Virus record (IMG/VR): IMGVR_UViG_3300048838_001106
Coordinates: 92,270 to 156,269 of that record
Direction: 5' to 3' (one strand)
DNA from: a virus
Length of the DNA stretch: 64,000 nucleotides
In this document: positions 1-64,000 of the stretch, one piece after another
Numbering within the stretch: position 1 is the stretch's first letter
Layout of the letters: each line of letters opens with the position of its first letter
The notes under the pieces: generated by a model
Told to the model about the DNA's origin: nothing
Databases searched by the model: none
What the model saw: only the letters and a program-made list of their open reading frames with translations
Translations under genes and position numbers: made by a program

Positions 1-68
1 CTCTTTTCATCTGCACAAAGATGTCTTGAACGACTATGAACGCCTTCTGTTGGAAGAAGAGGAGCGCC

Positions 69-599
69 GTGACACAAGATCCGAGACTTGAAGACCTCCG
101 ACGGCAGCTAAAAGCCGGATTATTCACGCGAGACATTGCAAAACTATGGAGGTGCTCACAAGCGACTGTCAATTACTGGATTCGCAAAGATCCAGAGCTT
201 GTTCGGCTCAGGGACCGCACGTTTCCGGCGAGAAAACGCACCACACGCAAAGTAAGCGACTTTATGTTGCAGAAATACATAGAAGATGGCTGGACACACA
301 AGCGCATAGCTGCGTTTACAGGCATGCACCTGTCCACGATACAGCGACGCATGAAAAAGGCACCACACCTTGAAATCTTGTACGAAGAAACCGCGCATCT
401 TCGAATAAACCGAGCAAAACTTCGAAAAAGCGCGAGAGAACAGCATGTACCAGAAATTGCCAGGCTCACGTGTCAAGGCTACACCTTAAAAGACATTGCG
501 AAGATGCGTGGCCTCACCAAAAGCAAAGTAACTCACATAAAAAGAGAATTCAGAGAATTGTTTCTGCATTACATGGAGACATTCAATGGCCAGACATGA
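69..599 (+). CDS. multi-HTH DNA-binding protein
   Basis: Three HTH-like units (TRDIAKLWRCSQATVNYW, THKRIAAFTGMHLSTIQRR, TLKDIAKMRGLTKSKV). GTG at 69 follows GAGGAG; alternative ATG at 36. Confidence 0.65.
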   Translation: MTQDPRLEDLRRQLKAGLFTRDIAKLWRCSQATVNYWIRKDPELVRLRDRTFPARKRTTRKVSDFMLQKYIEDGWTHKRIAAFTGMHLSTIQRRMKKAPHLEILYEETAHLRINRAKLRKSAREQHVPEIARLTCQGYTLKDIAKMRGLTKSKVTHIKREFRELFLHYMETFNGQT

Positions 600-837
600 T
601 TGGACACAGGAACACCTGTTCGGCGCATACATCATGAAAACAATGGAGATACTTTCTCTGAGCGAAGAACAGAACAACTCTGAAGAAGCTGACAAGATCC
701 GAGAAGACATGGAAAATCTCTGGAATGACATGGAACCAGAAACGGTAACTAAACTGCGCCCGGTATTGGGGCAACTAGGAGCGTTCTCTATTGTCCAGGA
801 CACTGTGCTTCATTACACAACCTTGTTTCACAAATGA
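586..837 (+). CDS. hypothetical protein
   Basis: 83 aa ORF overlapping the upstream stop, GGAG upstream. Confidence 0.55.
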   Translation: MARHDWTQEHLFGAYIMKTMEILSLSEEQNNSEEADKIREDMENLWNDMEPETVTKLRPVLGQLGAFSIVQDTVLHYTTLFHK

Positions 838-850
838 ATGACACAAAACG

Positions 851-885
851 GGTATAAGAACTTGTAATGAACAATGGAGTTCATT
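851..885 (+). promoter_or_regulatory. phage early promoter motif GGTATAAGAA plus 5' hairpin
   Basis: GGTATAAGAACTTGTAATG; hairpin AATGAAC-AATGGA-GTTCATT at 866-885. Motif recurs at least 8 times, always intergenic on the + strand. Confidence 0.7.
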
Positions 886-901
886 TGAGCAAGGAGACAA
901 C

Positions 902-1426
902 ATGTTTGTCATTCTTATGCAAGGACTTCCAGGCTCGGGTAAGTCCACAACCGTCGAGGGCCTTCGCCAGGCCCTTGAACAAAGTGACTACAAAGTAGTC
1001 GTCGTCTCCGCAGACGACTACTTTGTAGACGCATCTGGCGTCTACAACTTCGATCCGTCGAAGATCGTAGACGCCCACGCCCAGTGCCAGCTGAAATTTC
1101 AGGTGGCACTGGATAGTGATGAAGTAGAGTGCATCATCGTCGACAACACCAACACTCAGTGTTGGGAAGCGAAGCCATACGTGGAGATGGCTTCGCGAGT
1201 CGACTGCGCCGTCATCGTCGTTGAGGTCCACACAGACCTCGACGACGAGGCGCTCGCCGCGCGTAACACGCACGGCGTACCCGTGGGAGCCATTGCAGCC
1301 ATGCGAGCACGCATGGAGCCCCTCTGCAGAGACGATGCTCCCAGCATCGTCATGGGAGGAACGGTGGTCTCTAGACCCATCGCTACTTCCCGTATCCTGG
1401 CAAGCAAGGCTCCCTGGGAGTCTTGA
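902..1426 (+). CDS. AAA_33 / N4BP2-like P-loop (polynucleotide) kinase
   Basis: Walker A GLPGSGKST, SADDYF, YNFDPSKIVDAH, IVDNTN..WE..PY, RNTHGVP; AAGGAG RBS. Confidence 0.85.
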   Translation: MFVILMQGLPGSGKSTTVEGLRQALEQSDYKVVVVSADDYFVDASGVYNFDPSKIVDAHAQCQLKFQVALDSDEVECIIVDNTNTQCWEAKPYVEMASRVDCAVIVVEVHTDLDDEALAARNTHGVPVGAIAAMRARMEPLCRDDAPSIVMGGTVVSRPIATSRILASKAPWES

Positions 1427-1454
1427 ATTGCCACCCCACGCACAGAGAGCCGCG

Positions 1455-1496
1455 CCGCGCATACCTTTCCTCCAGGGTGTGCGCGGCTTTTTTTTC
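1455..1496 (+). terminator. intrinsic terminator
   Basis: GCCGCGCATACC...GGTGTGCGCGGC stem followed by a T-tract. Confidence 0.7.
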
Positions 1497-1517
1497 GCAT
1501 GGAGTAGGGAGATAGTT

Positions 1518-1892
1518 ATGGAATACTCAGAAAAAACCCACGCCCTCGGTGAGGAGCTGGACAGAATCAGCGAGCCTTACCACAAGGTAAAAGCTCGGCT
1601 TGCAGCGCACACCGAGGCCATGGAGCAAAAAGCGGAAGGGGACATCTTTCATGTTCCGAGCTTTGAAGACATTCTTCTCGCCGCCCGTCTTGAAAGGCGC
1701 TACGCAGCGTTACACACGGACTACACCGCGGCTCTCGAAGCCTACCGCGAAAGCAAGTGGGCCGAAGAGAGGGCGAATCCGGACTACGATCCGGTGGCAG
1801 AGTTCTTTGACGGGCTCGAGCTAGACCACCCTGACACGCAAATCTACTCCTACCGAGTTGGCGGGGAGGATGGGTGGCAGAGGGTTAAGTAG
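1518..1892 (+). CDS. hypothetical protein
   Basis: ATG at 1518 with GGAG RBS, inside ORF 1221..1892. Confidence 0.6.
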   Translation: MEYSEKTHALGEELDRISEPYHKVKARLAAHTEAMEQKAEGDIFHVPSFEDILLAARLERRYAALHTDYTAALEAYRESKWAEERANPDYDPVAEFFDGLELDHPDTQIYSYRVGGEDGWQRVK

Positions 1893-1937
1893 ATCAGTCG
1901 CAAAGCGCTCGAAGGTCTTTAAGGTTCAGCACTTTCC

Positions 1938-1964
1938 AGGGACAATTCCGTCCCTCTTTTTTAG
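1938..1964 (+). terminator. intrinsic terminator (TTTTTAG type)
   Basis: GGGAC-AATTCC-GTCCC then CTTTTTTAG. Confidence 0.6.
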
Positions 1965-1988
1965 GTCACAAATCGGGGGCATGGAACG

Positions 1989-2047
1989 GGTATAAGAACA
2001 TGATCAATCGACACAATTAAGTGTCTGATCTATAAGGAGTTCTTATG
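1989..2047 (+). promoter_or_regulatory. early promoter, hairpin and GGAGTTCTTATG start motif
   Basis: GGTATAAGAA 1989-1998; GACAC-AATTAA-GTGTC hairpin; GGAGTTCTTATG 2036-2047. Confidence 0.7.
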
Positions 2048-2290
2048 TCGAAATTCAATCCTGCAGATTATGAGACGGTTGTGTCCCCTGAGGGGCTTGA
2101 GCTAGAGATGGCTCAAGTCGCGATGCGCAGGGAGGAGGAGCGAAAGCTCTGGCGCCCCCCGCATCCCGACGACTTAGCCGAGATGGAGGAAGAGCGGGAG
2201 GAGGAGGCGTACCAGCGCCGTCTACAAATGGAGGACGAGGCGCTCGAGCGCCACCTAGACCGGCAGCTCTGGAAAGAGCAGCTGGATTAG
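2045..2290 (+). CDS. acidic hypothetical protein
   Basis: 81 aa ORF with AAGGAG RBS, between promoter motif and T-tract. Confidence 0.65.
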   Translation: MSKFNPADYETVVSPEGLELEMAQVAMRREEERKLWRPPHPDDLAEMEEEREEEAYQRRLQMEDEALERHLDRQLWKEQLD

Positions 2291-2398
2291 CTCCTCGGGT
2301 TTCCTTCTACACCAGCGCTCCTGCGCCTTCTTTTTAGCTCACAAATTCCACACCCAATACTGGTGCAAGAAGCTGCGCAGAAATCGAAGACAAGAGCT

Positions 2399-2439
2399 GG
2401 TATAAGTTTGTGCAGACCATTGAAATAGATCGATGTCTG
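2399..2439 (+). promoter_or_regulatory. early promoter variant plus hairpin
   Basis: GGTATAAGTTTG; hairpin 2413-2439 with AATAGA loop. Confidence 0.55.
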
Positions 2440-2455
2440 ATAATCGGAGCACGAT

Positions 2456-2902
2456 ATGAGTGACGTAAAGAAAGGGTTTAACATCACGGTCGGTGTAGTA
2501 CTGGCACTGATCTTTGCATTTGTGATTCTCCCAACAGGAGCCTGTGTGGGGTGCATGGTTCTTGGAGCCGGCTCTGCTGGGGTTGCCGAAGCCAACAGGC
2601 AGGTTGAGCAAGAGAAGCTCGGTCCAGAAATCGAATTCAGCGGACTGGACTTTAAGGTGATTCCAAAAGGGCAGACAATTAGTGACGTGGCCTACAAGTT
2701 CACTGTCGTCAACAATCGCGACACAGAACTTACCAAGTCATTCGGTGTCAAATTCCTGGACGCTGAGGGATTTCCCGTCGTTGAAGACACGCTCCTATTT
2801 GAGACTATTCCAGCGAGGTCTAGGCGCGTTGTTACAGGAGCACGCCTGGTGAAAAACCACCTGGCTGAAGCGGCACAGAGCATGAACGTAGAGGAAAAGT
2901 AG
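2456..2902 (+). CDS. membrane-anchored protein with FxLYD-like Ig domain
   Basis: N-terminal hydrophobic helix; TVVNN...VKFLDAEG..V pattern. Confidence 0.6.
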   Translation: MSDVKKGFNITVGVVLALIFAFVILPTGACVGCMVLGAGSAGVAEANRQVEQEKLGPEIEFSGLDFKVIPKGQTISDVAYKFTVVNNRDTELTKSFGVKFLDAEGFPVVEDTLLFETIPARSRRVVTGARLVKNHLAEAAQSMNVEEK

Positions 2903-2929
2903 CACCACAGAAAACCAACACGGCGATCT

Positions 2930-2985
2930 GGTATAAGAAGTTGTAATGAACAATGAAGTTCATACACACCAATGGAGTTCTTATG
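2930..2985 (+). promoter_or_regulatory. early promoter, hairpin and GGAGTTCTTATG start motif
   Basis: GGTATAAGAAGTTGTAATG; ATGAAC-AATGAA-GTTCAT; GGAGTTCTTATG 2974-2985. Confidence 0.7.
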
Positions 2986-3306
2986 AAGATCACTGTGTTC
3001 AGACGAAAGCCTTCAACTAAGGCAGAGATGATCTCGGCTATCGTCGTTATGGCGATAGCAGGTATTGTAATCTACATCGACGCCCAGGCCGAGAAGGCCG
3101 CTTGGGCGTCCCTGCCCAAAAGGCCGGAGCCCCGTGCTTCGGCTAAAAACACGGCCGACTCGCTCGAGGGTTATGCCCTCGAATTAGAGGAGTGGCTGTG
3201 CCGACGAGGCAGGCACGCTCCGGACAATGTCCGAGCTCACGCGCTCCGCGAGGCGGAGCAGGCACGCCACACGGCGTTCCAGGTAAGGTACATGAGAGCG
3301 TCGTGA
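2983..3306 (+). CDS. hypothetical single-TM protein
   Basis: ATG at 2983 with GGAG; TM segment MISAIVVMAIAGIVIYI. Confidence 0.6.
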   Translation: MKITVFRRKPSTKAEMISAIVVMAIAGIVIYIDAQAEKAAWASLPKRPEPRASAKNTADSLEGYALELEEWLCRRGRHAPDNVRAHALREAEQARHTAFQVRYMRAS

Positions 3307-3336
3307 GTTGAAACGCCGTGTGGCTAGACTAGCTCA

Positions 3337-3366
3337 GGAGGTAATTCCACCTCCTCTTTTTTTTAG
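3337..3366 (+). terminator. intrinsic terminator (TTTTTAG type)
   Basis: GGAGGT-AATTCC-ACCTCC then TCTTTTTTTTAG. Confidence 0.7.
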
Positions 3367-3434
3367 ATGCCGTCAGATTGCGCGACCCTGATCTCGCAGG
3401 TATAACTGCAAAATACGATGTATTAGAGGAAGAC

Positions 3435-4265
3435 ATGTACAATCTTGGTTTTGCAACCGTTATGAAGACAGCAGGGCTATCTAAGACGGCTGTCACCCTG
3501 GATCAACTACGAAAGGCGACCAGTGCTCTGCAGAAAAACACGACTGTTGTCCGCAGAAGTCTCATGCCCGATGATATTTCTGGGGGATACTCGGGCGTAA
3601 TTAGGCCCAGGAACCACCTCCCAGAAACCTTTGGATTGGGACCAAATACGCTGGGAAAAACCAAAGACAAAGACCTAGAAAGTAAGTTACGACAGATATA
3701 TGGGGATATGTTGGACTGGTATCCCGAGGAAGATGTGGATCAGGCGCTCCAGGACGCTCTTGCAAGAACCAAGGCCGTGCACCAGCCATTTATGGCAGGC
3801 GGTAGGTCTACTATTTATCAGGGAGGAAGCCCTGCTATATGGATGAAGCACCTTGTCGACAGTGGCGATTTTCCATCCCCTCAAGCGCAAGGATTCCAGA
3901 ACATGCTTAAATCCGGACCAGGACAGGAGGCATTTAATCGGTCTACCCTGCTACATGAAGGGTCCGAAATCGGTAAGCAATTTGGTAAAAGGCTGTTTGA
4001 ATCTCATTTGTCTACAAGGCCCATGCTCCAGGATATGAATATCGCAGCTACACTGCGCGGCCCAGGTAGCGAAGCTGCAGGAGCCATCAAAGACCTGCGT
4101 GCACCAGAAGTGGCGTCGTTGAACAAGTACGTTCCGGGCCTGGAGCGTCTAAATCTCGGAGAAAATCGAATTTCTCGCCACGCCCAGAAGCGCATCCAGC
4201 AATCTTACGAGCGCAGCCTCGACAGAGAAGGCGTGAAGGGTATTCCCGGTATTAACGCGCCTTGA
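3435..4265 (+). CDS. KxA-leader putative virion cargo protein with HE motif
   Basis: ATG at 3435 (GAGGA RBS); leader YNLGFATVMKTAGLSKTA; LLHEGSE...ESHLS. Confidence 0.65.
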   Translation: MYNLGFATVMKTAGLSKTAVTLDQLRKATSALQKNTTVVRRSLMPDDISGGYSGVIRPRNHLPETFGLGPNTLGKTKDKDLESKLRQIYGDMLDWYPEEDVDQALQDALARTKAVHQPFMAGGRSTIYQGGSPAIWMKHLVDSGDFPSPQAQGFQNMLKSGPGQEAFNRSTLLHEGSEIGKQFGKRLFESHLSTRPMLQDMNIAATLRGPGSEAAGAIKDLRAPEVASLNKYVPGLERLNLGENRISRHAQKRIQQSYERSLDREGVKGIPGINAP

Positions 4266-4272
4266 CCTGCTT

Positions 4273-4926
4273 TCACATCACCTTCAAGTACTTCGGCGCG
4301 ATAATCCCAGTAGGCGTGTGAATCGACGCATGCGGTACATTTGCCGCGTAGTACCCTTCGTTGTCAGGGTCCTCATAATGCTTCCACAATTCCTCTGGTG
4401 TCCGAGCTTGCAGCTCTCGAAGCTCAGCGTCCTCTAAGAACCGACGCCGCGTGTCTCCGCGACCATCCGGGGTCAGCTCAATCCCGAAGGCACGCGTCTC
4501 GGGCTCATCACGCATAAGTGCATCCATGTCGACCTGGATTTTTGCGTAATCGTTCTGGCGAAGCGGATGCGCGTCTGCCAGTTGAACCGTGTCCGGAATA
4601 TCAGAGAACATGACATTCGGGCCTTCAAAGACGTCCTTCTCGTAGCCGGCTTGCGTACCCTGAATCGCGGACAGCAAGCGCCCTGTGCGCGTGCCTTTTG
4701 CCAGGGCCACGGCCTTCAGCAGCTCAGGGTTGGCAACCAGCCCTTTGTTCCCCGCAAGGCCGTGCGTCATAATCGAGTCTACCGAGGCAGGCGGCGCGTA
4801 GTGATAGACAGGAGCAAGGGGTTGAGGTGTTGGAGGTGTGACAACAGCAGGCGCAGGCGCAGGAACAACAGCGTCGAGCTCAGCAGTTTTGAGGACCAGG
4901 TTGTAGCCTACAGCATAGCTATTCAT
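4273..4926 (-). CDS. KxA-leader cargo, Tpt1/KptA-like ADP-ribosyltransferase fold
   Basis: Leader YAVGYNLVLKTA; VYHYAP..VDSIMTHGL, NVMFS, C-terminal IIAPKYL. Confidence 0.55.
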   Translation of the reverse strand: MNSYAVGYNLVLKTAELDAVVPAPAPAVVTPPTPQPLAPVYHYAPPASVDSIMTHGLAGNKGLVANPELLKAVALAKGTRTGRLLSAIQGTQAGYEKDVFEGPNVMFSDIPDTVQLADAHPLRQNDYAKIQVDMDALMRDEPETRAFGIELTPDGRGDTRRRFLEDAELRELQARTPEELWKHYEDPDNEGYYAANVPHASIHTPTGIIAPKYLKVM

Positions 4927-5831
4927 CGTTCAAAGTACCCCAGACCAAGTCTGTCGCGGAGAGCCTGGCCTTCTTCTGCAGTGATATAGAAGCGTCCACC
5001 GGGCTGTACTGCGTCTTTGAACTGCGTGCGAATCAAGCGGCGCGCTTCGTTCGCCTCGTCACTTATGTTCGGATCATGTTGCATATTTTTAATGTTGTCA
5101 AAATACGCGATGCCCGGCCTTTTCACCGTGCCTATATCGTCTACCATTGGAGAGGCCCAGCTGTTCCCAACCCCTTTTTGCCATGCACGGTCAATCGCCA
5201 CCTCCGCATTCCATAAGAGGTCTGGGTCGCGTGCTATGCGATCAGACGTCTCTCGCTCTATTACATGGTTAGGCGACAGTGGCGTATCGAAAGGTAAGGT
5301 GGTCTCGGCATGAAAAGGCCGCGTTCGTCCTCCGAACCCGTCATAACTACTTTGGGTGGGTGCTCCTGTCCAAAGATCCATGTTTTGAAGTTTCCACTTA
5401 TCTGTGTCGGCTTTTGAGGCGTCCACGTGGGTGGGGACGTATTCAGGATTTGCGCTGGTAAAGCGTGTTATTTGATGGCCTCGAGGACCACCAACCACAT
5501 CTTGAACTCTGAGCCCAACCGGCACTTCCTCACCCAACACACCTGGAATGACTTGCTTCGAAGGGAGTATTGGGAACGCATGACGCCAGCCTTTGCCTGC
5601 CAAAGCACCCAAGGCAGCTGTAGCCGCGCCGCCTACAACAGGCTTCGTCCAGTCGGGTTTTCGGTCGTTGACGAGCGTGTCTATTCCGAAACTTCCAGCG
5701 CCTATCGCACCGCCAGCAGCCCCAAGCCCGATCGCATTCCGCGTAGCAGGGTGTAAGTCGTGCCACTTACTGAGGTCGAGCTTCGCAATCTTCATCAAGT
5801 GGGCGTACCCAGATTCGTAGTGTCTATTCAT
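4923..5831 (-). CDS. KxA-leader cargo with Gly-rich hydrophobic segments
   Basis: Leader YESGYAHLMKIA; AIGLGAAGGAIGAG and VVGGAATAALGALAG. Confidence 0.65.
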   Translation of the reverse strand: MNRHYESGYAHLMKIAKLDLSKWHDLHPATRNAIGLGAAGGAIGAGSFGIDTLVNDRKPDWTKPVVGGAATAALGALAGKGWRHAFPILPSKQVIPGVLGEEVPVGLRVQDVVGGPRGHQITRFTSANPEYVPTHVDASKADTDKWKLQNMDLWTGAPTQSSYDGFGGRTRPFHAETTLPFDTPLSPNHVIERETSDRIARDPDLLWNAEVAIDRAWQKGVGNSWASPMVDDIGTVKRPGIAYFDNIKNMQHDPNISDEANEARRLIRTQFKDAVQPGGRFYITAEEGQALRDRLGLGYFER

Positions 5832-5835
5832 AATC

Positions 5836-7263
5836 TCAAAACTCCGGCTTCTTGCCTTTCGATTTGGAAAAGTCTTCCATCAATTCCAGGCCGCCATCTT
5901 TTGTTGGCCGCCAGCGTTTGGTCAAAGTAGGTCTTAGAGCACCTTCGGTGACTACTTTTTCGTAGTAGGGGGAGGTGTCAACGTGGGTGGGGTCTAACAT
6001 CTTCGACGAGGCAATTTCCTCAGGAGACAGGTATCGAGAGTCCCTGGCTACGTGCGCGTGCCAGGGACTTTGCTCTTTAGGGGGGACTTTCGCAGGGTCA
6101 AACTCGAACACAGACGCTCTATTATGTGTGCCTTCGGCGTATTGCCGGGCCACGTCTGGATGCCCTGTCACCCACGTAGGATCTTTAGGCTCTACAACCT
6201 GGTACGGACTCTGAGCTCTGTATGCACGAGATGCCGGGTCGAACATACTGTGTGACTTAAAAATCTCACCCGTCGAATAATTCAACGTTTGAATATCTGG
6301 ATCTATGGGAGAGACGGGTGTAGCTCTCGTGTTCATGATGTATTTTCTCAGGCGAGAGCGCGCAGAATCCGCTTCGAGTTTCGCCTCCCTTGCAGCAGCA
6401 AATATCGCGGCCATATCTTCTCGAGGCATTCTCTGAGGATTTCTTACAGCGTTGTGCACCGTGTCGAGCACAGGATTGAGCGCCGAAGAGGACGTCCGAG
6501 ACTCACTAACCCGGAGTTTGTCCGAGAGAGTTGCCAGCGCCTCAGCTGGAAACGCGGATAGTACATCTCCGGAATCTTGCAAATAAGAATCTACCAGGAA
6601 GGAGATGTCTTGTGCCTTCTCTTCTGGGGACATGACGCGCTCTAGGGTCCGCACAACATCGTGCGGCGACGCATCGTCTGGCAACGCCCTCAGATCGCGC
6701 TGAGCGTCAGGGTGCGCAAAACTAAACAACCTGGCTTGCTGAAGATTAGCAGGATCTGAGGATTGCCTAATCCACGAGGCTGGAACAGGGATGTTCTCAG
6801 CCCCAAGAATGCCAACAGCCTCTTCTGGCTTGAGAGGCCGATCGTGTAGCAGCTTATTGACACTGTATTGGATATTAGGGTTCAGGGCCTCGCCAGCAGA
6901 CGCGTGAAGATGGTCTTCCCGAAGCGGGTTCCGCGGCAAGAAAGACTTCAAATACTTCTCAGGCTCATAAGTTTTAGACAATATGATCTGTTCAATGTCT
7001 TCAGACACGGGCAATCTTCGGGCAGTGTCAGCTAAAGGCGAGAACCGCGAATCTTGCGAACTTGTCCATTCGCGAATCGCAGATGGAACGCCTTCCCAGT
7101 CGCCCGTGCGTCTCCCCCACTGCAATCTCTCTGCAGACACAGGTGCATTGGGGTGCTCGATGTCCAGGAGCTTCTTCAAGAGCCTTGTGTTGATTGCCGT
7201 CTTTTCCAGGCCGGCCACTTTGACCACCGAATTGTATCCATCGATATAACTTGACCGCATCAA
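5836..7263 (-). CDS. KxA-leader cargo with C-terminal ADP-ribosyltransferase-like domain
   Basis: Leader YIDGYNSVVKVAGLEKTA; C-terminal AYRAQ, WVTGHPDVARQYA, SVFEFD, YEKVV. Confidence 0.55.
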   Translation of the reverse strand: MMRSSYIDGYNSVVKVAGLEKTAINTRLLKKLLDIEHPNAPVSAERLQWGRRTGDWEGVPSAIREWTSSQDSRFSPLADTARRLPVSEDIEQIILSKTYEPEKYLKSFLPRNPLREDHLHASAGEALNPNIQYSVNKLLHDRPLKPEEAVGILGAENIPVPASWIRQSSDPANLQQARLFSFAHPDAQRDLRALPDDASPHDVVRTLERVMSPEEKAQDISFLVDSYLQDSGDVLSAFPAEALATLSDKLRVSESRTSSSALNPVLDTVHNAVRNPQRMPREDMAAIFAAAREAKLEADSARSRLRKYIMNTRATPVSPIDPDIQTLNYSTGEIFKSHSMFDPASRAYRAQSPYQVVEPKDPTWVTGHPDVARQYAEGTHNRASVFEFDPAKVPPKEQSPWHAHVARDSRYLSPEEIASSKMLDPTHVDTSPYYEKVVTEGALRPTLTKRWRPTKDGGLELMEDFSKSKGKKPEF

Positions 7264-8357
7264 GTCCTCCTGGAAGGCCGCTGCACGGCGGTGGCAACCG
7301 CAGGCAGTGCCTCGGTGTGCGCGGCATACGGCGCTGGCACTGTTTCAGCGCGCGGACCTTGTCTGTGCACTTTCTTTACTGGTATCTCTCCTCGATGCAT
7401 GTAAGCACGCATGTCCGATGCTGAGCTGGACAGCCTTGTGAGCGGGGTGGGGCCGCCCCACTGTGCGCGCTGCAAGTTCGGGAAGTAGCCAGATTTTGGA
7501 TTAGCCGCGCCCTCCTCTACGTGGATACCATGACCCGTTTGCGGAGAATACACGCCATCCGACGGGCGCGTCGGTATGAAGTCCACAACCTTTGATCTTC
7601 CGTCCGCTGTTACAGCAATGTTGTTGCCGTGACTAGACCGCTGCCATGTGTCAGCGAAGTCCTCGCTGCGAAATCCTGGGTGCGCCCGGTCTAGAGACCT
7701 ACGAAGCGCCGCCTCGTCATAGTGCGTGTTGCCGCCTGTCTGTGCGTGAGGCACGTACTCCGTGTAGTGAGTTCGATACTCCTTGCCGGTGACTGGACTG
7801 GTGACCGTCTTTGCGCCGTACAGCTCTGTAAGAGGATTGTCCTCCTTGGCGAAGCGGCGTTGCGATGCCTGCATGATTTGTTCTTTTCGCCTCACGCCCT
7901 TAGGAGAGTAGATGGCCGAGTCCGGGTTGTACGTCTTGCGTGCGACCAGTTGACCTTTGTGAGCCACTAGATCTGCGATGCCTTCACCGCCAGTTCCCAG
8001 GTGACCGACGTATTCCCTGGGAGAGTAGCCTCGCTGCTGCATGGTAGCTAGAAGCTGGTTCGCCTTGTCAGGAGAGGCACCTGCCTGGATGCGGTCAGGA
8101 GCAAGGCGAGTCTTTTTTAGAGGCGTTTGTGGTGCGGTGGCGCCAGGAAACGCCGCAGCAGTCTCCGCGTACGCTGAAGGCTGTGTTTCGGCTACGGTCG
8201 AAGCGTACCTAGTCGGCGCTGCTTTGTTGACATAAGATGGCTCCGTGCTCTTTAACAGAGACCGCAATATCTTTGTCTCTCGCCTGGCCGCTTCTTTTTC
8301 GAGCAGCCCTGCAGCAGCGTATACAGCGTCCATGCCGTCGAAGTAGTTTCTGGTCAT
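7260..8357 (-). CDS. KxA-leader cargo, protein kinase-like (PKL fold)
   Basis: Leader YFDGMDAVYAAAGLLEKEA; GTGGEG loop, VARK lysine, TEYVP hinge, D...HGNNI, KVVDF. Confidence 0.75.
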   Translation of the reverse strand: MTRNYFDGMDAVYAAAGLLEKEAARRETKILRSLLKSTEPSYVNKAAPTRYASTVAETQPSAYAETAAAFPGATAPQTPLKKTRLAPDRIQAGASPDKANQLLATMQQRGYSPREYVGHLGTGGEGIADLVAHKGQLVARKTYNPDSAIYSPKGVRRKEQIMQASQRRFAKEDNPLTELYGAKTVTSPVTGKEYRTHYTEYVPHAQTGGNTHYDEAALRRSLDRAHPGFRSEDFADTWQRSSHGNNIAVTADGRSKVVDFIPTRPSDGVYSPQTGHGIHVEEGAANPKSGYFPNLQRAQWGGPTPLTRLSSSASDMRAYMHRGEIPVKKVHRQGPRAETVPAPYAAHTEALPAVATAVQRPSRRT

Positions 8358-8897
8358 TTACTTGGTCCGGGAGTACAAATAGGTAGCAGCTGCACCAGGA
8401 GCACCGACGTAGAGGGCCGCGTCAGACACGGACACGCCTTTTCTGGCCGTGTCTTTTAAGTCACGGAGCATCTTAGATCCCTTCGCCCCAACACTTTTTG
8501 CTGGCAGCCTGGCGACCTTCATTATGGTGTTGTAGCCATCACTGTAGCTGCTTTCTTTGCTGAAATGGTCGTGCAGTTTGTTTACGCCGTAAACTGTGGC
8601 GCCTATACCACCCAAGATTCCTGCGCCGGCGAGTCTTCGCCCCTTCATGGTCATCTTCCTGTTAGCGATGGCCTTGTGCCCGGCGTCTTCCATCGGAATG
8701 CCCTCGTCCACCATTTTCCTGATGGCCCTGGACGAGTCCTTGTCGCGCTTGGTGTCAACTGTCATGTTGAGGTACTTTAAGCCAGCCGCATTTGCTGCCG
8801 TGCCCCCAATGGCCGCCGCCGCACCAGGAGGCAAAGCAGATTCTTCTTGGTACGTGGCATATGCTGGCGCAGGGCCGTAGCCCAATTTTGTTGTCAT
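8358..8897 (-). CDS. Gly/Ala-rich membrane-type protein with internal KxA leader
   Basis: Three hydrophobic Gly/Ala segments; internal YSDGYNTIMKVA at 8511-8546. Confidence 0.65.
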   Translation of the reverse strand: MTTKLGYGPAPAYATYQEESALPPGAAAAIGGTAANAAGLKYLNMTVDTKRDKDSSRAIRKMVDEGIPMEDAGHKAIANRKMTMKGRRLAGAGILGGIGATVYGVNKLHDHFSKESSYSDGYNTIMKVARLPAKSVGAKGSKMLRDLKDTARKGVSVSDAALYVGAPGAAATYLYSRTK

Positions 8898-8914
8898 CGT
8901 GGTTCTCGCCGTGG

Positions 8915-9406
8915 TTAGATCTCGTCAGCTGCCTGTAATCCTGCCCAGATACCGTGACGCGCCGCGCCTTCACCCGCTACACCACCTAGCAGACCTGCTA
9001 TTACGTTAGGGCTTAGCGGGATTTTGACATTTCGAATTTTAATTTCGTCTGGAAGATTCCCACGCAGAGCATGTCTGGCGATGGCCGACACCACTTGATC
9101 GGTGCCTTCTCCGGCGACTTCGCCGCCGATTGCAGCCCCAAGTTGGTACTTCAAGTCCAGATCTCTGGTGCCGTACATAGCCCCCAGTCCAGGCGCCATG
9201 CGCGCACCAACGTTAAACGGGGACAGCTTTCTGCCAGTTAGGGCGTGCGCTGCTTCTAGAGGGAACTGCGCATAGAAGCCAGCGGACCGGCCAGCCACAG
9301 CGTCTTCGGTAGCTTTGTCCAAATCAGGGCCGAAAGGCCAGGCGGCTGTTTTTGTTGGGAGGCCCGCGTGCGCCAGCACCAGATTGAACCCTGTATGATA
9401 CGTCAC
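8915..9406 (-). CDS. KxA-leader Gly-rich membrane-type protein
   Basis: Leader YHTGFNLVLAHAGLPTKTAA; GxxxG segments; GTG start with GGAG. Confidence 0.65.
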   Translation of the reverse strand: MTYHTGFNLVLAHAGLPTKTAAWPFGPDLDKATEDAVAGRSAGFYAQFPLEAAHALTGRKLSPFNVGARMAPGLGAMYGTRDLDLKYQLGAAIGGEVAGEGTDQVVSAIARHALRGNLPDEIKIRNVKIPLSPNVIAGLLGGVAGEGAARHGIWAGLQAADEI

Positions 9407-9439
9407 GCCCTTGCTCCGTAGCTGCGGTAAAACATCGCC

Positions 9440-9468
9440 AGCTTACTTGCGTGGGCCTCGTGCGTCAA
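9440..9468 (-). promoter_or_regulatory. sigma70-like promoter for the cargo operon
   Basis: TTGACG-N17-TAAGCT on the - strand. Confidence 0.55.
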
Positions 9469-9534
9469 CGCGTCTGCACATCAATAGAAAACAACCTCAT
9501 ACTGTGGCACAAGAAAGCTCACACGGAGAATCAT

Positions 9535-10257
9535 ATGACGATCGAGGACAATTTAAGAAAAATGTTTGAGACAGTAAACGCGAAGGAGGGACTCAAGCCG
9601 GGTCAATGGATGGAAGAACCCGACTATCTTGTGTTTGAGGCGCACGGATTTACGTGCGCTATTGTTCGTAGAAGCGGCACAGGGCATCTCTGCGGCTACG
9701 TGGTGCTGGACCACGACCACCCATGGGTACGGGAGCAAGATCCTTATGTCAATGTGCACGGCGGACTGACGTGTTTGAAGGAAATGTATTGGAGCGATGG
9801 CAAAACAGTGGCGGGGTTCGACTGCGCACACTCAGGGGATGTGCTGCCGTCAATGTCTAATGGCGGATGGCTGTCGTCTCCTTATGGTGAGTCATACAAA
9901 GACATTACGTATGTGCAACGTCATACAACGTGTCTGGCGCAACAAGCAAGAGACGCCGTACCAGCGCTCTTCTCTATAGAGTCCTCGGACATAGCCGTCG
10001 TCAAAGAAATCACACAGCGCATCGTGAACACAACACAGACAGATGAAGACAATACAGCACACATCAACACACTGCGTGGAGTGACTAACAGAGTCACCGA
10101 GGTCACCGGAGGACGCACAGCGGAGAACATGGTGTTGCGCCAAACGCTAGGGATGCTGGAATGCGCCATCGAAGGACTTGACGCAGACGAGGCAGTCGAC
10201 GCACCTCATTCAGTAGTAGAGTATCTTCAAACGTTCCTGGACGAGATCATGAGTTAG
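9535..10257 (+). CDS. conserved phage hypothetical protein
   Basis: GHLCGYV..HP, VHGGLT, GFDCAH motifs; ATG at 9535 with GGAG. Confidence 0.75.
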   Translation: MTIEDNLRKMFETVNAKEGLKPGQWMEEPDYLVFEAHGFTCAIVRRSGTGHLCGYVVLDHDHPWVREQDPYVNVHGGLTCLKEMYWSDGKTVAGFDCAHSGDVLPSMSNGGWLSSPYGESYKDITYVQRHTTCLAQQARDAVPALFSIESSDIAVVKEITQRIVNTTQTDEDNTAHINTLRGVTNRVTEVTGGRTAENMVLRQTLGMLECAIEGLDADEAVDAPHSVVEYLQTFLDEIMS

Positions 10258-10347
10258 CTTGCTGAGTTTTTTAGCGCACAGCGCATTATTTTGACTTTCG
10301 TGGTAAAAGATTTCCCGTTAATGAACTAGATTTATTGTGAGGGTATT

Positions 10348-10656
10348 ATGTGGATTATGCAGATAGGCATCTTTGTGCTTGGTGCCGCCGCAGGCGCGCT
10401 AATCGTACTGCGACACACGATGCGGATGGAAAGAGAAACAGCAGCTGCCGTGGAGAGGTTGTCAGCCATCGCCAGAGGAGCAATTCGAAGAGCAGACTTT
10501 TATGGGAGAAGCTGGGGGCGCATGGCCAGGAAACTACCTCCCGACGAGTGTATGGCCGAGATGATGACGTACTATGATGACGCGCCACCGGACGTCAGGG
10601 CTGAAATAGACAACGTGCTGTGCAACGCGTGGCCGAGCCGAGAAAAACCGAATTGA
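10348..10656 (+). CDS. hypothetical single-TM protein
   Basis: N-terminal TM helix; GAGGG RBS. Confidence 0.55.
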   Translation: MWIMQIGIFVLGAAAGALIVLRHTMRMERETAAAVERLSAIARGAIRRADFYGRSWGRMARKLPPDECMAEMMTYYDDAPPDVRAEIDNVLCNAWPSREKPN

Positions 10657-11108
10657 TAGAGAAAATATTAGTCATAGTGCTGGCCATGAATGTTCAATGG
10701 GGGTCAGTCGATGTGCCGGCGTTACCAGAAATGACAGTTCAACACACCGGACTAGCCTCATGGTACGGCAGCGGAGTGAAAAACGACTACGGGCTGCACG
10801 GAAGTATAACTGCAACCGGTGAGCCGTTTGATCCGTCAAAAAAAACGTGCGCTATGCGGGCGGCTCCATTGCGTAGAGCCGTGTTGGTAAGGCTGACACG
10901 CACGGGACACAAGACATGGTGCCTTGTTAATGACCGTGGACCTTACGGGGCCTTAGACGATGAGGGCCTGTGGATTACCAAATTTTCTAGAGAGGACCCT
11001 GGAGAGTGGCGCGGCGTTATCGATCTCAGTCGGGCAACTGCCGTGGCTTTAGGGTTTGACTTTCAAAGAGGACTCGAGCAAGTCGAGATTCTATACACGA
11101 CACACTGA
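10653..11108 (+). CDS. rlpA: RlpA-family (DPBB) lytic transglycosylase
   Basis: GLASWYG, TATGEPFD, VNDRGPY, IDLSRATA..LG; N-terminal hydrophobic stretch; start uncertain. Confidence 0.85.
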   Translation: MIEKILVIVLAMNVQWGSVDVPALPEMTVQHTGLASWYGSGVKNDYGLHGSITATGEPFDPSKKTCAMRAAPLRRAVLVRLTRTGHKTWCLVNDRGPYGALDDEGLWITKFSREDPGEWRGVIDLSRATAVALGFDFQRGLEQVEILYTTH

Positions 11109-11115
11109 AACGGCC

Positions 11116-11358
11116 ATGGAGGCTTTAATGGACAGACCTGACCCCGTCGATATCTTCGTTAAGACTTTGCGAGACGCGCGTCTTCTAAAGAAGATGACAC
11201 AGAGAGAAGTGGCCGATCGAATCGGAGTCACCACGCAAACTTTCTCTAACTGGGAAACAGAGTCATCTGTGCCACGATTCGATAACGCGTTGAAATGGGC
11301 TGCCCTTATGGGATATGACGTACGTCTGACTACCAGGAAGCAGCATGACGAACATTGA
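11116..11358 (+). CDS. XRE-family HTH regulator
   Basis: LRDARLLKKMTQREVADRIGVTTQTFSNWETESSVP. Confidence 0.85.
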   Translation: MEALMDRPDPVDIFVKTLRDARLLKKMTQREVADRIGVTTQTFSNWETESSVPRFDNALKWAALMGYDVRLTTRKQHDEH

Positions 11359-11417
11359 CGAGTTGATCAGAGGCAACCGCGTCGCCTATTCACAGTGGGT
11401 GGAAACCAGGAGAAGTC

Positions 11418-11735
11418 ATGCTAACGCTGACAAGGAAAGAAGGGCAGTGTATTATCCTGCATGCCCCGATGGAGACCGTAATAATCACATTGAAAAGCAC
11501 CAGGAGAGGACAGGCACGCCTGGGTGTGCTGGCGCCGAAATACGTCGACATTCATCGCGATGACACTGACGAGTTCCTCCCGCCCAACAGAATCTACACG
11601 TCAATTGAGCACTGCCCGAGGTGCGGTGGCACGCACAGGTCAGTCGAGATAACAGTCCTGAAGCAGAGCTCCTCCAGCGCTGCGCGTCAATTCTTCACCT
11701 CGTGTCCTGAAACCGGACACCCTGTCATCCTATGA
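11418..11735 (+). CDS. csrA: CsrA/RsmA-like RNA-binding protein with C-terminal Zn-ribbon-like extension
   Basis: MLTLTRKEGQCI...ARLGVLAPKYVDIHRDD matches the CsrA pattern; followed by CPRC...CPETG; AGGAG RBS. Confidence 0.8.
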   Translation: MLTLTRKEGQCIILHAPMETVIITLKSTRRGQARLGVLAPKYVDIHRDDTDEFLPPNRIYTSIEHCPRCGGTHRSVEITVLKQSSSSAARQFFTSCPETGHPVIL

Positions 11736-12007
11736 TTGAACACGACACGTCATTTATGGCGCTTTTTCGAGGAAGAGATGCCATCAGGTTTGAGCTTCTA
11801 CTTCTGGAACGTGTAGAGAGAGGAGAAGTTATCGACGCTGTTTTTCGCGGTTGGGTACGCGTGGACGCAGCCCATTCTAAGCTTGAAATAACACGCAAAG
11901 GCAGAGAGCACCTGGCAAAGCTCGCTGATAGAGACGTCGTTGTTGTAACATCAAATAACACGGAGATATCCAATGAAACATCGGTACACCTGGTGCCCGA
12001 ATTGTAA
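11732..12007 (+). CDS. hypothetical protein (winged-helix-like end, ITRKGREHL)
   Basis: ATGA overlap with the csrA-like gene. Confidence 0.5.
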   Translation: MIEHDTSFMALFRGRDAIRFELLLLERVERGEVIDAVFRGWVRVDAAHSKLEITRKGREHLAKLADRDVVVVTSNNTEISNETSVHLVPEL

Positions 12008-12182
12008 GAACTTGACCGCCTATTATGGGATTGAGATTTCGTCGCAAAAAGTCGTCTGCTTCGCATGCGACTTGATACTTGACGAGCAGCCCCCGCTGGT
12101 AGTTTCTCCAAAAGAAGATGCCGCGCTCATGAAGAACGCGGCAGAGAAACTTAAGGAAGAGTTGGAGGAGTACGAGTTTTAA
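11973..12182 (+). CDS. small zinc-finger protein
   Basis: CPNC...CFAC; GGAG RBS. Confidence 0.6.
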   Translation: MKHRYTWCPNCKNLTAYYGIEISSQKVVCFACDLILDEQPPLVVSPKEDAALMKNAAEKLKEELEEYEF

Positions 12183-12904
12183 TTGTAGCTAGGCGGTACG
12201 GCACGCACATTCGTAGTCGTCTGTGTAAGGCCCGTAGCTTCTTCGAATAGAACTTCAGCAAGAACCACAAAGGAGAACACAGGCCCTGCCTCTTCAAGGT
12301 ATACTCCGACGGCAGTCGCCAACTGAGCTTCCGTAAGTGCAACGGCTTCTCCTGTGTCGGCCGCGTCTCCAAAGACGAGCAGCGTCTTCAAAGCACCGTC
12401 GTCATTGACAGCCAACACGTGTGCATAGCGGTCACTGGCGGTTGCCAGGCTTCCAACCATGGCGGCACCATCTTTGTCTAGCTGTGCGGTGAGCGTAGAG
12501 CTCACGGCAGCTTCTACTTCAAAGTAGGCGCCGTCCACGTAGATTTCACCGGCTGCGATGTCGACACGGCGCGTGGCCACGGTAGATGCTGCGGTGGGGT
12601 TTTCGATAGCAAGACCCGAAGCGACGCGGTTTGCGGCCCAGCGAGTAACATCAGCGGTAGCGACCTGAGCCTCTACAGAAGCCGTGTATCGGTCCACAGC
12701 AGTGTTTACCGTAAACAGAGGGTTGCCATCACTGTCAGTGCGAGCACGAAGCTCGTTGAGCTGCTTTTCAAGGCGCATCAAGGTGATGGACTCGATTGTG
12801 AATTGCTTGGTCTCGCCAGCTGGGAGACGCCCTTGGAACTGGCTCCACGGCTCGTGAATACCAGAGTCTGTGGTACCGAGATTTGTAATTGTCAGAAGAG
12901 GCAT
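12179..12904 (-). CDS. putative virion structural protein
   Basis: Ala/Thr/Val-rich, beta-type composition; ATG at 12904 with GGAG; own sigma70-like promoter TTGCCT-N17-TATAAC (12947-12975). Confidence 0.55.
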   Translation of the reverse strand: MPLLTITNLGTTDSGIHEPWSQFQGRLPAGETKQFTIESITLMRLEKQLNELRARTDSDGNPLFTVNTAVDRYTASVEAQVATADVTRWAANRVASGLAIENPTAASTVATRRVDIAAGEIYVDGAYFEVEAAVSSTLTAQLDKDGAAMVGSLATASDRYAHVLAVNDDGALKTLLVFGDAADTGEAVALTEAQLATAVGVYLEEAGPVFSFVVLAEVLFEEATGLTQTTTNVRAVPPSYN

Positions 12905-12981
12905 ATATGAGCTCCGAGTTTGGTCGAACAAGAGTTGTAATGTAACGTTATACCTAGCAGCCCCTGGTTAGGCAAGTCCAG

Positions 12982-13215
12982 ATGACAGATGAAGAAGTGC
13001 AGTTCTTAATTAGCGTTGGGTTCACAGAAGTGGGCCGGACAAACTGTTATGTGTGCGATTCATTACAAACCGGTCGCGTGGTTTACATGGAATACGATCG
13101 CCGACACAAACGCTGGACACTGACCGAGATAGACGAGGCGCGCAATGTCGTTACGCGCACAGAGCGAAGCAACAATGCAGTTGCTCTGTGGCAAGACTTA
13201 CTGTTTAATCCGTGA
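12982..13215 (+). CDS. hypothetical protein
   Basis: 77 aa ORF filling the gap before the helicase. Confidence 0.45.
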   Translation: MTDEEVQFLISVGFTEVGRTNCYVCDSLQTGRVVYMEYDRRHKRWTLTEIDEARNVVTRTERSNNAVALWQDLLFNP

Positions 13216-13261
13216 CAACTTTTTCCGCCGTGCGCGGCATAAACTAACCAAAGGGATAGCC

Positions 13262-14548
13262 ATGCTATCATCACCCGCCGAGGTGTTGAACGAACAACAA
13301 CTCGATGTATTACTGGAATTGGACAAGTTCGCTAAAGCAGACAGCCCGCATAGGGTCTTCGGCCTATTTGGGTACGCAGGCACTGGAAAATCCACAGTGC
13401 TTAGCTTCTTTGGACAGGCAGCGTCTGCCAGGAAACACAGCATAGTGTTCGCAGCGCCCACTCACAAAGCCGTGTCTGTGCTGCAGCACATGGCTGACCC
13501 CGAAGTCATAGCGCCTCAGCACAACAACTTTCAGACAGTGGCTAAGCTGCTGAACATGAAAGCAGTAGTAGATGAAGAAGGGCACCGTCAATTCAGGCCG
13601 GTTGTCGATCGATGGACCGACGCAAGGATATCTAAGTACGACATGGTCATCATTGACGAGTGCTCGATGATCAACAAAGACGTGTACCAGTGGCTCATGG
13701 AAGCCCAGGAGGCATTAGGGTTTCGTATCATCTTCGTAGGAGACCCGCTGCAACTCCCGCCAGTCCGAGAAGAAAACCTAAACAACGGGCGCTCGCTGGC
13801 GTTTGATGTCGAAAAGCAGGTTACGCTGACGCAGGTAGAGAGGTTTTCTGGTGACATCGCAAAAGTCGTGTCTCAGGTGCGGCGATGCATTGGGGAGGGC
13901 GTGGCGCCAGTGTTCAAGAACAGCGAGACCACGATTCGCCATGGCGGGTCATCGTCCTTCCTGCACGCATACCTTGAATATGCGGATACCGGACAGATCA
14001 TCGCATACCGAAACGAGATGGTTGTTAATGCCAACAACTGGGTTAGGAAGAAGATATTCGGAGAAAACGCGCCCGCGTTTGTACCTGGAGAGCGTATCGT
14101 GGCGGCGGACACCACGCTGCACTGGCATGTGCACCAGGAGTTCAAGGTGAGTGACGCCGAGCGCGTCAAGCACGACAAGACAGGATTGATGTGTTGGCGT
14201 CTGAAGTTCGAAGGCAGCTTCATGGAGGTCTACACTATGGACAAGGAGCAGAAACCAGCACTGAAAGCCCGGCTAGATGCCATAAAGGCAGACATCAACA
14301 CCATCAAGACCAACAATCCAAAAGCGTCGGTAGCCGCTAAGTGGGATGAGTTCTACACACTGAAGGACCTGTATCCAGAGTTCAGACCTGGCTACGCGCA
14401 GACTATTCACGCTTCACAGGGGTCTACGTACAAACAGGTCTTTGTGATGGAAAGAGACATTTCCAGGATTAAACGCGACAAGGACTTCTATGGGAAAATG
14501 CTGTACGTTGCGTATTCAAGAGCATCTCAAATGGTCCACGTTTTGTGA
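13262..14548 (+). CDS. Dda/RecD-like SF1B DNA helicase
   Basis: GYAGTGKST, AAPTHKA, IIDECSM, VGDPLQLPPV, LTQVERF, YAQTIHASQGSTY, YVAYSRA. Confidence 0.92.
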   Translation: MLSSPAEVLNEQQLDVLLELDKFAKADSPHRVFGLFGYAGTGKSTVLSFFGQAASARKHSIVFAAPTHKAVSVLQHMADPEVIAPQHNNFQTVAKLLNMKAVVDEEGHRQFRPVVDRWTDARISKYDMVIIDECSMINKDVYQWLMEAQEALGFRIIFVGDPLQLPPVREENLNNGRSLAFDVEKQVTLTQVERFSGDIAKVVSQVRRCIGEGVAPVFKNSETTIRHGGSSSFLHAYLEYADTGQIIAYRNEMVVNANNWVRKKIFGENAPAFVPGERIVAADTTLHWHVHQEFKVSDAERVKHDKTGLMCWRLKFEGSFMEVYTMDKEQKPALKARLDAIKADINTIKTNNPKASVAAKWDEFYTLKDLYPEFRPGYAQTIHASQGSTYKQVFVMERDISRIKRDKDFYGKMLYVAYSRASQMVHVL

Positions 14549-14560
14549 GGAGCAGCGCGA

Positions 14561-15892
14561 ATGGGTGATGACTACACAGTGAACACAGAGAACCTCCGCC
14601 TGGTAAAAATTGAAGCCGTCTACACGTCTTACGCTATTGCGCACCAGAATGACGTGCTGGAAGATGTGATTCCTGATGAATCCTTTTCTGAGCCGAGCTT
14701 TAGGTATGAAGAAGTTAATGCCATGGAACTGCCCATATCCGCAGATCAGGTTGTGTACAGTGACAGCGTGCGTTCCGATCTGAAGTACATCAGCGAACGA
14801 GCCGCAACGCAAGGCGTGCCGGAATTCTGCGATGATGTGAAGGAAGACATTGTATCTGCTCTCCGACTCGAGGCATTCTACATGCACAGCAAGAGATTTA
14901 ACCAAGAGCTACTGCTAGAGCAAGGAGGCACAGTGAATACACGACCGACACTGAAACGAGGAGATGCGGGCACGGCGGTGCAGGACCTGCAGACATACCT
15001 AAACCAGATTGCGCAACACACAGGTGCTCGCGTTGACGGCGCGCCTCTTCGAAAGGATGGTTCATTCGGACCGGCCACAGAGAAAGCGGTGCTGTCGTTT
15101 CAAACGGGCCAGGATCTATACGCGGACGGGGTTGTTGGGCCTGTCACATGGGGCAAAATGGATGAGGTCTGGAGCAGGCACATCAACCCGGTAGCTCAGC
15201 CGGCCAAGGACAAGCCTGAGCCGACTCAAACTGTCGTGCAGTGGCAGACCACGTATAAAGAGGGGTACAACAGGTTCACCCTTCGAACAGACGTGGCTCG
15301 AATCTTCCAAGACAAGATTCTAGACCCGATGAAGAGCGTTGGCGCACTCATGACCTCTTCAGGGTCAAAGAGGGCGCTCACTGCGAAGGTAGGGTCCAAC
15401 AGGAGTGCCACCAGCTTTCACTATCTCCTGACGGCATTTGATCTTTATGTCTACTCGGCGATGGTCGACCCGCACACTGACCCATTTGTGGTTACCGTTG
15501 ACCCAAATAATCCACGGTATTGGGTAGTATGGGCACGCGTGGGAGCCACGGGATCTGGCAGACACAGGACCCTGGACGCGGTGACGTACGAGAAGTCCGG
15601 CGACGCAGATTACCCGCAAAAGATTGTGAAGACAGCAGGGTACTTCCTGAACTTCACAGAACTTTGCGCAGAAGCAGGGTTTAAGCCGATTCCGTGGCGA
15701 CCTGCATTTATGGACCCAAAAACCAAGTCGAATGGTGCTGCAGAGTGGTGGCACTTCCAATACGAGGCCGATTTGGTTCGGGGGGTTACCACATACGGGT
15801 CGCAGTTGTTGCGTGTATACACACAGAAACAGCTGAAGGACACCCCGCCGTGGAAATACCGAGACCTGAAATTTGGCACGCAGTGGAGATGA
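14561..15892 (+). CDS. endolysin: PG_binding_1 domain plus M15-type zinc peptidase
   Basis: LKRGDAGTAVQDLQ..DGSFGPATEKAV..FQ..DGVVGPVTW; SFH.....FD and EWWHF; second strong in-frame start GTG at 14933. Confidence 0.85.
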   Translation: MGDDYTVNTENLRLVKIEAVYTSYAIAHQNDVLEDVIPDESFSEPSFRYEEVNAMELPISADQVVYSDSVRSDLKYISERAATQGVPEFCDDVKEDIVSALRLEAFYMHSKRFNQELLLEQGGTVNTRPTLKRGDAGTAVQDLQTYLNQIAQHTGARVDGAPLRKDGSFGPATEKAVLSFQTGQDLYADGVVGPVTWGKMDEVWSRHINPVAQPAKDKPEPTQTVVQWQTTYKEGYNRFTLRTDVARIFQDKILDPMKSVGALMTSSGSKRALTAKVGSNRSATSFHYLLTAFDLYVYSAMVDPHTDPFVVTVDPNNPRYWVVWARVGATGSGRHRTLDAVTYEKSGDADYPQKIVKTAGYFLNFTELCAEAGFKPIPWRPAFMDPKTKSNGAAEWWHFQYEADLVRGVTTYGSQLLRVYTQKQLKDTPPWKYRDLKFGTQWR

Positions 15893-15971
15893 TATTTGTG
15901 CGCACCGTGCGCATTTTTCTTATTTGAATGTGCCTGTAGTTGTGGCATGGTCAATCACCTAATTAGCGGAG

Positions 15972-16277
15972 GTGATTGTGGCTACGGACATAACAGAACA
16001 ACAAAACAATACGGGAGGAGACAAAGAAGAGGAGTGCACGGTCCTTTCAAAAGAGGAACTCCTTGCGCACATGGAAGCCGCGGAGAACGCACCGGAAATG
16101 AAAGTGCTGAAGGAAATCACCAAGGAGTACCTGGAGAGACGAGAGAAGGAAGCCAGGATTGATCGTATCATGACGTTGTATGCCAACGGCATGCCAATGA
16201 CAGTTGATGACTGGAACACAGTAAGGGCCTCAGTCGGCTTGTCTGCGTTACCACCACTTGAAGCGTCCAAGACGTAA
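15972..16277 (+). CDS. hypothetical protein
   Basis: 101 aa ORF; start uncertain. Confidence 0.5.
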   Translation: MIVATDITEQQNNTGGDKEEECTVLSKEELLAHMEAAENAPEMKVLKEITKEYLERREKEARIDRIMTLYANGMPMTVDDWNTVRASVGLSALPPLEASKT

Positions 16278-16290
16278 AAAGGAGAAGACA

Positions 16291-16683
16291 ATGAGTGAAG
16301 AAACAACGGAAACAACGGAAACAACACCCAACGATGGCGCATCTGAAGCAGTTGCTGAGACGTCTGAGACAAAAACACGAGCGAAGCGAGGAGCTAACAC
16401 AGAGCTCAAGTTTGCCGTGACTGTGAGCGCCAATGGCACGGACTACATCATGGTTCCTCCTCAGGCTGACCACGAATCGATGACCGAAGTGCGTGCGGCA
16501 CTAAAGGAATACGCTGAGTCGAACGGTAACGCGGCTCAGGAGTTTTACAACAGTATTGTGGATTTGTTGCCGCACGAAAACAGTGAAGAGATGTCTCTTC
16601 ACTTCGCCGTGGTACGGTATTTGGGGCGGTACGTGGTCAAGACAGAAACTATTCGAACAACTACACTCGCCGAAGTCAAATGA
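16291..16683 (+). CDS. hypothetical protein
   Basis: ATG at 16291 with AAGGAG. Confidence 0.65.
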   Translation: MSEETTETTETTPNDGASEAVAETSETKTRAKRGANTELKFAVTVSANGTDYIMVPPQADHESMTEVRAALKEYAESNGNAAQEFYNSIVDLLPHENSEEMSLHFAVVRYLGRYVVKTETIRTTTLAEVK

Positions 16684-17221
16684 CCTGACTGTTCTCGGCC
16701 AACGAGTGCACAGTGTCTTTCATTTCGTTTAGCGTGTCCTTGTACAGGTCACGCTCTTTTTTTACCTCTTGCAGCTCTGCGGTCAAGATCTTGTTGTGCT
16801 CTTGCAGCATTTCAATCTCTAACTGCAGGCTAGCATTGTGAGTTGTCAGTCTCTCTATTTCACGATCTTGAAACGCGTCGTGACCGGCGAGTCTTGAGTT
16901 CTCCACTTGAAGACTTGCTATGGATGCGTGCATGCGAGCCATGGTCTCTTCTAATGAGGACACGCGCGCCGCAAAAAGAGATGACATGGCTATGCGCTCG
17001 CTACTCTCTGTCTGCACGGTCAAAAGAGTCGAAGAGTGCGTGTTGGCATCTCTTGTCTTCTTCCAGTCAGACACACGCTGAAACACCACAACCAACAAGG
17101 CCGTAACGCCGGAGACTATACTGGAGAGTACGACGGGGTTGTTAGTAAGTTCATCCATTGGCGCATAACTCTTTACTGCAGTGTACATTTTGGGCTCCTT
17201 AGAGTTCCAGTGTGTCGTCAC
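16676..17221 (-). CDS. single-TM coiled-coil protein (lysis-associated?)
   Basis: TM VVLSSIVSGVTALLVVVF followed by a long heptad coiled coil; start uncertain. Confidence 0.55.
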   Translation of the reverse strand: MTTHWNSKEPKMYTAVKSYAPMDELTNNPVVLSSIVSGVTALLVVVFQRVSDWKKTRDANTHSSTLLTVQTESSERIAMSSLFAARVSSLEETMARMHASIASLQVENSRLAGHDAFQDREIERLTTHNASLQLEIEMLQEHNKILTAELQEVKKERDLYKDTLNEMKDTVHSLAENSQVI

Positions 17222-17558
17222 CAGAGGTGTCTGGGGAGCGTACGCGTTTAACGTTTGTCTCCCACACCGCGTAGATGTTCGTACTGAGAGACCCCATCAG
17301 TATACCCGCCATGATACGTATCCCAAGGTCGAACTCAACGGGTGTAATGCTCGGTCCGATAAGCGGTGATGTACACGCGCCCAAAAACGGAGGTAGCAAA
17401 GGCAGAGACCGGTAGTACCACGAAGCCTTGTCCACAGCGGTATTTTTTAGCGCGGACTTGATAGCGGTCATAACGCCGTTTATGGCCCCAGCTATGATTC
17501 CAAATGCCACGATTGCGGGTATCCAGGCATCCAGACTTGTAATGGTTTCAGCCGGCAT
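17199..17558 (-). CDS. putative holin
   Basis: 119 aa, three hydrophobic segments, charged C-terminus, close to the endolysin. Confidence 0.55.
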   Translation of the reverse strand: MPAETITSLDAWIPAIVAFGIIAGAINGVMTAIKSALKNTAVDKASWYYRSLPLLPPFLGACTSPLIGPSITPVEFDLGIRIMAGILMGSLSTNIYAVWETNVKRVRSPDTSGDDTLEL

Positions 17559-17731
17559 AAATCACCTTTGCATGTGCTGTCATTGTATCTCAAAACACAT
17601 ACTTATCAACGCTTGAAATCACTAAGGTTAGAATGCGCCGCTATACGCGCACAAAATTATTAAAGCACTGCTACTCAACACGCACGCGAGCAATATGGGT
17701 AGCTCTAGCTTCGCTGCGTATTCTCAAATTG

Positions 17732-20641
17732 TCACATCAAAGCCAGGGGCGCGTAGCTCAAGTAATCCAGATATGAAATAATGCCAGACGCAGCAGTAGT
17801 GCGCCAAACGCTATGCGATATGTTGTAGGCAGTGCCGGTAGGGGAGTTGTGAGTTATCGTTGCGGAGCCGATCAGTGCCCGAGTGCCAGCGTTCCACACA
17901 GTCAACGTCGCTGTGCTTCCAGCCCACGATATGTTGATTGTGTACATTGTACCAACTGATATGGCTATTGACGATGAAACCACGCGAGTTCCAGAGGATG
18001 CACTCACAAGGTAGACAGTGCCAGAGGACCCGTATTCAGCCCAAATTCCGTTCAACGGCAATCCAGCGGCGGTGGTTAGGAAAATACCAGTACAGCACAC
18101 GACAGACGTGGCCGACGGCCAGCGCAGAGTTGCATTTACTTCGCCAGAGTCCATGACGGCAGCTCGGCCGGCCGTTTTGATCTGCCCGCCAGAGTTAGCA
18201 GATGCAACGGCCGCTATTGCAATCACGCCCGCCGTACCAGTGAAGGCGCTGGTTTGAATGGCCTGTGTGCCAGCGGCGAAAGTGTTGAACCACCAACCAG
18301 TGTGAGCCGTGGCCTCGGTAGTGGGTAGCAGGCCAAAGAAGTCGTTGGAGATTTCGCGGTGCCTTAGAACGAGTTTGCTGGACTCAGTGACGACCTTGAT
18401 CCCCTGGCTGCCAGTGATGATGTTTTCAAGGGTTCCAATTCCAGGGATAGTACCATCCACGCTTGATACAAACGCAGAACTGTACACAGCACGAAGAAGA
18501 GAGAATACAGTGTCTCCAGCATTGAACAAGGTATTGTAATCCGTCCAGTCTGCGGCTGCTCGGGAGAAGAATATCTCGGAACCCACCTTGTATTGATCCT
18601 GGAATGTCAGATCCGTGCCCGCGTCCAATTCAAGAACTCCAGCAGGAACAACCCTTAACTTGACCGTGGTCCCTGTAGTGGTAATTGCCTTGTCGCCAGC
18701 TCCAGTGAAATTGATCTGCCCAGCAACAACACCAATGTCTATCGGGAAGTCGTTGCTGTCGACAGACATCCCCTGCATAAACTCGGCGGAGTTCGTGTTA
18801 TTAACGATGAAAGTGTCGACGTTCGCAGAGAACGACCCAAGTCCGGTAGCTCCAGCCAACAACGACACGCGGGCGATCCCTGCACTGTTTCTGAAAACCC
18901 ACCCTGTGTTGTGGGCCATGTTGATAGATGTAGTGGCGCTAGATGTTACGGGAGTCGCGCCCTGATTGTCCACAGCGTTATCAAGCGTCACAATAGACGC
19001 AACGTAGCCAGGGGTAAGCCCCACCGAAAAGGTCTCTCCACCCCCACCACCAGCCGCTTCGGTAAGAGTGATTCCGGTTCCGGCAATCAGCTTTCCATTT
19101 AGGTAGCCCGCAGATGAATCGTCAGATGACACTTTTACAACCTGGTCTGTATTAACAACGGTGGTTGCTACGGTGAGAGTTTCATTGCCGCCTGGAGACC
19201 CCTCAGTCAGTGTGATGCCCGATCCAGCTACCAGCTTTCCAAGAAGATAACCCGAGGTAGTATCGTCTGAAGTCACTTTCACAACCTGGTCTGTGTTGGT
19301 AACAGTCGAAGCAATGGAAAGCCGCTCCACGTTCCCACCACCAGGTACGACTTCCTTTGTTACTGTGATTCCTGCCCCCGCTATCACCTTGCTTTCCAGG
19401 TACTGAGCCGTGTCATCCGCCGCCGATGTCCTGACAAGCTGGTCTGTGTTCACGACAGTACATGCCACAGTTAATTTCTCATTCAGGCCATCATCTGTTT
19501 CAGTGACCGATATACCTGTTCCCGCTACGACCTTTGAAAAAAGATAACCCGGAGTCGTGTCATTTGAAGTGACTTTCGCCAGTTCATCTGTCCCCACACC
19601 TAGCGCTGCAATGATAAGTGTTTCATCTAGGCCATCATCGTTTTCTGTCAATGATACTCCAGCCCCCGCAACCAGTTTTCCAAGCAGATAACCCGAGGTC
19701 GTATCATTTGAAGTCACTTTCACAACCTGGTCCGTGTTCGTAACGGTGGTTGCTACGGTGAGAGTTTCATTGCCGCCAGGAGATCCCTCGGTGAGCGTAA
19801 TACCAGATCCCGCAACCAGCTTGCCCAGTAGGTATCCTGACGTAGTGTCATCTGATGTCACCTTAACCACTTGATCTGTGTTCACAATAGTTGAGGCAAT
19901 AGTGAGCTTTTCGTTTAGTCCGTCATCGGTCTCTGTAACAGTGATGCCCGTACCAGCAACGACCTTGGAAAGAAGATACCCAGGTGTGGTGTCGTTCGAC
20001 GTAACTTTTGTAAGCTCATCCGTACCGATACCGAGAGCTGCAATGGTAAGTGTCTCCGCTGCCCCATCGTTATTCTCGGTCAAGGACACACCTGCGCCAG
20101 CTACCAGTTTTCCAAGCAGGTAGCCAGACGTTGTATCGTTTGAAGTTACCTTAACATTCTGGTCTGTATTAACAACGGTGGTTGCCACGGTGAGAGTTTC
20201 ATTGCCGCCTGGAGACCCCTCGGTGAGCGTAATACCAGATCCGGCAACCAGCTTTCCAAGAAGATAACCCGAGGTCGTATCGTCTGACGTGACCTTAACC
20301 ACTTGATCTGTGTTCGTCACGGTGCATGTGATAGTCAGGTCTTCATCAGCTCCTTCATTCACCGTTGAAATGGAGATTCCAGTTCCGGCTGCGATCTTAC
20401 CTTCCAGATATCCAGGTGTCGTATCATTCAGAGACACCTTTACCAGCTCGTCAGAATCCGCTGGTGCCACGTAAACGTCGTACCAGTTACCTGTGCCGAT
20501 AATTTTCTCAAGCTGGCTTCTGATGGCGTTTAAGTCATCCTCAAGCGAAGCCGCTGCTGACTCAAGCGTCACGCCAGATGCGAGAGTGTCATCATAGGTA
20601 GTGGACTTGTTGATCTGTGTGCTCTGTTTGATTTTCTTCAT
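17732..20641 (-). CDS. tail fibre / long virion appendage protein with ten ~48-aa repeats
   Basis: Repeats of TDQVVKVTSDDTTSGYLLGKLVAGSGITLTE...ETLTV; beta-rich, lectin-like C-terminus. Confidence 0.75.
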   Translation of the reverse strand: MKKIKQSTQINKSTTYDDTLASGVTLESAAASLEDDLNAIRSQLEKIIGTGNWYDVYVAPADSDELVKVSLNDTTPGYLEGKIAAGTGISISTVNEGADEDLTITCTVTNTDQVVKVTSDDTTSGYLLGKLVAGSGITLTEGSPGGNETLTVATTVVNTDQNVKVTSNDTTSGYLLGKLVAGAGVSLTENNDGAAETLTIAALGIGTDELTKVTSNDTTPGYLLSKVVAGTGITVTETDDGLNEKLTIASTIVNTDQVVKVTSDDTTSGYLLGKLVAGSGITLTEGSPGGNETLTVATTVTNTDQVVKVTSNDTTSGYLLGKLVAGAGVSLTENDDGLDETLIIAALGVGTDELAKVTSNDTTPGYLFSKVVAGTGISVTETDDGLNEKLTVACTVVNTDQLVRTSAADDTAQYLESKVIAGAGITVTKEVVPGGGNVERLSIASTVTNTDQVVKVTSDDTTSGYLLGKLVAGSGITLTEGSPGGNETLTVATTVVNTDQVVKVSSDDSSAGYLNGKLIAGTGITLTEAAGGGGGETFSVGLTPGYVASIVTLDNAVDNQGATPVTSSATTSINMAHNTGWVFRNSAGIARVSLLAGATGLGSFSANVDTFIVNNTNSAEFMQGMSVDSNDFPIDIGVVAGQINFTGAGDKAITTTGTTVKLRVVPAGVLELDAGTDLTFQDQYKVGSEIFFSRAAADWTDYNTLFNAGDTVFSLLRAVYSSAFVSSVDGTIPGIGTLENIITGSQGIKVVTESSKLVLRHREISNDFFGLLPTTEATAHTGWWFNTFAAGTQAIQTSAFTGTAGVIAIAAVASANSGGQIKTAGRAAVMDSGEVNATLRWPSATSVVCCTGIFLTTAAGLPLNGIWAEYGSSGTVYLVSASSGTRVVSSSIAISVGTMYTINISWAGSTATLTVWNAGTRALIGSATITHNSPTGTAYNISHSVWRTTAASGIISYLDYLSYAPLALM
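19020..20455 (-). repeat. intragenic tandem repeat, ten units of ~141-150 bp
   Basis: Visible in both DNA and protein; units 2-4 are duplicated as units 5-7. Confidence 0.85.
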
Positions 20642-22278
20642 TAAAAAAGGTCCGGGTAAGTACGTCTAATCCAAGTGCGCATTTCAGCCTCTTCCTCGTC
20701 AGTGATGGTTGCGGGAACAGCCCACATTCCATAGAAAAACCCATTCGGAGGAACACCGAAGCCGAGATATTTTCGACCGATGCCAAAAGTGCTTGTGCCT
20801 GTTGGGAAACCTGTATTCGCTCGCAATACACGGCGCTTGGGCGTAAGTGTCCCCCAGAATGTAACCCCGTCAGCATCTGTGGACAAAGTAAGTAGTGATG
20901 CCTCTGCACTTGCATCCTGTGTATCAACAAGGGACAAATAAGATCCAGCATACGTCTGGAAGTGCGAACCCTGATGACCAAATAAACCAACGCCCGTTCC
21001 AGCTAGGTTGTCGTGACCCCAGATACGCACATCGGCGCTGAGCGTAATGAATCGAATCAAAACAAACAGTGTAAAGTGGCCACCCGCAAGGGTTGAGAGT
21101 CCTGCTCTGACATATTCATCGTTTGACCCGTCAAGCTGAATGGCGGGATAGCCTATGCCAGCTGCATTTGCACGATAAATTCCTCGCGCCGTACCTGTCG
21201 AAGAGAGTGTCATGCCGTTGACTGGCTCTGGAATAACATCGACAGGATCGCCATCTGCGACTGTTGTGACATAACTTGATTGCCAGTCGTTGACCACAAA
21301 TGCTGGCATAGGCCCTGGGTCAAGAGTTTCGAGCTTTGATAGAAGATCGTCAACAATGGCAGTCCGTTCTGGCGTCGTCAAAAGCTTATCAATTTTGATA
21401 AGGTCAGAGACCCAGCCATTCATAGAACTAAGACTATTGTATGACCCGATACTAAGAGAGGCGACCGACGATGTTGTACCTGTTTTCGGCGTTGTGCCAA
21501 CATCTACGCCGTTGAGTGAAACTATAAGATCAGTTCCAGTGTAACGCGCGTGCAAAACCTGTGGAGCAATGCTCATGCGAGAGGAAGCTCTTGCATAGAC
21601 GCCATCAAAACCAAATGCAACACCATGAGGCGACGCACTTTCGGCTGCAACTAAAAGCCACCCAGCGCTACCGTTCCAGATCCCTGAGACTACGGCGTTC
21701 ATTTGAGTATCTGTACGAATCTTGACAAGCGCAAAAATTTCAAAAGGGCCAATGATATCTGCTGCAACGGAGGACGGAGCTGTAAAAGTTACATTCCTAA
21801 ATCTCACAGCTTCGCGTCCCCTTATATCAGAAAGAAGCAACGAAGCGGATGGAGACCGCTCAGCCACTAAATTGTTTTCTGTGTTCGAGCGCCAAGATGT
21901 TAGTTGGTCGCCTGAAACTATTTCAGAAAAACGAGTTCCTGTTTTATTACCTGGGCGGAACCAGAACGCAACGTCATCAAGGTGATCCATGACAGGAGAA
22001 AGCTCAATTTCATTACCACCGTCTGAGTCGCGGAAAACGGTGCCATCCCAATACGCCAAAGCAATACCAACTACTTCATAATATCCAGGAGTAAGAGAAA
22101 CCTGACTTGCTTCAATCAAAGAAGTAACTGTAGCAAACGCAATGACACCGCCACCTCCACCCGTTACCGGAGTCCGTCCTACTGCAACCCATTTCACGCC
22201 ATCCCATCGGTACTTGTAGGCGTATTCGTGGACAAACTCTTCATCTAAGACTGGTGCGTTTGGAAAGTTAATTGGCAT
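20641..22278 (-). CDS. tail fibre / receptor-binding protein with LamG-like domains
   Basis: MPINFP..YRWDGVKW N-terminal module; IVSLNG, LSIGS...GWVSDLIKIDKLLT..ER; second similar domain. Confidence 0.65.
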   Translation of the reverse strand: MPINFPNAPVLDEEFVHEYAYKYRWDGVKWVAVGRTPVTGGGGGVIAFATVTSLIEASQVSLTPGYYEVVGIALAYWDGTVFRDSDGGNEIELSPVMDHLDDVAFWFRPGNKTGTRFSEIVSGDQLTSWRSNTENNLVAERSPSASLLLSDIRGREAVRFRNVTFTAPSSVAADIIGPFEIFALVKIRTDTQMNAVVSGIWNGSAGWLLVAAESASPHGVAFGFDGVYARASSRMSIAPQVLHARYTGTDLIVSLNGVDVGTTPKTGTTSSVASLSIGSYNSLSSMNGWVSDLIKIDKLLTTPERTAIVDDLLSKLETLDPGPMPAFVVNDWQSSYVTTVADGDPVDVIPEPVNGMTLSSTGTARGIYRANAAGIGYPAIQLDGSNDEYVRAGLSTLAGGHFTLFVLIRFITLSADVRIWGHDNLAGTGVGLFGHQGSHFQTYAGSYLSLVDTQDASAEASLLTLSTDADGVTFWGTLTPKRRVLRANTGFPTGTSTFGIGRKYLGFGVPPNGFFYGMWAVPATITDEEEAEMRTWIRRTYPDLF

Positions 22279-22302
22279 ATCAGGTCGGCGCTCCGGCTGG
22301 CT
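22271..22302. repeat. 32-bp direct repeat, copy 1 (copy 2 at 23763-23794)
   Basis: ATTGGCATATYAGGTCGGCGCTCCGGCTGGCT, one mismatch between copies. Confidence 0.85.
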
Positions 22303-23449
22303 AAGTTCGTGGCAGTGGATAACTCAAAAACGGAAACGGTACGTCTGCTGGAAACAGAAAACCAATATACCTTGTCCACTTAACGTATTTCTTTTCAGGC
22401 ACCGGCCCGTCAAAAAAACGCATGTAATGTTGGCGTCGTGGCCTAGAATCACCTGACCCCATCTCTAAGCAAAGTCCCGGTTTGAGCCAACCCTTAGCGT
22501 ATCCGGGCGACGCGACTGCGATTTTTCTTGATAGCGTCTTATTGTCACCATCCCGCGGAGACGTTCCGTGCTCCGGCACTGCGTTAAGCTCGTCGTTGAA
22601 CGTGTAATTTTTAATCAGACCGAGCGCAAACGCCTTGTCGATGACACCTGACGCGTTGCGTCCGTGGATAACCACATTAACTTCAGCATTCGTTCCACCA
22701 AAAGTTTGTCGCTCAATCCACAGCACGCCCTCGGGATAGGTATCACCGACGTTTACAGGGTCGATCTGGTGAATATCCCCGCACATATACAGGAACCTGG
22801 CCTCGGGCACGTCGCTGCCGCCGAACCAGAACATTGCAGTGTTTTCCTCTGAATCGAGGACAAGCATCAAATCCAAACCTTCCGTGTTCTGGCCCAAAAA
22901 AGCGCCTTCAAAATCAGCACAGCCGTTCAGAAATCCAACCTGATTCGAGTATGGGTTGATTCCGCCCGATGTCACCATATCAGAAAAGTCGCCACCACCG
23001 AGCGCACCTGTCGAATCCCAACCACCTGCAAACGTTTTTGTGGTTGCCTCCATGTTTGGGAAAATTACAGGAACCCAGTTTTGAGTCCTGAACCCGTCTG
23101 AGCTGTCTATCGTGTACGTTGTGTTTGGAAGCAGGTAGTCGCCAGCACCCGGATAGGCTGAAGAGCTGCCATATCCACCAATGAGTAGCACAAATTCAAA
23201 ACCTTCTGGCGATGCGCCGATCATTCTCCTTACACGAATGGCGAATGTTCGGTTGCCACCACCGCCAGTGAATGTGGCAATATCTGACACTTGCCAGTCA
23301 GCTCCAACGCGCGCGCGAAGCCTGTTGCGAAAGTCGGCAATCATAGGCCGCATTCGATTTTCTGGCGTTGTTGGATAACTGACGCCGTCCCCGTAATTCC
23401 GAATCAAGTAAGCGCCGTCCACTACTAAATCTGCGTACGCAATACCCAT
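22301..23449 (-). CDS. hypothetical tail-associated protein
   Basis: 382 aa, GAGGTG RBS, inside the fibre cluster. Confidence 0.6.
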   Translation of the reverse strand: MGIAYADLVVDGAYLIRNYGDGVSYPTTPENRMRPMIADFRNRLRARVGADWQVSDIATFTGGGGNRTFAIRVRRMIGASPEGFEFVLLIGGYGSSSAYPGAGDYLLPNTTYTIDSSDGFRTQNWVPVIFPNMEATTKTFAGGWDSTGALGGGDFSDMVTSGGINPYSNQVGFLNGCADFEGAFLGQNTEGLDLMLVLDSEENTAMFWFGGSDVPEARFLYMCGDIHQIDPVNVGDTYPEGVLWIERQTFGGTNAEVNVVIHGRNASGVIDKAFALGLIKNYTFNDELNAVPEHGTSPRDGDNKTLSRKIAVASPGYAKGWLKPGLCLEMGSGDSRPRRQHYMRFFDGPVPEKKYVKWTRYIGFLFPADVPFPFLSYPLPRT

Positions 23450-23458
23450 ATTAGCACC

Positions 23459-23770
23459 TCAAATATCCTCTACCGTTGGATAGTAGGTTAGTATCTGTTG
23501 ATGTGTTGCGGTTGCTTTGGTTGGGTATTGGAACGATACGCCGTCCCAATATACCATGATCCACTCGCCAACAACCTCGTAATAGCCCGGCGCAAGATCA
23601 ACTTCTGAGGCGGAGATCAGTGCGCTGACCGACGTATATTTAATTGGCACACCTATAGGCTGACCAGGCTGACCCGCACCAACCCACTTCACTCCATCCC
23701 AAAAATAGCGTCTGCCATTCAGGGTATAGGGTGTGCCAATTTCTGGCGATGTTGGAAAATTGATTGGCAT
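23459..23770 (-). CDS. short paralog of the MPINFP fibre N-terminal module
   Basis: MPINFPTSP...YFWDGVKWV...LAPGYYEVVG..YWDG aligns with the N-terminus of 20641..22278. Confidence 0.7.
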   Translation of the reverse strand: MPINFPTSPEIGTPYTLNGRRYFWDGVKWVGAGQPGQPIGVPIKYTSVSALISASEVDLAPGYYEVVGEWIMVYWDGVSFQYPTKATATHQQILTYYPTVEDI

Positions 23771-23771
23771 A

Positions 23772-24650
23772 TTAGGTCGGCGCTCCGGCTGGCTGGAAGT
23801 CGTCCTCAACCCCCATGACGGCTTGTGTGCTCGTGGTGTGAGATGAGGCGAAATGCTGCATTTTCCGCACGCCACCGACAAACTGGCACGTTCCGGGGAC
23901 CGCCGTTGGCTGGCGCGTGAAGATATATTTCATCATTCCAACTTTTCGACTTGTTGCGGTCGTAACACACGCCACTATTGGCTCAGGCTGATCGCGCCCG
24001 CCAATTAAATTCCCGTTGACGTGCCCGCCAGCAACGGACGCGTATGTGCTAATATTCATACCGAGCTGCACCCAATCTGTCGCCTGAACGCCAGTAGCTG
24101 CAACCCGGATTCGGGAGTCTGTGGATGTTGACGCACCTGGGAACCATGCATTTCCCCCACCTGCCGTATCAGGCGGCCCAGCCAGAAAGCCTTGCCCTGT
24201 AAGGCCGACGGAAGGATCGGTCGAAAACGCAGGATTGTGAATGTATCCGGCATGTATCCCTTGCGGGTAGCCGACGATCGACGATGCATAATTCGCTGTG
24301 AAAATCGTGAACGCGTCGCGCCATTCGTGGAACTGCCAGTAGGCCGTATTGAACGGAATTGCGTCAGTCGCACCAGACGCCATTGCGCTGATTCCGGTGC
24401 CCGAGCCGTCGGTAATTGTGCCGCTAGGATCAATTCGCATTGTGACGTTGTTTGTTGAGCGCACGAACAGATATTGTGACGTGGTGTCGCCAAGAAGCTG
24501 GCGCACAACAAAGCCGGTGTCAGACGTCTGGAATTGAACTTCCCAATGAGTCGACGTGTCGAATTTATTACGTAGCGCCACAAACGCGTCGGCGGCCACG
24601 CCGCCAGTGACGAGGTATTTGTGGCTTTTGGTTGGTTGCATTGATGCCAT
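23772..24650 (-). CDS. hypothetical tail-associated protein
   Basis: 292 aa, G/T/A-rich; GAGGAG RBS. Confidence 0.65.
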   Translation of the reverse strand: MASMQPTKSHKYLVTGGVAADAFVALRNKFDTSTHWEVQFQTSDTGFVVRQLLGDTTSQYLFVRSTNNVTMRIDPSGTITDGSGTGISAMASGATDAIPFNTAYWQFHEWRDAFTIFTANYASSIVGYPQGIHAGYIHNPAFSTDPSVGLTGQGFLAGPPDTAGGGNAWFPGASTSTDSRIRVAATGVQATDWVQLGMNISTYASVAGGHVNGNLIGGRDQPEPIVACVTTATSRKVGMMKYIFTRQPTAVPGTCQFVGGVRKMQHFASSHTTSTQAVMGVEDDFQPAGAPT

Positions 24651-24660
24651 ATTCTTCTCC

Positions 24661-25992
24661 TCAGCTCAGTTCAAAATCGCTGTACATATCAGGCGCTAGT
24701 GTTGTGTCTTCTTCAGGGGCAAAATCAGTAAAGTCAAAACCCGCTGACAGACTTGAATACATGCCGACAGACAATTCAACACACTCCACAGCATCACTAA
24801 CGATAAAAAAATCAAGAGTGACCTCATCACCCGATTCAAGATCTCCAAGCACTGTCAATGTTGTTCCGGCCAATTCCCAATCTGTTTTGTCGATTCGAAC
24901 ACCGTTCACATACACTGCAACATAACCAGTGTAAGGTGTGTCGCTAAGATCAAAAGTCTTAGGGCCACCCGCATAAACAGCATTGTCTTCGACAGGAACA
25001 AGGTTGACTCCATCAGTAACCTGAATTGCAATGACCCATTGAGCCGAATCACCATCGTCATACCAGATGAACGTATTGCCTGATTCATCATCGAACCAAA
25101 GCTGGCCGGGTTCAGGGTCAAGAGGTGGTGTTCCAGCGATAGGGACAAGAGCCTGTGCCTCAAGGGACTCAAGCCACTCAACCTCGGTACCAATGAAGCC
25201 ATTTGCAACCGCAACTTCGTACGCTGAGTCACCGTCTGCACCAGCGGGGCCAGTAGCACCCGTAGCACCAGTAGCCCCCGTAGCCCCAGTAGCACCAGTA
25301 GCCCCCGTAGCACCCACCAATGAGTCGAGCCAGTCCAGCTCAGTACCGACAAAGCCATTTGCAACCGCAACTTCGTACGCTGAGTCTCCGTCTGCACCAG
25401 CAGCCCCCGTAGCCCCCGTAGCCCCGGTAGCACCCGTAGCCCCAGTGGCACCCACCAATGAGTTGAGCCAATCCAGCTCAGTACCGACAAAGCCATTTGC
25501 AACCGCAACTTCGTACGCTGAGTCTCCGTCTGCACCAGCGGGGCCAGTACCCCCGCCTCCTCCAGATGACAATAAGGCCCAGCCAGACCCATCAAACACT
25601 AGCACAGACGAGCCGTAGTCAGTGCTTATGCTGAGCGTGCTCTGTCCATCTATCAGGTTAGACCCACCGGACACGGTTATGTTGTGTGTTTCTCCCGCCC
25701 CTCCGACATCTTTTACTACAACATACTGGCCTTCAACAGCGTCGTCAGGAAGTACTACGCTAGAGGCAGCAGCGATTGTGGCCGTATCTACGAACACAAA
25801 CACGTCTGTTAGGCCGACGGTGTAAGGCGTCTCAGCAACAACAGTGCTTTGCACGAGGTCCCCGATTTTCAGGGATTCGATGCCTCTGTACAGCTCACGC
25901 GCTACTAGCGTCCAGTTTCTGCGGTCAGGAATTCCACGGCTGCTTAGAGCGGCGGAGATGTTCATTCCGATGGTCTTGTAATCGAGTGGCAT
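24661..25992 (-). CDS. collagen-like fibre protein
   Basis: (GAT)n G-X-Y runs separated by three GADGDSAYEVAVANGFxGTE units; GQLWFD..SG..FIWY.DGDS.QWV; likely ATG at 25992 (GAAGGTG RBS). Confidence 0.75.
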   Translation of the reverse strand: MPLDYKTIGMNISAALSSRGIPDRRNWTLVARELYRGIESLKIGDLVQSTVVAETPYTVGLTDVFVFVDTATIAAASSVVLPDDAVEGQYVVVKDVGGAGETHNITVSGGSNLIDGQSTLSISTDYGSSVLVFDGSGWALLSSGGGGGTGPAGADGDSAYEVAVANGFVGTELDWLNSLVGATGATGATGATGATGAAGADGDSAYEVAVANGFVGTELDWLDSLVGATGATGATGATGATGATGATGPAGADGDSAYEVAVANGFIGTEVEWLESLEAQALVPIAGTPPLDPEPGQLWFDDESGNTFIWYDDGDSAQWVIAIQVTDGVNLVPVEDNAVYAGGPKTFDLSDTPYTGYVAVYVNGVRIDKTDWELAGTTLTVLGDLESGDEVTLDFFIVSDAVECVELSVGMYSSLSAGFDFTDFAPEEDTTLAPDMYSDFELS

Positions 25993-26079
25993 GTCTAACA
26001 CCTTCTCTCGTAGTATACGCGACAATAGCGTCGTGCGATACATTGACGCGACATACTGTTGTGGCGTAATGTCTACCAC

Positions 26080-26514
26080 ATGAGTGACATCACGCAGATA
26101 TTAAAACTGGCAAATCTTCTTTCAGGCTACACGAAAAGCCCACTGTCAGGAGGCGCATCGACACCTCCTCCAGCAGCAGGGTCTATGAAAACAGTGGAGC
26201 CTATCAAACCGGTAGCTCCTCTAGTGGCACCTAAGAGCGCACCGGCTATGCCAACGTCGCCATTGCCGCCACCAGCCAGTTCAAGCAGCGCGCCAATGAC
26301 TACACCTAAGATGCCTCAACTAAAAACTACAACTGGACCGTCTCCTGCGGCAACTAAGTCAGCTGGTCTGGGGCCTCCACCAAAACTGTCACTAGATTTC
26401 CCATCCAGGAATACCGTGGCGCCACCGAAACCACCCAAGGCGTTCAAGCCAGACACGAACAAGATTAAACCAGTTAGTCCATTCCGTAAGGGAACATCGT
26501 CTGGGTCTACCTGA
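26080..26514 (+). CDS. Pro/Lys-rich low-complexity protein
   Basis: MSDITQILKLAN (KxA near the N-terminus) followed by a P/K/S/T-rich tract. Confidence 0.55.
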   Translation: MSDITQILKLANLLSGYTKSPLSGGASTPPPAAGSMKTVEPIKPVAPLVAPKSAPAMPTSPLPPPASSSSAPMTTPKMPQLKTTTGPSPAATKSAGLGPPPKLSLDFPSRNTVAPPKPPKAFKPDTNKIKPVSPFRKGTSSGST

Positions 26515-26537
26515 TTGAAAATAGAAAAAGAGCTGAC

Positions 26538-26846
26538 ATGAAATCAACACTTAACAGGCGCTCCGTAGCAAGAGCTATCGCATCTAAGCAGGGCATGTCT
26601 ATTAACGCAGCCGAGGATGTTATTGATGCACTCATTGAAGAACTGTCCAGACACCTTTGCAGCGGAGGACGCGTGTCGTTCCGGGGCTTGGGAGCTTTTT
26701 CGGTGTACGATCGAAAGACCGACAAATCGTACATCGACATTGCCACTGGCGAGAAAAAAACAGCGCCTCCTAGATCCTATATCAAATTCACCGTCAGCAA
26801 GAAATTGCAAGACCGCGTACGGAGACACCGACATGAACATCCCTAA
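26538..26846 (+). CDS. HU/IHF-family DNA-binding protein
   Basis: GGRVSFRGLGAFSV..RK......ATGE....P....KF.VSK.L. Confidence 0.88.
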   Translation: MKSTLNRRSVARAIASKQGMSINAAEDVIDALIEELSRHLCSGGRVSFRGLGAFSVYDRKTDKSYIDIATGEKKTAPPRSYIKFTVSKKLQDRVRRHRHEHP

Positions 26847-27048
26847 AGATCAAGAAGACAAGCTCAAGGCGTTTGAAGAACTTGTGAAGAAAGCGCAGCA
26901 GTGCGTGGTGGGAGCAGTGTATTCCAAGTATGACCAGTCTTCGATCAATTACGACGAAGCTAGAGTAGCCTTTCTAAAGGCAAGCACAGAGTTTCTTCGT
27001 GTGTGTGTTCCGGCGGACACAGATTACAACAATCAAGCTATACAATAA
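26833..27048 (+). CDS. hypothetical protein
   Basis: ATG at 26833 with GGAG. Confidence 0.55.
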   Translation: MNIPKDQEDKLKAFEELVKKAQQCVVGAVYSKYDQSSINYDEARVAFLKASTEFLRVCVPADTDYNNQAIQ

Positions 27049-27063
27049 CTGAGCTCCGCAAGT

Positions 27064-27100
27064 GGTATAAGAATATGGTAGAGCAATCACGCACTGCCAT
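27064..27100 (+). promoter_or_regulatory. early promoter plus hairpin
   Basis: GGTATAAGAATATGGTAG; hairpin 27075-27100 with AATCAC loop. Confidence 0.6.
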
Positions 27101-27185
27101 TTTCAGCCAGAGGCGCACATGTTTGCAGCAACAACAACTTGGATCGAAATCGAGCCGCCGCCAGAAGCGTAGGTTCAACAAAGAC

Positions 27186-27225
27186 AAGAAAAAAGCGTTT
27201 ACGGCGTAAACGCTTTTTTCTTTAG
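27186..27225. terminator. bidirectional intrinsic terminator
   Basis: Perfect 18-bp inverted repeat AAGAAAAAAGCGTTTACG-G-CGTAAACGCTTTTTTCTT between convergent units. Confidence 0.85.
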
Positions 27226-27551
27226 CTCGCGTCATCGAACGGGTTTGCCATAACTTCTGGTGTCTTAGAGAACGGCGTCCATGCCCTGCCTCGCGCGCCT
27301 GTGAGCGATATGTAAGCGCCTCGATTCTCTGGATTAGGGTCCATGAACCCTAGATCGTACTTCTTCCCGCCTGGGCGTGCCACTTCCACAATCTGAAGGT
27401 CGGCGGTCATGATACCGAGCTCACTACACGCGCGAGAGATAGCATCGTCGATTACTTTGTTGTCGGCGTGCGTTGCGCCTGAATTGATAAGCAATTTTTG
27501 AAGAAGTTTGTTGAAGGGAATGAGAGGGATTACTGTTTCTGCGCGACTCAT
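27222..27551 (-). CDS. hypothetical protein
   Basis: ATG at 27551 with AAGGAG; ATGA overlap. Confidence 0.6.
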   Translation of the reverse strand: MSRAETVIPLIPFNKLLQKLLINSGATHADNKVIDDAISRACSELGIMTADLQIVEVARPGGKKYDLGFMDPNPENRGAYISLTGARGRAWTPFSKTPEVMANPFDDAS

Positions 27552-27937
27552 GCGATCTCCTTTGAAGGTACCTGCGGTACGGATGTGTTTGTGTAAGACC
27601 ATTTCGTGTGATGCTCTGCTGAGACTGCTTTGAACATATTTCCATTAGGGGAACTGGCATGCTCCAGAGTCCCGTGATTTGTGGCAGATGACAAGGCACT
27701 TGCTATGGTGTGCAGATCCCAGCCCTTAGGCCATTTGGTCACACCACGAGGCAGCGCGTATCTGGAGTTAGGGTCAGCTGCTGCCATATCAACTCTTTCC
27801 GCGTCTATCTGACACAGCAACAAGAAGTCACCAACAGTGTCGATGTGGACCCACGTCCTACATTGAGACAGGTGTGCTACCGCTGCCCAGGCTTTTTCTT
27901 CGTGGAGTTCCCCAATAAGTCTGAATTTTTTTCCCAT
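27548..27937 (-). CDS. hypothetical protein
   Basis: 129 aa; preceded by TTGCTA-N17-TAGATT (27971-27999). Confidence 0.55.
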   Translation of the reverse strand: MGKKFRLIGELHEEKAWAAVAHLSQCRTWVHIDTVGDFLLLCQIDAERVDMAAADPNSRYALPRGVTKWPKGWDLHTIASALSSATNHGTLEHASSPNGNMFKAVSAEHHTKWSYTNTSVPQVPSKEIA

Positions 27938-27992
27938 ACCATCACACTCTGTTTTCTAGTCTGATGGCAGAATCTAACCTGCCTGGCGGACA

Positions 27993-29756
27993 TTAGCAAG
28001 GGTCGTTAGCAGGTCCATCTATGCCTAGCGCTCTTACAGACACATCACTTTCAGAATTGTTCTGTTCAATGTCTATTCCAGAGTCTCCAGTAAGAGCCGC
28101 TGTCGATGACACTCGATTTATGGACTCGATGACAGAGAACCCACTGGAATCTGCAGGTCCTAGCAGCAGTTCGAGCGCGGCCCGAAACGATGACACGCCA
28201 GCCGCTGTCTCACTGCCGGCCACAAAAATCAACGCAGCTACTGACTCATCGCCGCGATCAAACGGAGGTCTGTTCTCAACCGACTTGTTTAGCAAAAGGT
28301 CTCCTACAGTGCGCATCATGTATGGCACGCCTCCCTGACCTGCAAACACGGTAGCATAAGCACCTATGTCAGAGGTAAGAAGGCCTGCTAGCATTGACTC
28401 CAGGCTGCCAAGCAGATCCAACAGCTCGTCTAACTGGTCTCTGATGGCGCGTATGGCATTCTCAGTGCTTTCCAGCAGTGACGCTGCTTCATTTCTGTAG
28501 CCAGCGTACGTTGAAGACACGGCGTCTATCACAGCTTGAATCTTGGCTATCAAATCCTGGACACCTGGCGCGAAAGACAGTGGATTGTTAATGGCAATCC
28601 AGTCGGGTACTCGACCCTCAACAAATTTTTTGTAGGGAGCTTGTTGGCGCAGATTCACGCGAACCTGATTGCTCAGAGTGGCGAATGTCGGCGGGAACAC
28701 CGCCGTGTCGCTACCCATTGTAATTTCTACACTGAAGCCGACACTGAAATAGTAGTCGTCTGATGGGTCAAATCCGTGCACGATGATGCTGTGCAGAGGC
28801 GTGGATGCGCTGACAGCACCCGCTATTGGGATTCTAGCCACGCCACCGGGCACGTCTATGCGCTTCACTTCGCGAAGCGACAGGTCATCCGAATTTTTGA
28901 TCCGCACAGACCTGCTCACAAAGATGTGTGTCGACACAATTCGATACGAAACAGGCCCAGATGCGGAGAAACTCAGATCAAACTTTACTACTGGAGTGGG
29001 GTCCCAAAACAGACGAACGGCGTATTCTCCTGGCGGAGAAGGCCGCTGCATTATCAGCGTGCGAACCGTGGCGCCTTGAGGCACTGGTATGCCTGCCAGA
29101 CTAAGCACCTCCTCATCGCCGATCGAACGTGCTCTTGGTACTGCAATGGGTCTTGCCTTGACGTTTTGAGGCACGGGCATGCGATACTGGTCCATCGGGG
29201 TTGGAAACGACACACCAAAAAATCTTGACAGGTTCAGCACGTCTCTTAGAACAGACAGGTAGTTAGGAGCTCCTATCAGAAGGATGCCCCCGGCCACGTA
29301 GGCGTCATTTGAGAACATAGGTCTAGAGTAGTCCCCTGCGTCAAACAGCGACTCTACGAATTTTCTGTACAGACCATAGTTGCCCCCATCCCCAAGAAGG
29401 TCTGGCAGGCCTGTCTTGTCCAACAGCAGCCCGTAGGCTGCGTCCCCGAAACCGCGAGCTGGAATAACGGGTGCTGCAGACTTGCGCTCGAATGGCGGTA
29501 TTGGCGGCACGACCAACACATGCCCCATAGCTGGCTGCAGGAAATCTTGTAGCGACGCAGATACCGCGTCGATCGCCGCCTGGATTGCTAGCGATTTCAC
29601 GTCAAACTCGGTGCGAAATGTGCTCACTATCCGCATCAACGAGGTGCTTGTCGTAGACAGGTTCTCCAGCGTTCCCATCAGGTCTGTAAGTACCTTTAGG
29701 GTGCCGGACGCCTCTTCAAATATAGGTAGCTCGTATTGTGCCTTGTCCCATCTCAC
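27993..29756 (-). CDS. putative baseplate-associated protein
   Basis: 587 aa directly downstream of the spike gene; helical ends around a central Fn3-like region. Confidence 0.5.
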   Translation of the reverse strand: MRWDKAQYELPIFEEASGTLKVLTDLMGTLENLSTTSTSLMRIVSTFRTEFDVKSLAIQAAIDAVSASLQDFLQPAMGHVLVVPPIPPFERKSAAPVIPARGFGDAAYGLLLDKTGLPDLLGDGGNYGLYRKFVESLFDAGDYSRPMFSNDAYVAGGILLIGAPNYLSVLRDVLNLSRFFGVSFPTPMDQYRMPVPQNVKARPIAVPRARSIGDEEVLSLAGIPVPQGATVRTLIMQRPSPPGEYAVRLFWDPTPVVKFDLSFSASGPVSYRIVSTHIFVSRSVRIKNSDDLSLREVKRIDVPGGVARIPIAGAVSASTPLHSIIVHGFDPSDDYYFSVGFSVEITMGSDTAVFPPTFATLSNQVRVNLRQQAPYKKFVEGRVPDWIAINNPLSFAPGVQDLIAKIQAVIDAVSSTYAGYRNEAASLLESTENAIRAIRDQLDELLDLLGSLESMLAGLLTSDIGAYATVFAGQGGVPYMMRTVGDLLLNKSVENRPPFDRGDESVAALIFVAGSETAAGVSSFRAALELLLGPADSSGFSVIESINRVSSTAALTGDSGIDIEQNNSESDVSVRALGIDGPANDPC

Positions 29757-29757
29757 G

Positions 29758-31221
29758 TCAACCTCCGATCTTCACGAACGTAGACTTTGCCGCAGAAAGT
29801 GATCCTCGACTCAGAGCGTATGGCGGCAGAAATGGTGGAGCAGTAGGTATGATTCCAAGACCTGGATGAAAATGAACGTGGGTGTCTATCATCGCTCCAA
29901 ATATGTCCATGAATATACTAAGTGTTTCGAACAGCACAGCACTGAATGGGCCAACACCGGACACCCCACCGAGTTTAACGTTGCCAGCTACTGTAGAGTT
30001 GAGTTCAATCTTCCCTAATACCGACGAGATAGCTATGTCTCCTGTCAGGGTATCTACCGTGAAACCACTATGACGCACTTGTGCGTCTACTCCAGGCTCC
30101 CCAATCTTAAAGGCGACATCTCCGTTTCCTACGGTAAACAGCAATGCCGGGTCTGCTGATGTGACATCCCCGGTAGCTGTTACCAAGGTGTTTCTGAAAG
30201 ATGACAGCAACAAGTCGTGCGCGGCCGCCAGACCAATGTCGTTGCTAGATCGAACACGGTGACTACCACTCGTGTCGTGGTCAACATTTTTGCCTGTTAT
30301 GACAGTGCGGCTGCCGCCTACCACGTCGGTCTTGTCTTGCTCTGTACTTTCGTATCTGCTGCCTCCAGTAGCGTCCCAGGAGTCTCCTTCCACGGCAGAC
30401 GTCCTTTGAGCCATCTCAGTGTCTACACGGCCATCGGGGTCAACATGGATGCGATATAGGTTTCGGCCACTCCCATCCGTCACGCGGAAGTCCACGAGCT
30501 CACCATCGTCTCCAAGTTCGCACCTAATGCGAAAATTTTCCTGGTCTGGGTTGGACTCTACATCACAGTCTGCGCCCGCCCGCAGTATGATAGATGTTTT
30601 GCCGTCTGACGTTTTGAAGTCTAATGACCCTGCCCCTGTGTAGATGCTAAGATTCTGCCCAATAAGACGCAGCATGTTCTTAGCCTGGGTTGCTATTATC
30701 TGCGCAAGGTCGGCAGCTTTCATAACAACGCTTCCGCCTTCCAGGACACCTAGCACATTTCCTAGATCCCCCATTTTCAGCCAGTCGCCGCTGACCACGT
30801 CTTTTGGCTTGTCGCCGCGCAGGTCGTTGTCACCTCTTCCAGTGTAAGCAGTGTCATTGCCACCCACTGCTGCTACAGGAGTAACCGCTATTGGAGCGCG
30901 ACTCTTTGCCTGGTTTTTTTGTGAACCAGGCTGCGCGTCAGGAGTGATTGGCAACAACATAGGAGTGCCGAGCTCGTACATCACGGTGTATTTGTCCCCG
31001 CGCTTTGGTACCAAAATCTCCCCAGAGTTGTTCGGCCACGGCACACCTGCCAGGAATTTGCCCTTCTCTGTAAAGACGTCGCAGCAGTACGTGTCTGGGT
31101 ACACCTCATGGATGTACGCCTTTTCCCATCGCTGACGTGAAGAAGCGAATGCCGCGCCTTTCATGGCTGCCAGAGCGGCATTCGAGGCAGGATTTGGATT
31201 TGGATTGTAAGGATTAAACAT
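29758..31221 (-). CDS. baseplate central spike (gp5/VgrG/GpV-like)
   Basis: N-terminal OB-like region, beta-helix-like repeats (V.G.....GG.R), C-terminal DTHVH metal-binding motif; ATG at 31221 with GGAGG. Confidence 0.65.
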   Translation of the reverse strand: MFNPYNPNPNPASNAALAAMKGAAFASSRQRWEKAYIHEVYPDTYCCDVFTEKGKFLAGVPWPNNSGEILVPKRGDKYTVMYELGTPMLLPITPDAQPGSQKNQAKSRAPIAVTPVAAVGGNDTAYTGRGDNDLRGDKPKDVVSGDWLKMGDLGNVLGVLEGGSVVMKAADLAQIIATQAKNMLRLIGQNLSIYTGAGSLDFKTSDGKTSIILRAGADCDVESNPDQENFRIRCELGDDGELVDFRVTDGSGRNLYRIHVDPDGRVDTEMAQRTSAVEGDSWDATGGSRYESTEQDKTDVVGGSRTVITGKNVDHDTSGSHRVRSSNDIGLAAAHDLLLSSFRNTLVTATGDVTSADPALLFTVGNGDVAFKIGEPGVDAQVRHSGFTVDTLTGDIAISSVLGKIELNSTVAGNVKLGGVSGVGPFSAVLFETLSIFMDIFGAMIDTHVHFHPGLGIIPTAPPFLPPYALSRGSLSAAKSTFVKIGG

Positions 31222-31279
31222 ACGCGCCTCCTGAGGCTGATTTCCGCACAATAGCGCGAAAAGCCGCCGAGGGCTACGC

Positions 31280-32041
31280 TTACTTCGTCTTCAGTAGGTC
31301 CAGATCCAGCTGGATGTTACTGTTCGGCACGCCACCGGCTTCCATTGCGGCAGCCATCACAGACGAGTCGTTGTGAGCAACAGTGGTCTTGAGCTCTGCG
31401 CCGAATATTGGCTTGAGACGGTCAGCCATACCAGACACGTTTTCCATGATCATGTTCTGTCCTGCGCCAAACGACGTATTCCACGAGTTCAGCATGCACA
31501 GTTCGATGTAGAACGCGCCGACGGTATCTTGCGCCACGCTGCGGAAAATGACTGCTAGACCAAACGGGATATAGAACAATTCTGAGTCAAGGTTCAGCCA
31601 CGCTTTTTCGTCGTTGGTTCCGCCATACGAGGCCGGGGAATCTCCGAACTTGGAAAAGTCGATATTGGCCTGCTTTGCGTTGGTGTACAGAACACGAAGC
31701 AGGTTTCGACCGTTAACCCACAGACGCCCGATGTTGAAGCTAACCTGCCCCTTGCCTGTCAGGAAGAAAGTTCTTCCCGAACCAACAGCCTGCATGGGCT
31801 GCAGTGGCTTTGAGCAGGACACACCCATCTGCGCTACCATACCCACAGGGAGCATCACATCAGCGAACGACGATCCTGCCGCGTTACCCGTCGGCAGGCG
31901 GGCTGGCCCAGCAAGCACCATCGTGTTGTTTGGGTGTGCGGCAGTGAACGAGGCATCGTCCATGAGACGCTCAACGTATTGCTCTTGAAAACTCCACGAG
32001 CTGATGTCTCGCGCAGTGGTTACGGGTCTGTTGTTTGCCAT
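31280..32041 (-). CDS. tail tube protein
   Basis: Downstream of the sheath gene; PMQAVGSGRTFFLTG, YIELCMLNSW, MIMENVS tube-like motifs. Confidence 0.65.
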   Translation of the reverse strand: MANNRPVTTARDISSWSFQEQYVERLMDDASFTAAHPNNTMVLAGPARLPTGNAAGSSFADVMLPVGMVAQMGVSCSKPLQPMQAVGSGRTFFLTGKGQVSFNIGRLWVNGRNLLRVLYTNAKQANIDFSKFGDSPASYGGTNDEKAWLNLDSELFYIPFGLAVIFRSVAQDTVGAFYIELCMLNSWNTSFGAGQNMIMENVSGMADRLKPIFGAELKTTVAHNDSSVMAAAMEAGGVPNSNIQLDLDLLKTK

Positions 32042-32082
32042 GTTATGTCCTCGCAGATGCGTGTATTCTTATCAGTTTCGTG

Positions 32083-32928
32083 TCAACCCTGCGCGTAGTC
32101 AAACCCTGCGCGTGCTCCCAGCCCGCCGCCTGCTATTCCACCTGCAGCGCTTCCGATGATTGAGCCGAGTCCTGAGCCTGTAGCGGCACCCAGTCCTGTG
32201 TTGGCGTAGTTCTTTCCGAACAAGCGTTCTTTTAGCGTAGGGTCTCGCATCAGATCGTAAGCCAGCCCAGCTCCGCCGCCGGCAAGACCTCCGAGGCCAC
32301 CTCCAAGCACACCTCCCGCGAGGCCGCCTCCAAGCGCACCTCCAAAGCCACCTGCCCCTGCAGCTACTCCTGCCAGCACACGGTTTCCAGGGTCTGCCAG
32401 CGCTGCGCCGCCTCCTGCAGCCAGCAGCGGGCTCAGGCCGCCCGCGATGCCGACGATGTTTCTGTCTTCCATTGCAAGCTTTTCGAGAAATGGGCGCCGA
32501 ACCGACGCCTGTTTCTTTCCTGCATAGGCGCCCTGCGCCATGTTATGTCCTGCACTTCCTCCCATGTATCCGCCAGCGACAGATCCCAGCGCTGCACCAC
32601 CCATGGCCCCAAGACCTGCACCAGCAGCTGCGGCACTATAGTCCTTTTCCCCGTCCCACCACTCATCCCACGTGGGGTCACGAAGAGCATCATAGGCCAG
32701 GCCGATGCCGCCGCCTAACAAGCCGCCTCCAACACCGCCAATGGCTGCGCCGCCGTACTGCCCTGCACCAGCCATGGCGCCAGAGGTTAGGCCAGATCCA
32801 ACGCGGGTTCCGGACGGTGCCAACATTGCTGACATAGGTGCGGCGCCCCACGGCCCAAGAGCGCCGCCTGCGAGGCCTACCAGTGTACTATCTTCAATAG
32901 CAATTTTTTCAAGAAATGGACGACGCAT
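32083..32928 (-). CDS. glycine-zipper protein with two tandem RRPFLEKxA-led units
   Basis: MRRPFLEKIA... and ...KQASVRRPFLEKLA; long GxxxG arrays. Confidence 0.75.
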   Translation of the reverse strand: MRRPFLEKIAIEDSTLVGLAGGALGPWGAAPMSAMLAPSGTRVGSGLTSGAMAGAGQYGGAAIGGVGGGLLGGGIGLAYDALRDPTWDEWWDGEKDYSAAAAGAGLGAMGGAALGSVAGGYMGGSAGHNMAQGAYAGKKQASVRRPFLEKLAMEDRNIVGIAGGLSPLLAAGGGAALADPGNRVLAGVAAGAGGFGGALGGGLAGGVLGGGLGGLAGGGAGLAYDLMRDPTLKERLFGKNYANTGLGAATGSGLGSIIGSAAGGIAGGGLGARAGFDYAQG

Positions 32929-32940
32929 GTTTCGTTTCCT

Positions 32941-35556
32941 TTAAGCTACAAGGCGCATTGTTACGCGATTAAGTGGAGCAGGAAGAGTGAGGTCCATCAT
33001 CACCTCTACATGGTCTCTCTGCCCTTCCAATACTTTTATGCTGGCCACACGACCTGCGATCAGCGGTGCGCCGATGCGCGGCATATCCATGCGTTGCAAC
33101 TGACGAGACCCTCCGTCCAGCGCTTCTTTCATCAACCCGATTGTCGAGTCAGTCACGTTGTATCGGCCGATGAAATCGTCAACAATGTCTTTGTAGAAGC
33201 GGCTGACATAGTCAAAGTTTTTGACCATGCTGAATTCGCCCGACTCTAGCGTTGAAACGTCAGTGGTGAGCTGGTGCACACAGTATGGCAGTGTGTTTGG
33301 CGTGTTCTGTGCGAACAGATAAATTCCAGAGTTGGACAGCGTTGTCAGCTGCGCCTCACTGAAGTAGCGAGAGGAGTGTCTGATCTCCGAAATGCCAGCA
33401 ATGCCAAGATTCGTAAAGCCTTGTTGTGGCGGCAAGCCCGCTGTCATCGCGCCGACAACAACAGCCATGTAGTAGCCGGGCAGGAAAGACTGCGTGCCGG
33501 TAGCGTTGTTCTGCACGCCAGACACCTTTACCTGGTCAGGCCACACAGCCAGTACTCTGCTCGAGCTGATAGACTCAGCGATGCTAATGAGCTCAGACAC
33601 CTGTCCTGGCTTGTCAAGCGTTCGAATAACGCGATAAGAGATGCCATCCTCGGACCCATAGTCGTCCTGCACAACGTCAGCGCCTACAGCCAGACGCACC
33701 TGGTTGTTCGACAACACCGCTGCGATAGGATACGTGAAAGTAAGAGTGGAGTAGTCATCTGCGGTCAGGACTGTAGGAGCAAGAGTCACTTCCAGCAGGT
33801 CACCTACAACCACACCGGAGTCCAGGAACGTACCAACCGAGTCTATCACGATGTGTCGTGTGCCGGTGATAAGCAGAGTTCCCCCTACGTCGTACAGTAC
33901 AGGCTCCTTGAATTTCGCCGACACAGTGTCATTAGCGGCCCAGATAACAGGCTCTGAGAGGGTGTACTCCATGAAACCCACGCCACCAGCGCTGATAGAC
34001 TCCACAAAGAACAGGTTGTCTCCACGGCTGCTAAGCCCGTCGTTGGCTACGTCAGCAAAGGTCAATTCTATTATTTTGAACTCGTGTGCAGGGTCGTAAT
34101 CAGCGTCAGGAACTGTCACAACGCCAGGAGCAACTATAGCCACTGTAGCTGCAGCTATTTCTATTGCGCCGAAGCTTGTCGAGGGCCGGTCGATCCACCA
34201 AGTGTTCCCGCCAGCACCGAACCACGTCTCACCGGTACCAATTGGTGCGGCAGTAGCAAGCCCTGTTAGTCCGTCCGTGGGACCAGTAAGCAACAGATAC
34301 TCCGGCACGTTAACGTCCGCACCGTACTGCACGAACACATCCCCGGCCAACACTGTTGACGTGTTTACGCCTACGTCTACAACGTAGTTGCTCAATGTTG
34401 CATCGTGCGTCGGCTCAGCGGTAGAGGCGTTAACGATGGTTTTTGTCACAGGCAACTGCCCAAGGTTTCCAATAAGTGATTTGTACTGCGACACTTCTGG
34501 AATGGCTGAGCCCTCAACAACAGTCTTCAGGGCTGCGATTACGGACAGGTCTTCTGTAAGAGGAACTAGAGCGTAGATGTCTTTGTAAGACTCTGTCTCT
34601 GCAGCCATCGCCTGGTATGCTTGCAGCCTGTCCAGGTCGCCATTCAGGTTGTCTCCGGTTATGCCGAAGTAGCTTATAGAACTGGTCGTGTTTTGCAGAG
34701 CAAGGTGTAGTGCCACAGCCAGAGGATTCCGTTCGTCAATTTTCCCGACGCTGGACTCGATTAGTCGCGCGTCACTTATCTCGCCTACAAGAGCCAGGTC
34801 CTGGCGCAGAGACTTGTACGCGAAATACATTTCGCCATACATGACTGTGGCAGCGGTGGTGGTACCAGGAAGCGTGACTGTGTGGTTGCCAAGGACTGTA
34901 ATCTGGTTGCCAGACACAACAATGTTGTCAGGACTGGTAGTTTCGACATGCGTCAGTCGCCGCTCGACTCGGTATTTTAGCCCAGTGAACGACGCGCCTA
35001 CATAAGGCACACCGTGAGCGTCCAGTCCGTCCTCGGCATACGCTGTAGACACAACGATATTTGTAGTGTCCACAGAGACTACAACACGCGTCACGACAGT
35101 TCCTGCATCGTCGGTGACCAGGATGTCTCCAGGCAACACGCCCGCCGCTTCAAAGTCAGTTGCGCTAGAAAACGTGTGCTCCATGTTAATCGTGTTGTCA
35201 TAAGCGCCGCCTTCACCAGCACTTCCTGGCACTAGAACGTAAGCCTCACTGAAGAACAACTTGACGGAGGATGCGTCCAACACAGCGCCCAAAACGTTGC
35301 CAGGAGCGTCGGACAAGACACTTGCAGTGGCACCTTCGACATACGGGTACACAGAGGCTTCGCCGCCTATGATGGCTGCCTGCACGTTAAACTTCGTGCC
35401 ATACTCGCCCCCTGAGGCTGCTGCAGCGTCACCAGGAGAGTCCATAAAGTGGTACGCGGGGCCAGCAATCAGAGTAACCAGGTCCGGCGTAGCAGCGGTG
35501 AAGTTCTGCTGTGCAAATTCTTGATATACGAGTACGAGCGGTCGTTGTGCAGCCAT
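32941..35556 (-). CDS. contractile tail sheath protein
   Basis: 871 aa; C-terminal RVLAVWP, PGYY.A..V, FS..QL..L...G, HQLTT, FIGRYN, P.PLNRV. Confidence 0.8.
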   Translation of the reverse strand: MAAQRPLVLVYQEFAQQNFTAATPDLVTLIAGPAYHFMDSPGDAAAASGGEYGTKFNVQAAIIGGEASVYPYVEGATASVLSDAPGNVLGAVLDASSVKLFFSEAYVLVPGSAGEGGAYDNTINMEHTFSSATDFEAAGVLPGDILVTDDAGTVVTRVVVSVDTTNIVVSTAYAEDGLDAHGVPYVGASFTGLKYRVERRLTHVETTSPDNIVVSGNQITVLGNHTVTLPGTTTAATVMYGEMYFAYKSLRQDLALVGEISDARLIESSVGKIDERNPLAVALHLALQNTTSSISYFGITGDNLNGDLDRLQAYQAMAAETESYKDIYALVPLTEDLSVIAALKTVVEGSAIPEVSQYKSLIGNLGQLPVTKTIVNASTAEPTHDATLSNYVVDVGVNTSTVLAGDVFVQYGADVNVPEYLLLTGPTDGLTGLATAAPIGTGETWFGAGGNTWWIDRPSTSFGAIEIAAATVAIVAPGVVTVPDADYDPAHEFKIIELTFADVANDGLSSRGDNLFFVESISAGGVGFMEYTLSEPVIWAANDTVSAKFKEPVLYDVGGTLLITGTRHIVIDSVGTFLDSGVVVGDLLEVTLAPTVLTADDYSTLTFTYPIAAVLSNNQVRLAVGADVVQDDYGSEDGISYRVIRTLDKPGQVSELISIAESISSSRVLAVWPDQVKVSGVQNNATGTQSFLPGYYMAVVVGAMTAGLPPQQGFTNLGIAGISEIRHSSRYFSEAQLTTLSNSGIYLFAQNTPNTLPYCVHQLTTDVSTLESGEFSMVKNFDYVSRFYKDIVDDFIGRYNVTDSTIGLMKEALDGGSRQLQRMDMPRIGAPLIAGRVASIKVLEGQRDHVEVMMDLTLPAPLNRVTMRLVA

Positions 35557-35587
35557 TGTTTACTCTCCAGTGCGGTTCATGCGCGTT

Positions 35588-35616
35588 ATCATGGACCAAT
35601 CAGGTTAAATGTTCAA
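35588..35616 (-). promoter_or_regulatory. sigma70-like promoter upstream of the sheath gene
   Basis: TTGAAC-N17-CATGAT. Confidence 0.4.
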
Positions 35617-35652
35617 GCTCCAACTGCGCAGCCTCGACACGGATCGCCTGTG

Positions 35653-36603
35653 CTAGGGCCAAGATGCGTAAGCCAGATTTTCTCTATTGTTCCAGGCGGT
35701 TGTATAATTGTCCGCGCCCAGGGAATAAGATCGATCCTGAGTGCCCACGTGCCGTCTGTAGATGTACCAACTGCCAAGAATTCTTTTTACGTAACCAGTG
35801 TAGACGTAATCACCGGTCTGTACAGGGTCGTTCGCCATAACGAACTCTTCAGGGGTGACCCAGCCTACGGCGTAGCTAGCATCAGACAACTTTGTTAGAA
35901 CTTGCCCTTCTGATCCACCAGGCGGTAGGTTGACAGGCCACATGACGGTGGTGCCAGAAATAGTCTCAGCACCAGGGTCGGCGCTGTCCGAGGACGCCAA
36001 ACTAGCGCTAGATACAGCTAACGAAGCACCCCTCAACACAGGGGATGCCTTAATGGTATACCAGCGGTGCTCCGCCGTTATTCTGAAGTCAACATAGGTA
36101 ACAAATTTGTGCTCATCGCGCGGATATGGCGCCACTGGACTCAGAACGACTGGGCCTATGTCTCTTAGAGTGAATGCGTGCGTTAGTTCTGGCAGTGTCA
36201 TGCTTATAGCGCTCTGCACTATGTCTCCCAGGATAGACGCTTCCCCATACGTCTGGCCTATGCATTCCAGGCGGATGTCAGTCTCCATAGCCCCGTATGA
36301 GTACTTACCGCCAGTTCGAAGCTCATTTACGTTGTTCTGGTCTCGATCGGCTAGCACATTTCGCGTGTGGATAACCGACCCACGTGTGACCACGATTGCT
36401 GGAGATTGGTTGGTCGTGCCTTTGGCTATGTTTAGCTCTGTGTCTATGAATATACCGGTGTCGGCCTCATTGTCTAAGTATCTCCACGGTGTCTTGTCGG
36501 TAGAGAATCGGTGCCGAAGAAAAGACGTGAACTTAGCCAGTATGTTGATAGGCGAGTTCTTGAACACCAGGTCAGAGGTGTGTGCTTGTGGGTTGTCCGC
36601 CAC
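35653..36603 (-). CDS. putative tail terminator / neck protein
   Basis: Lies between neck and sheath genes; PAIVVTRG motif; C-terminal appended module. Confidence 0.5.
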   Translation of the reverse strand: MADNPQAHTSDLVFKNSPINILAKFTSFLRHRFSTDKTPWRYLDNEADTGIFIDTELNIAKGTTNQSPAIVVTRGSVIHTRNVLADRDQNNVNELRTGGKYSYGAMETDIRLECIGQTYGEASILGDIVQSAISMTLPELTHAFTLRDIGPVVLSPVAPYPRDEHKFVTYVDFRITAEHRWYTIKASPVLRGASLAVSSASLASSDSADPGAETISGTTVMWPVNLPPGGSEGQVLTKLSDASYAVGWVTPEEFVMANDPVQTGDYVYTGYVKRILGSWYIYRRHVGTQDRSYSLGADNYTTAWNNRENLAYASWP

Positions 36604-36605
36604 GC

Positions 36606-37025
36606 TTATCCTCTGAAGTGTCGAGGCGCAGCAGCGGAGGCGTCAGCATCGTGTCCTCGCATTCTGCGCAGAATTTCGGCACGGTCTTGCATGCGTTGCA
36701 GCTCCATTGCATGCTCAAATTTCTTTTTATGAGCAAGATCGACGCCAGCGTGCGCGCCGCCAAGACCGCCAAGCAAGCTGCCGATGGCCGCACCTGCGAG
36801 ACGTCCTTCGTTGTTTTCAAGCCGCTGTGTGCCTGGGATAGGGATATTGAAGAAGTTCCGGTGTGTCTGCGAGGCTACAAGGTCTCCGATACCCGCACCT
36901 ATCGCGCCACCCAACACGGCACCCGTAGCACCTCCTCCCGCACCGTATCCCTTACTCATTTCAGGGATGATTCCAGCAAAGTCATCTTGTGCTAGTTTTT
37001 CCAAGAATGGCCTTCGTTTATACAT
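36606..37025 (-). CDS. glycine-zipper protein with RRPFLEKLA leader
   Basis: MYKRRPFLEKLA; GAVLGGAIGAGIG; GAAIGSLLGGLGG. Confidence 0.7.
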   Translation of the reverse strand: MYKRRPFLEKLAQDDFAGIIPEMSKGYGAGGGATGAVLGGAIGAGIGDLVASQTHRNFFNIPIPGTQRLENNEGRLAGAAIGSLLGGLGGAHAGVDLAHKKKFEHAMELQRMQDRAEILRRMRGHDADASAAAPRHFRG

Positions 37026-37935
37026 GAGGTAGCTCCATCAAACTGTCTGACGTGACAGGCACTTTATACTTTATAGATGTTGAAGCAACTTCTGTACAGG
37101 TACAGAATTGCAAGACACGACGCCGCCTGAGACTGCTGATGTCAATGGCATTGACTTCCCAGCGTCTGTTCGAGTCAATCTCTACCAGGACGTCCTCTAT
37201 TTCGATTCGAGGAAAGTCGATGGTGTCTATCTTGGCGCGGATTATTTCTGTAGTACCAGCAGACTCTAGTGACGAAGACGTTGGAGATTCCGTGACTCTT
37301 CCCAGTGTTATGAATGCTGGGTAGTAGCCGCCAGTCCAACCTGTCCCGAAGCACGACAAACAATTAGACACGAGCACGTGCTTGGTCACGTGATCAAAGC
37401 ACACTGTGCAGCGCTCGCCGTAGTGTTTTCGCTTCAACACCGCGACTTCAACACCAGAGAAGTGCCGCAAGGCAACCATAGATCGACGTATCACATTGTT
37501 TTGCACTAACTGCAGGCGCTTGTCGATGCCTGAGCCTTTGCTAAACGTTGTGGCTGGCAGAGGACTAGCCGTGTCATTGACTGGCGCGAGACCAATAGCC
37601 TGCACCGACGTGTAGTGGGTCTGCTCGTTTCCGCGTGTGTCTGTCGGCGGACTATAGTGTGAGCGACCAGACGCGTCCGTTGCTTTTACACGGTACCATA
37701 TTTCGCGAGTAACAGACCACAGTGACGCCTCCGACGTTCCATTCTGCGCGTCCTCGAAGGTGTCTGTGTAGTAAACAGATAGCAAACCATTAGCCAATTC
37801 TAGCCACGGCCCGCCTGGGCTACCCGATCTTTCAATGGAGAAAGTGACTGCACTTGGAGATGCCGCGTTCACAGTCCATTGGACTAGAATCCATTTCGGG
37901 TACTGGTGCAGTGTGTGTACAATCCTTACATCCAC
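37018..37935 (-). CDS. putative head-closure / neck protein (Fn3-like plus Zn finger)
   Basis: CTVC...CLSCFGTGWTGGY; position in the head-neck-tail gene order. Confidence 0.55.
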   Translation of the reverse strand: MDVRIVHTLHQYPKWILVQWTVNAASPSAVTFSIERSGSPGGPWLELANGLLSVYYTDTFEDAQNGTSEASLWSVTREIWYRVKATDASGRSHYSPPTDTRGNEQTHYTSVQAIGLAPVNDTASPLPATTFSKGSGIDKRLQLVQNNVIRRSMVALRHFSGVEVAVLKRKHYGERCTVCFDHVTKHVLVSNCLSCFGTGWTGGYYPAFITLGRVTESPTSSSLESAGTTEIIRAKIDTIDFPRIEIEDVLVEIDSNRRWEVNAIDISSLRRRRVLQFCTCTEVASTSIKYKVPVTSDSLMELPHV

Positions 37936-37938
37936 TTG

Positions 37939-38325
37939 TTATACCGCCGGTCCAGGACTTCCGTCTATGATCGCACCAGACCAGGGGCGATAAGCATCAT
38001 GCTCGTCCCATGTACTTGTAGGACTAGGGTCGGTGCTGTCGTACCCGACTTGAGGTTTTTTGCCGCGGTCGCGGTTTTGGTCCACTGTCTCGCTTACTGC
38101 TACTTCCTGGTCAAAAGCTGGACCTTCAGATGTCTTTACAACGTTTCTGGAAGGCTCACTAGCAATAGAGTCTTGGTGCTGAACATCGTGGAACATGTTT
38201 CGTATGCGATATGTCTGCTCTTGCGCCGTTTGAGGAACGTGAGCATACGATTCTGTTCGGCTGCTTTCTTCTTCCAGGAGGGCCCTTTTGATTAGGGCAA
38301 TCCCAAATGCTTGGCCTGGCGTCAC
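37939..38325 (-). CDS. KxA-leader hypothetical protein
   Basis: MTPGQAFGIALIKRA; GGAGG RBS. Confidence 0.6.
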   Translation of the reverse strand: MTPGQAFGIALIKRALLEEESSRTESYAHVPQTAQEQTYRIRNMFHDVQHQDSIASEPSRNVVKTSEGPAFDQEVAVSETVDQNRDRGKKPQVGYDSTDPSPTSTWDEHDAYRPWSGAIIDGSPGPAV

Positions 38326-38830
38326 TTAACACCTCCTACGCCAGAAAGAGTGGAGTTTGAGACTGGGGGCTCTGCCGTGTCCGATGCCTGACCCCTGTCA
38401 TTCAGACCGCGCCACGCAGATTCGACGCCGGCGGCGTTGTCAAATTCCTCCTCTGGATTGTACACACCGTCTGTCGGGTTTGTGTTGGACGCTGCGTATG
38501 GCCGGCGGGATGCCTCCCAGCTGACGGCCATAGCTATCTTCGACACAGCACGTATTGTGCGCCGTGCAGTCAACCCGTCCTTCTTTGCCTCTCGGAACGG
38601 GTCATGCTGCACGTAATGCGGCGTTTCTCCTCGAGCAACTTGTTCCTGGTACGTTTCCTCTGATGGCACCATCAGAATGTTGGAGGCCATTGTGTCTTCG
38701 AATCCTGGTATGAGCGGTGCGTAGTACGTAGCCGCACCCCTGTCCTGCAGCACCTTGTCTGATAGGCGCCGCCACACGTCTGTGCCAGGTTGTTTTGCCA
38801 CACTAAGAGCGCGGTCGACAATGTCGTCCA

Positions 38831-38831
<1 letters not shown>
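38322..38831 (-). CDS. hypothetical protein (internal SKIA)
   Basis: Coupled stop/start with both neighbours. Confidence 0.6.
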
Positions 38832-39217
<386 letters not shown>

Positions 39218-39227
39218 GAGAGTACCT

Positions 39228-39695
39228 TTAGGCAATGACGCGTCCACCGGAAGAAGACGTGGATATGAAGTTTGCAATTACCAGGTTCGGCACTACTGCT
39301 GCCGCTCCTACCACAACGCGCAGTAGCTGTGTGCGCAGGAACTCTCTGTTTACTATTTCCAGAGATGGCCCGGTACCGGAAGCGATAGGAACGTCTTGAG
39401 CAGGGTCATTGACCTGCCCTGCAATGCCTCCTGCGATGCCGGAAGTCATGTACAGAGTCCATGTCACATTGGAACCGCAGGATATGAACACGGTAGTACA
39501 AAACGGCGCGAATTTCTTAGCTACGGGATGCGGATCGAACAGGCCGCCACCGGGCGCCCCCAGTTCTGGCGTTTCGATCACGCCGCGTGTCGAGTTCCAC
39601 GTCTGAACTCCGCCATTTTCTACGCCGGTCATAGCGTGCGACACGGCAGTAGATTGTTGCATGCCGATAGCTACTGGTCCCAGTGTTACGTTCAT
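39228..39695 (-). CDS. hypothetical virion protein
   Basis: 155 aa, beta-rich, within the structural operon. Confidence 0.55.
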   Translation of the reverse strand: MNVTLGPVAIGMQQSTAVSHAMTGVENGGVQTWNSTRGVIETPELGAPGGGLFDPHPVAKKFAPFCTTVFISCGSNVTWTLYMTSGIAGGIAGQVNDPAQDVPIASGTGPSLEIVNREFLRTQLLRVVVGAAAVVPNLVIANFISTSSSGGRVIA

Positions 39696-39705
39696 TGGTT
39701 ATCTC

Positions 39706-40185
39706 TTAGCTGTGTTGGAATCTTGAAACGTTAGCGTACCCGCTGGACATCGTACCATAGCCCGACTCGAGATTGCGAGATGTTTTGAGCTCGCGCGCCT
39801 GCATCATGAAATCATTCTTCAGCTGAGCAGCTTGCGAGGCGTACAGCTGGTATTTGTCATCAAGACCTACCACCCCGAGCCCGTCCGTCTGGACCGAAAT
39901 TTGATTCCTCGCCTGCAAAAAAGACTCAGACAGCATCAACCACCTACATATGCCGGTAATCAGAAGGCCTTCTGGTAAATCCCGCCAGTGCACGCTTGTT
40001 ATTGGAGGCATGGCGTTGTAGTCGCTCATGGTCAGGCGTAGAGCTCCTCGGATTTCCCTGTCTGGGAATTGCACGTCATCTAGGAGCACGTTGTTCGGTA
40101 TGAAGTCGCGAAGGATCATACGACACATGTCGACTACTTCCTTCATTTCCTCATCGCTTATGTCAAATGTAGTGGACACCGCCAT
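39706..40185 (-). CDS. putative head-tail adaptor
   Basis: 159 aa, helical, downstream of the capsid gene; GAGGTG RBS. Confidence 0.5.
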   Translation of the reverse strand: MAVSTTFDISDEEMKEVVDMCRMILRDFIPNNVLLDDVQFPDREIRGALRLTMSDYNAMPPITSVHWRDLPEGLLITGICRWLMLSESFLQARNQISVQTDGLGVVGLDDKYQLYASQAAQLKNDFMMQARELKTSRNLESGYGTMSSGYANVSRFQHS

Positions 40186-40193
40186 ATGTCACC

Positions 40194-40793
40194 TCATGGA
40201 ATAGGGCCAGGAACTCCTACCTCTACTGCCACGGTAGTCAGTCCTGGCTTTGAAAATACTATCATGTAGGACATGCCTGGAGCTACAGTAACAGGAGCGG
40301 TCCAGTATCCTCGATGGTCGGTAGATGACAGGCCGTACGGCGGCACTAGATTCCTAAGATCGTACGCTGTTTTTTCGTACACGTAAACCCGAGCGCCCTC
40401 TACTGGGCCGCCGTCTTCGTCCACAAACTTGAACGCTTCAAAGCCGCCATAAGACTCGTGCAGATGTGCGACCTCTTCGAATGGATTTGGAAACACAACT
40501 CCGTTTACGACGTAAACACGAAGAACCTGGTCTGTAAACAGCTCATCTGTGTCGGCTGCTCGAGGCAGGATTACCCACACGCCTGTGAAGTCTGTGTCCA
40601 GTACCAGTAGCCACTCTCCAGGCTGGTCTGGATTCTCGGACATGGTCCACTTACCGTCCACCAATTGGTCAAAGCTTCTGTAGACACTATCTGAGTCCAG
40701 ATACAACCCTGTCTTGTCGTCACGCACGTAAGCGTAGTAAGACAGCGCCACGTCTATGTCGCTGCCGGGCGCGTATAAGCGGTAAGTGAACAT
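40194..40793 (-). CDS. hypothetical virion protein with Ig/prealbumin-like C-terminal domain
   Basis: VDEDGGPVEGARVYVY...STD..G.W....PG..Y...FSKPG. Confidence 0.6.
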   Translation of the reverse strand: MFTYRLYAPGSDIDVALSYYAYVRDDKTGLYLDSDSVYRSFDQLVDGKWTMSENPDQPGEWLLVLDTDFTGVWVILPRAADTDELFTDQVLRVYVVNGVVFPNPFEEVAHLHESYGGFEAFKFVDEDGGPVEGARVYVYEKTAYDLRNLVPPYGLSSTDHRGYWTAPVTVAPGMSYMIVFSKPGLTTVAVEVGVPGPIP

Positions 40794-40806
40794 TGTACCA
40801 ACTCAC

Positions 40807-41343
40807 TTATTTTGCAGAAAGGTAATCTTCGTAGGCGTCTTCGAGCGCTTTTTTTGTCGAAGAGTCGGCATCATCAATGCCGAGAGCTTTCAAGTAGTCG
40901 ATCTGCTCTTCCTTCTTCAGGAGCCGGAAATTGGTGATGGACAGCAGGTCTTCCCCTTCCGATTTTTCCAAGTTCTCCTCTGGACCAGCCACGGCTGGGG
41001 CATCTGGCAGCACGTCTGTGGTCGGTGCTGGCGAGCCTTCCGCCGCAGCTTCGGCCGGCGCCGGCACTGCTTCTGCAGGCAGTTGCACTTTTTTCGCCAC
41101 TGCGACTTCTTTTTTCAGCGCAGCAGCTACCTTTACAACGCCACTAATCGAGTGCCTGCTCCCGTGCTTGACCGCAAACTCAGAGTCAGCCATTAGACTC
41201 AGATTTCCAGAAGACCGCAGCGTCTGAACGTCTGTGTGCGCAGCTTGTGCCGCGGTTACAGGCTTTGCCGCTTGCGCGTTTAGTGTGATACCAAGCCCTG
41301 GGAGTACCAGGCGTGCAGATGTTAAGTTTTTGATGATGGGCAT
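40807..41343 (-). CDS. hypothetical protein
   Basis: 178 aa with an A/P/E-rich linker; GGAG RBS. Confidence 0.6.
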   Translation of the reverse strand: MPIIKNLTSARLVLPGLGITLNAQAAKPVTAAQAAHTDVQTLRSSGNLSLMADSEFAVKHGSRHSISGVVKVAAALKKEVAVAKKVQLPAEAVPAPAEAAAEGSPAPTTDVLPDAPAVAGPEENLEKSEGEDLLSITNFRLLKKEEQIDYLKALGIDDADSSTKKALEDAYEDYLSAK

Positions 41344-41361
41344 AGATCACTCCGTAGGGTC

Positions 41362-41390
41362 AAAAAAAAAAAGAGGCCGAAGCCTCTTTT
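41362..41390 (-). terminator. intrinsic terminator after the capsid gene
   Basis: AAAGAGGC-TTCG-GCCTC followed by T11 on the - strand (C-UUCG-G tetraloop). Confidence 0.85.
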
Positions 41391-41416
41391 TACACGAAAA
41401 CAAGAGATTATCAATC

Positions 41417-42322
41417 TCAGAGGCGTACGCGCGTAATCGACTTAGTGTTACCGATGCCGATTCCAGGCGCAGCGTATGAGAAGAACTCGATCATGTCGGC
41501 TTCCTGCTTGATGAACAGCGTCGCGTCCTGAAGCAAGAAGAAGTTGCCGAGGTACTCTTGAGGACCAAAGACAAAGAACTCATTGGCGGGAAGGATGTCG
41601 TTCTTGATGGTCGTAATGACGGGGTAGCCCCAGAGAACGTTTTCGTTCTCGACGCCTTCGTCATAGTGACGCGCCGCCACCGGATCGCCGACAGAAGTTG
41701 CGGGCAGCTTCAAGCAATCGTAGTAGAGCTCCTTGGTCATCAAGATCTTTCCAACGGGAATGCGTCGTGATGTAAGGTTCTTGAAAGCGTCAGCAACGTT
41801 GTCTGCGGTAAGACCACCAACCGGCGTCAACTCTTGAGCAGGGTTCATCGAAATGATGGTGTCAAGAGTCTCGTAGAAACGCTCGTCTTCCTGGTCCGCC
41901 ATGTCCTTCACAGAGTTGTCCGAGAGGATCTTGCGGATGTCGTTCTGATACGTCATCAGCTCGAACTTCGATTTGCGGAATCGCTGCGATTCGGTCTTGC
42001 CGAAGTACACTGCGTAGCGAGGTCCTTTGAACCACGTACGGGGGCCTGTGCCTTTGAATGGAACAAACGTGGCGCGTGAATCGGGCTCGATCTCTACGAT
42101 CTTCTTGGGAAGATCGGTGTGCTCGTCACGGTCGAGCTCGTCATCCGACAGGAGCTGTGGCGGGAGGATCTCTCGCGCAAACGACGCCTGGCGCAGTTTC
42201 GATCGAATGAATGCGGAGCCCTCCGCCTGGGCTTCCTTCGTCTGGCCGTTTTCAATCTTTCGAATGAAGTTGCTGTTAACAAGCTGCGCACTTACGCGCG
42301 AGGTTTCTGTATTATATGACAT
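41417..42322 (-). CDS. major capsid protein (HK97-like fold)
   Basis: 301 aa; FIR.KLR..SFAR.ILPP, D....ED..F, C-terminal GIGIGN..SI; strong terminator after it; lies between the protease/scaffold and neck genes; TKEA near the N-terminus. Confidence 0.75.
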   Translation of the reverse strand: MSYNTETSRVSAQLVNSNFIRKIENGQTKEAQAEGSAFIRSKLRQASFAREILPPQLLSDDELDRDEHTDLPKKIVEIEPDSRATFVPFKGTGPRTWFKGPRYAVYFGKTESQRFRKSKFELMTYQNDIRKILSDNSVKDMADQEDERFYETLDTIISMNPAQELTPVGGLTADNVADAFKNLTSRRIPVGKILMTKELYYDCLKLPATSVGDPVAARHYDEGVENENVLWGYPVITTIKNDILPANEFFVFGPQEYLGNFFLLQDATLFIKQEADMIEFFSYAAPGIGIGNTKSITRVRL

Positions 42323-42371
42323 GGTATTAACCTTGGTTGTATTGAATCGCTAAACGAATCACCGCCTGCTA

Positions 42372-42887
42372 TTACACAGTTACGGTGAGGACTCCTCGAG
42401 CACTGTCGTATGCACGGACTTCTGCGTATGGACGGTAGCCAGCTTTGGTAGCCAGGCTCTCGAGCTTCCCGCCGATGACGGTGACGTTGGTGCCAGGAGT
42501 ATAAGAACCGGCAACAAACTCCTCAGTCTCGAACATGTACGTTCCGCGAATTGCCACAACCTTCCATGGAATGTATCCAAGAGCGCCGCTGACATTCCCG
42601 TGCTGCAGGCCGTCGAAGTTTTGAGCGGTTGCACCAGACACTACCAGCCAGAACTGCTTGTCTGTAGACAGCGCGGTTGCCAGAGCAGGTGCGCTAGTGG
42701 TAGCGGCGGTGCCCCAGTCGGAGGCGGTAGCGCGGGCCAGTGTGCCGTCAGACTGCTGAAAGCATACATCGCCTTCCACCAGAGGAGCGTTTGAAGGCAC
42801 CGTACTGTGCTGCTTGAAGTCCTGTTCGATGGTCGAAGTGTCGGGCCATCCGCGAATCACATCAAATAGAGAATTGAGAGTACTCAT
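42372..42887 (-). CDS. putative capsid decoration / cement protein
   Basis: 171 aa immediately upstream of the capsid gene; ETEEF....Y.PG..VT...GKL. Confidence 0.55.
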   Translation of the reverse strand: MSTLNSLFDVIRGWPDTSTIEQDFKQHSTVPSNAPLVEGDVCFQQSDGTLARATASDWGTAATTSAPALATALSTDKQFWLVVSGATAQNFDGLQHGNVSGALGYIPWKVVAIRGTYMFETEEFVAGSYTPGTNVTVIGGKLESLATKAGYRPYAEVRAYDSARGVLTVTV

Positions 42888-42917
42888 CTATGCTCCTGGG
42901 TCATATAGACCGGATTG

Positions 42918-43283
42918 TTATTTAAGAACCCAACTGAGGAAATGATCATCTTCAGGTGGGAGGTTGGCTGCTGTTTTTGTCTGAGTATCCATGGAGGACC
43001 CCAGCTCTTCTGCCTCATCAAACGAGGAGAGCTTTTCTAAAAGTGCTGAGACGGCAGGGTCGCTGGATGCAGCCAGTTTGCTGATCATGGCGTCATCGAT
43101 GCTTTTGCCCATAACGGTTTGAAGTTTTTCTTTCAACACCGTTGCCTTCTTTTCGACCACGTCGCCGTGCACCTTAGAGGCTATCTTTTCAAGCTCGGCG
43201 GAACGCACTTCCAGAGCCTGGATGTACTCCGCGCTTTTTTCAAAGATGTCAGCTATGGTATCTAAAGGGTGTTGCTGCGACAT
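42918..43283 (-). CDS. putative scaffold protein, KxA-rich
   Basis: Helical; EKSA, EKIA, KKAT, SKLA, TKTA. Confidence 0.6.
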   Translation of the reverse strand: MSQQHPLDTIADIFEKSAEYIQALEVRSAELEKIASKVHGDVVEKKATVLKEKLQTVMGKSIDDAMISKLAASSDPAVSALLEKLSSFDEAEELGSSMDTQTKTAANLPPEDDHFLSWVLK

Positions 43284-43349
43284 AATGTATGCTCATGTTC
43301 TCAGTTTGAATGAAGTTATCATCGAACTCCGTGCTCGTAAACACTTTGT

Positions 43350-43520
43350 TTACGACAGACGAGAGTCTCGACGAAGTTTTGCTGTCAACAAAGCTAGCCC
43401 AGTAGATGCCTCTACGACCTGGGCCGTTTTTGTTGTTTTGTCGATACGTGCCTGCCTCCGCAATAGCTCTGCTACTTTTCGGAATATCTCAGCGGTATCA
43501 GTAGTATCTTGGTGATGCAC
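43350..43520 (-). CDS. small KxA protein
   Basis: GTG at 43520 with GGAGG; FRKVA, TKTA. Confidence 0.55.
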   Translation of the reverse strand: MHHQDTTDTAEIFRKVAELLRRQARIDKTTKTAQVVEASTGLALLTAKLRRDSRLS

Positions 43521-44490
43521 TTTGGCCTCCAAAGTTAGACATAGCTTGCCCTGCCTGTCCGATTATTTTTGGAGCAGCCACACCGGTGGCTAGCCCAGCA
43601 CCGAATGCCAGGTTGCGATTGCGGTCGGCCTCGGCCTTGGATTTGTTTTTACCATAGTGGTAGGCACCAGCAGTGCTCACAGTGCCTGCTGTCGCCAAGC
43701 CGAGCGGTAACTTCCAGTTCCGACGTGTCAAATCAACTTCGTCATCAGCTGCATCAGCAGCCGCGTTGCCCGTGCCAGGTGCAGGACCAGCGGCGGCTGC
43801 CTGAGACGGGGGTGGGCTAGCTGCCTGAGACGGGGGTGGGCTAGCAGCCGCGTTGCCCGTGCCAGGTGCAGGACCAGCGGCGGCTGTCTGAGACGATGCA
43901 GAGCCGTTGTATGTAGGAACCGTGCCGGCACTTGAAGACGCTGGTGCTGGACCAGCAGCTGCAGCTCTCGACGGGGCCGTGCCTGCGATAGACGGGTCCA
44001 TCTTTGCGGGTCTAACTTCAGGTGCCTTCGCCACAAAATCAACAACGCTTCGCTGCCACTCTTCTGGCGACACCATGTTCCCTGCAGCGTCTCTCATCCT
44101 AACTGCAGGAGCAGCAGGAGCAGCAGGAGCAGGACTTTCAAACATACGGTAGACACTGTCAGGTATTTTCTCACCGATGCGGTCCACTCCTTTGTATATT
44201 TTTTCGGCCGCATTGTTTAGCCCACGCTCAAATCCAGCGAACATACGGCCGCCTATGCCGGCGTTTTTTTCTTCGCTGCCGTACACAAGAGTGAGCACGT
44301 CATCAATGGACACGTCAGACGTGTATGTCCGTGTGTAGTCGGCTGCTAATTTGAGCAGGGTACCTAACTCCGGGTTGGCATGGACGTATTCTTCGTAGTC
44401 CCATGGCGGAGTCACAACGTATTCCGGTGCGGCTGCAGTTTTGTGCATCTCCGCGTAGATCGCCTCAATGCTGTTGGCTATAGAAGACAT
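43498..44490 (-). CDS. KxA protein with Ala/Pro-rich linker and C-terminal hydrophobic helices
   Basis: HKTA, LKLA, EKNA; internal direct repeats at ~43755-43895. Confidence 0.65.
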   Translation of the reverse strand: MSSIANSIEAIYAEMHKTAAAPEYVVTPPWDYEEYVHANPELGTLLKLAADYTRTYTSDVSIDDVLTLVYGSEEKNAGIGGRMFAGFERGLNNAAEKIYKGVDRIGEKIPDSVYRMFESPAPAAPAAPAVRMRDAAGNMVSPEEWQRSVVDFVAKAPEVRPAKMDPSIAGTAPSRAAAAGPAPASSSAGTVPTYNGSASSQTAAAGPAPGTGNAAASPPPSQAASPPPSQAAAAGPAPGTGNAAADAADDEVDLTRRNWKLPLGLATAGTVSTAGAYHYGKNKSKAEADRNRNLAFGAGLATGVAAPKIIGQAGQAMSNFGGQSASPRYY

Positions 44491-44515
44491 GACACCGCCT
44501 TAGGATAAACCCGGA

Positions 44516-45187
44516 TTATTGAGTGAGTTGTGCGTGCAAAGACTGCATGTGCTCGAAGCCTCGTTCGAAACAGTCATTACTCAGTGCTGCGACCTTTTCG
44601 AGACCGTCGTAGACGCCCTCCATGAAGTCTGCTTGCTGTGCGGCCGCTGTTTTCTCTGCGCCAGTCAATACGCCAAGCGCCCAGTCCGCATCATTGTATC
44701 CTGACACAGCAGCTTCTTTGATCATGACACCTTCAGCGTAGGCCGCCGTTTTCTCTGCGCCAGTCAGCGCGTCTAGCGCCCAGTCCGCATCATAGTATCC
44801 TGACACGGCAGCTTCTTTGATCATGGCATCCTCAGCGTAAGCGTTGTACGCGGCTGTTTTGTGTGAGCCTGGCGTTGGCGCGTTCGCTGCAAACTGGTTA
44901 GCGCGGCTAATAAAGCCGTCAAACACAGCGGCGCCGTAAAGCTGCGCTTCTTTGTGCATGCGATGTTCATCAGCAGCGGCCAGATCAGATGCCATTTTTT
45001 CTAGAGAGGCGACGGCCGACTCACTGGCTACTTTTTCTCGAGGCTGATTCAGCTGATTCAGGCTTGCACTCAGCGCGTTGCGCGCCGCATTGACGTCGAC
45101 TTGCTGGGCCGGCTGCGCCGCAGCTGCCGTTTTTTCCACAGGTGGACGATTGAGGTCCGACAAAATTTGCATGATAGATTGAGACAT
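44516..45187 (-). CDS. KxA-dense inner-head / scaffold protein
   Basis: About ten K-x-A sites (EKTA, EKVA, EKMA, HKEA, HKTA, IKEA...); internal duplication. Confidence 0.7.
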   Translation of the reverse strand: MSQSIMQILSDLNRPPVEKTAAAAQPAQQVDVNAARNALSASLNQLNQPREKVASESAVASLEKMASDLAAADEHRMHKEAQLYGAAVFDGFISRANQFAANAPTPGSHKTAAYNAYAEDAMIKEAAVSGYYDADWALDALTGAEKTAAYAEGVMIKEAAVSGYNDADWALGVLTGAEKTAAAQQADFMEGVYDGLEKVAALSNDCFERGFEHMQSLHAQLTQ

Positions 45188-45247
45188 TCTAAGTCCTTCG
45201 TTCGAGTGGTTACAACATAAGACACATTACCCAGATTTGGCAAGGCG

Positions 45248-47227
45248 TCAACGCATTAAGGCTTCTCCGATCGCCTGTATAGCATCTTCAAGGTCTACTT
45301 CATCGACAGTGGCATTCGCGAATTTAGATATGATTGGAGTCAAGTCTGGAATGTGATTTCTGACACTGGCTGCAACCGATGACGGGTGCAGTGCCATTAG
45401 TCCAGCCAGCGCGGTTGTGTTCGCGAGCCAACCCGCACTTGGGTTGTCCTGATACATTCTTGTGATTTCTGACGGCGCACCCACCATATCTTGTGTGAGC
45501 AGCGCCGTGGTTAGCGCGCCCCCGGCTATTGGAATTCCTACGTTACGCAGACCTGATGCACGTTTTTCCACGAATTCAGTGTTTACAGGGACCTTGACAC
45601 CCTCAAGCGTCTCTACGGTGGGTGTCCGCTGCTTTGTCAGCGTATCTGTGACACCCCACGCGCCACCCAACAACGCCGGTGCGGCCAGCACAGGGTGCCG
45701 GCCCGACAAGGCTTTGTATCCAATACCCGTCACCGCTGCCAATCCAGCAGCCTCTGCCATCTCTTTTTTTCGGTTGGACCAGTCAGCCTTTTCCCCTGCG
45801 CGGCGAGTCGTCTGATAAGTTTTGCCTGTCTTGTCGTCTTGCCAGTGCAGAGGCTGATTTGTCTCGGAGTAGTATGCGTTGGTAGCAGACATATTTTCGT
45901 CACCAGGCAATAGCGTTGCAATGCCTGATTGTTCGGCTAGCCCACCAACACTCTCTGGAACGTATCGCCGGGCAAGATAGTCCTTGTAAAGGGCCCTCTT
46001 TTCTTGCATAGGCGATGTCAGGTCTATCAGGTCCCGTCGGATGTATTCATGGCTCAACTTCACTAAGCCGGCGCGCTCTATCGCCGTCAAAATTTGTGGT
46101 GCCACGCGCAGGGCAGCGGCAACTTTCCCCTGCGAGTACGATAGGCGTTGCTCTATGTCTGGGTCACTAGGTAAGCCTTTCAACATACATATGAGCCGGA
46201 ACAGTTCTACAACGGTGGGCAACATCCCGATAGCGAACATGGAGCTTGCCAATTGAGGTGCGCTGCAGCCGCCAACAGAGGATAGTGCTCTGACGCTGAG
46301 AGTTGGAATCCCCGACTTCCATGGACTTAGAATCTTTGTTGTGTGGTTGACAGCGTTAACTTCAGCCGCGTCCAGCGACGGAGTAGACCTCGGATCAACA
46401 ACGTCACCGGCTACCACCTTTTCTATATCAGACACTTTCTGAAGCGCGCTTCGCTTTTCAGAGATGTCTTGCTCTTCCGCGCCTAAGTCTGCAGATGTTC
46501 GCACATCATATATGTAGGCGACTTTTTTCATCATGAAACCGATGCGATCGGCAGGCTTAAACACGAAGCTGATGTCGAACAAATCTGGTGCGGGGTTCCA
46601 CACAAAGTGACGCTCGCCATCGGGCATCAAACGGTTCATGCCATATTTAGGATTGGTACCGTTCACATGCTCGCAGTACTGCGCACGTGTGGGAGCCCGA
46701 TTGCCGCAGTGATTGCACACATCGTATTTGATGCGGCATCCCATGGACACTGCGGGGTAGTCACCTGCGTCTATTCGATCCACAATGTCTTGCCCCGCGC
46801 TATGTGATACGCGCAAGAACAATTCGACACGGTGCATTTTGTGATTATAGAACGACTTCCTGACGCCGCCCATGGACTTAGCAGGATCTTTGTTGATGTG
46901 GTGGCGATATACGTGCGCGCGCCGCTCAAATGAGCTGTGGTGCTCTGGAAGGGTTTCGCCTGGCGCCACTGCCCACTGCCCATTTACCTTTACCGGTTTC
47001 TCGGCAAACGCATCTCCGTTCCTGTTAGGACCGTAGTACTCGGAGGCACTCATTGCGAGTACCAGGACGTTGGTAAATCCTGGCTCGGTCGTAATGGTGG
47101 AAGCGTAGTCCATCACATCACTGGACGCATACTTATACAGGTGCCTGTCGCGAAGATCCAGGATCTGACATCTCGGCTCTCCTGTTTCCTCGAAATATTC
47201 GTCGAATGTGATGGTCTTTGGAAGCAT
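45248..47227 (-). CDS. prohead maturation protease with C-terminal extension
   Basis: N.NGD.F, YRHH.NKD, catalytic-type VSMGC followed by C..C...YC.H Zn insert, FDISFV..PAD; later KKVA, EKRA sites and hydrophobic helices. Confidence 0.78.
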   Translation of the reverse strand: MLPKTITFDEYFEETGEPRCQILDLRDRHLYKYASSDVMDYASTITTEPGFTNVLVLAMSASEYYGPNRNGDAFAEKPVKVNGQWAVAPGETLPEHHSSFERRAHVYRHHINKDPAKSMGGVRKSFYNHKMHRVELFLRVSHSAGQDIVDRIDAGDYPAVSMGCRIKYDVCNHCGNRAPTRAQYCEHVNGTNPKYGMNRLMPDGERHFVWNPAPDLFDISFVFKPADRIGFMMKKVAYIYDVRTSADLGAEEQDISEKRSALQKVSDIEKVVAGDVVDPRSTPSLDAAEVNAVNHTTKILSPWKSGIPTLSVRALSSVGGCSAPQLASSMFAIGMLPTVVELFRLICMLKGLPSDPDIEQRLSYSQGKVAAALRVAPQILTAIERAGLVKLSHEYIRRDLIDLTSPMQEKRALYKDYLARRYVPESVGGLAEQSGIATLLPGDENMSATNAYYSETNQPLHWQDDKTGKTYQTTRRAGEKADWSNRKKEMAEAAGLAAVTGIGYKALSGRHPVLAAPALLGGAWGVTDTLTKQRTPTVETLEGVKVPVNTEFVEKRASGLRNVGIPIAGGALTTALLTQDMVGAPSEITRMYQDNPSAGWLANTTALAGLMALHPSSVAASVRNHIPDLTPIISKFANATVDEVDLEDAIQAIGEALMR

Positions 47228-47231
47228 CTAA

Positions 47232-47771
47232 TCACCCCTCAATCGGCATAATACCGTACTGCGTACCCTGCTCTTGCTTAGGACGGGTAGCGCGGTCTAT
47301 CACACCTTTAGCACCGTAGCCCGTCAAGGCCATCGCACCCAGACCAGCGCCGGCTTGAAGGGCTCGATCGCGTGCCTGCTCAGTGGCTTTGTCTGACGCG
47401 GCTGTCGCATACAGATAAGCGGGTGCTCCCGCGCCTGTAGCCAGTGCGCCGCCGGTCAACATGGATTTGCCAGCAGACCTGAGCATCTCATTTTTGCTGA
47501 TGCCGTCTAAAACACCCCCAACGCCTGCTGTCTTGTCCAGACCAAGCACTGAAGACAGGGCGCTGAGTCCACCAAAGATGGCTTCGTTCTCCTTTCGAAC
47601 AGCCGCAGCATGTTTGGCGATGTGTCCGGCAGCATGCGCCAGCGTGAATTCCTCGGCCTCATTGTCGTGTCCGAGCAAAGAGGTAAGCGGAGCGGACCTC
47701 AGGTACGCCGTTTTCACTGTCCCGAGGCTGCCTTCTAAAGCGCGCCACAACAGGTTATCTAAATCATTCAT
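47232..47771 (-). CDS. KxA protein with Gly/Ala hydrophobic helices
   Basis: VKTA, AKHA, DKTAG. Confidence 0.65.
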   Translation of the reverse strand: MNDLDNLLWRALEGSLGTVKTAYLRSAPLTSLLGHDNEAEEFTLAHAAGHIAKHAAAVRKENEAIFGGLSALSSVLGLDKTAGVGGVLDGISKNEMLRSAGKSMLTGGALATGAGAPAYLYATAASDKATEQARDRALQAGAGLGAMALTGYGAKGVIDRATRPKQEQGTQYGIMPIEG

Positions 47772-48985
47772 TATCTGTCTCCGGTAAGCGACTGGTTCAC
47801 CCTGGCCAGGTTCCCCAACGTAGAATAGTCAGGTCCGTTCGCGCTCATAAGCGCCTCTCGAAGATAGTTTTTCACCGCAAACTCATCAGTAGCGACGTCT
47901 GGCGCGAAGCGTGTCATGGAGCCGTAGGCTTTGATGAGCAGAGCCTTGTCTGCTTCGGTAGCCTGGCTCAGCATGGGGTCGTTGGCCATAACACGTGAAA
48001 ACACTGCTGACTGGGTGAACGTAAGCGCCGCATTGCCAGCAGCATGTCCTGCGCTGCCGATTGCATTACCTACCATTTCACTCACAACTTTGCCAAGACC
48101 TCCACTGCTGCTTCGAACAAACCCAGTCAGGGCCTCATCTTGCAACTTGGTTCGGTCATCGGAGTCTGTTAACCCTTTCTGAATCTTGTAACCCCACACG
48201 TCTGCAGTCGGAGCCATCAGGTCTGCTGTGCCTGCTAGGGCTAGCATAGCCGCACCACCTCCGTACAGATTTCGCTTGTTTAGCTCACTCACTCGCTGAT
48301 AAATTCTACCATCGTTGAGGTTCATGTGTACGTCGTCACCGTGAGCTCGTCGCGCCATATCTAGCAGCTCTTGCCCTTTGTATGCGTTTTCTCCCGGCTT
48401 TAGCTGTCCCAAAAATTTGGGTGCTTGAGCATTAACAGCGTCCGTGATGTCCGCGTCACGCGTCGTCATCATCATTCTCTTGAGAAGGTCGGAGATTGGT
48501 TCCATGCCTCCGCCGACCGCGCGCCCTGCGCCACCAGAAAACAGGCCAGCATGCTTCGAGAAGCTTCTCATATTATTTGTCATCGCAGATTCTCCAGCTG
48601 ACTGTGCATGCGCAGCATGTCGCATAAAGTCTTGTCGTCTGTCGTAGTTTGTAGTGTTGGCCAGGAACGCAACGCCTGGCAGCGTAAAAGATAACAAGCT
48701 TAGGGGTTTAGTGGCTACATTTATGAGCGGATTGGCGACATATTTTTGCAACACCGGTATCTTCCTGGACGGGTCCAGGAAAGCTTCTCCTGCATTACCA
48801 ACCGTGCGGAGGGCTGCGTCGACAGCGGGCAACGCGGCTTCTGCGACATCACCTGCTGCCGCACCGCCGTGCAGCATCGACTTCAGCATGGCGCGATATG
48901 CTACGCCAGAAATACCGCGCCCCTCCATAACAGGACCGATGTCCTGTCTTGCACTGTCCCTCAGCATCTTTCCAAAAGCGCTCAT
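47771..48985 (-). CDS. KxA inner-head protein
   Basis: ATGA overlap at 48982-48985; FSKHAG; hydrophobic segments. Confidence 0.65.
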   Translation of the reverse strand: MSAFGKMLRDSARQDIGPVMEGRGISGVAYRAMLKSMLHGGAAAGDVAEAALPAVDAALRTVGNAGEAFLDPSRKIPVLQKYVANPLINVATKPLSLLSFTLPGVAFLANTTNYDRRQDFMRHAAHAQSAGESAMTNNMRSFSKHAGLFSGGAGRAVGGGMEPISDLLKRMMMTTRDADITDAVNAQAPKFLGQLKPGENAYKGQELLDMARRAHGDDVHMNLNDGRIYQRVSELNKRNLYGGGAAMLALAGTADLMAPTADVWGYKIQKGLTDSDDRTKLQDEALTGFVRSSSGGLGKVVSEMVGNAIGSAGHAAGNAALTFTQSAVFSRVMANDPMLSQATEADKALLIKAYGSMTRFAPDVATDEFAVKNYLREALMSANGPDYSTLGNLARVNQSLTGDR

Positions 48986-49782
48986 TGAACTCGCACCTTC
49001 TGTGCATTGTCGTGAAACCATTGTACAGCAGCGGCAGCTGTCTTAGCCACCTTGCGGGCGTCAATTGCGGCGTTGACCAGCTCGTGCTCCTTGCGCAAAA
49101 TTACATGTTTTACCGAAGCTGTTTTTGTAGTGACCGAATCACCGAACACGTCTTGGAGAACGGGCAGTGCGTCTACACCACGAAGAGCCAGCATATCTGA
49201 CTGCACTTCATCTGCTGGTGCGGCGTCGATGAATGACATTGCATGCTTTACTGCAGCAACTTTCTCTTGATAGCCGATGTAAGCAATCTGAAGTTGTGTG
49301 TGCAGCTCGTCTTCGACCCGTTGCGCGTGATCTATAGCGTAGTGCGCACGCACGCCTGCGTACTTGTCCTGTACGGGGTCTGCCATAGCCACTTTCTCCA
49401 AGGCAGTGTCTGACAGTTCTCTGGCGCGTTCTTTAACGAACTCCCATCGCTCGTCTGGAAGTTCCAGGCGAAGGTCGTAGGATGCTAATTTTTCCTCACC
49501 CTCAGTGTTCAGAGCCCTCGACGGGTCGGCGAATAGCGTGTCACACACGTGCTCAGGGTCCACAATGTCGAACTCTACATACTTGTGCTCAGCCATCTTG
49601 CTGAACAAGGTCAAGTGCGCAGTCACATTGGTAGCCTCCACCAGCCTGCGCGTTTCGTTTACATTCAGCCCAGACTCTTGCGCCATCTTGATAACGCTTT
49701 TCTCCAGCGGAATGCTGGACGACACGAAGTCAGCCACTACGGCTTCGGCAAGTTTTTGATAGTCGCGATCGCTGTAGCTCAT
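48982..49782 (-). CDS. KxA-rich inner-head protein
   Basis: QKLA, IKMA, SKMA, EKLA, EKVA x2, TKTA, AKTA. Confidence 0.65.
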   Translation of the reverse strand: MSYSDRDYQKLAEAVVADFVSSSIPLEKSVIKMAQESGLNVNETRRLVEATNVTAHLTLFSKMAEHKYVEFDIVDPEHVCDTLFADPSRALNTEGEEKLASYDLRLELPDERWEFVKERARELSDTALEKVAMADPVQDKYAGVRAHYAIDHAQRVEDELHTQLQIAYIGYQEKVAAVKHAMSFIDAAPADEVQSDMLALRGVDALPVLQDVFGDSVTTKTASVKHVILRKEHELVNAAIDARKVAKTAAAAVQWFHDNAQKVRVQ

Positions 49783-49798
49783 ACAAAGCCTCTAATGG

Positions 49799-50512
49799 TC
49801 ATTCTTCTGGTGTACAAATCAAGTCGGCAGGGTCAACTTCGGCCGATGTCGGCTTGTCCTGCACAAGCTTTAGCTTAATACGCAATTCATTCACATCGCC
49901 TCGTATACTATCACGTATTTCTGGCAGTGCACGTATCGTATTAACAAGATTTGCGCTCCACTGTCGCGCCTCTTTCGCAGCAGCACCAGTGCGTTGAGAA
50001 GTGTACGCGATCTTAGAAAATACGAAAGACTGCGATATTACGTCTTCAAGAATGTCTACGTGTGGCAGCTTGTATGAGCCTTTGCCGTACGTAGCACACA
50101 GGTAATTCAGTCCAAGATCGACTGCGGCGCACTTTAGCTGCTTGCCGAATCCGTCATCATGAAACTCCGGGTATCGACGAGCATACGCCTCCACATCCAA
50201 CCTATTCCTGAAAACGTCTATGTCAAAGTAGACGCGGCTGTACACATCTGTGACTTCGGTCGGTATCCCCAATACATCATTGATTACCGTAGGCGAAGCG
50301 CCAGCCAGCAAGAATGCCTCTATGACCTCTCGCTGCCACTTGTCGCTGAACAGGGTGTGTGCATATCTAACTTCAGGCGGAGTGGTCTTCGATCCGCGCA
50401 AGTAGTCCGCCACGCTTCGAATCAATACATCGCTCGACGTGTTTGGCGCGCCGAGGTCTTCTCGGAGCAGCGCTTGGATGTGGTGGTCTGGCGGTTCGAA
50501 TTTCCATCGCAC
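49799..50512 (-). CDS. hypothetical protein
   Basis: 237 aa helical ORF in the head operon. Confidence 0.6.
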   Translation of the reverse strand: MRWKFEPPDHHIQALLREDLGAPNTSSDVLIRSVADYLRGSKTTPPEVRYAHTLFSDKWQREVIEAFLLAGASPTVINDVLGIPTEVTDVYSRVYFDIDVFRNRLDVEAYARRYPEFHDDGFGKQLKCAAVDLGLNYLCATYGKGSYKLPHVDILEDVISQSFVFSKIAYTSQRTGAAAKEARQWSANLVNTIRALPEIRDSIRGDVNELRIKLKLVQDKPTSAEVDPADLICTPEE

Positions 50513-50519
50513 AGCAGGC

Positions 50520-53027
50520 TCACTCGTCTTGAGGCATAGACATACTATTGAGGGATGTTATCGCAGAGCCCATGTCGTGAAACAGTGACTCTAGCTTATC
50601 CCTAATCTCCGAATAGGATCGGTCACCAATCTGCTGCCGAAGTGGTGCTGACTTCATGCGAACTTCCGTGAGCATTCGTCCTACACCATCAAGGGCATCT
50701 CGCAGGGCTGGGGTGTATGTGGACACCGATTGGTCTACGCTGCCGTTAGACGCCATTGAGGCGATAGCAGACGCGTCGAACAACTCAGGGTCCTCCAGTT
50801 CCATGGCGGACTCCATCATGCCAGGCTCCTCTACAGGCATACCGCCAGACATATCCTGCGGCGCGCCGCCCATGCTGGGGTCCATCATGCTGGGGTCCAT
50901 CATCATTTCCATAGGAACAGGCGCGATGGACGGCGGCATTACACCCATTTCAGCAGCGATTTCATGTGCACGCTGGGTCACGGCGTTGATAGCTCCCATC
51001 TGCGTCTGCAGATTCTGCATCTGCATCTGCATCTGCATCTGAATCTGCTCATTCTGCTCCATCAAAGAGTTGGCCACTTCCTGCGCCGCCAGCTCTACCG
51101 GTGATGGAGGTGGCGGCCCCATCATGCTTGGCCCCATCATGCTTGGGTCCATCATGCTTGGGTCCATCATTGACGGATCTTGCATGCTTGGGTCCATCAT
51201 TGACGGATCTTGCATGCTTGGGTCCATCATTGACGGGTCTTGCATGCTTGGGTCCATCATTGACGGGTCTTGCATTTGCGCATTTGGGTTGGCCATCTTA
51301 ACAAGGACCGCTGCTGTTTTCCTATTACGAGGGTCCACTAGGAAGTACTCTGCGACCGACCCTTGCCGAGCAGAAGCCTCCTTTATTGCGGACTCGGCAT
51401 CTCCTACGCGAACGCCGTAAGACGCTGCCAGATGCATAGGCGCAGACGCTCCGCAATGCAGCGCGCCGTTGATGTAGTAGTCGCCAAATCCTGCGCTCTT
51501 AATCTGTATGCGCTCTGCACCGCTGCCACTCAGTGAGTGAAAGAACATCGCGGTTACTGCACGCGAGTCGCGCAAAATCTCGTGATGGTCAATGAACTCT
51601 GTCACCGGCTGAAAAGCCCACGTGTGAGGAATTATGACCTTGAGCACAGCCTCACCCGATCGGTCTGCCGTAGCTGCTCGCTCACGCATCGTCTTGAAGC
51701 CGCTGGTACCGTCAACGATACGTCCGCGTTCATATGACGTGCTGGCCTGTATAATTTTGGGCTCGTTTACAGGACTATCTGGAATCTGGATTAGCCCAAC
51801 AGGCGTGCCATCTATCAGCGTGCCTCGGACATTTCGCGCGCCATTCGCATTGTAAACAGTGTCGATTTTGACAGGCTCGAATGCGTGCACACTAGAGCTG
51901 TTCATGCTTGCGAATACCCCTCGCTGCCCATTGCGTGGCGTGCCAGCAAGCGGCTTTGTGAACATCTCTGTGAGCGCCGTTGGCACATCCTGAAACCCGA
52001 TGGGTGTAACCACAAAGGATTCAATCATGAACGCCAAACCTCCGTCGGCGAACAGTATTACATGGCCACGCTGTGTTCGAGTCTTCTCCCATTTGTACGC
52101 TGGACGAGGCCGCGTGTCTGGCGCATCCTGGCTGGCACGCATCACATCTGTAATGATAAACGCCGGTTTCTTTTCACCGTCTGCCATGTAGACATAGTAG
52201 AATCCTGGAGCTGTGGGCTCAAACAGCTGGATAGGGTGCTCCGTGCTGACCATAATGGGAGCGAAGCGCCGGTCGTCTCTAGCAGCGTATCCTTTTGAAG
52301 TGATGTCTTTGAATGCGGTAGGAGTGTCCGCGCCAAACATAGATTTCAAGACGGTCACAGGCGTTTCAGCCGTGGCGAAAGACAAACTTCCATCGAGATT
52401 AGACGCCCTTTTGGTTCGAGGCTGTGTGTGCAGCGCCTCGTGCAAATCGTTTACGTCGTAAACGCTGAATGCGTACTGCGCGATCTTCGGATACTTAGCC
52501 AGGGTGGCCAGGAATGCGGTTTTCACTCGATGCGGCGCCCCTGCAAGGTATGCAGGCAAAAGCCGGCCGTTGGACGCGTACGAGTATCGGCCCGTAGTAG
52601 GGGGCACAACGATGTTGCGTATGTCCACGTCACTCTGCGAAAACTCTGGCGGGGCTGCACTGTCTCCAATATTGGAGGTGTCCATTCGATCGAGCTCCAC
52701 TAACCAGTCTTCGGTTAGCGGCAGCATCATGTCCAGGCTCCGCACGTACATCGTGTCGAACGGCATCAACTCATTATCAGTCAGGACAACGGGTACGTGC
52801 ACCTCGTCATCCCCGCGCATGATAATGATGCTGCCTGTAGCTGTGTTGCTCTGCGGATCGGCTTCTAGAATTTTGAAAGAGGCCACCTGCTCAGCAAGCT
52901 CTGGCTTCCTTGACAGAAATTGATTCAGCGCCATGTCTTGGAAAGCGCTTTCGAACAGCTCAGTAGGAGTGGCATTGCCATTCGCACCGGGAGCTTCCAT
53001 GAGAGATTGAGTACGGGGTGAAAGCAC
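50520..53027 (-). CDS. large KxA head-associated protein with Met-rich repeats
   Basis: 835 aa; VKTA, TKRA, IKSA, RKTA, VKMA; (MMDPSMQDPS)n. Confidence 0.7.
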   Translation of the reverse strand: MLSPRTQSLMEAPGANGNATPTELFESAFQDMALNQFLSRKPELAEQVASFKILEADPQSNTATGSIIIMRGDDEVHVPVVLTDNELMPFDTMYVRSLDMMLPLTEDWLVELDRMDTSNIGDSAAPPEFSQSDVDIRNIVVPPTTGRYSYASNGRLLPAYLAGAPHRVKTAFLATLAKYPKIAQYAFSVYDVNDLHEALHTQPRTKRASNLDGSLSFATAETPVTVLKSMFGADTPTAFKDITSKGYAARDDRRFAPIMVSTEHPIQLFEPTAPGFYYVYMADGEKKPAFIITDVMRASQDAPDTRPRPAYKWEKTRTQRGHVILFADGGLAFMIESFVVTPIGFQDVPTALTEMFTKPLAGTPRNGQRGVFASMNSSSVHAFEPVKIDTVYNANGARNVRGTLIDGTPVGLIQIPDSPVNEPKIIQASTSYERGRIVDGTSGFKTMRERAATADRSGEAVLKVIIPHTWAFQPVTEFIDHHEILRDSRAVTAMFFHSLSGSGAERIQIKSAGFGDYYINGALHCGASAPMHLAASYGVRVGDAESAIKEASARQGSVAEYFLVDPRNRKTAAVLVKMANPNAQMQDPSMMDPSMQDPSMMDPSMQDPSMMDPSMQDPSMMDPSMMDPSMMGPSMMGPPPPSPVELAAQEVANSLMEQNEQIQMQMQMQMQNLQTQMGAINAVTQRAHEIAAEMGVMPPSIAPVPMEMMMDPSMMDPSMGGAPQDMSGGMPVEEPGMMESAMELEDPELFDASAIASMASNGSVDQSVSTYTPALRDALDGVGRMLTEVRMKSAPLRQQIGDRSYSEIRDKLESLFHDMGSAITSLNSMSMPQDE
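51120..51275 (-). repeat. 15/30-bp tandem repeat encoding MDPSM/QDPSM
   Basis: CATGCTTGGGTCCATCATTGACGGRTCTTG units visible. Confidence 0.85.
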
Positions 53028-53038
53028 GGTGGTCCTCT

Positions 53039-53560
53039 TTATCGTAGCATTCGCGCCAGGGAGCGCAGCGTTGGTATCGACTGAATTAGAGCCTCTTGTC
53101 CAAGTTCTCCAGCAGCCATCATAGCCGCCTCTCGGCGTTTGTTGGGGTCGGCGCCTACAACATTGTCAATGCCGCGTGTTGTGACGTCGGCTACGACTGG
53201 CGCGGCTGACATTCGCTGTAGGATATCCATAATTGCGAGTAGGTCATCTCTCTTTGCCTGGTCCTCAATAAACACTTGTGCGCCAAGAGTTACCGGGAGT
53301 TGTGACATCGCCACTGCTCGATTGAGCTCTCGGATAATGCGCAGCAGGCGCTGAGATTGTGTTACAGGGGTAGCGTCGACCGACGCCACCGGGTCTGGAG
53401 ACCGCAGTGCAGGCATGGCCCTTGGAGTTCCATAGCGGATGGACTCAACCAGGAACTCTAAGGGAATGCTAGACAAAGACGGGTCTTGACGCAGCAAGTC
53501 GCCTATGATGGCCGCTTCCTGCGGAGTGACGTCTCCGGATGCTGGGCCACCGATAGACAT
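53039..53560 (-). CDS. hypothetical protein
   Basis: 173 aa ORF tiling the operon. Confidence 0.55.
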   Translation of the reverse strand: MSIGGPASGDVTPQEAAIIGDLLRQDPSLSSIPLEFLVESIRYGTPRAMPALRSPDPVASVDATPVTQSQRLLRIIRELNRAVAMSQLPVTLGAQVFIEDQAKRDDLLAIMDILQRMSAAPVVADVTTRGIDNVVGADPNKRREAAMMAAGELGQEALIQSIPTLRSLARMLR

Positions 53561-53563
53561 AGC

Positions 53564-54625
53564 TTATCGCCTGTGAAGGTTGGACAGGTTGCCGAGCACG
53601 GAACTTACCGACTGTTGTGGAGGCGCATAAGCGTGAGCCACTTTCTGCAGGAAGTTTCCAAGCTCGTGAGGCTCGAGCGACATGCAATGCTTGACGGCAG
53701 CTACCTTCTGATCCATCGGCATGGTTTCAGGGAGATAGGGCCCGACATCCTCCGCGGTCTGATTAAACCGGTCATTCCATCGAGCGGAGGCGCTCTTCGT
53801 TGCTTCAACTATAGAGTTAGAGCTGGCACCGCCAACACCTGTCGGGGCAAGTGGGTGTGGCTGCTCTGTGCCAATTCGGGACGCCTGCGGCTCTTTGATA
53901 TTGGCATTCCCCTGTCCGACCACTGCGTAGCCTTCTGGGCGATGCGCATCAAGTACAGCGGCAGCATCCTGGCTTCCTGCTACTGTGTTAGGAGGCGTCT
54001 CGCCAGCGCCTGTGATGACAGGGTTCTCAGCAAGTTTGTTCAACAACCTGTTGAAAGCAGCGGACTTGGAAGCCTCGACCACCGAGTTAGTTGCCGCACC
54101 ACCTACGCCTGTTGGAGCAAGTGGGTGTGGCTGTTCGGTTCCAATGCGCGCAGCTTGTGGCTCTTTGAAGTTAGCATTTCCCTGTCCGACCACTGCGTAG
54201 CCTTCTGGGCGATGCGCATCAAGTACAGCGGCAGCATCCGGGCTGGCACTCAACGTATTTGGTGTTACAGACCCGCCGGTGCCCTGCACGAGGCCTCCGC
54301 CAGCAGATTCCATGGCAAGTTTGTAGGTGAGGTGCACCAAGTCACCGTACGCATCTGAGATAGAACCCGAGATGGAAGCACCACGAGCGTTTGACGCAAA
54401 CTTGCCAGTAGCGCGCAATCGCTGGTCATAGTCTTGAATGGCGGCTGCGATCTTGATGCACTCGTCATGCGGCACAGCCTGTGATGCCGGCTCGGATTGC
54501 AGAGTCCCCGCAGCATAGGCACACGCTTCTTTAAGCAAGCCTGCTGTTGGGATGTTGGTAATGCCGGCTTGTTGCAGGTATTCACCCACACCGCGTGCGT
54601 ATGCTTGTCGGGTAACGTTTGACAT
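53564..54625 (-). CDS. KxA protein with leader-like N-terminus and internal duplication
   Basis: YARGVGEYLQQAG; LKEA, IKIA, YKLA, NKLA, QKVA; duplicated DAAAVLDAHRPEGYAVVGQGNAN..EPQA.RIGTEQPHPLAPTGVGG; promoter TTGACC-N16-TAAACT (54674-54701). Confidence 0.7.
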   Translation of the reverse strand: MSNVTRQAYARGVGEYLQQAGITNIPTAGLLKEACAYAAGTLQSEPASQAVPHDECIKIAAAIQDYDQRLRATGKFASNARGASISGSISDAYGDLVHLTYKLAMESAGGGLVQGTGGSVTPNTLSASPDAAAVLDAHRPEGYAVVGQGNANFKEPQAARIGTEQPHPLAPTGVGGAATNSVVEASKSAAFNRLLNKLAENPVITGAGETPPNTVAGSQDAAAVLDAHRPEGYAVVGQGNANIKEPQASRIGTEQPHPLAPTGVGGASSNSIVEATKSASARWNDRFNQTAEDVGPYLPETMPMDQKVAAVKHCMSLEPHELGNFLQKVAHAYAPPQQSVSSVLGNLSNLHRR

Positions 54626-54713
54626 TCTTCCTTCTCCTGTTTTGGTGTCACACACCTTTTGTACATGCACCGTAGTTTATGTGCAACTGTTGTTTGGTCA
54701 AGCTATAATTGGT

Positions 54714-57641
54714 CTAGCCGTAGTGCTGCGTTGGCGGGCGGCCGTAGCCTGACTGTTGTTGCTGTTGCTGCTGATAGTATCTGTGCTTTGCCGCTTCGGC
54801 TGCGCGCGCCGCATTGCTATAATATTGCATGTACTTGTAATTGTCCAAGCTGGAGTTAGCCGCGTTGTGTAAGCGCGCACCAACTGGAGCTGGACTGGCC
54901 GGCACGTAGTCTGGGTCTAGCTTTTCTCCGATCGCCCTGCCAGCACCTATGACAGGAGTGGCAATAGCCCAGCCGCCAAGGAAGCCCGCGGGACTCCCGA
55001 GGCCCCAGCCAGCTGTCTCACCAATGGCAGATCCGACGTTTCCAAGACGGGACTCGCCCTCGCCAGCAGGTGTTGTCGCAGCGGTGTACACCGATGCCGC
55101 AGGCAATCCGATGGTGAAAGACTTCTGCAGAGCCTCACTGCCGACCGCAGCGCCTAGTCCCATGTACCTCTCACCTGTGGTGTTAGCATGCACCCTGTAT
55201 TTCTTGCCGTTACGCTCTACGACTTTCGTTTTGTTGAACTCACGCCACGCGCGGGCTGTATCTGGATCTACCGCAAAGTCTCCAGTCAAAAGACCTCCCT
55301 TGCCTATAACGCCACCATGCTGATAACGCTGCTTCAGGACCTGCAGAGGCGACTGTCCGATGGACATATCCTGGAATACACCTTTTCCAATTCGATACCC
55401 TGTAGTGTTCTTGTCGTTCCACGCCTTGAACTTCTCTGGTGTGATGTGCTGAGACAGCCCTGGTATGTGCGCATCCAAAGCTGCAGCATCGTACTTGTGG
55501 TCCGGCGTAGGGACACCCTGCAAGGAGTTGCTCATCCTGTCCCACAAACCGGGCTTCCGCATGCCTTGAATGCTTTTCAGTGCGTTGGCGCCCTCATCTG
55601 TGACAACGCCTCCCCGCGTCACACCAGCCGATTCCCAGTCCACGCCTCCCATACCCTTGCCCATACGGCGAGCAAGGTGTGCTGATTGGTCGATGCCGCC
55701 CTGGGTCCAGCCCTTAGTTGAGATGTGTTTTAGAGGAGCGCTGTCTAACGCGCCGGGTGCGCCAAACAGAAATTTCTTAGCCATAGGTATTAACTTGCCA
55801 GCGGACGCCAGCTTTTCCAGCGCTGACTCGTACTCATCTTGCGCACTGGCATACTTGCCGTCTTGTCCTGTACCGAATGGCGTACCCATAGCAAACGCCG
55901 GCACAGGACTGGTAGACGCCACATTTGTCGTGTGTCCAAAGCCGGCTCCATCTACAAGTGTCTTTCGAAGATACCGATGCGACAATCGAGACATCCAATC
56001 GTCACTCAATAGCGGCGTTTGGATGATGGACTTCATAATGGGTTCGAACTCTGGCGACTTTGTGGACACCTCAATATCTTTGATTCCTGCTTTTTCCAGG
56101 TCTTCTATAACTCTGGATGTGACGCGCGTGCCCACGGAGTAATGCATCGCCGGCGCACCGAGAATCATGTTCTTAGCTTTGGACACCGGCACGCGCTCTG
56201 TATGCTTGCCAAACGCTTTCTGCATGTCTTTGAAAGCCACCACGTCGCCGCGGATGAACGTGTTTGTTGGGTCCTTGTCCACACGTACATAGTTCATCGA
56301 GCTGCGCGCCAGCAGTTCTGCGTGACGTCTGTCCAGATCCACGCCCTGGCGACCGTACAGATCTGATATTGAGTCGGCCATGTACTGTCGTCCGGCGCCG
56401 ACACCCTTCAATCTGACCACATCATTGGGCATTGGGGTGCCATCAGACAGTGCATCCCCCGCCTCAACTCGGTCGTTGACCTTCACGATTGGTTGCAGGC
56501 CTGGCGGAACGTAGTAGTTCTTTGCGTCTACTTTGATGTTCCACCCGCCTTGCGGTGCTTTTGTCACGCTAGATACCGTGCCATCCATTTCCGAAATGGA
56601 GGCCTTGTCCATAAATGACTTTGGAACCTCGGTCAGCGTTCTAAAACCATCTAGGCCGCTCAGAGCACGGCTCTTGCCACCGGCCATGCGTACGCCGTGC
56701 TTTGCGTTTAGAGCGAACTGCGTGAGCGGCTCGGTCAACGCCTGCGCAGACCTGACGCCTACGTTTGACCCTATGGGATATGGATTGCCCCACTCGTTTA
56801 GTCCCATGCATTTCTGACATATGCCGTCGTCTGCTTCGCATGTTGCTGGGCTTCGGACCATAATGCGGTACAGTTTCGATTTTTTAAGATCCGACAACAC
56901 GTGTGGCGTTATCAGGTCGCCAGCCATGTGAGATGCTTCAGCTCTAGCTAGATACCGGTCCACAGCCTGGGCACCAATGGGCAGCATGATTCCGCCTCTG
57001 GTTTTGCAGTCTGGGATGGTGATGACCAAATTTTCCATGTTTGACACGACGACTTTGGCCACAGCACCGGGCTCAACAACGCTGCCCGTCGAAGCGATAG
57101 CGTTGCGACGAGACTCGGCACCAGTTACCCACGCGTCGGCTGCGCTTAGCCCCTGGGAGTAAGACTTGGTAATCAACCACGGCACCTCCTGGCCGTCGGT
57201 TGACGACGCTACAACCGGAGACGCCACTGTTTTCATCAGCTGCGCCATTGAACCGCGCCCACCAGAGCGTGCCATCAGGGTCATGTCAGACTTATGGTGC
57301 GGCACGGTTGCCAAAACCTTGTCCTGGGTCTCCAGCAGAATCTTTCTCTTGTCGGCATCCGTCGTTGCTTTTTTCATCTGCGACAGCGCGCTTTTCAGGA
57401 TTGGATCACGCCTGGCGTAATCCGGCGCGATGTCGTCCAGTCCTACACTGATGCCCTCCAGAGTTGAAATATCATCTCCGACTTTTTTAACATCCTGTAT
57501 CGCACGCGCATATCCTTGTGGGTCTTTCTTAGCGTACGCAGACAGTGCCTCGGATAGCGCCTTCTTGGTGACAGGACCTGTTAAGCGCATGTCCCCCGGA
57601 AGAGCGTCGTTGAGCAGCATTTGGCCGAATGTTTCTGTCAT
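54714..57641 (-). CDS. rpoC: RNA polymerase beta'-C subunit with ~380-aa C-terminal extension
   Basis: GISVGLDD, SG.RGS..QL, bridge-helix region, VRSP.TC....ICQKC.G, VG..SAQ...EP.TQ trigger loop, D.RH.EL..R; the homology ends at KYA (~55850). Confidence 0.9.
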   Translation of the reverse strand: MTETFGQMLLNDALPGDMRLTGPVTKKALSEALSAYAKKDPQGYARAIQDVKKVGDDISTLEGISVGLDDIAPDYARRDPILKSALSQMKKATTDADKRKILLETQDKVLATVPHHKSDMTLMARSGGRGSMAQLMKTVASPVVASSTDGQEVPWLITKSYSQGLSAADAWVTGAESRRNAIASTGSVVEPGAVAKVVVSNMENLVITIPDCKTRGGIMLPIGAQAVDRYLARAEASHMAGDLITPHVLSDLKKSKLYRIMVRSPATCEADDGICQKCMGLNEWGNPYPIGSNVGVRSAQALTEPLTQFALNAKHGVRMAGGKSRALSGLDGFRTLTEVPKSFMDKASISEMDGTVSSVTKAPQGGWNIKVDAKNYYVPPGLQPIVKVNDRVEAGDALSDGTPMPNDVVRLKGVGAGRQYMADSISDLYGRQGVDLDRRHAELLARSSMNYVRVDKDPTNTFIRGDVVAFKDMQKAFGKHTERVPVSKAKNMILGAPAMHYSVGTRVTSRVIEDLEKAGIKDIEVSTKSPEFEPIMKSIIQTPLLSDDWMSRLSHRYLRKTLVDGAGFGHTTNVASTSPVPAFAMGTPFGTGQDGKYASAQDEYESALEKLASAGKLIPMAKKFLFGAPGALDSAPLKHISTKGWTQGGIDQSAHLARRMGKGMGGVDWESAGVTRGGVVTDEGANALKSIQGMRKPGLWDRMSNSLQGVPTPDHKYDAAALDAHIPGLSQHITPEKFKAWNDKNTTGYRIGKGVFQDMSIGQSPLQVLKQRYQHGGVIGKGGLLTGDFAVDPDTARAWREFNKTKVVERNGKKYRVHANTTGERYMGLGAAVGSEALQKSFTIGLPAASVYTAATTPAGEGESRLGNVGSAIGETAGWGLGSPAGFLGGWAIATPVIGAGRAIGEKLDPDYVPASPAPVGARLHNAANSSLDNYKYMQYYSNAARAAEAAKHRYYQQQQQQQSGYGRPPTQHYG

Positions 57642-57645
57642 TTAG

Positions 57646-58137
57646 TTACCCTACGCCAATGCCGCGCTGGAATCGTGTCTTGTTTAGATTGCCTATCTGG
57701 TGTGCTGTAGTTCCAGCACCGGCCACGTCAGCCGTGTGACCTAGCGCGCGTCCCACAGGTTTAACGCCAGGCGCGTCCAGCACCTTCTTTGCACTACCGG
57801 TAGCGTTACCCACACGCTGCATTGCTTTAGGCGCTACTTTAGACAGCAACCTGCCTCCGGCAGCCAGTGCACCACGCGCGGCCGCGGCAGCAGCTACACC
57901 AACCGCTGCCTCTTTCTCGGCCTGGTTGTACGCTATCAGCAGGTTTCGCATAGCAGCTGCCTTTACGGAGGGTTCCCCCATGTTGATGCCCATGCGTCCT
58001 GCCGCGTCCCCACCCTCCAACGAGGTTGGAGGCCCCCACAACACGGGGTCTACCTTGCTCATCTCTCCAACCATCTTGATGGTGTCTTCCTGCTGCTTGA
58101 TAGCACTGATCAAGTCATCAACACTTTGAATAGCCAT
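57646..58137 (-). CDS. KxA protein between the RNAP genes
   Basis: VKAAA and EKEAA, followed by a basic amphipathic segment. Confidence 0.6.
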   Translation of the reverse strand: MAIQSVDDLISAIKQQEDTIKMVGEMSKVDPVLWGPPTSLEGGDAAGRMGINMGEPSVKAAAMRNLLIAYNQAEKEAAVGVAAAAAARGALAAGGRLLSKVAPKAMQRVGNATGSAKKVLDAPGVKPVGRALGHTADVAGAGTTAHQIGNLNKTRFQRGIGVG

Positions 58138-58141
58138 GCGA

Positions 58142-61100
58142 TTACCCTATTTCTACCGGAGTTGTTAGTTGTAGTTCCCCGCGTTTGTACGCGGCCATTG
58201 CTTCATCTTTCGTCTTAAATTTACGCACAGGACCTGTTGCTTGTCCAGAGGTGGCCATATATGCACCGATGAGGGCCTCGTGGGCAGGGAACACCATCAA
58301 CTTGTCTTTGGACGTGTCTCCAAAGATTAGATTAGACAACGTCATACCCTGAGCTTCTTTGACCGCGGCGTCGCCCACCGGCACATGTATTTGCATGGCA
58401 TCACCGTCATAGTCTGCGTTCATACCAGCTTCAGCGAATGGGTTTAGCCGGATTGTCTTGCCAGGCACCAGAGATGGATACGCTGCTACCATGTTGAATC
58501 GGTGCAGCGTCGGAGCCCGGTTGAGAATTGCAGGGCGTTGCTGGATCTCTATGTCTAGCACACGCTTGGCAGCCATAGTTCTGTTCTTGACTTGCTGTCG
58601 CGCCTCTACTGCGCTGTAGCCATTTCGGACCATGCCTTTGACAATGAATGGCTCATACATCTTCCAGGCCATGTCTTCTGGCATGCCTACCTGGTCGAGA
58701 GCAAGTGTGTGGTCGGGAGCGATTGTTCCTCGCCCAGACAGGTCTTGACGACGTCGCATTAGCTTGGATTGAAAGTAGCCTCCTTTCGGACTTCCGGTAC
58801 CCGTAATCTGGGTCAGGTGTCCTTTCACCCCGCGACCTTGATTTTGCGGACTAACGGCGTCTCGAGTACCAAACAGCGCACCTACTGCGTCATGCATGTG
58901 TTGTCTTTGCTTAGCCATTTCTTCTGGGAATCTAAGCTCCTCCGGAATAGCTCGCATAGATTCATCGGCCAGCATCAAGTCACGGTACAGGTAGTTGGCG
59001 TCGGCCACTAGCGTAGTCCCGTCGGCATTGGGAACGATAGGACGCACTACAGGAGGCGTCACGGGTATCTTGCTGAGAACGTAAGCATCTCCAGCTCTAA
59101 GTCCTTGTTTTCGCAGAGCCTTGGCGTACTTCAGTTGCTTCACAGCTGTGTTGAGTGGCGTGCCTGATAGCTTGTTTATTTGCTGTGATAACTCTCGCTC
59201 GTACGCAACAAGGTCTATGGCGTTCAGCCGATCGCGTATCTCAGCCGCGCCTTTCTCATTTCGCAGCTTAGTGAATTCCTTGCCTGACATACCTAGCAAG
59301 TACCTGGCCGGGTCTTCAAACATGGGGTTTACGATAGGCTCAAACAGCTCGATCTTGGAGTATTTCGTGCCCTCCAGCCCGCCTGTGCTTACCGGATCAA
59401 ATAGGCCATCTTTTTCTGGAGCTATTTGAGGGATGCCTTTGACTGTCTGAGGCTTAACAAGCAATGCGTTCTTGATAGACTTCGACGCCAGCGCGTCAAT
59501 ATCTTTGTCCGTCAGGGGAGCTAACGTCATCATCGTGCCCTCCTTCTTGACGTTGACACCTGCACCCCGAAGGGTGTGCGTGAACTTGTCGAATGCGAAA
59601 TTATCAGTGGGTGTCTGCACCGGAAGACCTAGCTGAACTCTGCGCCAGTATTCGTCGTTTCGTTGGCCTTTCACTGCCGCAGTTTCTTGCAATATGTTGC
59701 GCGCGTTATGTGCAATTAGTGCATTGAACTCCATCTTGGCTATGGACTTAGCACCTTCCTCTCCTCCTTTACTTGGCTGCAGATTCGCGTCGTAGCCCGG
59801 TCCAACGCCGCGTGCAGCATAGTTTGTGTCGGTAGACTTAAACATCTTCAGAGTGAATTGGCGTCCGACGTGGATGTTTGGAATGTGCTTCCCACTGATG
59901 GGGTCGTACACAGTCTCTTTGTCCTTGATGCCGTGCTGCTTCAACAAGCCCTTGACCCACTCGACGTTATCCTGATCCTTGAATTGATCAATTTGAATAG
60001 GCTTTCCGGTCTTCTCAACGACCTTGCCGAGCGAGGTCTCCAGGATTTGGGAAGGATTGATGCGCGAGATGATGCCGGCTGACGTCATCAACACGTCGAT
60101 AGGCCTGCCCTTCTCGTCCTTGACCATCTGGTCGTCAGGGATGATCTTTGATACAACGCCTTTGTTGCCGGCTCGTCCTGCTATCTTGTCTCCAACTTGG
60201 ATAGGCTCTTCGGTGCGGATAGTCACCATCACCATCGATGGCGTCACGGCTACGTCCTGCACGGTTCCTGGATAGTCGTGGTCCCAGGTAACACCTGAGT
60301 CGCGGAAAGGTTTGATGAGGGACTTGTGCAGATTGCCTAACATTTGGGCCTTTGCTGTGGGCGCGGTTTTTTGCAGCCCGGCAATCAGCAAGTCCCCGTG
60401 GTTTACCGTGGCCCCTTTTCTAATGACTCCTCTTTCATCCAGCGCCTCGTACTGTGCTCTGGAATACCGCACGCCAAAATGAATTTGATGCTTCTTCTTG
60501 TCGACGCTGGTGGAGGCGTCAAGCCCTATAGACTCCTTGTACATGTGCAAAGATGTGAGTTTCTTCGCCGCGGATTCTGAGATGACAACAGCGTCGTTGG
60601 AGTTGTAGCCGTAGTAGGGCATATAGGCGACGAGCAAGTTCTTACCCAGAGCAAGAGAGCCATCGACGGTGAAGTTGTTGTCTCCTAAGACCTGGCCTTT
60701 TGTGACTTTGTCTCCGGCTTTCACTTTGATGTCATCGTGCATGTACGTCTTAGACATCAGCGGGAAGTAGTTGGATTTTGGAACTCTGACCAGGCCGTCT
60801 TTGTCTTCTTTTGATGCGTACTTGTGCATCTTCGCAGGGTTCGACGGGTCACTTGGGCGGTAGCCCATATCTTTATACATCTGCACAAGCGTATTCACAT
60901 CTGTGCTTCCATCTTTGTAGGGCCGCGCCGTCAGTGTAATACTCCTTCCTTTGTAGTCTTTCTCGATGCGCTGCATCAAATCTCTGGCAATACCCTGCCT
61001 GCGGTACTCCGGCTTCACCCACACGCCAGAAATAAAAACAGAGCCGTCGTCTTTGGGCTCAACAGATGCGTACGCCACGTTGATACCGCCAGAGTGTACG

Positions 61101-62911
61101 TCGTACCTTTTTAGTGTGTTCTTTGTGTCTCCAGGTTTACGGTCTGGCGCCATGCTGTAGCGCAGCTCAGGTGCGGCCTTCTTCAACGCATAGGGTCTGA
61201 TGTACACGTAGTCGTCATCGACGCGCTCAACAGTGCCGTCAATCGGGGACACCGGCACGGTCATGTTCCCAAAGATGTTCTCCACAGACCTGTCCCCAGA
61301 CCAGCTCTTGACCTGGACGAACGGCTGCTCTCGTTCTTTGAGCGGCAAAGCTTGCGTCTGAAACTTTGCGCCCATGATGTTTCGGTTGCCCTGCGCAGAG
61401 TTCAAAAAAGGCACGAGGTTCGTCGTAGGAGAGTACATCGAAGCTGCCGACGGAATAACGTAGTCAACTTCGGTCACACTTACGCTCTGGACTTTTCCGT
61501 CTTTCATGGCGCTGATTTTTCTTCTCCCCGACATGTCTTGCTGAGGAAAGGCAATCACTTTCGATGACAATTCGTCGGCGCGCTTGAACTCCACTTTGTT
61601 GGTCTTCATATTCTTCATTGGCGCATACATATTGCCTGAGCTGTCGCGCACTGTGTGCATCGCTGTGCGGATATCGACACCGGCTTTCCCAGACTCCGGC
61701 GTACGGATCGGGTCCAACACTCCCAGGTGCGAGTGATGCACATCGCGCGCTTCGTCTGGAACAGCTAGCATCGAAGAAATTCCGCCTTCACCAAGCGACG
61801 TTACTTTCACGGAACTGTCGATAATCTCCATGGGGTTAATCTGCATTGGCGTAGCAGCCAGCGCGCTCGTGGTGATGAATGAAGTAATCGACTTTGTGAA
61901 CGGAGAGTTCGGCAGTATGCCAGATATTTTTGGTGCATCACCTGCTCTTTTGAGCTTCGTGCCGACCTTGCGCTTCAGGTCGCGCATCGCATCCTTCTCG
62001 ATGCGCTCCTGCATAAACGTCTCAGCAGTGTGCAGTGTCTTAAACGCTGTGGAATCTCGGTCGTCCTGTTCTTCTTTCCCATTGAACACGTGTAACAATT
62101 TCTGGCTTGCACGAAGCAACCCGAGAGGATTTACGCTGGCCATGCTGATGCCGAGCGTGATTTGCGTAACCTGAGGGTCGAGCACAGTCGCGTCGTACGT
62201 GGATCGAATAGCTTCGACCATGTATTCCCTCGTCGGATTAGCGACCTTAGAGTACGGCGGCGCAAGCTGCTTATACAGTGCTGCTAGCGCGCGGTCTTCT
62301 GCGCCCATACTATGCTGCTTGTTGATCTGCGTGACCTCACGTCCCCAGAACTGCACAACTTTGGTCTCTGGAAGTCCCAATGCAAGTAAGACCGGGAACA
62401 ATGGGATACGCGTCGTTGCGTATTCCATGAAGAACACGCCTTTCTCCGGGTCCATTGACAGACGGAAGTTCTTGCCCTTTGCCAGGTTGAACGCCGCCTC
62501 AAGCTGGCCGTTGTCCCGCTGTCGTGTGTAGACACCTGGCTTAATACGAACCTGATTGGAGATAGAATAGTCGTTTCCACCAACCACGAACGTATGCCTC
62601 TCGGTCAGATAGGGGATATGTACCAGGGTTCGGGTAGACCTATCAATAACTTTACCCGTCGCCTTGTCCTTGAGCACGACTGTGCCTTTCAAGGCCTCGG
62701 TCAGTGTTCGTCCTTCAAGCAGTGCTTGCTTCTGCTCAGTCGGAGAGTACAGCGCTGGAGATGGGTCGAACTTCTCTACCTCCATGATGTACTTGTCACT
62801 GTCGATCTTGAAAGACCGCTGGATGCCCTCCATCACGTGTTCGCGTATCACGTCACGCCGGTCTTCGGCTCTAGACATCAATTCGTACAGTCTCGGTTCT
62901 TTCTCAGCCAT
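58142..62911 (-). CDS. rpoBC: RNA polymerase beta + beta'-N fusion with inserted GNAT domain
   Basis: beta motifs RDVH.SH.G..DP..TPE, R..MG...Q.QA.PL, GYN..DA, GDK..GR.GNKGVVS; beta' motifs GLFD, R.D.SGR..I, NR.PTLHR, NADYDGDAM..HVP; ATG at 62911. Confidence 0.93.
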   Translation of the reverse strand: MAEKEPRLYELMSRAEDRRDVIREHVMEGIQRSFKIDSDKYIMEVEKFDPSPALYSPTEQKQALLEGRTLTEALKGTVVLKDKATGKVIDRSTRTLVHIPYLTERHTFVVGGNDYSISNQVRIKPGVYTRQRDNGQLEAAFNLAKGKNFRLSMDPEKGVFFMEYATTRIPLFPVLLALGLPETKVVQFWGREVTQINKQHSMGAEDRALAALYKQLAPPYSKVANPTREYMVEAIRSTYDATVLDPQVTQITLGISMASVNPLGLLRASQKLLHVFNGKEEQDDRDSTAFKTLHTAETFMQERIEKDAMRDLKRKVGTKLKRAGDAPKISGILPNSPFTKSITSFITTSALAATPMQINPMEIIDSSVKVTSLGEGGISSMLAVPDEARDVHHSHLGVLDPIRTPESGKAGVDIRTAMHTVRDSSGNMYAPMKNMKTNKVEFKRADELSSKVIAFPQQDMSGRRKISAMKDGKVQSVSVTEVDYVIPSAASMYSPTTNLVPFLNSAQGNRNIMGAKFQTQALPLKEREQPFVQVKSWSGDRSVENIFGNMTVPVSPIDGTVERVDDDYVYIRPYALKKAAPELRYSMAPDRKPGDTKNTLKRYDVHSGGINVAYASVEPKDDGSVFISGVWVKPEYRRQGIARDLMQRIEKDYKGRSITLTARPYKDGSTDVNTLVQMYKDMGYRPSDPSNPAKMHKYASKEDKDGLVRVPKSNYFPLMSKTYMHDDIKVKAGDKVTKGQVLGDNNFTVDGSLALGKNLLVAYMPYYGYNSNDAVVISESAAKKLTSLHMYKESIGLDASTSVDKKKHQIHFGVRYSRAQYEALDERGVIRKGATVNHGDLLIAGLQKTAPTAKAQMLGNLHKSLIKPFRDSGVTWDHDYPGTVQDVAVTPSMVMVTIRTEEPIQVGDKIAGRAGNKGVVSKIIPDDQMVKDEKGRPIDVLMTSAGIISRINPSQILETSLGKVVEKTGKPIQIDQFKDQDNVEWVKGLLKQHGIKDKETVYDPISGKHIPNIHVGRQFTLKMFKSTDTNYAARGVGPGYDANLQPSKGGEEGAKSIAKMEFNALIAHNARNILQETAAVKGQRNDEYWRRVQLGLPVQTPTDNFAFDKFTHTLRGAGVNVKKEGTMMTLAPLTDKDIDALASKSIKNALLVKPQTVKGIPQIAPEKDGLFDPVSTGGLEGTKYSKIELFEPIVNPMFEDPARYLLGMSGKEFTKLRNEKGAAEIRDRLNAIDLVAYERELSQQINKLSGTPLNTAVKQLKYAKALRKQGLRAGDAYVLSKIPVTPPVVRPIVPNADGTTLVADANYLYRDLMLADESMRAIPEELRFPEEMAKQRQHMHDAVGALFGTRDAVSPQNQGRGVKGHLTQITGTGSPKGGYFQSKLMRRRQDLSGRGTIAPDHTLALDQVGMPEDMAWKMYEPFIVKGMVRNGYSAVEARQQVKNRTMAAKRVLDIEIQQRPAILNRAPTLHRFNMVAAYPSLVPGKTIRLNPFAEAGMNADYDGDAMQIHVPVGDAAVKEAQGMTLSNLIFGDTSKDKLMVFPAHEALIGAYMATSGQATGPVRKFKTKDEAMAAYKRGELQLTTPVEIG
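60815..61183 (-). other. GNAT acetyltransferase domain inserted in the RNAP beta region
   Basis: ISGVWVKPEYRRQGIARDLM (motif A), LVQMYKDMGY (motif B); flanked by KKAA and KYAS. Confidence 0.8.
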
Positions 62912-62993
62912 GCTCTCACCGCCTGTTCTAATCGTTGGGAGTATACGCCTGGTTGGAGGAAATCGCCACCCCATCTGAGAGTCAAAAAATGGA

Positions 62994-63137
62994 CACCTGT
63001 TTCTGTTATAAGAAGATGTAATGAAAGATATAGTTCACTGCAGATTATCACAATGGTGTGACAATTCGCAGTGAACTGCACTTCCTTATGGCGGGCCCAG
63101 ATGTTCAGAAAATGAGCACCTGTTTCTGTTATAAGAA
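62994..63137 (+). promoter_or_regulatory. tandem early promoters (21-bp direct repeat)
   Basis: CACCTGTTTCTGTTATAAGAA at 62994-63014 and 63117-63137, with a hairpin at 63032-63077 between them. Confidence 0.7.
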
Positions 63138-63215
63138 AGTGTACTGGAGAACATAGGTTATGCGGCTTATCCCTCTGCATGACTGATACACTAACAAGGG
63201 ATTAAAGGAGCCGTC

Positions 63216-63458
63216 ATGGCTGGATTCATCGTTGGAAATCCTGGTTTCAAGAAACTTGGTAAGGCCGTAGTCAAGGCGACCGTGAAAGCGGCCAAGAAAA
63301 ACCCAAAGACCGCTGCGGCGGTCGGCGGGGCCGTTGTACTCGTCGCCGTGGCGACGCAGGTTGACTATGCAACGCTTGCTTCGAAGCTGGAGAAAAGGGC
63401 AGACAAGTTGGCTGAAAACATCGAGCGCAAGCTCGATGAAATGGACAACGCGGCCTAA
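63216..63458 (+). CDS. small single-TM protein
   Basis: AAGGAG RBS; basic N-terminus, TM segment, coiled coil. Confidence 0.65.
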   Translation: MAGFIVGNPGFKKLGKAVVKATVKAAKKNPKTAAAVGGAVVLVAVATQVDYATLASKLEKRADKLAENIERKLDEMDNAA

Positions 63459-63593
63459 GCTTCAGGTCACGAACAATCAAATGACTGGACTACGTCGCAA
63501 GACGTAGTCCAAGGTCTAAAAGAAACGCGGGGGCGTTTCTTTAGCTCGCTCCTCCCATCCTTTTTTAGCCTCCGAAACACACCACTCAATAGT

Positions 63594-63683
63594 GGTATAA
63601 GAGTATGTAATACAACAGCAAAGCCAGTCACCTGGTGTGGCTTTGTTTGTTTCACTTGGCCACCAGGGCACGGAGTTCTTATG
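63594..63683 (+). promoter_or_regulatory. early promoter, hairpin and GGAGTTCTTATG start motif
   Basis: GGTATAAGAGTATGTAAT; GCAAAGCCA...TGGCTTTGT stem; GGAGTTCTTATG 63672-63683. Confidence 0.7.
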
Positions 63684-64000
63684 AAGAACGTCGCACGTAT
63701 TGTTCTCGCGCTTCGGCGCATGGTTAAACCCTCCCCTGCTCCTAAGAAGAGCAGGGCTGTCACGCCCACCCCTGAGCCTCCCGTCGAGACGGTTGAGGCT
63801 GTCACGCCCACCCCTGAGCCTCCCGTCGAGACGGTTGAGGCTGCTCCCACCCCTGAGCCTCCCGTCGAGACGGTTGAGGCTGTCACGCCCACCCCTGAGC
63901 CTCCCGTCGAGACGGTTGAGGCTGTCACGCCCACCCCTGAGCCTCCCGTCGAGACGGTTGAGGCTGTCACGCCCACCCCTGAGCCTCCCGTCGAGACGGT
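63681..64000 (+). CDS. repeat protein (AVTPTPEPPVETVE)n, truncated by the window end
   Basis: ATG at 63681 after GGAG; frame open to the window end; not in the ORF track because it has no stop. Confidence 0.7.
   Translation, partial: MKNVARIVLALRRMVKPSPAPKKSRAVTPTPEPPVETVEAVTPTPEPPVETVEAAPTPEPPVETVEAVTPTPEPPVETVEAVTPTPEPPVETVEAVTPTPEPPVET
63756..64000 (+). repeat. 42-bp tandem repeat (>=5.9 units, one 39-bp variant)
   Basis: GCTGTCACGCCCACCCCTGAGCCTCCCGTCGAGACGGTTGAG. Confidence 0.95.

Follow-up and report, generated by a model that had tools for sequence, protein, structure and literature searches.

A K-x-A-terminated tag on dissimilar phage proteins as a candidate capsid-targeting propeptide

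We scanned the genome of an uncultured phage (IMG/VR contig of 156,269 bp, ~156 kb; here G000), in which the window, a stretch of 64,000 nucleotides (positions 92,270 to 156,269), contains seven adjacent genes that had been predicted to carry copies of one K-x-A-ended motif on unrelated bodies. All seven copies (7/7) were found in the places predicted, one of them internal to its protein (Table 1). The array is set among non-structural genes of mixed orientation and is not near tail genes. No window passenger had a match in Pfam or PHROG, and with the cluster as query, BLASTN and TBLASTN returned no match among 50,697 phage records. BLASTP among the seven proteins likewise found no relatedness, as expected of unrelated bodies, although the 475-aa protein of cargo gene 4 has paralogs outside the window. 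Most array bodies are without mutual BLASTP similarity, with an ART-like domain common to three array proteins and a C-terminal Gly-rich/LGTD module common to four.

Table 1. Tag copies, cargo genes and head-module genes in the window (positions in nucleotides of the window).
Feature	Position	Strand	Length (aa)	Details
Tag copy, cargo gene 1	3438-3473	+		YNLGFATVMKTA; residues 2-13 counted from ATG 3435
Tag copy, cargo gene 2	4882-4917	-		YAVGYNLVLKTA
Tag copy, cargo gene 3	5784-5819	-		YESGYAHLMKIA
Tag copy, cargo gene 4	7213-7248	-		YIDGYNSVVKVA
Tag copy, cargo gene 5	8310-8345	-		YFDGMDAVYAAA
Tag copy, cargo gene 6	8511-8546	-		YSDGYNTIMKVA; internal, residues 118-129 of 179
Tag copy, cargo gene 7	9365-9400	-		YHTGFNLVLAHA
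Cargo gene 1	3435..4265	+	276	From ATG 3435; leader MYNLGFATVMKTAGLSKTA; K-x-A solely at residues 11 and 17
Cargo gene 2	4273..4926	-	217	Leader MNSYAVGYNLVLKTAEL
Cargo gene 3	4923..5831	-	302	Leader MNRHYESGYAHLMKIAKL, then Gly-zipper-like hydrophobic segments
Cargo gene 4	5836..7260	-	474	From second ATG (475-aa protein at 5836-7263); leader MRSSYIDGYNSVVKVAGLEKTAI
Cargo gene 5	7260..8357	-	365	Leader MTRNYFDGMDAVYAAAGLLEKEA
Cargo gene 6	8358..8897	-	179	Internal leader; Gly-zipper-like segments either side
Cargo gene 7	8915..9406	-	163	GTG start; leader MTYHTGFNLVLAHAGLPTKTAA
Major capsid protein	41417..42322	-	301	
Scaffold-like head protein	44516..45187	-	223	Adjoins protease-like gene
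Putative prohead maturation protease	45248..47227	-	659	Directly upstream of scaffold-like gene
Head-module protein	53564..54625	-	353	From ATG 54625; begins with MSNVTRQAYARGVGEYLQQAGI, weakly resembling the leader
Split multisubunit RNA polymerase genes	54714..62974	-	975 and 1610	Inside head module

Across the genome, at least 13 otherwise dissimilar proteins carry an opening tag of 12 to 16 residues that ends in K-x-A (core consensus Y-x-x-G-[YF]-x-x-h-h-K-x-A-G-L), and the tagged set is larger than first reported: six of 13 copies lie outside the window, in a second array at genome 42.4-48.9 kb. In six-frame translation of the 156,269-bp genome, a strict 12-residue pattern gave nine matches, all in real ORFs and none in a wrong frame, whilst a 14-residue pattern gave 13, again all in real ORFs and N-terminal in 12/13. 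Within frames of at least 100 aa, the latter pattern was observed 12 times, compared to 0.055 after shuffling. The leader HMM and genome scan proposed alongside the original prediction separated members (35-50 bits) from the next best ORF of the genome (7.7 bits). A chance origin of the tag is excluded. The tag is also under protein-level selection, with conservation confined to the protein level, synonymous positions varying and upstream DNA not conserved. A nucleotide-level element or a recent duplication was considered and rejected, conservation being restricted to constrained codon positions.

Two ART-like folds and a kinase had been predicted among the passengers. A predicted structure supports one of the two folds, that of the C-terminal domain of the 475-aa protein (~residues 340-475), which probably adopts an ADP-ribosyltransferase-superfamily fold. 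Its AF2 model (pLDDT 64.8, pTM 0.61) had cholera, LT and pertussis-type ART chains as top Foldseek matches (best E 8e-3), and the great majority of the best 50 chains in the VIA comparison belong to the ART superfamily; support is moderate because the best Z scores, 7.6 (rmsd 3.0, 79 aligned) and then 6.8, are below 8. Invariant in four paralogs are the Tyr of AYRG, H-P..A..YA and the Glu of YEK, with the Arg-Gly of AYRG kept in three of the four. In a check of the domain for an R-S-E or H-Y-E catalytic signature, no S-T-S or E-x-E was identified; phmmer against PDB sequences gave noise only, and a word-indexed search of 5.8 billion proteins returned only the 475-aa protein itself. By eye only, the body of cargo gene 2 contains an ART/Tpt1-like YHY..SI..HGL segment. 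The 365-aa product of cargo gene 5 is a putative kinase on the strength of motifs recognized by eye (HLGTGGEG, VARK, EYVP and VVDF). The word-indexed search of 5.8 billion proteins recovered a single homolog (P0019), which retains the Gly-loop, VxxK, D..N and VDF-like motifs; Pfam gave no match to the 365-aa protein, phmmer against PDB sequences gave noise only, and the kinase-like domain yielded no usable AF2 model (pLDDT 32.8).

Searched against 1.84 billion representative proteins, the leader profile gave 13 matches at E<=1e-3. Three of these, giant repeat proteins with the best scores in the exhaustive search, were rejected as spurious sums of many 0-5-bit matches. The other 10 belong to this phage and to a small number of close, likewise uncultured relatives, with the tag N-terminal except in the known internal copy, and a 45-aa leader profile recovered known members only from the word-indexed search of 5.8 billion proteins. 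In relatives the tag has the consensus MTP[YF]ExGYxxFMKxAGL and heads different small proteins at a syntenic hub-side locus, eight in G001 and five in L121, whilst an internal copy also occurs at ~residue 207 of one G001 ORF. The tag-bearing array proteins of G000 had no BLASTP homolog in G001. The genome of phage Arash gave no match to the profile, and of 20 related IMG/VR genomes, 18 gave none and the other two 12-14-bit matches alone. The tag is thus portable and narrowly distributed, kept across related phages on different bodies, and 18 relatives with the same capsid protein are without it.

The K-x-A that ends the tag is also a motif of the head module. When all 400 X.Y pairs in head-module proteins were compared, without bias, against expectation, K.A was the top outlier (63 vs 23.3 expected, z 9.7; next pair z 4.3), as it was again in the head modules of G001 (z 7.2) and G013 (z 5.3), and it was not enriched in the remaining genome (154 vs 147). 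Because G013 is among the 18 tagless relatives and still has this K.A head code, the tag is not the entry route of conserved cargo. The scaffold-like protein contains 10 K-x-A sites, nine of them K-x-A-[ASG] (vs 0.77 expected), and the 353-aa head-module protein contains nine (vs 1.8 expected). The latter had been predicted to open with the tag, and its N-terminus is conserved in the G001 ortholog; the segment concerned (YARGVGEYLQQA at 54601) is a weak relative that fits the 14-residue pattern but fails the strict one and is missed by the HMM. To the eye, the scaffold-like protein also holds leader-like repeats (AYAEGVMIKEAA and FMEGVYDGLEKVAAL); the leader HMM did not reach them, and we do not count the resemblance as evidence.

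The lone K-x-A of the major capsid protein (K29-E-A31) is conserved in 40 homologs; when a complex of this protein and the leader was predicted from alignments of 40 and 18 rows, respectively, the score was 0.00, a result with no bearing either way. The putative protease was assigned through a single PHROG match (PHROG 18299, 'head maturation protease', E 2e-6, residues 67-196), with no match in Pfam or among PDB sequences, where phmmer with the protease domain gave noise. The phage lies outside the phiKZ group, to which it is only remotely related, and its RNA polymerase (RNAP) is ~30% identical to those of Arash and Vibrio phages. Purified virions of the distant relative Arash contain RNAP beta, beta' and a sigma factor in abundance (PMC10585845), and the lineage of this phage therefore packages enzymes. 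As to the dedicated AAA+ loading ATPase of eCIS-type systems, a P-loop protein with a GIGKTA motif lies elsewhere in the genome (20345-21682).

The distribution of K-x-A within proteins sets the tagged set apart. It falls within the first 30 residues of 13/13 array proteins vs 28/171 other proteins, and it is depleted from array-protein bodies (3 vs 19.9 expected, P 3.4e-6) and from the bodies of tagged proteins in relatives (4 vs 12.5 expected, P 0.0055). At residues 8-32 it occurs in 8/17 head-module proteins vs 9/62 genes encoded on the plus strand at genome 57-95.6 kb, the presumed early region (P 0.007). We estimate a probability of roughly 0.55 that the tag is a T4-style capsid-targeting propeptide of different sequence with K-x-A as its cut site. 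Counting against head loading, besides the 18 tagless relatives with their capsid protein in common and the single PHROG match behind the protease, are two observations in these proteins: the residue after the tag K-x-A is mostly Gly, as against mostly Ala or Ser after the sites in head proteins, and the RNAP subunits, which would be expected to be packaged, show no K-x-A depletion.

A further observation against head loading is that the hub-side tagged genes lie outside the head module. The second G000 array adjoins a putative baseplate hub gene, assigned by position (its relatives were retrieved with a three-sequence alignment, a single-protein query having given nothing), and this array, like most tagged genes in G001 and L121, lies between the hub-position gene and the sigma and M23-peptidase genes. 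Cargo beside contractile-tail or baseplate genes, the arrangement of eCIS-type systems, is accordingly seen for the outside-window array and for G001 and L121, and not for the window array. The destination of the cargo might therefore be not the head but the tail or baseplate, in the tube lumen or the hub/spike complex, with the tag acting in the manner of the N-terminal packaging signals of eCIS payloads, a reading favoured by arrays in all three phages directly downstream of the hub-position gene and upstream of the sigma, M23-peptidase and gp25-position genes, and by the many small, Gly-zipper-rich cargo proteins, as expected of membrane-inserting tip or channel proteins. We nevertheless judge it unlikely, since the K-x-A that ends the tag is enriched solely in head-module proteins and not in those of the tail or baseplate (hub, 0 vs 2.0; sheath, 1 vs 1.9; a 1234-aa tail-module protein, possibly the tape measure, 5 vs 7.0), exposure to a head protease best explains its depletion from cargo bodies, and the window array is away from tail genes.

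Slightly less credible is a role that has nothing to do with virion loading, in which the tag would be a common functional helix, for instance for membrane-targeting, oligomerisation or host-target docking, in proteins made after infection. Such a role would suit a tag that is short and probably helical or amphipathic, the hydrophobic Gly-rich segments of many bodies and the non-structural surroundings of the window array, but it leaves unexplained the head-specific K-x-A at the tag end, the depletion of K-x-A from bodies and the structural-operon placement of tagged genes in relatives. Recognition of the tag by a modifying enzyme, in the fashion of a RiPP leader, is highly improbable: no candidate maturase lies beside the arrays in G000, G001 or L121, which adjoin the hub-position gene, sigma and M23 peptidase, and the cargo (77-475 aa, with enzyme-like bodies) is unlike RiPP precursors. 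The modules common to some array proteins would fit simple paralogs with N-termini similar by descent, yet this origin, or a chance match, is just as improbable when the 14-residue pattern far exceeds its shuffled expectation, most bodies lack detectable similarity and vary in length from 84 to 475 aa, synonymous sites are scrambled, and between phages the tag is kept whilst bodies are replaced.

As a capsid-targeting propeptide, the tag would be a short N-terminal sorting signal that, during prohead assembly, fixes otherwise unrelated proteins to the head interior via the scaffold core or shell. The prohead protease would then cut at or just after the tag-ending K-x-A, or else slightly further along at a second site, E-K-x-A, a few residues away, and the mature cargo freed by the cut would be delivered along with the DNA. 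We infer from the genes both the K-x-A cut and the binding of the tag to a head component, as well as the packaging and injection of the tagged proteins. Among the cargo would be ART-fold enzymes, the kinase-like protein, a fusion of a sigma factor with an ART-like domain and several Gly-zipper proteins, which are probably membrane-active; the sigma-ART fusion in the array suggests a transcription factor delivered together with the virion RNA polymerase. More tentatively, at odds that we place somewhat short of even, this may be an undescribed head-maturation code, with a K-x-A cut that has Ala at P1, where T4 and phiKZ have Glu, which a small clade coupled to a new portable tag of 12-16 residues loading a fast-changing co-injected kit (the sigma-ART fusion, a further ART-fold enzyme, the kinase-like protein and Gly-zipper membrane proteins).

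If the capsid-targeting reading is correct, tag and K-x-A together would provide a sequence rule for the packaged, injected proteins of this lineage, making its injected proteome predictable from sequence and giving access to dark-matter proteins with no Pfam or PHROG match, whose functions could be explored as those of early-acting effectors or anti-defence factors. Prohead proteases would gain a further specificity, with P1 Ala after Lys-x, unlike that of the Glu-specific T4 and phiKZ enzymes, and attempts to load foreign proteins into capsids would have a second capsid-targeting tag, unrelated to the first, to try.

The closest known parallel is the T4 capsid-targeting sequence, which comprises 10-20 residues and is removed by the prohead protease (PMC5694885). 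The original prediction envisaged a K-x-A-ended modular address label on interchangeable cargo and considered the leader family undescribed; the tag on differing bodies, the head-specific K-x-A and the depletion in bodies fit such a label, and the novelty holds for its sequence, whilst the principle is that of T4. As on IPI-III and Alt, from which gp21 removes it, a short N-terminal leader is common to otherwise unrelated proteins, the motif that ends it recurs across the scaffold protein, and the cargo includes an ADP-ribosyltransferase-like enzyme. The scaffold-like protein lies beside the protease-like gene as gp22 lies beside gp21, the gene order, putative protease, scaffold-like, capsid, is the same, and the cargo set varies between relatives. 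Unlike in T4, the tag bears no sequence resemblance to MKTYQEFIAE and its consensus has no fixed terminal Glu, P1 of the presumed cut is the Ala of K-x-A where T4 has the Glu of L/I-x-E, most tagged genes lie in the baseplate module, some tag copies are internal (residue 118 of the 179-aa protein and ~residue 207 of the G001 ORF), and packaging and cleavage are predicted from genes alone.

N-terminal propeptides are also thought to act as targeting signals in the giant phages phiKZ, 201phi2-1 and SPN3US (PMC5694885). These are likewise myoviruses with a multisubunit RNAP among the head genes and one short motif repeated in many head proteins, in their case an S/A/G-x-E code that covers inner-body and ejection proteins and the virion RNAP; their propeptides, however, are mostly >100 aa rather than one shared short tag, and are cut after Glu. 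The payload genes of eCIS, such as the Photorhabdus PVC, resemble the hub-side arrays in being clustered beside contractile-tail structural genes, with loading specified by an N-terminal region, but their signals are longer, poorly conserved and without a link to a protease motif, whereas the head-module code is part of the tag. Herpesvirus assemblin cleaves an Ala-Ser bond, at the consensus (V/L/I)-x-A|S, next to the tail by which the scaffold binds the capsid. Its targeting peptide is C-terminal and its consensus is without Lys, but in both systems P1 would be Ala and P1' small, and cleavage next to the targeting peptide would detach the protein from the shell.

All seven instances of the N-terminal tag (core Y-x-x-G-[YF]-x-x-h-h-K-x-A-G-L; K-x-A, Lys-any-Ala) that the original prediction had read as a capsid-targeting signal for injected effectors were present in the window, six within five residues of a start codon and one internally, in a 179-aa protein. 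Across the six-frame translated genome, the strict 12-residue pattern matched nine times and never in a wrong frame, whilst the 14-residue pattern, which takes in the subsequent [AS]-[GEKR]-[LI], matched 13 times (12 N-terminal), with 12 matches in frames of at least 100 aa vs 0.055 after shuffling. A leader HMM scored its members at 35-50 bits and everything else at 7.7 bits or below, and its genome scan gave no matches among plus-strand, presumably early genes, as had been anticipated. Since conservation of the tag DNA is confined to constrained codon positions and the upstream DNA is not conserved, selection acts on the peptide.

The window is the final 64 kb of one 156,269-bp IMG/VR phage contig (completeness estimate 95%), with a myovirus-type gene complement. 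The closest cultured relatives, Vibrio phages D181, D148 and D69 and Salmonella phage Arash, are very distant (RNAP identity ~30%), and the capsid protein is common to >120 uncultured contigs at 60-75% identity. Within the 1610-aa RNAP protein, an internal segment (~residues 633-716) matched phage acetyltransferase families (PHROG 3810, E 8e-6; PHROG 1249, E 8e-5), and the contig-end ORF opens with tandem GVTASTVSTGGSG repeats.

Coordinates of the features discussed (bare positions, window; "genome", whole phage contig, of which L001 is a piece)
Feature	Coordinates	Strand	Remarks
475-aa protein	5836-7263	-	window array
365-aa protein	7260-8357	-	window array
179-aa protein	8358-8897	-	tag at residues 118-129
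Two tail-module proteins	32083-32928; 36606-37025	-	
Sheath-like gene	32941-35556		
Capsid protein	41417-42322		
Protease-like gene	45248-47227		one PHROG match
Split multisubunit RNA polymerase	54714-62974		embedded in head module
1610-aa RNAP beta/beta'-N protein	58142-62974	-	
Contig-end ORF	63467-63976	-	
P-loop protein	genome 20345-21682		
338-aa protein	genome 22366-23382	-	outside window, far from head module
Four hub-side proteins	genome 41937-48926 (L001:3938-10927)		
632-aa protein	genome 44959-46857 (L001:6960-8858)	-	inside second array, opens GMEKTAI
403-aa protein of G001	L101:12288-13499		
Homolog of kinase-like body	L124:2526-3446		Logan contig SRR26386595_3604

Six of the 13 matches to the 14-residue pattern lay outside the window, five of them in a second array (genome 42.4-48.9 kb) that lies immediately 3' of a gene assigned as baseplate hub by position, for which a family search returned no match; the array extends to M23-peptidase and gp25-position genes. 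It also includes two proteins of 632 aa and 336 aa that are devoid of the Y..G core and open ..GMEKTAI.. and ..LVEKVAM.., respectively. A sigma-70-type factor makes up the C-terminal half of the 632-aa protein (Pfam Sigma70_r3, E 9.5e-5; PHROG sigma factor, E 6e-7), and the N-terminal half of the protein is ART-like and homologous to the 475-aa window protein, whereas relatives encode only a 230-250-aa sigma-like protein at this locus. Because four hub-side proteins, three of them tagged, have in common a C-terminal module of ~50 aa (a Gly-zipper, then ..ND..LGTD..), the passengers are mosaics of several modules.

An exhaustive search of 1.84 billion representative proteins with an 18-leader profile returned 13 proteins at E<=1e-3. 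Three were giant repeat proteins summing many 0-5-bit matches and were rejected as spurious; the other ten carried the tag N-terminally, except for the known internal copy, and came from the studied phage, from G001, which is its closest relative with 75% capsid identity, and from three further metagenome contigs. In G001 and the 80.9-kb contig L121 the tag reads MTP[YF]ExGYxxFMKxAGL and heads eight and five different small proteins, respectively, whose genes are syntenic and flanked by the hub-position gene and sigma. None of the tag-bearing array proteins of the studied phage had a BLASTP homolog in G001. The tag was absent from 18 more distant relatives searched, and at the hub-side loci examined in more distant relatives sigma usually follows the hub gene directly. 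Found in few relatives and on differing proteins, the tag is thus a portable element confined to a narrow clade and carried by a fast-changing passenger set. A second internal copy, MSPFERGYYSFMKLA, starts with Met at ~residue 207 of the open frame of a 403-aa G001 protein, which by eye appears 2H-phosphoesterase-like from an N-terminal HVTLVYLG motif.

No passenger had a Pfam or PHROG match. The proposal that their bodies are unrelated held among the seven window proteins, which showed no body-to-body BLASTP similarity, but not beyond them, as the 475-aa protein shares its C-terminal domain with the 336-aa protein, one metagenome protein and the sigma fusion, where it forms the N-terminal half. 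An AF2 model of this domain (pLDDT 64.8, pTM 0.61) matched almost only ADP-ribosyltransferase-superfamily structures, with cholera toxin A1 as the best Foldseek match (E 8e-3) and ART-type chains dominating the VIA top 50 (best Z 7.6 and 6.8), lending moderate support to the predicted ART fold. The window protein at 4273-4926 is a second candidate for an ART-like fold. Gly-zipper-like segments, likewise anticipated, were plain in several bodies, and the 365-aa protein is a candidate kinase from motifs conserved with one homolog. This sole homolog, on an otherwise unrelated phage-like contig, opens MSTRAYRAGVEAAIEKFAA, resembling the AY.xGV...K.A variant of the head protein at 54601 and the scaffold repeats.

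When all 400 gapped residue pairs were scanned without prior choice, K.A was the extreme outlier in 13 head-module proteins (63 observed vs 23.3 expected, z 9.7; next pair z 4.3). It also ranked first in the head modules of G001 (z 7.2) and of G013, a relative devoid of the tag (z 5.3). Elsewhere in the genome of the studied phage it was not enriched (154 vs 147). The head-module sites take the form (E)-K-x-A-[A/S/G]. K-x-A fell at residues 8-32 in 8/17 head-module proteins vs 9/62 plus-strand presumed-early genes (genome 57-95.6 kb; P 0.007), and the single K-x-A of the capsid protein (residues 29-31) is kept in 40 homologs. A 223-aa protein adjoining the protease-like gene has ten K-x-A sites, nine of them K-x-A-[ASG] where 0.77 would be expected. 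T4 scaffold gp22 shows this pattern, being shredded by its protease at repeated L/I-x-E sites (PMC5694885). Separately, a 338-aa protein two genes from a P-loop protein has ten regularly spaced K-x-A-[SG] sites (seven K-x-A-[ASG] vs 0.39 expected), a feature kept in G001. Two tail-module proteins open alike but differently from the tagged ones, as M(YK)RRPFLEK[IL]A, which places K-x-A at residues 8-12 ahead of Gly-rich segments; this opening is a possible propeptide of another type.

The first 30 residues contained K-x-A in each of the 13 proteins that are N-terminally tagged or belong to an array vs 28/171 other proteins, whilst the bodies of these 13 were strongly depleted in it, with 3 sites where their composition would give 19.9 (P 3.4e-6), as were those of 14 tagged proteins of relatives (4 vs 12.5, P 0.0055). 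A K-x-A at the front with avoidance elsewhere would look like a cleaved propeptide on protease-exposed cargo, and is not expected of a mere binding or membrane motif. The most economical reading, at a probability of roughly 0.55, is that the tag targets proteins to the capsid as a propeptide in the manner of T4, its sequence and presumed cut motif both being new. Counting against it, Gly rather than Ala/Ser usually follows the K-x-A of the tag, the RNAP subunits show no K-x-A depletion, and the protease identity rests on one PHROG match. The main rival, a tail or baseplate loading signal, would fit the location of the arrays of all relatives in the baseplate module, but the K-x-A code does not extend to proteins of the tail and baseplate, and we regard this rival as rather improbable.

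In mass spectrometry of purified Arash particles, RNAP beta was more abundant than any other protein, and beta' and a sigma factor were detected as well (PMC10585845), which makes head delivery of enzymes plausible for the phage family. Two caveats are that Arash has no tag and that 116 proteins were listed as 'virion' in that study. In the sources searched no description exists of the tag sequence, in line with the original prediction, nor of the K-x-A code, the baseplate-module placement, internal copies of the tag or a sigma-ART cargo, whereas the principle itself is known from T4 and has been discussed for giant phages.

What the first reader, a model, noticed from the sequence alone, without database searches (positions are those of the whole stretch)
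41417..58137. Pervasive (E)K-x-A motif across head-module proteins: a probable protease cleavage code
Seen: nearly every protein from the capsid gene to the RNAP genes has repeated K-x-A-[AS] motifs, often at domain boundaries. Examples: ~10 in 223 aa at 44516..45187; ~10 at 48982..49782; TKEA near the capsid N-terminus; KYAS, KKVA and EKRA flanking the protease domain itself. By eye they are scarce in sheath, tube, spike and fibres. Established: T4 gp21 and phiKZ gp175 cut many head proteins after Glu, and HK97 protease cuts after Lys. Inference: this lineage uses a different specificity (K-x-A) and builds its inner head from polyproteins.
Basis: partly seen in the sequence, partly recalled or inferred. 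Interest (0 to 1): 0.82.

Follow-up and report, generated by a model that had tools for sequence, protein, structure and literature searches.

The report
Lys-x-Ala head-protease cutting code
The head-assembly proteins of this uncultured 156-kb phage and hundreds of relatives carry a short, conserved Lys-x-Ala signal, most likely the cutting site of the phage's own T4-like head-maturation protease; no cutting has yet been shown, and I found no published description of this recognition code.

Summary
In the 15 ORFs of 41417-58137, K-x-A-[AS] occurs 35 times against 7 expected (z about 10.5). It is at chance level in the tail genes (7 vs 4.3) and in the rest of the genome (26 vs 25.8).

"Nearly every protein" is an overstatement. 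Five or six proteins around the protease carry the excess. The capsid protein has one site, which is nearly invariant, and the beta'-type RNA polymerase subunit inside the interval (54714-57641) is not enriched.

- **Motif:** the full form is hydrophobic-[E]-K-x-A-[S/A]. R cannot replace K, and G or S cannot replace A.
- **Spread:** it is the top over-represented gapped pair in 78 related metagenomic loci (3765 vs 2107), in Salmonella phage Arash and in Vibrio phage D69.
- **Protease:** the catalytic domain of the 659-aa protein folds like T4 gp21 (Z 10.7). An invariant K-V-A sits in the disordered linker just after it.
- **Positive control:** the same statistic recovers T4's known [LI]-x-E code in gp22 and gp21.

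Best reading (about 0.7): a new cleavage specificity of a gp21-type prohead protease, acting on scaffold and inner-head proteins and on leader-tagged cargo. The scissile bond is unknown and cleavage is not shown. The polyprotein idea is only partly supported. This scan found the same code earlier on at least 11 other genomes.

The parts
45248..47227 (-). 659-aa prohead protease protein: an N-terminal propeptide, a catalytic domain (about residues 35-230) and a roughly 420-aa C-terminal extension with Gly/Ala-rich hydrophobic stretches
   Evidence: PHROG 18299 head maturation protease, E 2e-6. The model matches T4 gp21 5jbl_B at Z 10.7, rmsd 3.0, 138/164 residues aligned. 348 relatives in IMG/VR.
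46736..46753 (-). AVSMGC: candidate catalytic Ser161, followed by an invariant Cys/His cluster (C164, C171, C174, C185, H187)
   Evidence: S161 and M162 are invariant in 32 sequences. hhalign aligns PAVS161M with T4 gp21 PGVS140S.
46898..46903 (-). H109-H110: candidate catalytic His, within RHH-I-N-K-D-P
   Evidence: H110, N112, K113 and P115 are invariant. The N-x-D-P stretch aligns with T4 gp21 N90-V-D-P just after His85.
47123..47134 (-). KYAS (residues 32-35): K-x-A site on the N-terminal flank of the catalytic domain
   Evidence: K conserved in 70% and A in 79% of 33 orthologs. Aligned K-x-A in Arash, D69, L003 and L004.
46514..46528 (-). KKVAY (residues 234-238): K-V-A site at the C-terminal boundary of the catalytic domain, a candidate self-release site
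   Evidence: K235 and A237 are invariant in 32-33 sequences. The site lies in a pLDDT<50 linker, residues 227-243, after the last strand.
44516..45187 (-). 223-aa Ala-rich protein in the scaffold position, with 10 K-x-A sites (one per 22 residues)
   Evidence: K.A[AS] 9 vs 0.64 expected. Five sites are 100% conserved in 10 orthologs whose mean identity is 25%, and lineage-specific insertions bring extra sites.
42918..43283 (-). 121-aa acidic helical protein with 5 K-x-A sites
   Evidence: 5 vs 1.4 expected, p 0.004. Motif K conserved 56% against 20% for other K.
48982..49782 (-). 266-aa protein with 11 K-x-A sites; ortholog of Arash gp220 and D69 268
   Evidence: 11 vs 2.4 expected. Its orthologs are enriched too. 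Homology.
53564..54670 (-). 368-aa protein with 9 K-x-A sites. Two 74-aa tandem modules (54056-54277 and 53786-54007) each end in EA[ST]-K-S-A-[AS].
   Evidence: 9 vs 2.2 expected. The modules are 82% identical over 71 aa. Motif K conserved 61% against 10% for other K.
50520..53027 (-). 835-aa conserved head protein (ortholog of Arash gp218). The best-conserved site, VKMAN, is at 51288-51302 (K577).
   Evidence: 9 vs 2.4 expected. K577 is conserved 92% and opens a 65-residue disordered Pro-rich linker between two folded parts. No clear fold match.
41417..42322 (-). Major capsid protein with a single TKEAQ site at 42227-42241 (K29-A31)
   Evidence: PHROG 2522; 45% identical to the Arash MCP. 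K29 is conserved 98% and A31 100% in 51 orthologs, against 58% and 42% for other K and A. Not enriched overall.
44257..44490 (-). N-terminal roughly 78 residues of the 330-aa protein 43498-44490, with three K-x-A sites (K17, K47, K75) ahead of an Ala/Pro/Gly-rich body
   Evidence: layout read from the sequence.
47523..47771 (-). N-terminal roughly 83 residues of the 179-aa protein 47232-47771, with three K-x-A sites (K20, K53, K80) ahead of a Gly/Ala-rich hydrophobic body
   Evidence: Same layout as 43498-44490: both have K-x-A-G-[IV]-G-G at the third site.
57646..58137 (-). 163-aa Ala/Gly-rich protein between the two RNAP genes, with 3 K-x-A sites
   Evidence: K.A[AS] 2 vs 0.47, p 0.07.
54714..57641 (-). 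RNAP beta'-type subunit; not enriched
   Evidence: PHROG 25354 and 3015. K.A 5 vs 7.3 expected.
3378..9406 (.). Outside the given interval: six ORFs whose N-termini share a leader Y-x2-G-h-x3-h-x-x-A-G-L followed by or containing K-x-A. Eight more such ORFs lie 43-50 kb upstream of the window.
32083..32928 (-). Outside the interval: 281-aa Gly-rich protein made of two units, each opening with RRPFLEK[IL]A. The second unit (32464-32517) is preceded by K-Q-A-S. ORF 36606-37025 has the same leader.

Best explanation
K-x-A, in full [L/M/I/F]-[E]-K-[V/T/Q/E/I/L]-A-[S/A/E], is the substrate recognition motif of this phage's prohead protease.

**The enzyme.** The protease is the N-terminal domain of the 659-aa protein at 45248-47227. 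It has the T4 gp21 / herpesvirus assemblin fold, with Ser161 and His110 as the likely catalytic pair.

**Inferred sequence of events inside the prohead:**
1. The protease frees itself by cutting at the sites that flank its catalytic domain (K32-A34 and the invariant K235-A237).
2. It chops the motif-dense, Ala-rich scaffold-like proteins (44516-45187, 42918-43283, 48982-49782) into short pieces.
3. It trims about 30 residues from the capsid protein's N-terminus.
4. It separates modules of the inner-head proteins (53564-54670; 50520-53027 at K577).
5. It removes short N-terminal leaders from cargo proteins encoded elsewhere in the genome.

**What is shown.** Enrichment, its restriction to head proteins, site conservation, spread across the clade, the fold of the enzyme and the placement of sites.

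**What is inferred.** That cutting happens at all, and where. I lean to a cut after Ala (P3 = K, P1 = A). That is the same P3-x-P1 register as T4 [LI]-x-E, phiKZ [SAG]-x-E and herpesvirus [VLI]-x-A|S. A cut after Lys, as in HK97, is not excluded.
For: **Enrichment**
- It is specific to the head module and survives composition and local-composition nulls.
- K.A is the top gapped pair without prior choice.

**Same proteins enriched in distant relatives**
- Arash gp220, gp222 (the protease), gp223 and gp225; Vibrio D69 268, 270, 271 and 273.
- In 78 IMG/VR loci, K.A[AS] occurs 1536 times against 446 expected. Over 1090 non-redundant proteins K.A occurs 3765 times against 2107 (z 36).
- R.A has a ratio of 0.98, K.G 0.74 and K.S 0.86, so both K and A are strict. 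The middle residue favours V, T, Q, E and I and avoids G, P and D, as expected for a strand docked in a cleft.

**A compact motif.** Information is confined to six positions, as for a short linear motif.

**Site-level selection**
- Motif K is conserved 0.45 against 0.27 for other K (p 1e-4); motif A 0.49 against 0.26 (p 7e-7).
- MCP K29 and A31 are conserved 98% and 100%.
- Five sites in 44516-45187 are invariant although mean identity is 25%.

**The enzyme**
- Best structural match is T4 gp21, Z 10.7, well above the next rows at 7.0 or less.
- S161 aligns with gp21 S140.
- K235 and A237 are invariant and lie in a disordered linker at the domain's end.
- Phage G gp19 has the same flanking layout: h.K.A 7 vs 0.72 expected.

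**Positive control.** The same test on T4 finds [LI].E enriched in gp22 (16 vs 5.6), gp21 (7 vs 2.6), gp68 and gp23, but not in tube or portal. K.A is not enriched there.

**Leaders ending in K-x-A.** They sit on unrelated proteins elsewhere in the genome, matching T4's capsid-targeting sequence plus cut-site layout (PMC9024508 for the concept).

**Multiple motifs per propeptide.** This is known from SPN3US (PMC10052503).
Against: - No experimental cleavage data exist for this phage or any relative I could find. The Arash virion proteome (PMC10585845) gives no peptide-level data; its 80-100% coverage of gp220-gp225 neither shows nor excludes cutting.
- Many K-x-A sites in 50520-53027 lie inside predicted helices or strands, so not every occurrence can be a site.
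- The protease has no Pfam match and no sequence-level PDB match. The His assignment needs a 2-3-residue indel against T4.
- Rhodococcus phage E3, a more distant relative of the protease, shows no enrichment.
Confidence: 0.7

Rival explanations
1. K-x-A is a docking or targeting motif that is bound but not cut. For example, it could be a multivalent contact of scaffold and cargo proteins with the shell interior, the portal or an exosite of the protease. Cleavage, if any, would occur elsewhere.
For: The motif ends or follows N-terminal leaders of unrelated proteins, and multivalent repeats suit a scaffold. In the Arash proteome the motif-rich proteins are reported with 80-100% coverage (PMC10585845).
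Against: - An invariant site in the disordered linker directly after the catalytic domain, plus another before it, is the layout of self-activation.
- The T4 control shows that real cleavage motifs give exactly this distribution.
- The strictness of K and A and the strand-favouring middle residue fit an active-site cleft.
- Targeting and cutting are not exclusive.
Confidence: 0.15
2. The motif is a by-product of Ala/Lys/Glu-rich helical proteins, such as a helix-stabilising pattern, with no specific reader.
For: The enriched proteins are Ala-rich (up to 22% Ala) and probably helical.
Against: - The reverse pattern A.K and the shifted patterns are at chance.
- Block shuffles that keep local composition leave z at 7-11.
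- R does not replace K, and G or S do not replace A.
- Single invariant sites occur in non-Ala-rich contexts: the MCP and the protease linker.
Confidence: 0.05
3. K-x-A marks lysines for a covalent modification, such as acetylation by the virion acetyltransferase domain or a cross-link, and does not mark a cut.
For: Lys is strictly required. A GNAT domain is inserted in the RNAP beta gene of this phage.
Against: Arash and D69 RNAP beta align with the window's protein on both sides of residues about 593-745, which hold the GNAT match, but not across them. Both phages nevertheless have the motif. The placement at both flanks of the protease domain is unexplained by this reading.
Confidence: 0.04

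Closest known systems
Phage T4 prohead protease gp21 (PDB 5jbl) with its [L/I]-x-E cleavage sites, the scaffold gp22 it degrades, and the capsid-targeting sequences of the internal proteins
   Same: - Same fold (Z 10.7).
- The Ser aligns.
- The gene lies in the head module next to scaffold-like genes.
- The motif is enriched in the scaffold and in the protease itself, and flanks the catalytic domain.
- There are N-terminal leaders on cargo proteins.
   Different: - The motif is K-x-A, not [LI]-x-E; no [LI].E excess appears here.
- There is no Pfam or PDB sequence match.
- A Cys/His cluster follows the catalytic Ser, which T4 gp21 lacks.
- The protease carries a 420-aa C-terminal extension.
phiKZ gp175 / SPN3US gp245 prohead proteases with [S/A/G]-x-E or A-x-E sites
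   Same: - Many head and ejection proteins are processed.
- Several motifs occur per propeptide.
- Virion-packaged RNA polymerase is encoded among the head genes (PMC10052503).
   Different: - Those enzymes cut after Glu.
- Here Glu is only a weak preference one residue before Lys.
- The genome is smaller (156 kb) and the capsid protein is only 301 aa.
Herpesvirus assemblin with its release and maturation sites [V/L/I]-x-A|S
   Same: - Related fold (Z 5-6.3).
- The protease is fused to a long C-terminal part, with a conserved x-A site at the junction.
- Ala is strictly required, often followed by Ser.
   Different: - Lys is two residues before Ala, where herpesviruses have V, L or I.
- The residue after Ala is variable at the best-conserved sites (Y, E, H, N, Q, G).
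- Cutting after Ala is only inferred. The herpesvirus consensus is quoted from my own knowledge.
HK97 gp4 protease cutting gp5 after Lys103
   Same: A Lys lies at or next to the cut, and the enzyme belongs to the same broad fold class.
   Different: HK97 has no described K-x-A consensus. Its capsid protein carries a 103-residue delta domain, absent here. HK97 details are from my own knowledge and from the reference list of PMC10052503.

Membership tests
T4 gp21-type prohead serine protease (assemblin-like fold) | Assemblin/gp21 fold of the catalytic domain | tested here: met
   AlphaFold model on 32 sequences, pLDDT 75.8. 5jbl_B at Z 10.7, rmsd 3.0, 138/164 aligned; next unrelated rows at 7.0 or less. 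Foldseek's top hit is 5jbl, probability 0.9.
T4 gp21-type prohead serine protease (assemblin-like fold) | Conserved catalytic Ser and His | tested here: met
   S161 and H110 are invariant in 32 sequences. hhalign pairs S161 with T4 S140. H110 lies 2-3 residues out of register with T4 H85, before a shared N-x-D-P. The T4 residue numbers are from my own knowledge.
T4 gp21-type prohead serine protease (assemblin-like fold) | Sequence membership in the curated family models | tested here: not met
   No Pfam-A hit at E 0.01 or better and no PDB sequence hit. Only PHROG 18299 'head maturation protease' at E 2e-6. hhalign to T4 gp21 gives E 0.054 over 51 columns.
T4 gp21-type prohead serine protease (assemblin-like fold) | Cleavage after Glu in [L/I]-x-E (T4) or [S/A/G]-x-E (phiKZ group) | tested here: not met
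   No L.E, I.E, A.E, S.E or G.E among the top enriched pairs in the head interval; K.A stands alone. The same test finds [LI].E in T4. Actual cleavage is not testable with these tools.
T4 gp21-type prohead serine protease (assemblin-like fold) | Encoded in the head module, with scaffold-like and capsid genes downstream | tested here: met
   Order on the minus strand: RNAP genes, head proteins, protease, two motif-rich proteins, MCP. Same order in Arash and D69.
T4-type capsid targeting sequence (leader plus cut site on packaged proteins) | Shared short N-terminal leader on otherwise unrelated proteins, ending at the protease motif | tested here: met
   At least ten ORFs carry Y-x2-G-h-x3-h-x-x-A-G-L with K-x-A in or after it. 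Two ORFs, one with a repeated internal copy, carry RRPFLEK[IL]A.
T4-type capsid targeting sequence (leader plus cut site on packaged proteins) | The leader is sufficient to load a protein into the head and is removed there | not testable with these tools
   Needs virion proteomics or reporter fusions.
Herpesvirus assemblin | Ser-His-His triad and cleavage at A|S | tested here: inconclusive
   Herpes proteases match at Z 5-6.3. Adjacent H109-H110 exist, but the third triad residue was not mapped. Ala is strict, and S or A follow it in about 40% of sites. The cut position is unknown.

The most novel reading that the evidence does not exclude
A large, uncharacterised clade of gp21-fold prohead proteases cuts after Ala in K-x-A|[S/A]. 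The clade has hundreds of members in IMG/VR and includes Arash-like and Vibrio phages and phage G. That register is the one used by herpesvirus assemblin, not the 'after Glu' rule of every characterised T4-type enzyme.

Together with short N-terminal leaders, this would give a sequence-readable 'load into the head, then cut' code. The code would predict the packaged and injected proteome of uncultured phages. It would include release of enzyme modules from larger carriers, such as the acetyltransferase bracketed by K-x-A sites inside RNA polymerase beta.
Probability: 0.35. Interest if true: 0.75.

Novelty: new variant of a known kind. Interest (0 to 1): 0.6.

Why it matters
Maturation by a prohead protease is well understood in T4, phiKZ/SPN3US and HK97, but the recognition code is known for only a few enzymes.

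If K-x-A is confirmed, it would:
- add a new specificity to the gp21/assemblin fold, possibly linking the phage and herpesvirus registers;
- allow head-internal and injected proteins to be predicted from sequence alone in a clade of mostly uncultured 100-500-kb phages;
- give a handle (leader plus site) for loading foreign proteins into the capsids of cultivable members such as Arash.

The code can be tested directly on cultured phages by standard proteomics.

Tried and rejected
- **Complex prediction.** The protease domain (A2, residues 36-232) with the 223-aa substrate (A3, residues 40-130) returned 'no answer', score 0.06. It counts neither for nor against binding.
- **Database matches for the protease.** A PDB sequence search with the protease profile found nothing meaningful. 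Pfam gave nothing for ten head proteins.
- **The 835-aa protein.** A Foldseek search with its model gave no clear match.
- **Solved capsids.** A PDB sequence search with the MCP found no solved relative that could reveal a mature N-terminus.
- **Published proteomics.** The Arash paper and its supplements hold no peptide-level data. The phage G multi-omics paper has no cleavage data. The phage G capsid structure paper is not in the library.
- **Prior description.** Literature searches for a published K-x-A code found none, but the library is limited.
- **Close cultured relative.** A megablast of the head module against GenBank phages found no match.
- **Natural protein ends.** I looked at natural N- and C-termini in 1090 related proteins for product-like ends that would reveal the scissile bond, and found none. 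The only pattern is that K-x-A is rare within the last 9 residues.
- **Chance or composition.** Rejected by several nulls.
Full report
**Setting.** The window is the last 64 kb of a single 156,269-bp phage contig. The contig closes on itself through a 42-bp tandem repeat present at both ends.

The interval 41417-58137 is a minus-strand head module. Its genes, in the order found:
- a 301-aa major capsid protein (41417-42322; PHROG 2522; 45% identical to the Arash MCP);
- a 659-aa protein whose N-terminal third matches head maturation proteases (45248-47227);
- about ten proteins with no family assignment;
- one beta/beta'-like RNA polymerase gene at 54714-57641. The second, 58142-62974, lies just beyond the interval.

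The portal homolog lies just across the contig junction. The nearest cultured relatives are Salmonella phage Arash and three Vibrio phages, at 38-45% identity for the capsid protein and protease. Gene order is the same in them.

The counts against residue shuffles within each ORF:

| Gene set | Pattern | Observed | Expected | z |
|---|---|---|---|---|
| Head interval (15 ORFs) | K.A[AS] | 35 | 7.0 | 10.5 |
| Head interval | K.A | 70 | 33 | 6.8 |
| Head interval | EK.A | 17 | 1.8 | 11.4 |
| Tail (23 ORFs) | K.A[AS] | 7 | 4.3 | 1.4 |
| Rest of genome (156 ORFs) | K.A[AS] | 26 | 25.8 | 0.0 |

- The reversed and shifted controls [AS]A.K, R.A[AS] and KA.[AS] are at chance in all three sets.
- Shuffling only within 10-30-residue blocks, which preserves local Ala-richness, leaves z at 7-11. 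Removing the two internally repetitive proteins leaves z at 6.3.
- Without choosing the motif in advance, K.A is the most over-represented of all residue pairs at gaps 0-3 in this interval.

The claim needs one correction. The excess is carried by 42918-43283, 44516-45187, 48982-49782, 50520-53027 and 53564-54670, and weakly by the protease protein. The capsid protein, 42372-42887, 47771-49021, 53039-53560 and both RNAP genes are not enriched.

**What the motif looks like.** In this phage, in Arash and in D69 the logo is the same: a hydrophobic residue (mostly Leu or Met) two positions before Lys, often Glu just before it, then K-x-A, then Ser or Ala.

Pooled over 190 enriched, non-redundant proteins from related loci (1605 sites), information is confined to those six positions. 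Over 1090 proteins:
- K.A is 1.79-fold over expectation, while R.A is 0.98, K.G 0.74 and K.S 0.86;
- the middle residue favours V, T, Q, E and I and avoids G, P and D.

This is the profile of a short linear motif read in an extended conformation. It is not the profile of a helical repeat.

**Lineage-wide and under selection.**
- The orthologous proteins are enriched in Arash (gp220, the protease gp222, gp223, gp225) and in D69 (268, 270, 271, 273). Their RNAP, portal and capsid proteins are not.
- A profile of the protease domain finds 348 relatives in IMG/VR. In 78 usable loci K.A[AS] occurs 1536 times against 446 expected. K.A is the top pair in 39 loci; among the other loci the top pair is often L.K or M.K, which are part of the same motif.
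- In alignments of orthologs, Lys and Ala inside the motif are conserved far more than other Lys and Ala of the same proteins: 0.45 against 0.27, and 0.49 against 0.26 (p 1e-4 and 7e-7).
- In the 223-aa protein, five sites are invariant in ten orthologs that otherwise share 25% identity. Lineage-specific insertions arrive already carrying new K-x-A sites.
- The capsid protein's only site, K29-E-A31, is conserved in 98-100% of 51 orthologs. The 30 residues before it are less conserved than the 20 after it.

**The enzyme.** The N-terminal 290 residues, modelled on 32 sequences (pLDDT 75.8), match T4 gp21 best: 5jbl_B, Z 10.7, rmsd 3.0 Å, 138 of 164 residues. The next rows are at Z 7.0 or less, and herpesvirus proteases score Z 5-6.3.
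- Ser161 (AVSMGC) and His110 are invariant.
- A profile comparison pairs Ser161 with T4 Ser140 and aligns the N-x-D-P that follows the His.
- The family is distant from T4: there is no Pfam hit and no PDB sequence hit.
- It has an invariant Cys/His cluster right after the catalytic Ser, which T4 gp21 lacks.
- K235 and A237 are invariant and lie in a pLDDT<50 linker directly after the last strand of the domain.
- A second site, K32-A34, precedes the domain and is shared by Arash, D69 and others.
- Phage G gp19, only 27% identical, has the same arrangement, with hydrophobic-x-K-x-A 7 times against 0.72 expected.

Sites on both flanks of the catalytic domain are what self-activation requires. From my own knowledge, T4 gp21 is activated this way.

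**Positive and negative controls.** The same statistic applied to T4 finds its established [LI]-x-E code enriched in the scaffold gp22 (16 vs 5.6), in gp21 itself (7 vs 2.6), in gp68 and in gp23. It is not enriched in the tube or portal, and K.A is not enriched in T4. So a real cleavage code has exactly the distribution seen here. Rhodococcus phage E3, a more distant relative of the protease, shows no K.A excess.

**Beyond the interval.**
- Many otherwise unrelated proteins elsewhere in the genome begin with a shared leader, Y-x2-G-h-x3-h-x-x-A-G-L, that contains or is followed by K-x-A. Six are at window 3378-9406 and eight are 43-50 kb upstream of the window.
- A second leader, RRPFLEK[IL]A, opens ORF 36606-37025 and both halves of the two-unit Gly-rich ORF 32083-32928. 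The internal copy is preceded by K-Q-A-S.

This is the layout of T4's capsid-targeting sequence plus cut site.

**Polyproteins or a scaffold to be destroyed?** Three proteins have tandem units bounded by the motif:
- 53564-54670, with two 74-aa modules 82% identical, each ending EA[ST]KSA;
- 44516-45187, with roughly 33-residue units bounded by EKTAA;
- 32083-32928.

In the 835-aa protein the best-conserved site (K577, 92%) opens a 65-residue disordered linker between two folded parts. Most of its other sites lie inside predicted helices or strands and are poorly conserved. So 'often at domain boundaries' holds for the conserved sites only.

For the densest proteins, which sit in the scaffold position, degradation as with T4 gp22 is the simpler reading. 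The Arash virion proteome reports gp220-gp225 at 80-100% coverage, which would suggest that fragments stay in the head. However, 116 of 252 proteins were detected, so purity is doubtful, and no peptide-level data are given.

**Which bond?** This is unknown. Natural protein ends gave no clue. I lean to a cut after Ala for two reasons:
- The three characterised families of this fold all specify P3 and P1, with the motif ending at the cut: T4 [LI]-x-E, phiKZ/SPN3US [SAG]-x-E (PMC10052503), and herpesvirus [VLI]-x-A|S (the last from my own knowledge).
- Ala admits no substitute here.

A cut after Lys, as in HK97, would instead make Ala an invariant P2' residue. That is unusual but not excluded.

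**Novelty and verdict.** The mechanism is a known kind: a prohead protease, a degradable scaffold, propeptides and targeting leaders. The recognition code is not one I know, and I did not find it in the papers searched, though that library is limited. The same code was reported earlier by this scan on at least 11 other genomes and on other windows of this genome. Those notes are leads, not independent evidence.

I rate the cleavage-motif reading at about 0.7, a non-cut docking motif at 0.15, and composition or modification readings at 0.05 or less each. The test is ordinary and feasible on cultured Arash or Vibrio phages.

Noticed in passing
window 63755-64000, and genome positions 15-100: A 42-bp tandem repeat (5.9 copies) runs off the contig end and reappears at the contig start, so the contig is a closed circle broken inside the array. 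On the + strand it encodes a Pro/Thr-rich 14-residue repeat that continues into the 421-aa ORF at the genome start. The minus-strand ORF 63467-63976 is probably a shadow and not part of the head module.
   Followed up: partly
window 46655-46747 (protease residues 161-191): Invariant C164, C171, C174, C185 and H187 directly follow the catalytic Ser. This looks like a zinc-binding insert. Phage G gp19 has it; T4 gp21 does not.
   Followed up: partly
window 43498-44490, 47232-47771, 45248-46000, 57646-58137: Several head proteins end in Gly/Ala-rich hydrophobic stretches that look membrane-active. These are possibly ejection proteins that act on the host envelope.
   Followed up: no
window 32083-32928 and 36606-37025: Gly-rich proteins among the tail genes open with the same leader, RRPFLEK[IL]A. 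The first is a two-unit protein with an internal copy of the leader.
   Followed up: partly
genome 20345-21682 (71.9 to 70.6 kb upstream of the window start): A 445-aa protein with a Walker A-like GIGKT has 8 K.A against 2.3 expected (0 of 1000 shuffles reached 8) but no K.A[AS]. Unexplained.
   Followed up: no
genome 1729-3450, minus strand (outside the window): The portal gene (31% identical to Arash gp204) overlaps the start of a 749-aa plus-strand ORF at genome 3393-5642 by about 58 bases. It carries a single K.A site.
   Followed up: partly
window 50520-53027: An 835-aa protein conserved in 54 related loci. It is modelled as an N-terminal mixed alpha/beta part, a long Pro-rich disordered linker and a C-terminal helical domain. 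It has no clear match in the PDB. Its Arash ortholog gp218 is abundant in virions.
   Followed up: partly
Cutting at both would also split the polymerase subunit.
   Followed up: partly

What the first reader, a model, noticed from the sequence alone, without database searches (positions are those of the whole stretch)
54714..62911. Unusually split multisubunit RNAP (beta+beta'-N fused, beta'-C separate) with altered catalytic motifs, embedded in the virion operon
Seen: one ~1590-aa ORF holds all of beta plus the beta' half with the catalytic loop. The bridge helix and trigger loop are in a second ORF, and a KxA gene lies between them. Deviations: NADYDGD for NADFDGD; GYNSND for GYNFED; EPLTQFALNAKH for EPGTQLTMRTFH; the beta' N-terminal Cys4 zinc-binding domain is missing (GLFDPVSTGGLEGTKYSKIEL). 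No alpha, omega or sigma gene is recognisable in the window. Established: phiKZ/AR9 RNAPs split both beta and beta'; crAss-like virion RNAPs are single chains; cyanobacteria split beta' at a similar point but do not fuse it to beta. Inference: this is a virion-packaged RNAP that stays closer to cellular enzymes in sequence.
Basis: partly seen in the sequence, partly recalled or inferred. Interest (0 to 1): 0.8.

Follow-up and report, generated by a model that had tools for sequence, protein, structure and literature searches.

The report
Two-chain phage RNA polymerase with cargo
This uncultured 156-kb phage builds its only RNA polymerase from two unusual chains (all of beta joined to the front of beta-prime, and the back of beta-prime alone), a layout shared by hundreds of related phages; here it also carries an acetyltransferase and a tail module set off by probable head-protease cut sites, so it probably travels inside the virus particle.

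Summary
Window 58142-62911(-) encodes beta fused directly to beta'-N (1589 aa). Window 54714-57641(-) encodes beta'-C (975 aa). A 163-aa gene lies between them. All quoted motifs are present.

The layout is not unique. More than 120 metagenomic proteins share it, as do Salmonella phage Arash gp206/gp216 and Vibrio phages D69/D148/D181. This scan has already reported the family on other DNA. The "deviant" motifs are clade traits.

About 40 related phages encode a single beta-beta' chain. On a bacteria-rooted tree the split forms are one clade nested among them (AU p = 7e-9). The order was therefore fusion first, then one fission.

The record has no alpha, no omega and no second beta. A sigma-like domain lies outside the window.

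Specific to this window:
- A minimal GNAT domain sits in a hypervariable slot of beta.
- Beta'-C has a 365-aa helical extension with no known fold.

Both are bounded by K-x-A-[AS] motifs. These motifs are 13-fold denser in the slot than in the rest of these proteins. They are also enriched in head-module proteins here and in Arash.

Best reading: a minimal, sigma-using RNA polymerase that is packed into the capsid, with protease-trimmed add-ons. Neither packaging nor cleavage has been shown. I found no paper that describes this architecture.

The parts
58142..62911 (-). Chain 1 (1589 aa): beta fused to beta'-N. It holds the beta catalytic barrel and the beta' barrel with the Asp triad.
   Evidence: Pfam Rpb2_3, Rpb2_6, Rpb1_1 and Rpb1_2. 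PDB hits to bacterial beta (8e-69) and beta' (1.5e-47). Start at 62911.
59534..62911 (-). Beta portion (ORF residues 22-1147). It lacks E. coli SI1 and SI2. Rif cluster I at 61787-61879 has D516, H526 and S531 replaced by M, S and T.
   Evidence: BLASTP and MAFFT mapping on Salmonella RpoB.
60809..61183 (-). Minimal GNAT acetyltransferase domain (residues 598-722). It is inserted in a loop of beta (E. coli about 735-771) and bounded by K-K-A-A at 598 and K-Y-A-S at 718.
   Evidence: Pfam Acetyltransf_7 1.4e-8 and Acetyltransf_1 5.5e-8. AlphaFold pLDDT 86.6. Foldseek top hits are all GNATs at probability 1.00. Motifs.
60593..60610 (-). GYNSND, the counterpart of beta GYNFED. E813 is N and D814 is kept.
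   Evidence: N-S/T-N-D in nearly all 121 aligned relatives. Arash and the single-chain forms keep E-D.
58142..59533 (-). Beta'-N portion (residues 1148-1610). There is no zinc ribbon. The clamp helices and NADYDGD (58400-58420) are present. It ends at about E. coli beta' 550.
57646..58137 (-). 163-aa Ala/Gly-rich gene between the two polymerase genes. Its N-terminal ~58 residues are conserved and are followed by K-A-A-A.
   Evidence: No Pfam or PHROG family. Homologues of 148-219 aa lie at the same place in L004, L015 and L016, with K-x-A-A at the same position.
55812..57641 (-). Chain 2 core (residues 1-610): beta'-C. It holds the bridge helix region, the trigger loop (56697-56732) and the four-Cys second zinc site (56808-57008). 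SI3 is absent.
   Evidence: Pfam Rpb1_4 and Rpb1_5. Mapping to beta' 720-936 and 1154-1288. 30% identical to Arash gp216 over 611 aligned positions.
54714..55811 (-). C-terminal extension of chain 2 (residues 611-975). It is helical, has a Gly-rich hairpin and ends in a poly-Q tail. G-K-Y-A-S (596) and E-K-L-A-S (610) precede it.
   Evidence: Absent from Arash gp216. 50 homologues: some are C-termini of ~1000-aa beta'-C proteins, others are free-standing ~240-aa proteins. AlphaFold pLDDT 85. No significant fold match.

Best explanation
These three genes encode the phage's only RNA polymerase. It is a stripped-down bacterial-type enzyme made of two chains: beta joined to beta'-N, and beta'-C.

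Inferred from established knowledge: the covalent beta-beta' joint replaces the alpha-dimer assembly platform. Alpha and omega are therefore dispensable.

Inferred from sequence: promoter recognition probably uses the phage's own sigma-like protein, because the flap tip and the clamp helices that dock sigma are kept.

The genes open the head-morphogenesis block, between the portal gene and the protease and capsid genes. The enzyme is most likely loaded into the prohead and delivered with the DNA to start rifampicin-insensitive early transcription. New copies, or the host enzyme, would serve later in infection.

The GNAT domain in beta and the 365-aa extension on beta'-C are add-on modules. They sit in or at positions that vary between relatives and are bounded by K-x-A-[AS] motifs. 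These motifs are probably the cut sites of the prohead protease. If so, the modules are trimmed or released inside the capsid and the polymerase is left as a nicked but assembled complex.

Shown here: identity, architecture, family membership and the fusion-then-fission history. Inferred: packaging, sigma use, cleavage and the role of the GNAT domain.
For: Identity and architecture.

Only one polymerase set, with no alpha or omega in a record rated 95% complete.

Sigma-like domain: the C-terminus of a 632-aa protein at genome 44959-46857 is 30.6% identical to Arash gp10. It matches RpoS at 4e-5 and Sigma70_r3 at 9.5e-5.

Family: the best 120 of the homologues found are 1323-2350 aa, and all but one carry both Rpb2_6 and Rpb1_2. 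Arash gp206 is a 1525-aa fused protein encoded next to the portal gene, and gp216 is beta'-C.

History:
- Single-chain forms of about 2020-2100 aa exist.
- Their sequence runs unbroken across our split point.
- The split forms are one clade (SH-aLRT 100) nested among the single-chain forms.
- Forcing the single-chain forms into one clade is rejected, with delta lnL 115 and p-AU 7e-9.

Packaging:
- The order portal, polymerase, head genes is conserved.
- In the Arash virion proteome, gp206 had the most spectra, gp216 was fifth, and gp10 had 100% coverage (PMC10585845).

Cleavage code:
- K-x-A-[ASG] is enriched in head-module proteins here, with z up to 10.7, and in Arash gp220, gp223 and gp225, with z about 6.5.
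- In 44 relatives with inserts of 100 aa or more, the motif density is 1.04 per 100 aa in the slot against 0.08 elsewhere. The observed mean is 1.95 against 0.30 in shuffles. The last motif lies within 25 aa of the slot's end in 38 of 43.
- The K-x-A-A position in the small gene is conserved among homologues that are 30-39% identical.

Rifampicin pocket residues are replaced.
Against: - No experiment shows packaging, cleavage or activity for this phage.
- The Arash particle preparation yielded 116 proteins, including ribonucleotide reductase, so carry-over from the lysate is possible.
- Within the two polymerase chains the motif count is not above chance overall (z 1.7 and 0.0). Only the placement of the motifs is telling.
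- Arash and D69, which have no insert, carry almost no motifs in this chain.
- The protease assignment rests on a weak PHROG hit (2e-6) and on homology to Arash gp222. There is no Pfam or PDB match.
- Sigma70_r2 was not detected, and the Sigma70_r3 score is below Pfam's cut-off.
- With only one polymerase gene set, the same enzyme may be needed all through infection.
- A pyrophosphatase insert in relatives would also make sense as a permanent part of the enzyme, working in cis.
Confidence: 0.7

Rival explanations
1. The enzyme is a purely intracellular (non-virion) polymerase. Its place in the head-gene block only reflects late co-expression or history, and host RNA polymerase starts the infection.
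For: The record holds only one polymerase set, whereas phiKZ-type phages that package a polymerase also encode a second one (PMC7598289). The Arash particle proteome lists 116 proteins, including metabolic enzymes, so it may be contaminated.
Against: - gp206 gave the most spectra of all Arash proteins, more than the capsid protein.
- The position next to the portal gene is conserved across relatives that are 35-77% identical.
- Protease-type motifs sit exactly at the module boundaries of both chains.
- The sigma homologue was also found in Arash particles.
Confidence: 0.2
2. The GNAT domain and the beta'-C extension are permanent, uncut parts of the polymerase and work in cis. They might acetylate a transcription partner or anchor the enzyme. 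On this view K-x-A-[AS] is just a common flexible-linker sequence in this lineage.
For: - Many relatives carry an inorganic pyrophosphatase domain in the same slot (PF18823, E down to 1e-53). That activity would directly help RNA synthesis.
- AR9-type virion polymerases carry a fused HD domain (PMC7598289).
- Cutting on both sides of the insert would break beta.
Against: - The same four-residue motif is strongly enriched in scaffold-like head proteins next to the protease gene, both here and in Arash.
- It separates tandem inserted domains from one another, for example in P0004, P0019 and P0090.
- It follows N-terminal leaders in free-standing homologues of the extension.
- From my own knowledge: E. 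coli beta tolerates engineered breaks and still assembles.
Confidence: 0.3
3. The genes are a recent capture of, or contamination by, a bacterial rpoBC operon, or the split is an assembly or frameshift artefact.
For: The best matches among solved structures are bacterial polymerases.
Against: - Identity to bacterial beta and beta' is only 25-32% in the conserved blocks.
- The phage proteins form their own clade apart from four bacteria and two bacterial-like fusions (SH-aLRT 98).
- The same split point occurs in Arash, L004, L015 and L016.
- The flanking genes are portal and head genes.
Confidence: 0.02

Closest known systems
Salmonella phage Arash gp206 + gp216 (with sigma-like gp10; OQ632216.1, PMC10585845), and Vibrio phages D69/D148/D181
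   Same: - Beta fused to beta'-N in one gene next to the portal gene, with beta'-C as a separate gene.
- The split falls at the same residue.
- No zinc ribbon.
- Tyr in the Asp-triad motif.
- A sigma-like partner.
- K-x-A-[ASG]-rich head proteins.
- They belong to the same clade on the tree.
   Different: - Only 35-37% identical.
- Arash has no insert in the beta slot, and its beta'-C is 606 aa with no extension.
- Nine genes, most on the opposite strand, separate the two halves in Arash.
- Arash keeps E-D in the beta motif.
- The Arash paper annotates the genes simply as beta subunits and does not mention the fusion.
Virion and non-virion multisubunit RNA polymerases of phiKZ- and AR9-like jumbo phages (PMC7598289)
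   Same: - Phage-encoded beta/beta' enzymes without alpha or omega.
- Beta' is split just after its catalytic barrel.
- One version is packaged in the virion.
- Enzymatic domains can be fused to subunits, such as the HD domain in AR9.
- Infection is resistant to rifampicin.
   Different: - In those phages beta is split into two or three pieces and is never fused to beta'.
- They encode two paralogous enzyme sets.
- They have no sigma.
- They are much more divergent from bacteria. Here one set exists and a sigma-like domain is present. The phiKZ-type YerA41 hit is weaker (23.8% identity over 26% of the query).
mReC phages (Weinheimer & Aylward 2020, PMC7481178)
   Same: Uncultured tailed phages whose beta and beta' still align readily with cellular enzymes and branch outside Bacteria.
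   Different: Their supplementary table lists beta (about 920-1560 aa) and beta' (about 900-1370 aa) as two separate proteins, often two sets per contig. The text mentions fusion only for crAss-like phages. I did not test the relationship of the two groups on a tree.
Natural rpoB-rpoC fusions of Helicobacter and Wolbachia, and the engineered tethered E. coli enzyme (from my own knowledge, not tested here)
   Same: The beta C-terminus is joined head-to-tail to the beta' N-terminus with little or no linker, and the enzyme stays active.
   Different: Those fusions keep beta' whole and still use alpha and omega. Here beta' is broken again at about residue 550, and alpha and omega are absent.
Cyanobacterial and plastid gamma/beta' (rpoC1/rpoC2) split
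   Same: Beta' is divided after the catalytic barrel and before the bridge helix.
   Different: The phage chain ends at about gamma residue 558 of 624, roughly 70 residues earlier. In those systems beta is a separate protein.
Polyvalent proteins and protease-processed capsid cargo (Iyer et al. 2017, as cited in PMC7824862; T4 internal proteins and Alt, from my own knowledge)
   Same: Swappable enzyme modules such as GNAT are carried into the capsid on a larger protein and separated by short repeated motifs. The cargo is meant to act in the newly infected cell.
   Different: Here the carrier is a catalytic subunit of the RNA polymerase and the module sits inside a surface loop. The putative code is K-x-A-[AS], not the x-Glu sites of the T4 and phiKZ proteases.

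Membership tests
Bacterial-type multisubunit RNA polymerase (beta/beta' two-barrel enzyme) | Beta catalytic barrel with the GDK...GNKG lysine motif | tested here: met
   Rpb2_6 at 3e-53. The GDKIAGRAGNKG motif aligns with E. coli 1060-1080.
Bacterial-type multisubunit RNA polymerase (beta/beta' two-barrel enzyme) | Beta' barrel with the Asp triad (NADFDGD) | tested here: met
   NADYDGD at residues 1519-1525. All three Asp are kept, and F is replaced by Y.
Bacterial-type multisubunit RNA polymerase (beta/beta' two-barrel enzyme) | Bridge helix and trigger loop with the catalytic His | tested here: met
   Rpb1_5 at 1.4e-13. Residues 118-315 of beta'-C align with beta' 720-936. EPLTQFALNAKH keeps the final His, while R933 is replaced by N.
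Bacterial-type multisubunit RNA polymerase (beta/beta' two-barrel enzyme) | Alpha dimer and omega subunits | tested here: not met
   PF01000 and PF01192 find nothing at E <= 1 in the whole record. The same searches succeed in 14 of 14 control genomes.
Bacterial-type multisubunit RNA polymerase (beta/beta' two-barrel enzyme) | Beta' N-terminal zinc ribbon and second zinc site | tested here: not met
   The ribbon is deleted and chain 1 has no Cys. The second site is kept: C212, C268, C275 and C278 of beta'-C.
Bacterial-type multisubunit RNA polymerase (beta/beta' two-barrel enzyme) | Sigma-70-family initiation factor | tested here: inconclusive
   A sigma-like C-terminal domain lies outside the window. 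It matches RpoS at 4e-5 and Sigma70_r3 at 22.9 bits (below the cut-off of 25.3), and is 30.6% identical to Arash gp10. Sigma70_r2 was not found.
Arash-like fused-and-split phage polymerase family | Beta and beta'-N in one chain, beta'-C separate, split at the same residue | tested here: met
   The chains end ...TPVEIG here and ...TPIKIG in Arash.
Arash-like fused-and-split phage polymerase family | Falls inside the clade of split forms on a tree | tested here: met
   The 26 split forms make one clade with SH-aLRT 100. The nearest relative is P0004, 79% identical over the kept columns.
Arash-like fused-and-split phage polymerase family | Genes lie between the portal gene and the head genes | tested here: met
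   The portal gene is at genome 1726-3450(-) and is adjacent across the record ends. The capsid gene is at window 41417-42322. L004, L015 and L016 have the same order.
phiKZ/AR9-type phage multisubunit polymerases | Beta split into two or three polypeptides; two paralogous sets; no sigma | tested here: not met
   Beta is whole and fused to beta'-N. The record has one Rpb2_6 locus. A sigma-like domain is present.
phiKZ/AR9-type phage multisubunit polymerases | Enzyme present in purified virions | not testable with these tools
   Known only by homology to Arash gp206 and gp216, which were detected in particles.
mReC polymerases | Separate full-length beta and beta' genes | tested here: not met
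   The supplementary table lists two proteins per set. Here beta is fused to beta'-N.
GNAT acetyltransferase superfamily (the insert) | GNAT fold | tested here: met
   The model has pLDDT 86.6. 193 PDB matches reach E <= 0.001, and all those listed are GNATs, including the small forms PanZ (TM 0.70) and AcrVA5 (TM 0.68 on the target).
GNAT acetyltransferase superfamily (the insert) | Acetyl-CoA motif R/Q-x-x-G-x-G/A and a conserved Tyr in helix 4 | tested here: met
   R-R-Q-G-I-A at 657-662. The R, the G and the later Tyr are invariant in the six insert-bearing relatives.
GNAT acetyltransferase superfamily (the insert) | Acetyl transfer to a defined substrate | not testable with these tools

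The most novel reading that the evidence does not exclude
The loop of beta at E. coli residues ~735-771 is a general cargo slot. In this phage lineage the RNA polymerase doubles as the vehicle that carries swappable effector enzymes into the capsid. Examples are GNAT here and pyrophosphatase, P-loop and ParB-like modules in relatives. The prohead protease cuts them free at K-x-A-[AS] sites, which would be a new specificity for this kind of protease. What remains is a nicked, three- or four-fragment polymerase that stays assembled and active when injected. The beta'-C extension would be a second piece of cargo carried in the same way.
Probability: 0.4. Interest if true: 0.85.

Novelty: new variant of a known kind. 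Interest (0 to 1): 0.7.

Why it matters
This may be the simplest bacterial-type RNA polymerase yet seen that still aligns well with cellular enzymes. It has two chains, no alpha, no omega and no zinc ribbon, lacks the E. coli SI1-SI3 insertions, is nearly free of cysteine, and appears to use a sigma.

That makes an old question testable: what is the minimal assembly of a beta/beta' enzyme, and can a covalent beta-beta' joint replace the alpha platform? A cultured relative, phage Arash, is available for the tests.

The fusion-then-fission history is a clean natural case of subunit boundaries being redrawn.

If the K-x-A code and the cargo slot hold up, they reveal two things. One is a new protease specificity. 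The other is a new way for phages to deliver enzymes such as acetyltransferases into a host at the first moment of infection.

Tried and rejected
- PHROGs on ten downstream genes gave only one weak protease-like hit. Pfam on eight neighbours gave nothing above cut-off.
- The protease-like protein has no relative among solved structures by sequence.
- Fold of the beta'-C extension: Foldseek against PDB had a best E of 0.27, and against BFVD 0.36. VIA-align had a best Z of 6.4, on membrane helical hairpins, which is below the tool's noise level for helical models. Its Gly-rich stretch peaks at a Kyte-Doolittle value of 1.15 and is not a confident membrane helix.
- No paralogue of the extension exists in the phage's own genome.
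- Sigma70_r2 is not found in the genome.
- No tRNA genes lie in the window.
- I checked whether the single-chain forms carry K-x-A at the position of the split. They do not, so the gene split does not mirror a protease site.
- mReC supplementary tables show that those phages have separate beta and beta' genes, not this layout.
- Literature searches for a fused beta-beta' phage polymerase found no description. The moraphage paper and the jumbo-phage overview do not cover it.
- I did not run complex prediction. Halves of a split gene pass by likeness to solved structures, and I do not claim that the small middle protein binds the enzyme.
Full report
WHAT IS THERE

The window is the last 64 kb of a 156,269-bp IMG/VR virus record that CheckV rates 95% complete. 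Three consecutive minus-strand ORFs fill the finding:
- 58142-62974, 1610 aa from the first ATG.
- 57646-58137, 163 aa.
- 54714-57641, 975 aa.

For the first ORF, the ATG at 62911 follows a GGTGAG ribosome-binding site and is where homology to relatives begins.

Pfam places Rpb2_3 and Rpb2_6 (beta) and Rpb1_1 and Rpb1_2 (beta') in the first protein. It places Rpb1_4 and Rpb1_5 in the third. Solved bacterial beta chains match at up to 8e-69, and beta' chains at about 1e-47.

MAPPING ON E. COLI NUMBERING

I used Salmonella RpoB and RpoC from a bacterial contig present in the phage collection.
- Beta is complete except for SI1 and SI2.
- Its C-terminus runs without a linker into the beta' N-terminus.
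- The beta' zinc ribbon is deleted. Chain 1 has no cysteine at all.
- Chain 1 stops at about beta' 550, some 85 residues after the Asp triad.
- Chain 2 begins at the very next residue of beta', lacks SI3 and keeps the four-Cys second zinc site.
- The split lies about 70 residues before the end of cyanobacterial gamma, so it is close to that split but not the same.
- The flap tip and the clamp helices, which dock sigma in bacteria, are present.
- The main rifampicin contacts D516, H526 and S531 are M, S and T.

NOT A ONE-OFF

A protein search returned 477 relatives at E <= 1e-10 among the 8000 candidates scored. The best 120 are 1323-2350 aa, and all but one carry both beta and beta' domains. 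They come from contigs of up to 197 kb.

In the phage collection the nearest records are Salmonella phage Arash and Vibrio phages D69, D148 and D181, at 35-37% identity. Arash gp206 is a 1525-aa fused protein encoded two genes after the portal gene, and gp216 is a 606-aa beta'-C. D69 has the same layout.

NADYDGD occurs in 73 of 121 aligned relatives, the zinc ribbon is missing in all, and 62 of 121 have no cysteine. The N-S-N-D form of the beta motif marks the sub-clade that holds this window. Arash and the single-chain forms keep E-D.

This scan has already reported the family on other genomes. I re-tested those claims rather than relying on them.

HISTORY

A search with beta'-C restricted to longer proteins found about 40 proteins of 2020-2100 aa that hold beta and all of beta' in a single chain. 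They come from phage-sized contigs. Their sequence is continuous across our split point, so the fission lost nothing.

I built a maximum-likelihood tree of 68 sequences and 1349 columns, with the insert slot removed. It was rooted on four bacteria plus two bacterial-like fusions.
- The phage proteins form one clade (SH-aLRT 98).
- All 26 split forms make one clade (SH-aLRT 100).
- That clade is nested among the single-chain lineages.
- Forcing the single-chain forms together costs 115 log-likelihood units, with p-AU 7e-9.

The likely order is therefore separate genes, then a beta-beta' fusion, then a single fission at about beta' 550.

Caveats: few bacteria were sampled, the search was a quick one under LG+G4, and I named the groups for the AU test after seeing the tree, although they are defined by architecture.

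In D148 and D181 a homing-endonuclease gene interrupts the fused gene. Several relatives carry inteins. Mobile elements are thus a plausible cause of such breaks.

PARTNERS

The whole record has only one beta locus, no alpha and no omega. The control searches found these families in all 14 control genomes.

No sigma lies in the window. However, a 632-aa protein at genome 44959-46857 ends in a domain that:
- is 30.6% identical to Arash gp10, which is annotated as a sigma factor,
- matches RpoS structures at 4e-5, and
- matches Sigma70_r3 at 9.5e-5, below Pfam's cut-off.

Region 2 was not detected. I call it sigma-like.

CONTEXT

The record's ends join the portal gene (genome 1726-3450, 30.6% identical to Arash gp204, 60-71% to closer relatives) to the polymerase genes. 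Downstream on the same strand lie homologues of Arash structural genes gp218, gp219, gp220 and gp222, and the capsid gene (window 41417-42322, 45% identical to gp226).

Three closer relatives (L004, L015, L016) show the same order: portal, small genes, fused chain, a 148-219-aa gene, a beta'-C of 972-1107 aa, then head genes.

In the Arash virion proteome gp206 gave the most spectra of any protein, gp216 ranked fifth, and gp10 had full coverage. That preparation listed 116 proteins, including metabolic enzymes, so carry-over cannot be excluded.

WHAT IS SPECIAL IN THIS WINDOW

1. The GNAT insert. Residues 598-722 of chain 1 replace about 36 residues of E. coli beta (735-771) with a minimal GNAT domain.
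   - Pfam scores it at 1.4e-8.
   - The AlphaFold model has pLDDT 86.6.
   - All listed Foldseek matches are GNATs at probability 1.00. They include the small forms PanZ and the anti-CRISPR AcrVA5.
   - The acetyl-CoA motif and a helix-4 Tyr are invariant in the six relatives that share the insert.
   - The insert is sporadic. P0004 (77% identical) and P0005 have it, while L004 (65% identical) does not.

2. The slot itself. It is hypervariable, from 35 to 369 aa. In other members it holds an inorganic pyrophosphatase domain (E down to 1e-53), other GNATs, a P-loop module or unknown domains, sometimes two in tandem.

3. The beta'-C extension. Chain 2 has a 365-aa C-terminal extension that Arash lacks.
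   - It has 50 homologues. Some form the tails of ~1000-aa beta'-C proteins. Others are free-standing ~240-aa proteins with short N-terminal leaders.
   - It models confidently as a helical domain (pLDDT 85) with no significant match in PDB or BFVD.

THE K-x-A-[ASG] MOTIF

- In this genome it is far above shuffle expectation in several head-module proteins. For example there are 9 against 0.8 in the 223-aa protein at window 44516-45187, and z reaches 10.7 elsewhere.
- The same holds for Arash gp220, gp223 and gp225, around the protease homologue gp222 (z about 6.5).
- In the polymerase chains the overall count is unremarkable, but the placement is not. K598 and K718 bracket the GNAT domain, and K596 and K610 sit at the junction between core and extension.
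- Across 44 relatives with slot inserts of 100 aa or more:
  - The motif occurs 1.04 times per 100 aa in the slot against 0.08 in the rest of the same proteins.
  - The observed mean is 1.95 against 0.30 in shuffles.
  - It separates tandem domains.
  - It lies within 25 aa of the slot's end in 38 of 43.
- The small middle gene keeps K-x-A-A at the same position in homologues that are only 30-39% identical.

The simplest reading is that this is the recognition site of the prohead protease. If so, these proteins are inside the prohead when the protease acts. That is independent, sequence-based support for packaging. No cleavage has been measured.

COMPARISON WITH KNOWN SYSTEMS

- phiKZ/AR9 polymerases also lack alpha and omega and split beta' after its barrel. 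But they split beta, come in two sets and have no sigma.
- mReC phages list beta and beta' as separate proteins.
- crAss-like and P23-45 virion polymerases are single chains too diverged to align.
- Helicobacter-type rpoBC fusions keep beta' whole (my own knowledge).
- Protease-delimited modules recall polyvalent proteins.

I found no paper that describes this architecture. The Arash paper does not remark on it.

VERDICT

This is a member of a large, real and still undescribed phage polymerase family. It is a new variant of the known kind "phage multisubunit RNA polymerase". The window adds a GNAT cargo domain and a beta'-C extension bounded by probable protease sites.

Noticed in passing
genome 44959-46857 (-), outside the window (L013:960-2858): A 632-aa protein whose last ~240 residues are sigma-like (RpoS 4e-5; 30.6% identical to Arash gp10). 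Its first ~390 residues have no Pfam family.
   Followed up: partly
window 44516-45187, 48982-49782, 50520-53027, 53564-54670; genome 22366-23382: K-x-A-[ASG] is strongly over-represented in these head-module proteins (z 4.5 to 10.7). This is the pattern expected of scaffold or internal proteins that are chopped by a prohead protease. Arash gp220, gp223 and gp225 show the same enrichment.
   Followed up: partly
Vibrio phages D181 and D148 (OZ196140.1, OZ196545.1), hits H3 and H4: A homing-endonuclease gene and several small ORFs interrupt the fused beta-beta'N gene, which is intact in the sister phage D69. This looks like a further gene-in-pieces event in the same polymerase.
   Followed up: no
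relatives P0041, P0054, P0123, P0138, P0150, P0160 and others: Inteins (LAGLIDADG and Hint domains) sit inside the polymerase genes. In one relative an intein sits within the Asp-triad motif itself. One protein reaches 3990 aa.
   Followed up: no
relatives P0033, P0037, P0048, P0053, P0111 and many others, same beta slot: An inorganic pyrophosphatase domain (PF18823, E down to 1e-53) is the commonest insert in the slot. P0020, P0032 and P0090 carry a module with a D-G-R-H-R motif, and P0036 a P-loop module.
   Followed up: partly
window 54714-54773: Beta'-C ends in a run of seven Gln followed by a Gly/Tyr/Pro-rich tail. Its purpose is unknown.
   Followed up: no
protein P0171 (2081 aa, metagenomic): A distant single-chain beta-beta' protein whose precomputed Pfam list also includes the alpha-subunit domain PF01000. 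It may be a three-way fusion.
   Followed up: no
mReC supplementary table (PMC7481178, file 5): Several mReC contigs list two polymerase sets ('a' and 'b'), each with a beta and a beta' protein. This recalls the virion and non-virion pairs of jumbo phages.
   Followed up: no
genome 3393-5642 (+), next to the portal gene: An SNF2-type helicase gene (PF00176 and PF00271 in the homologues of relatives L015 and L016) is conserved divergently beside the portal-polymerase block. This recalls the helicase linked to phiKZ-type polymerase genes.
   Followed up: no
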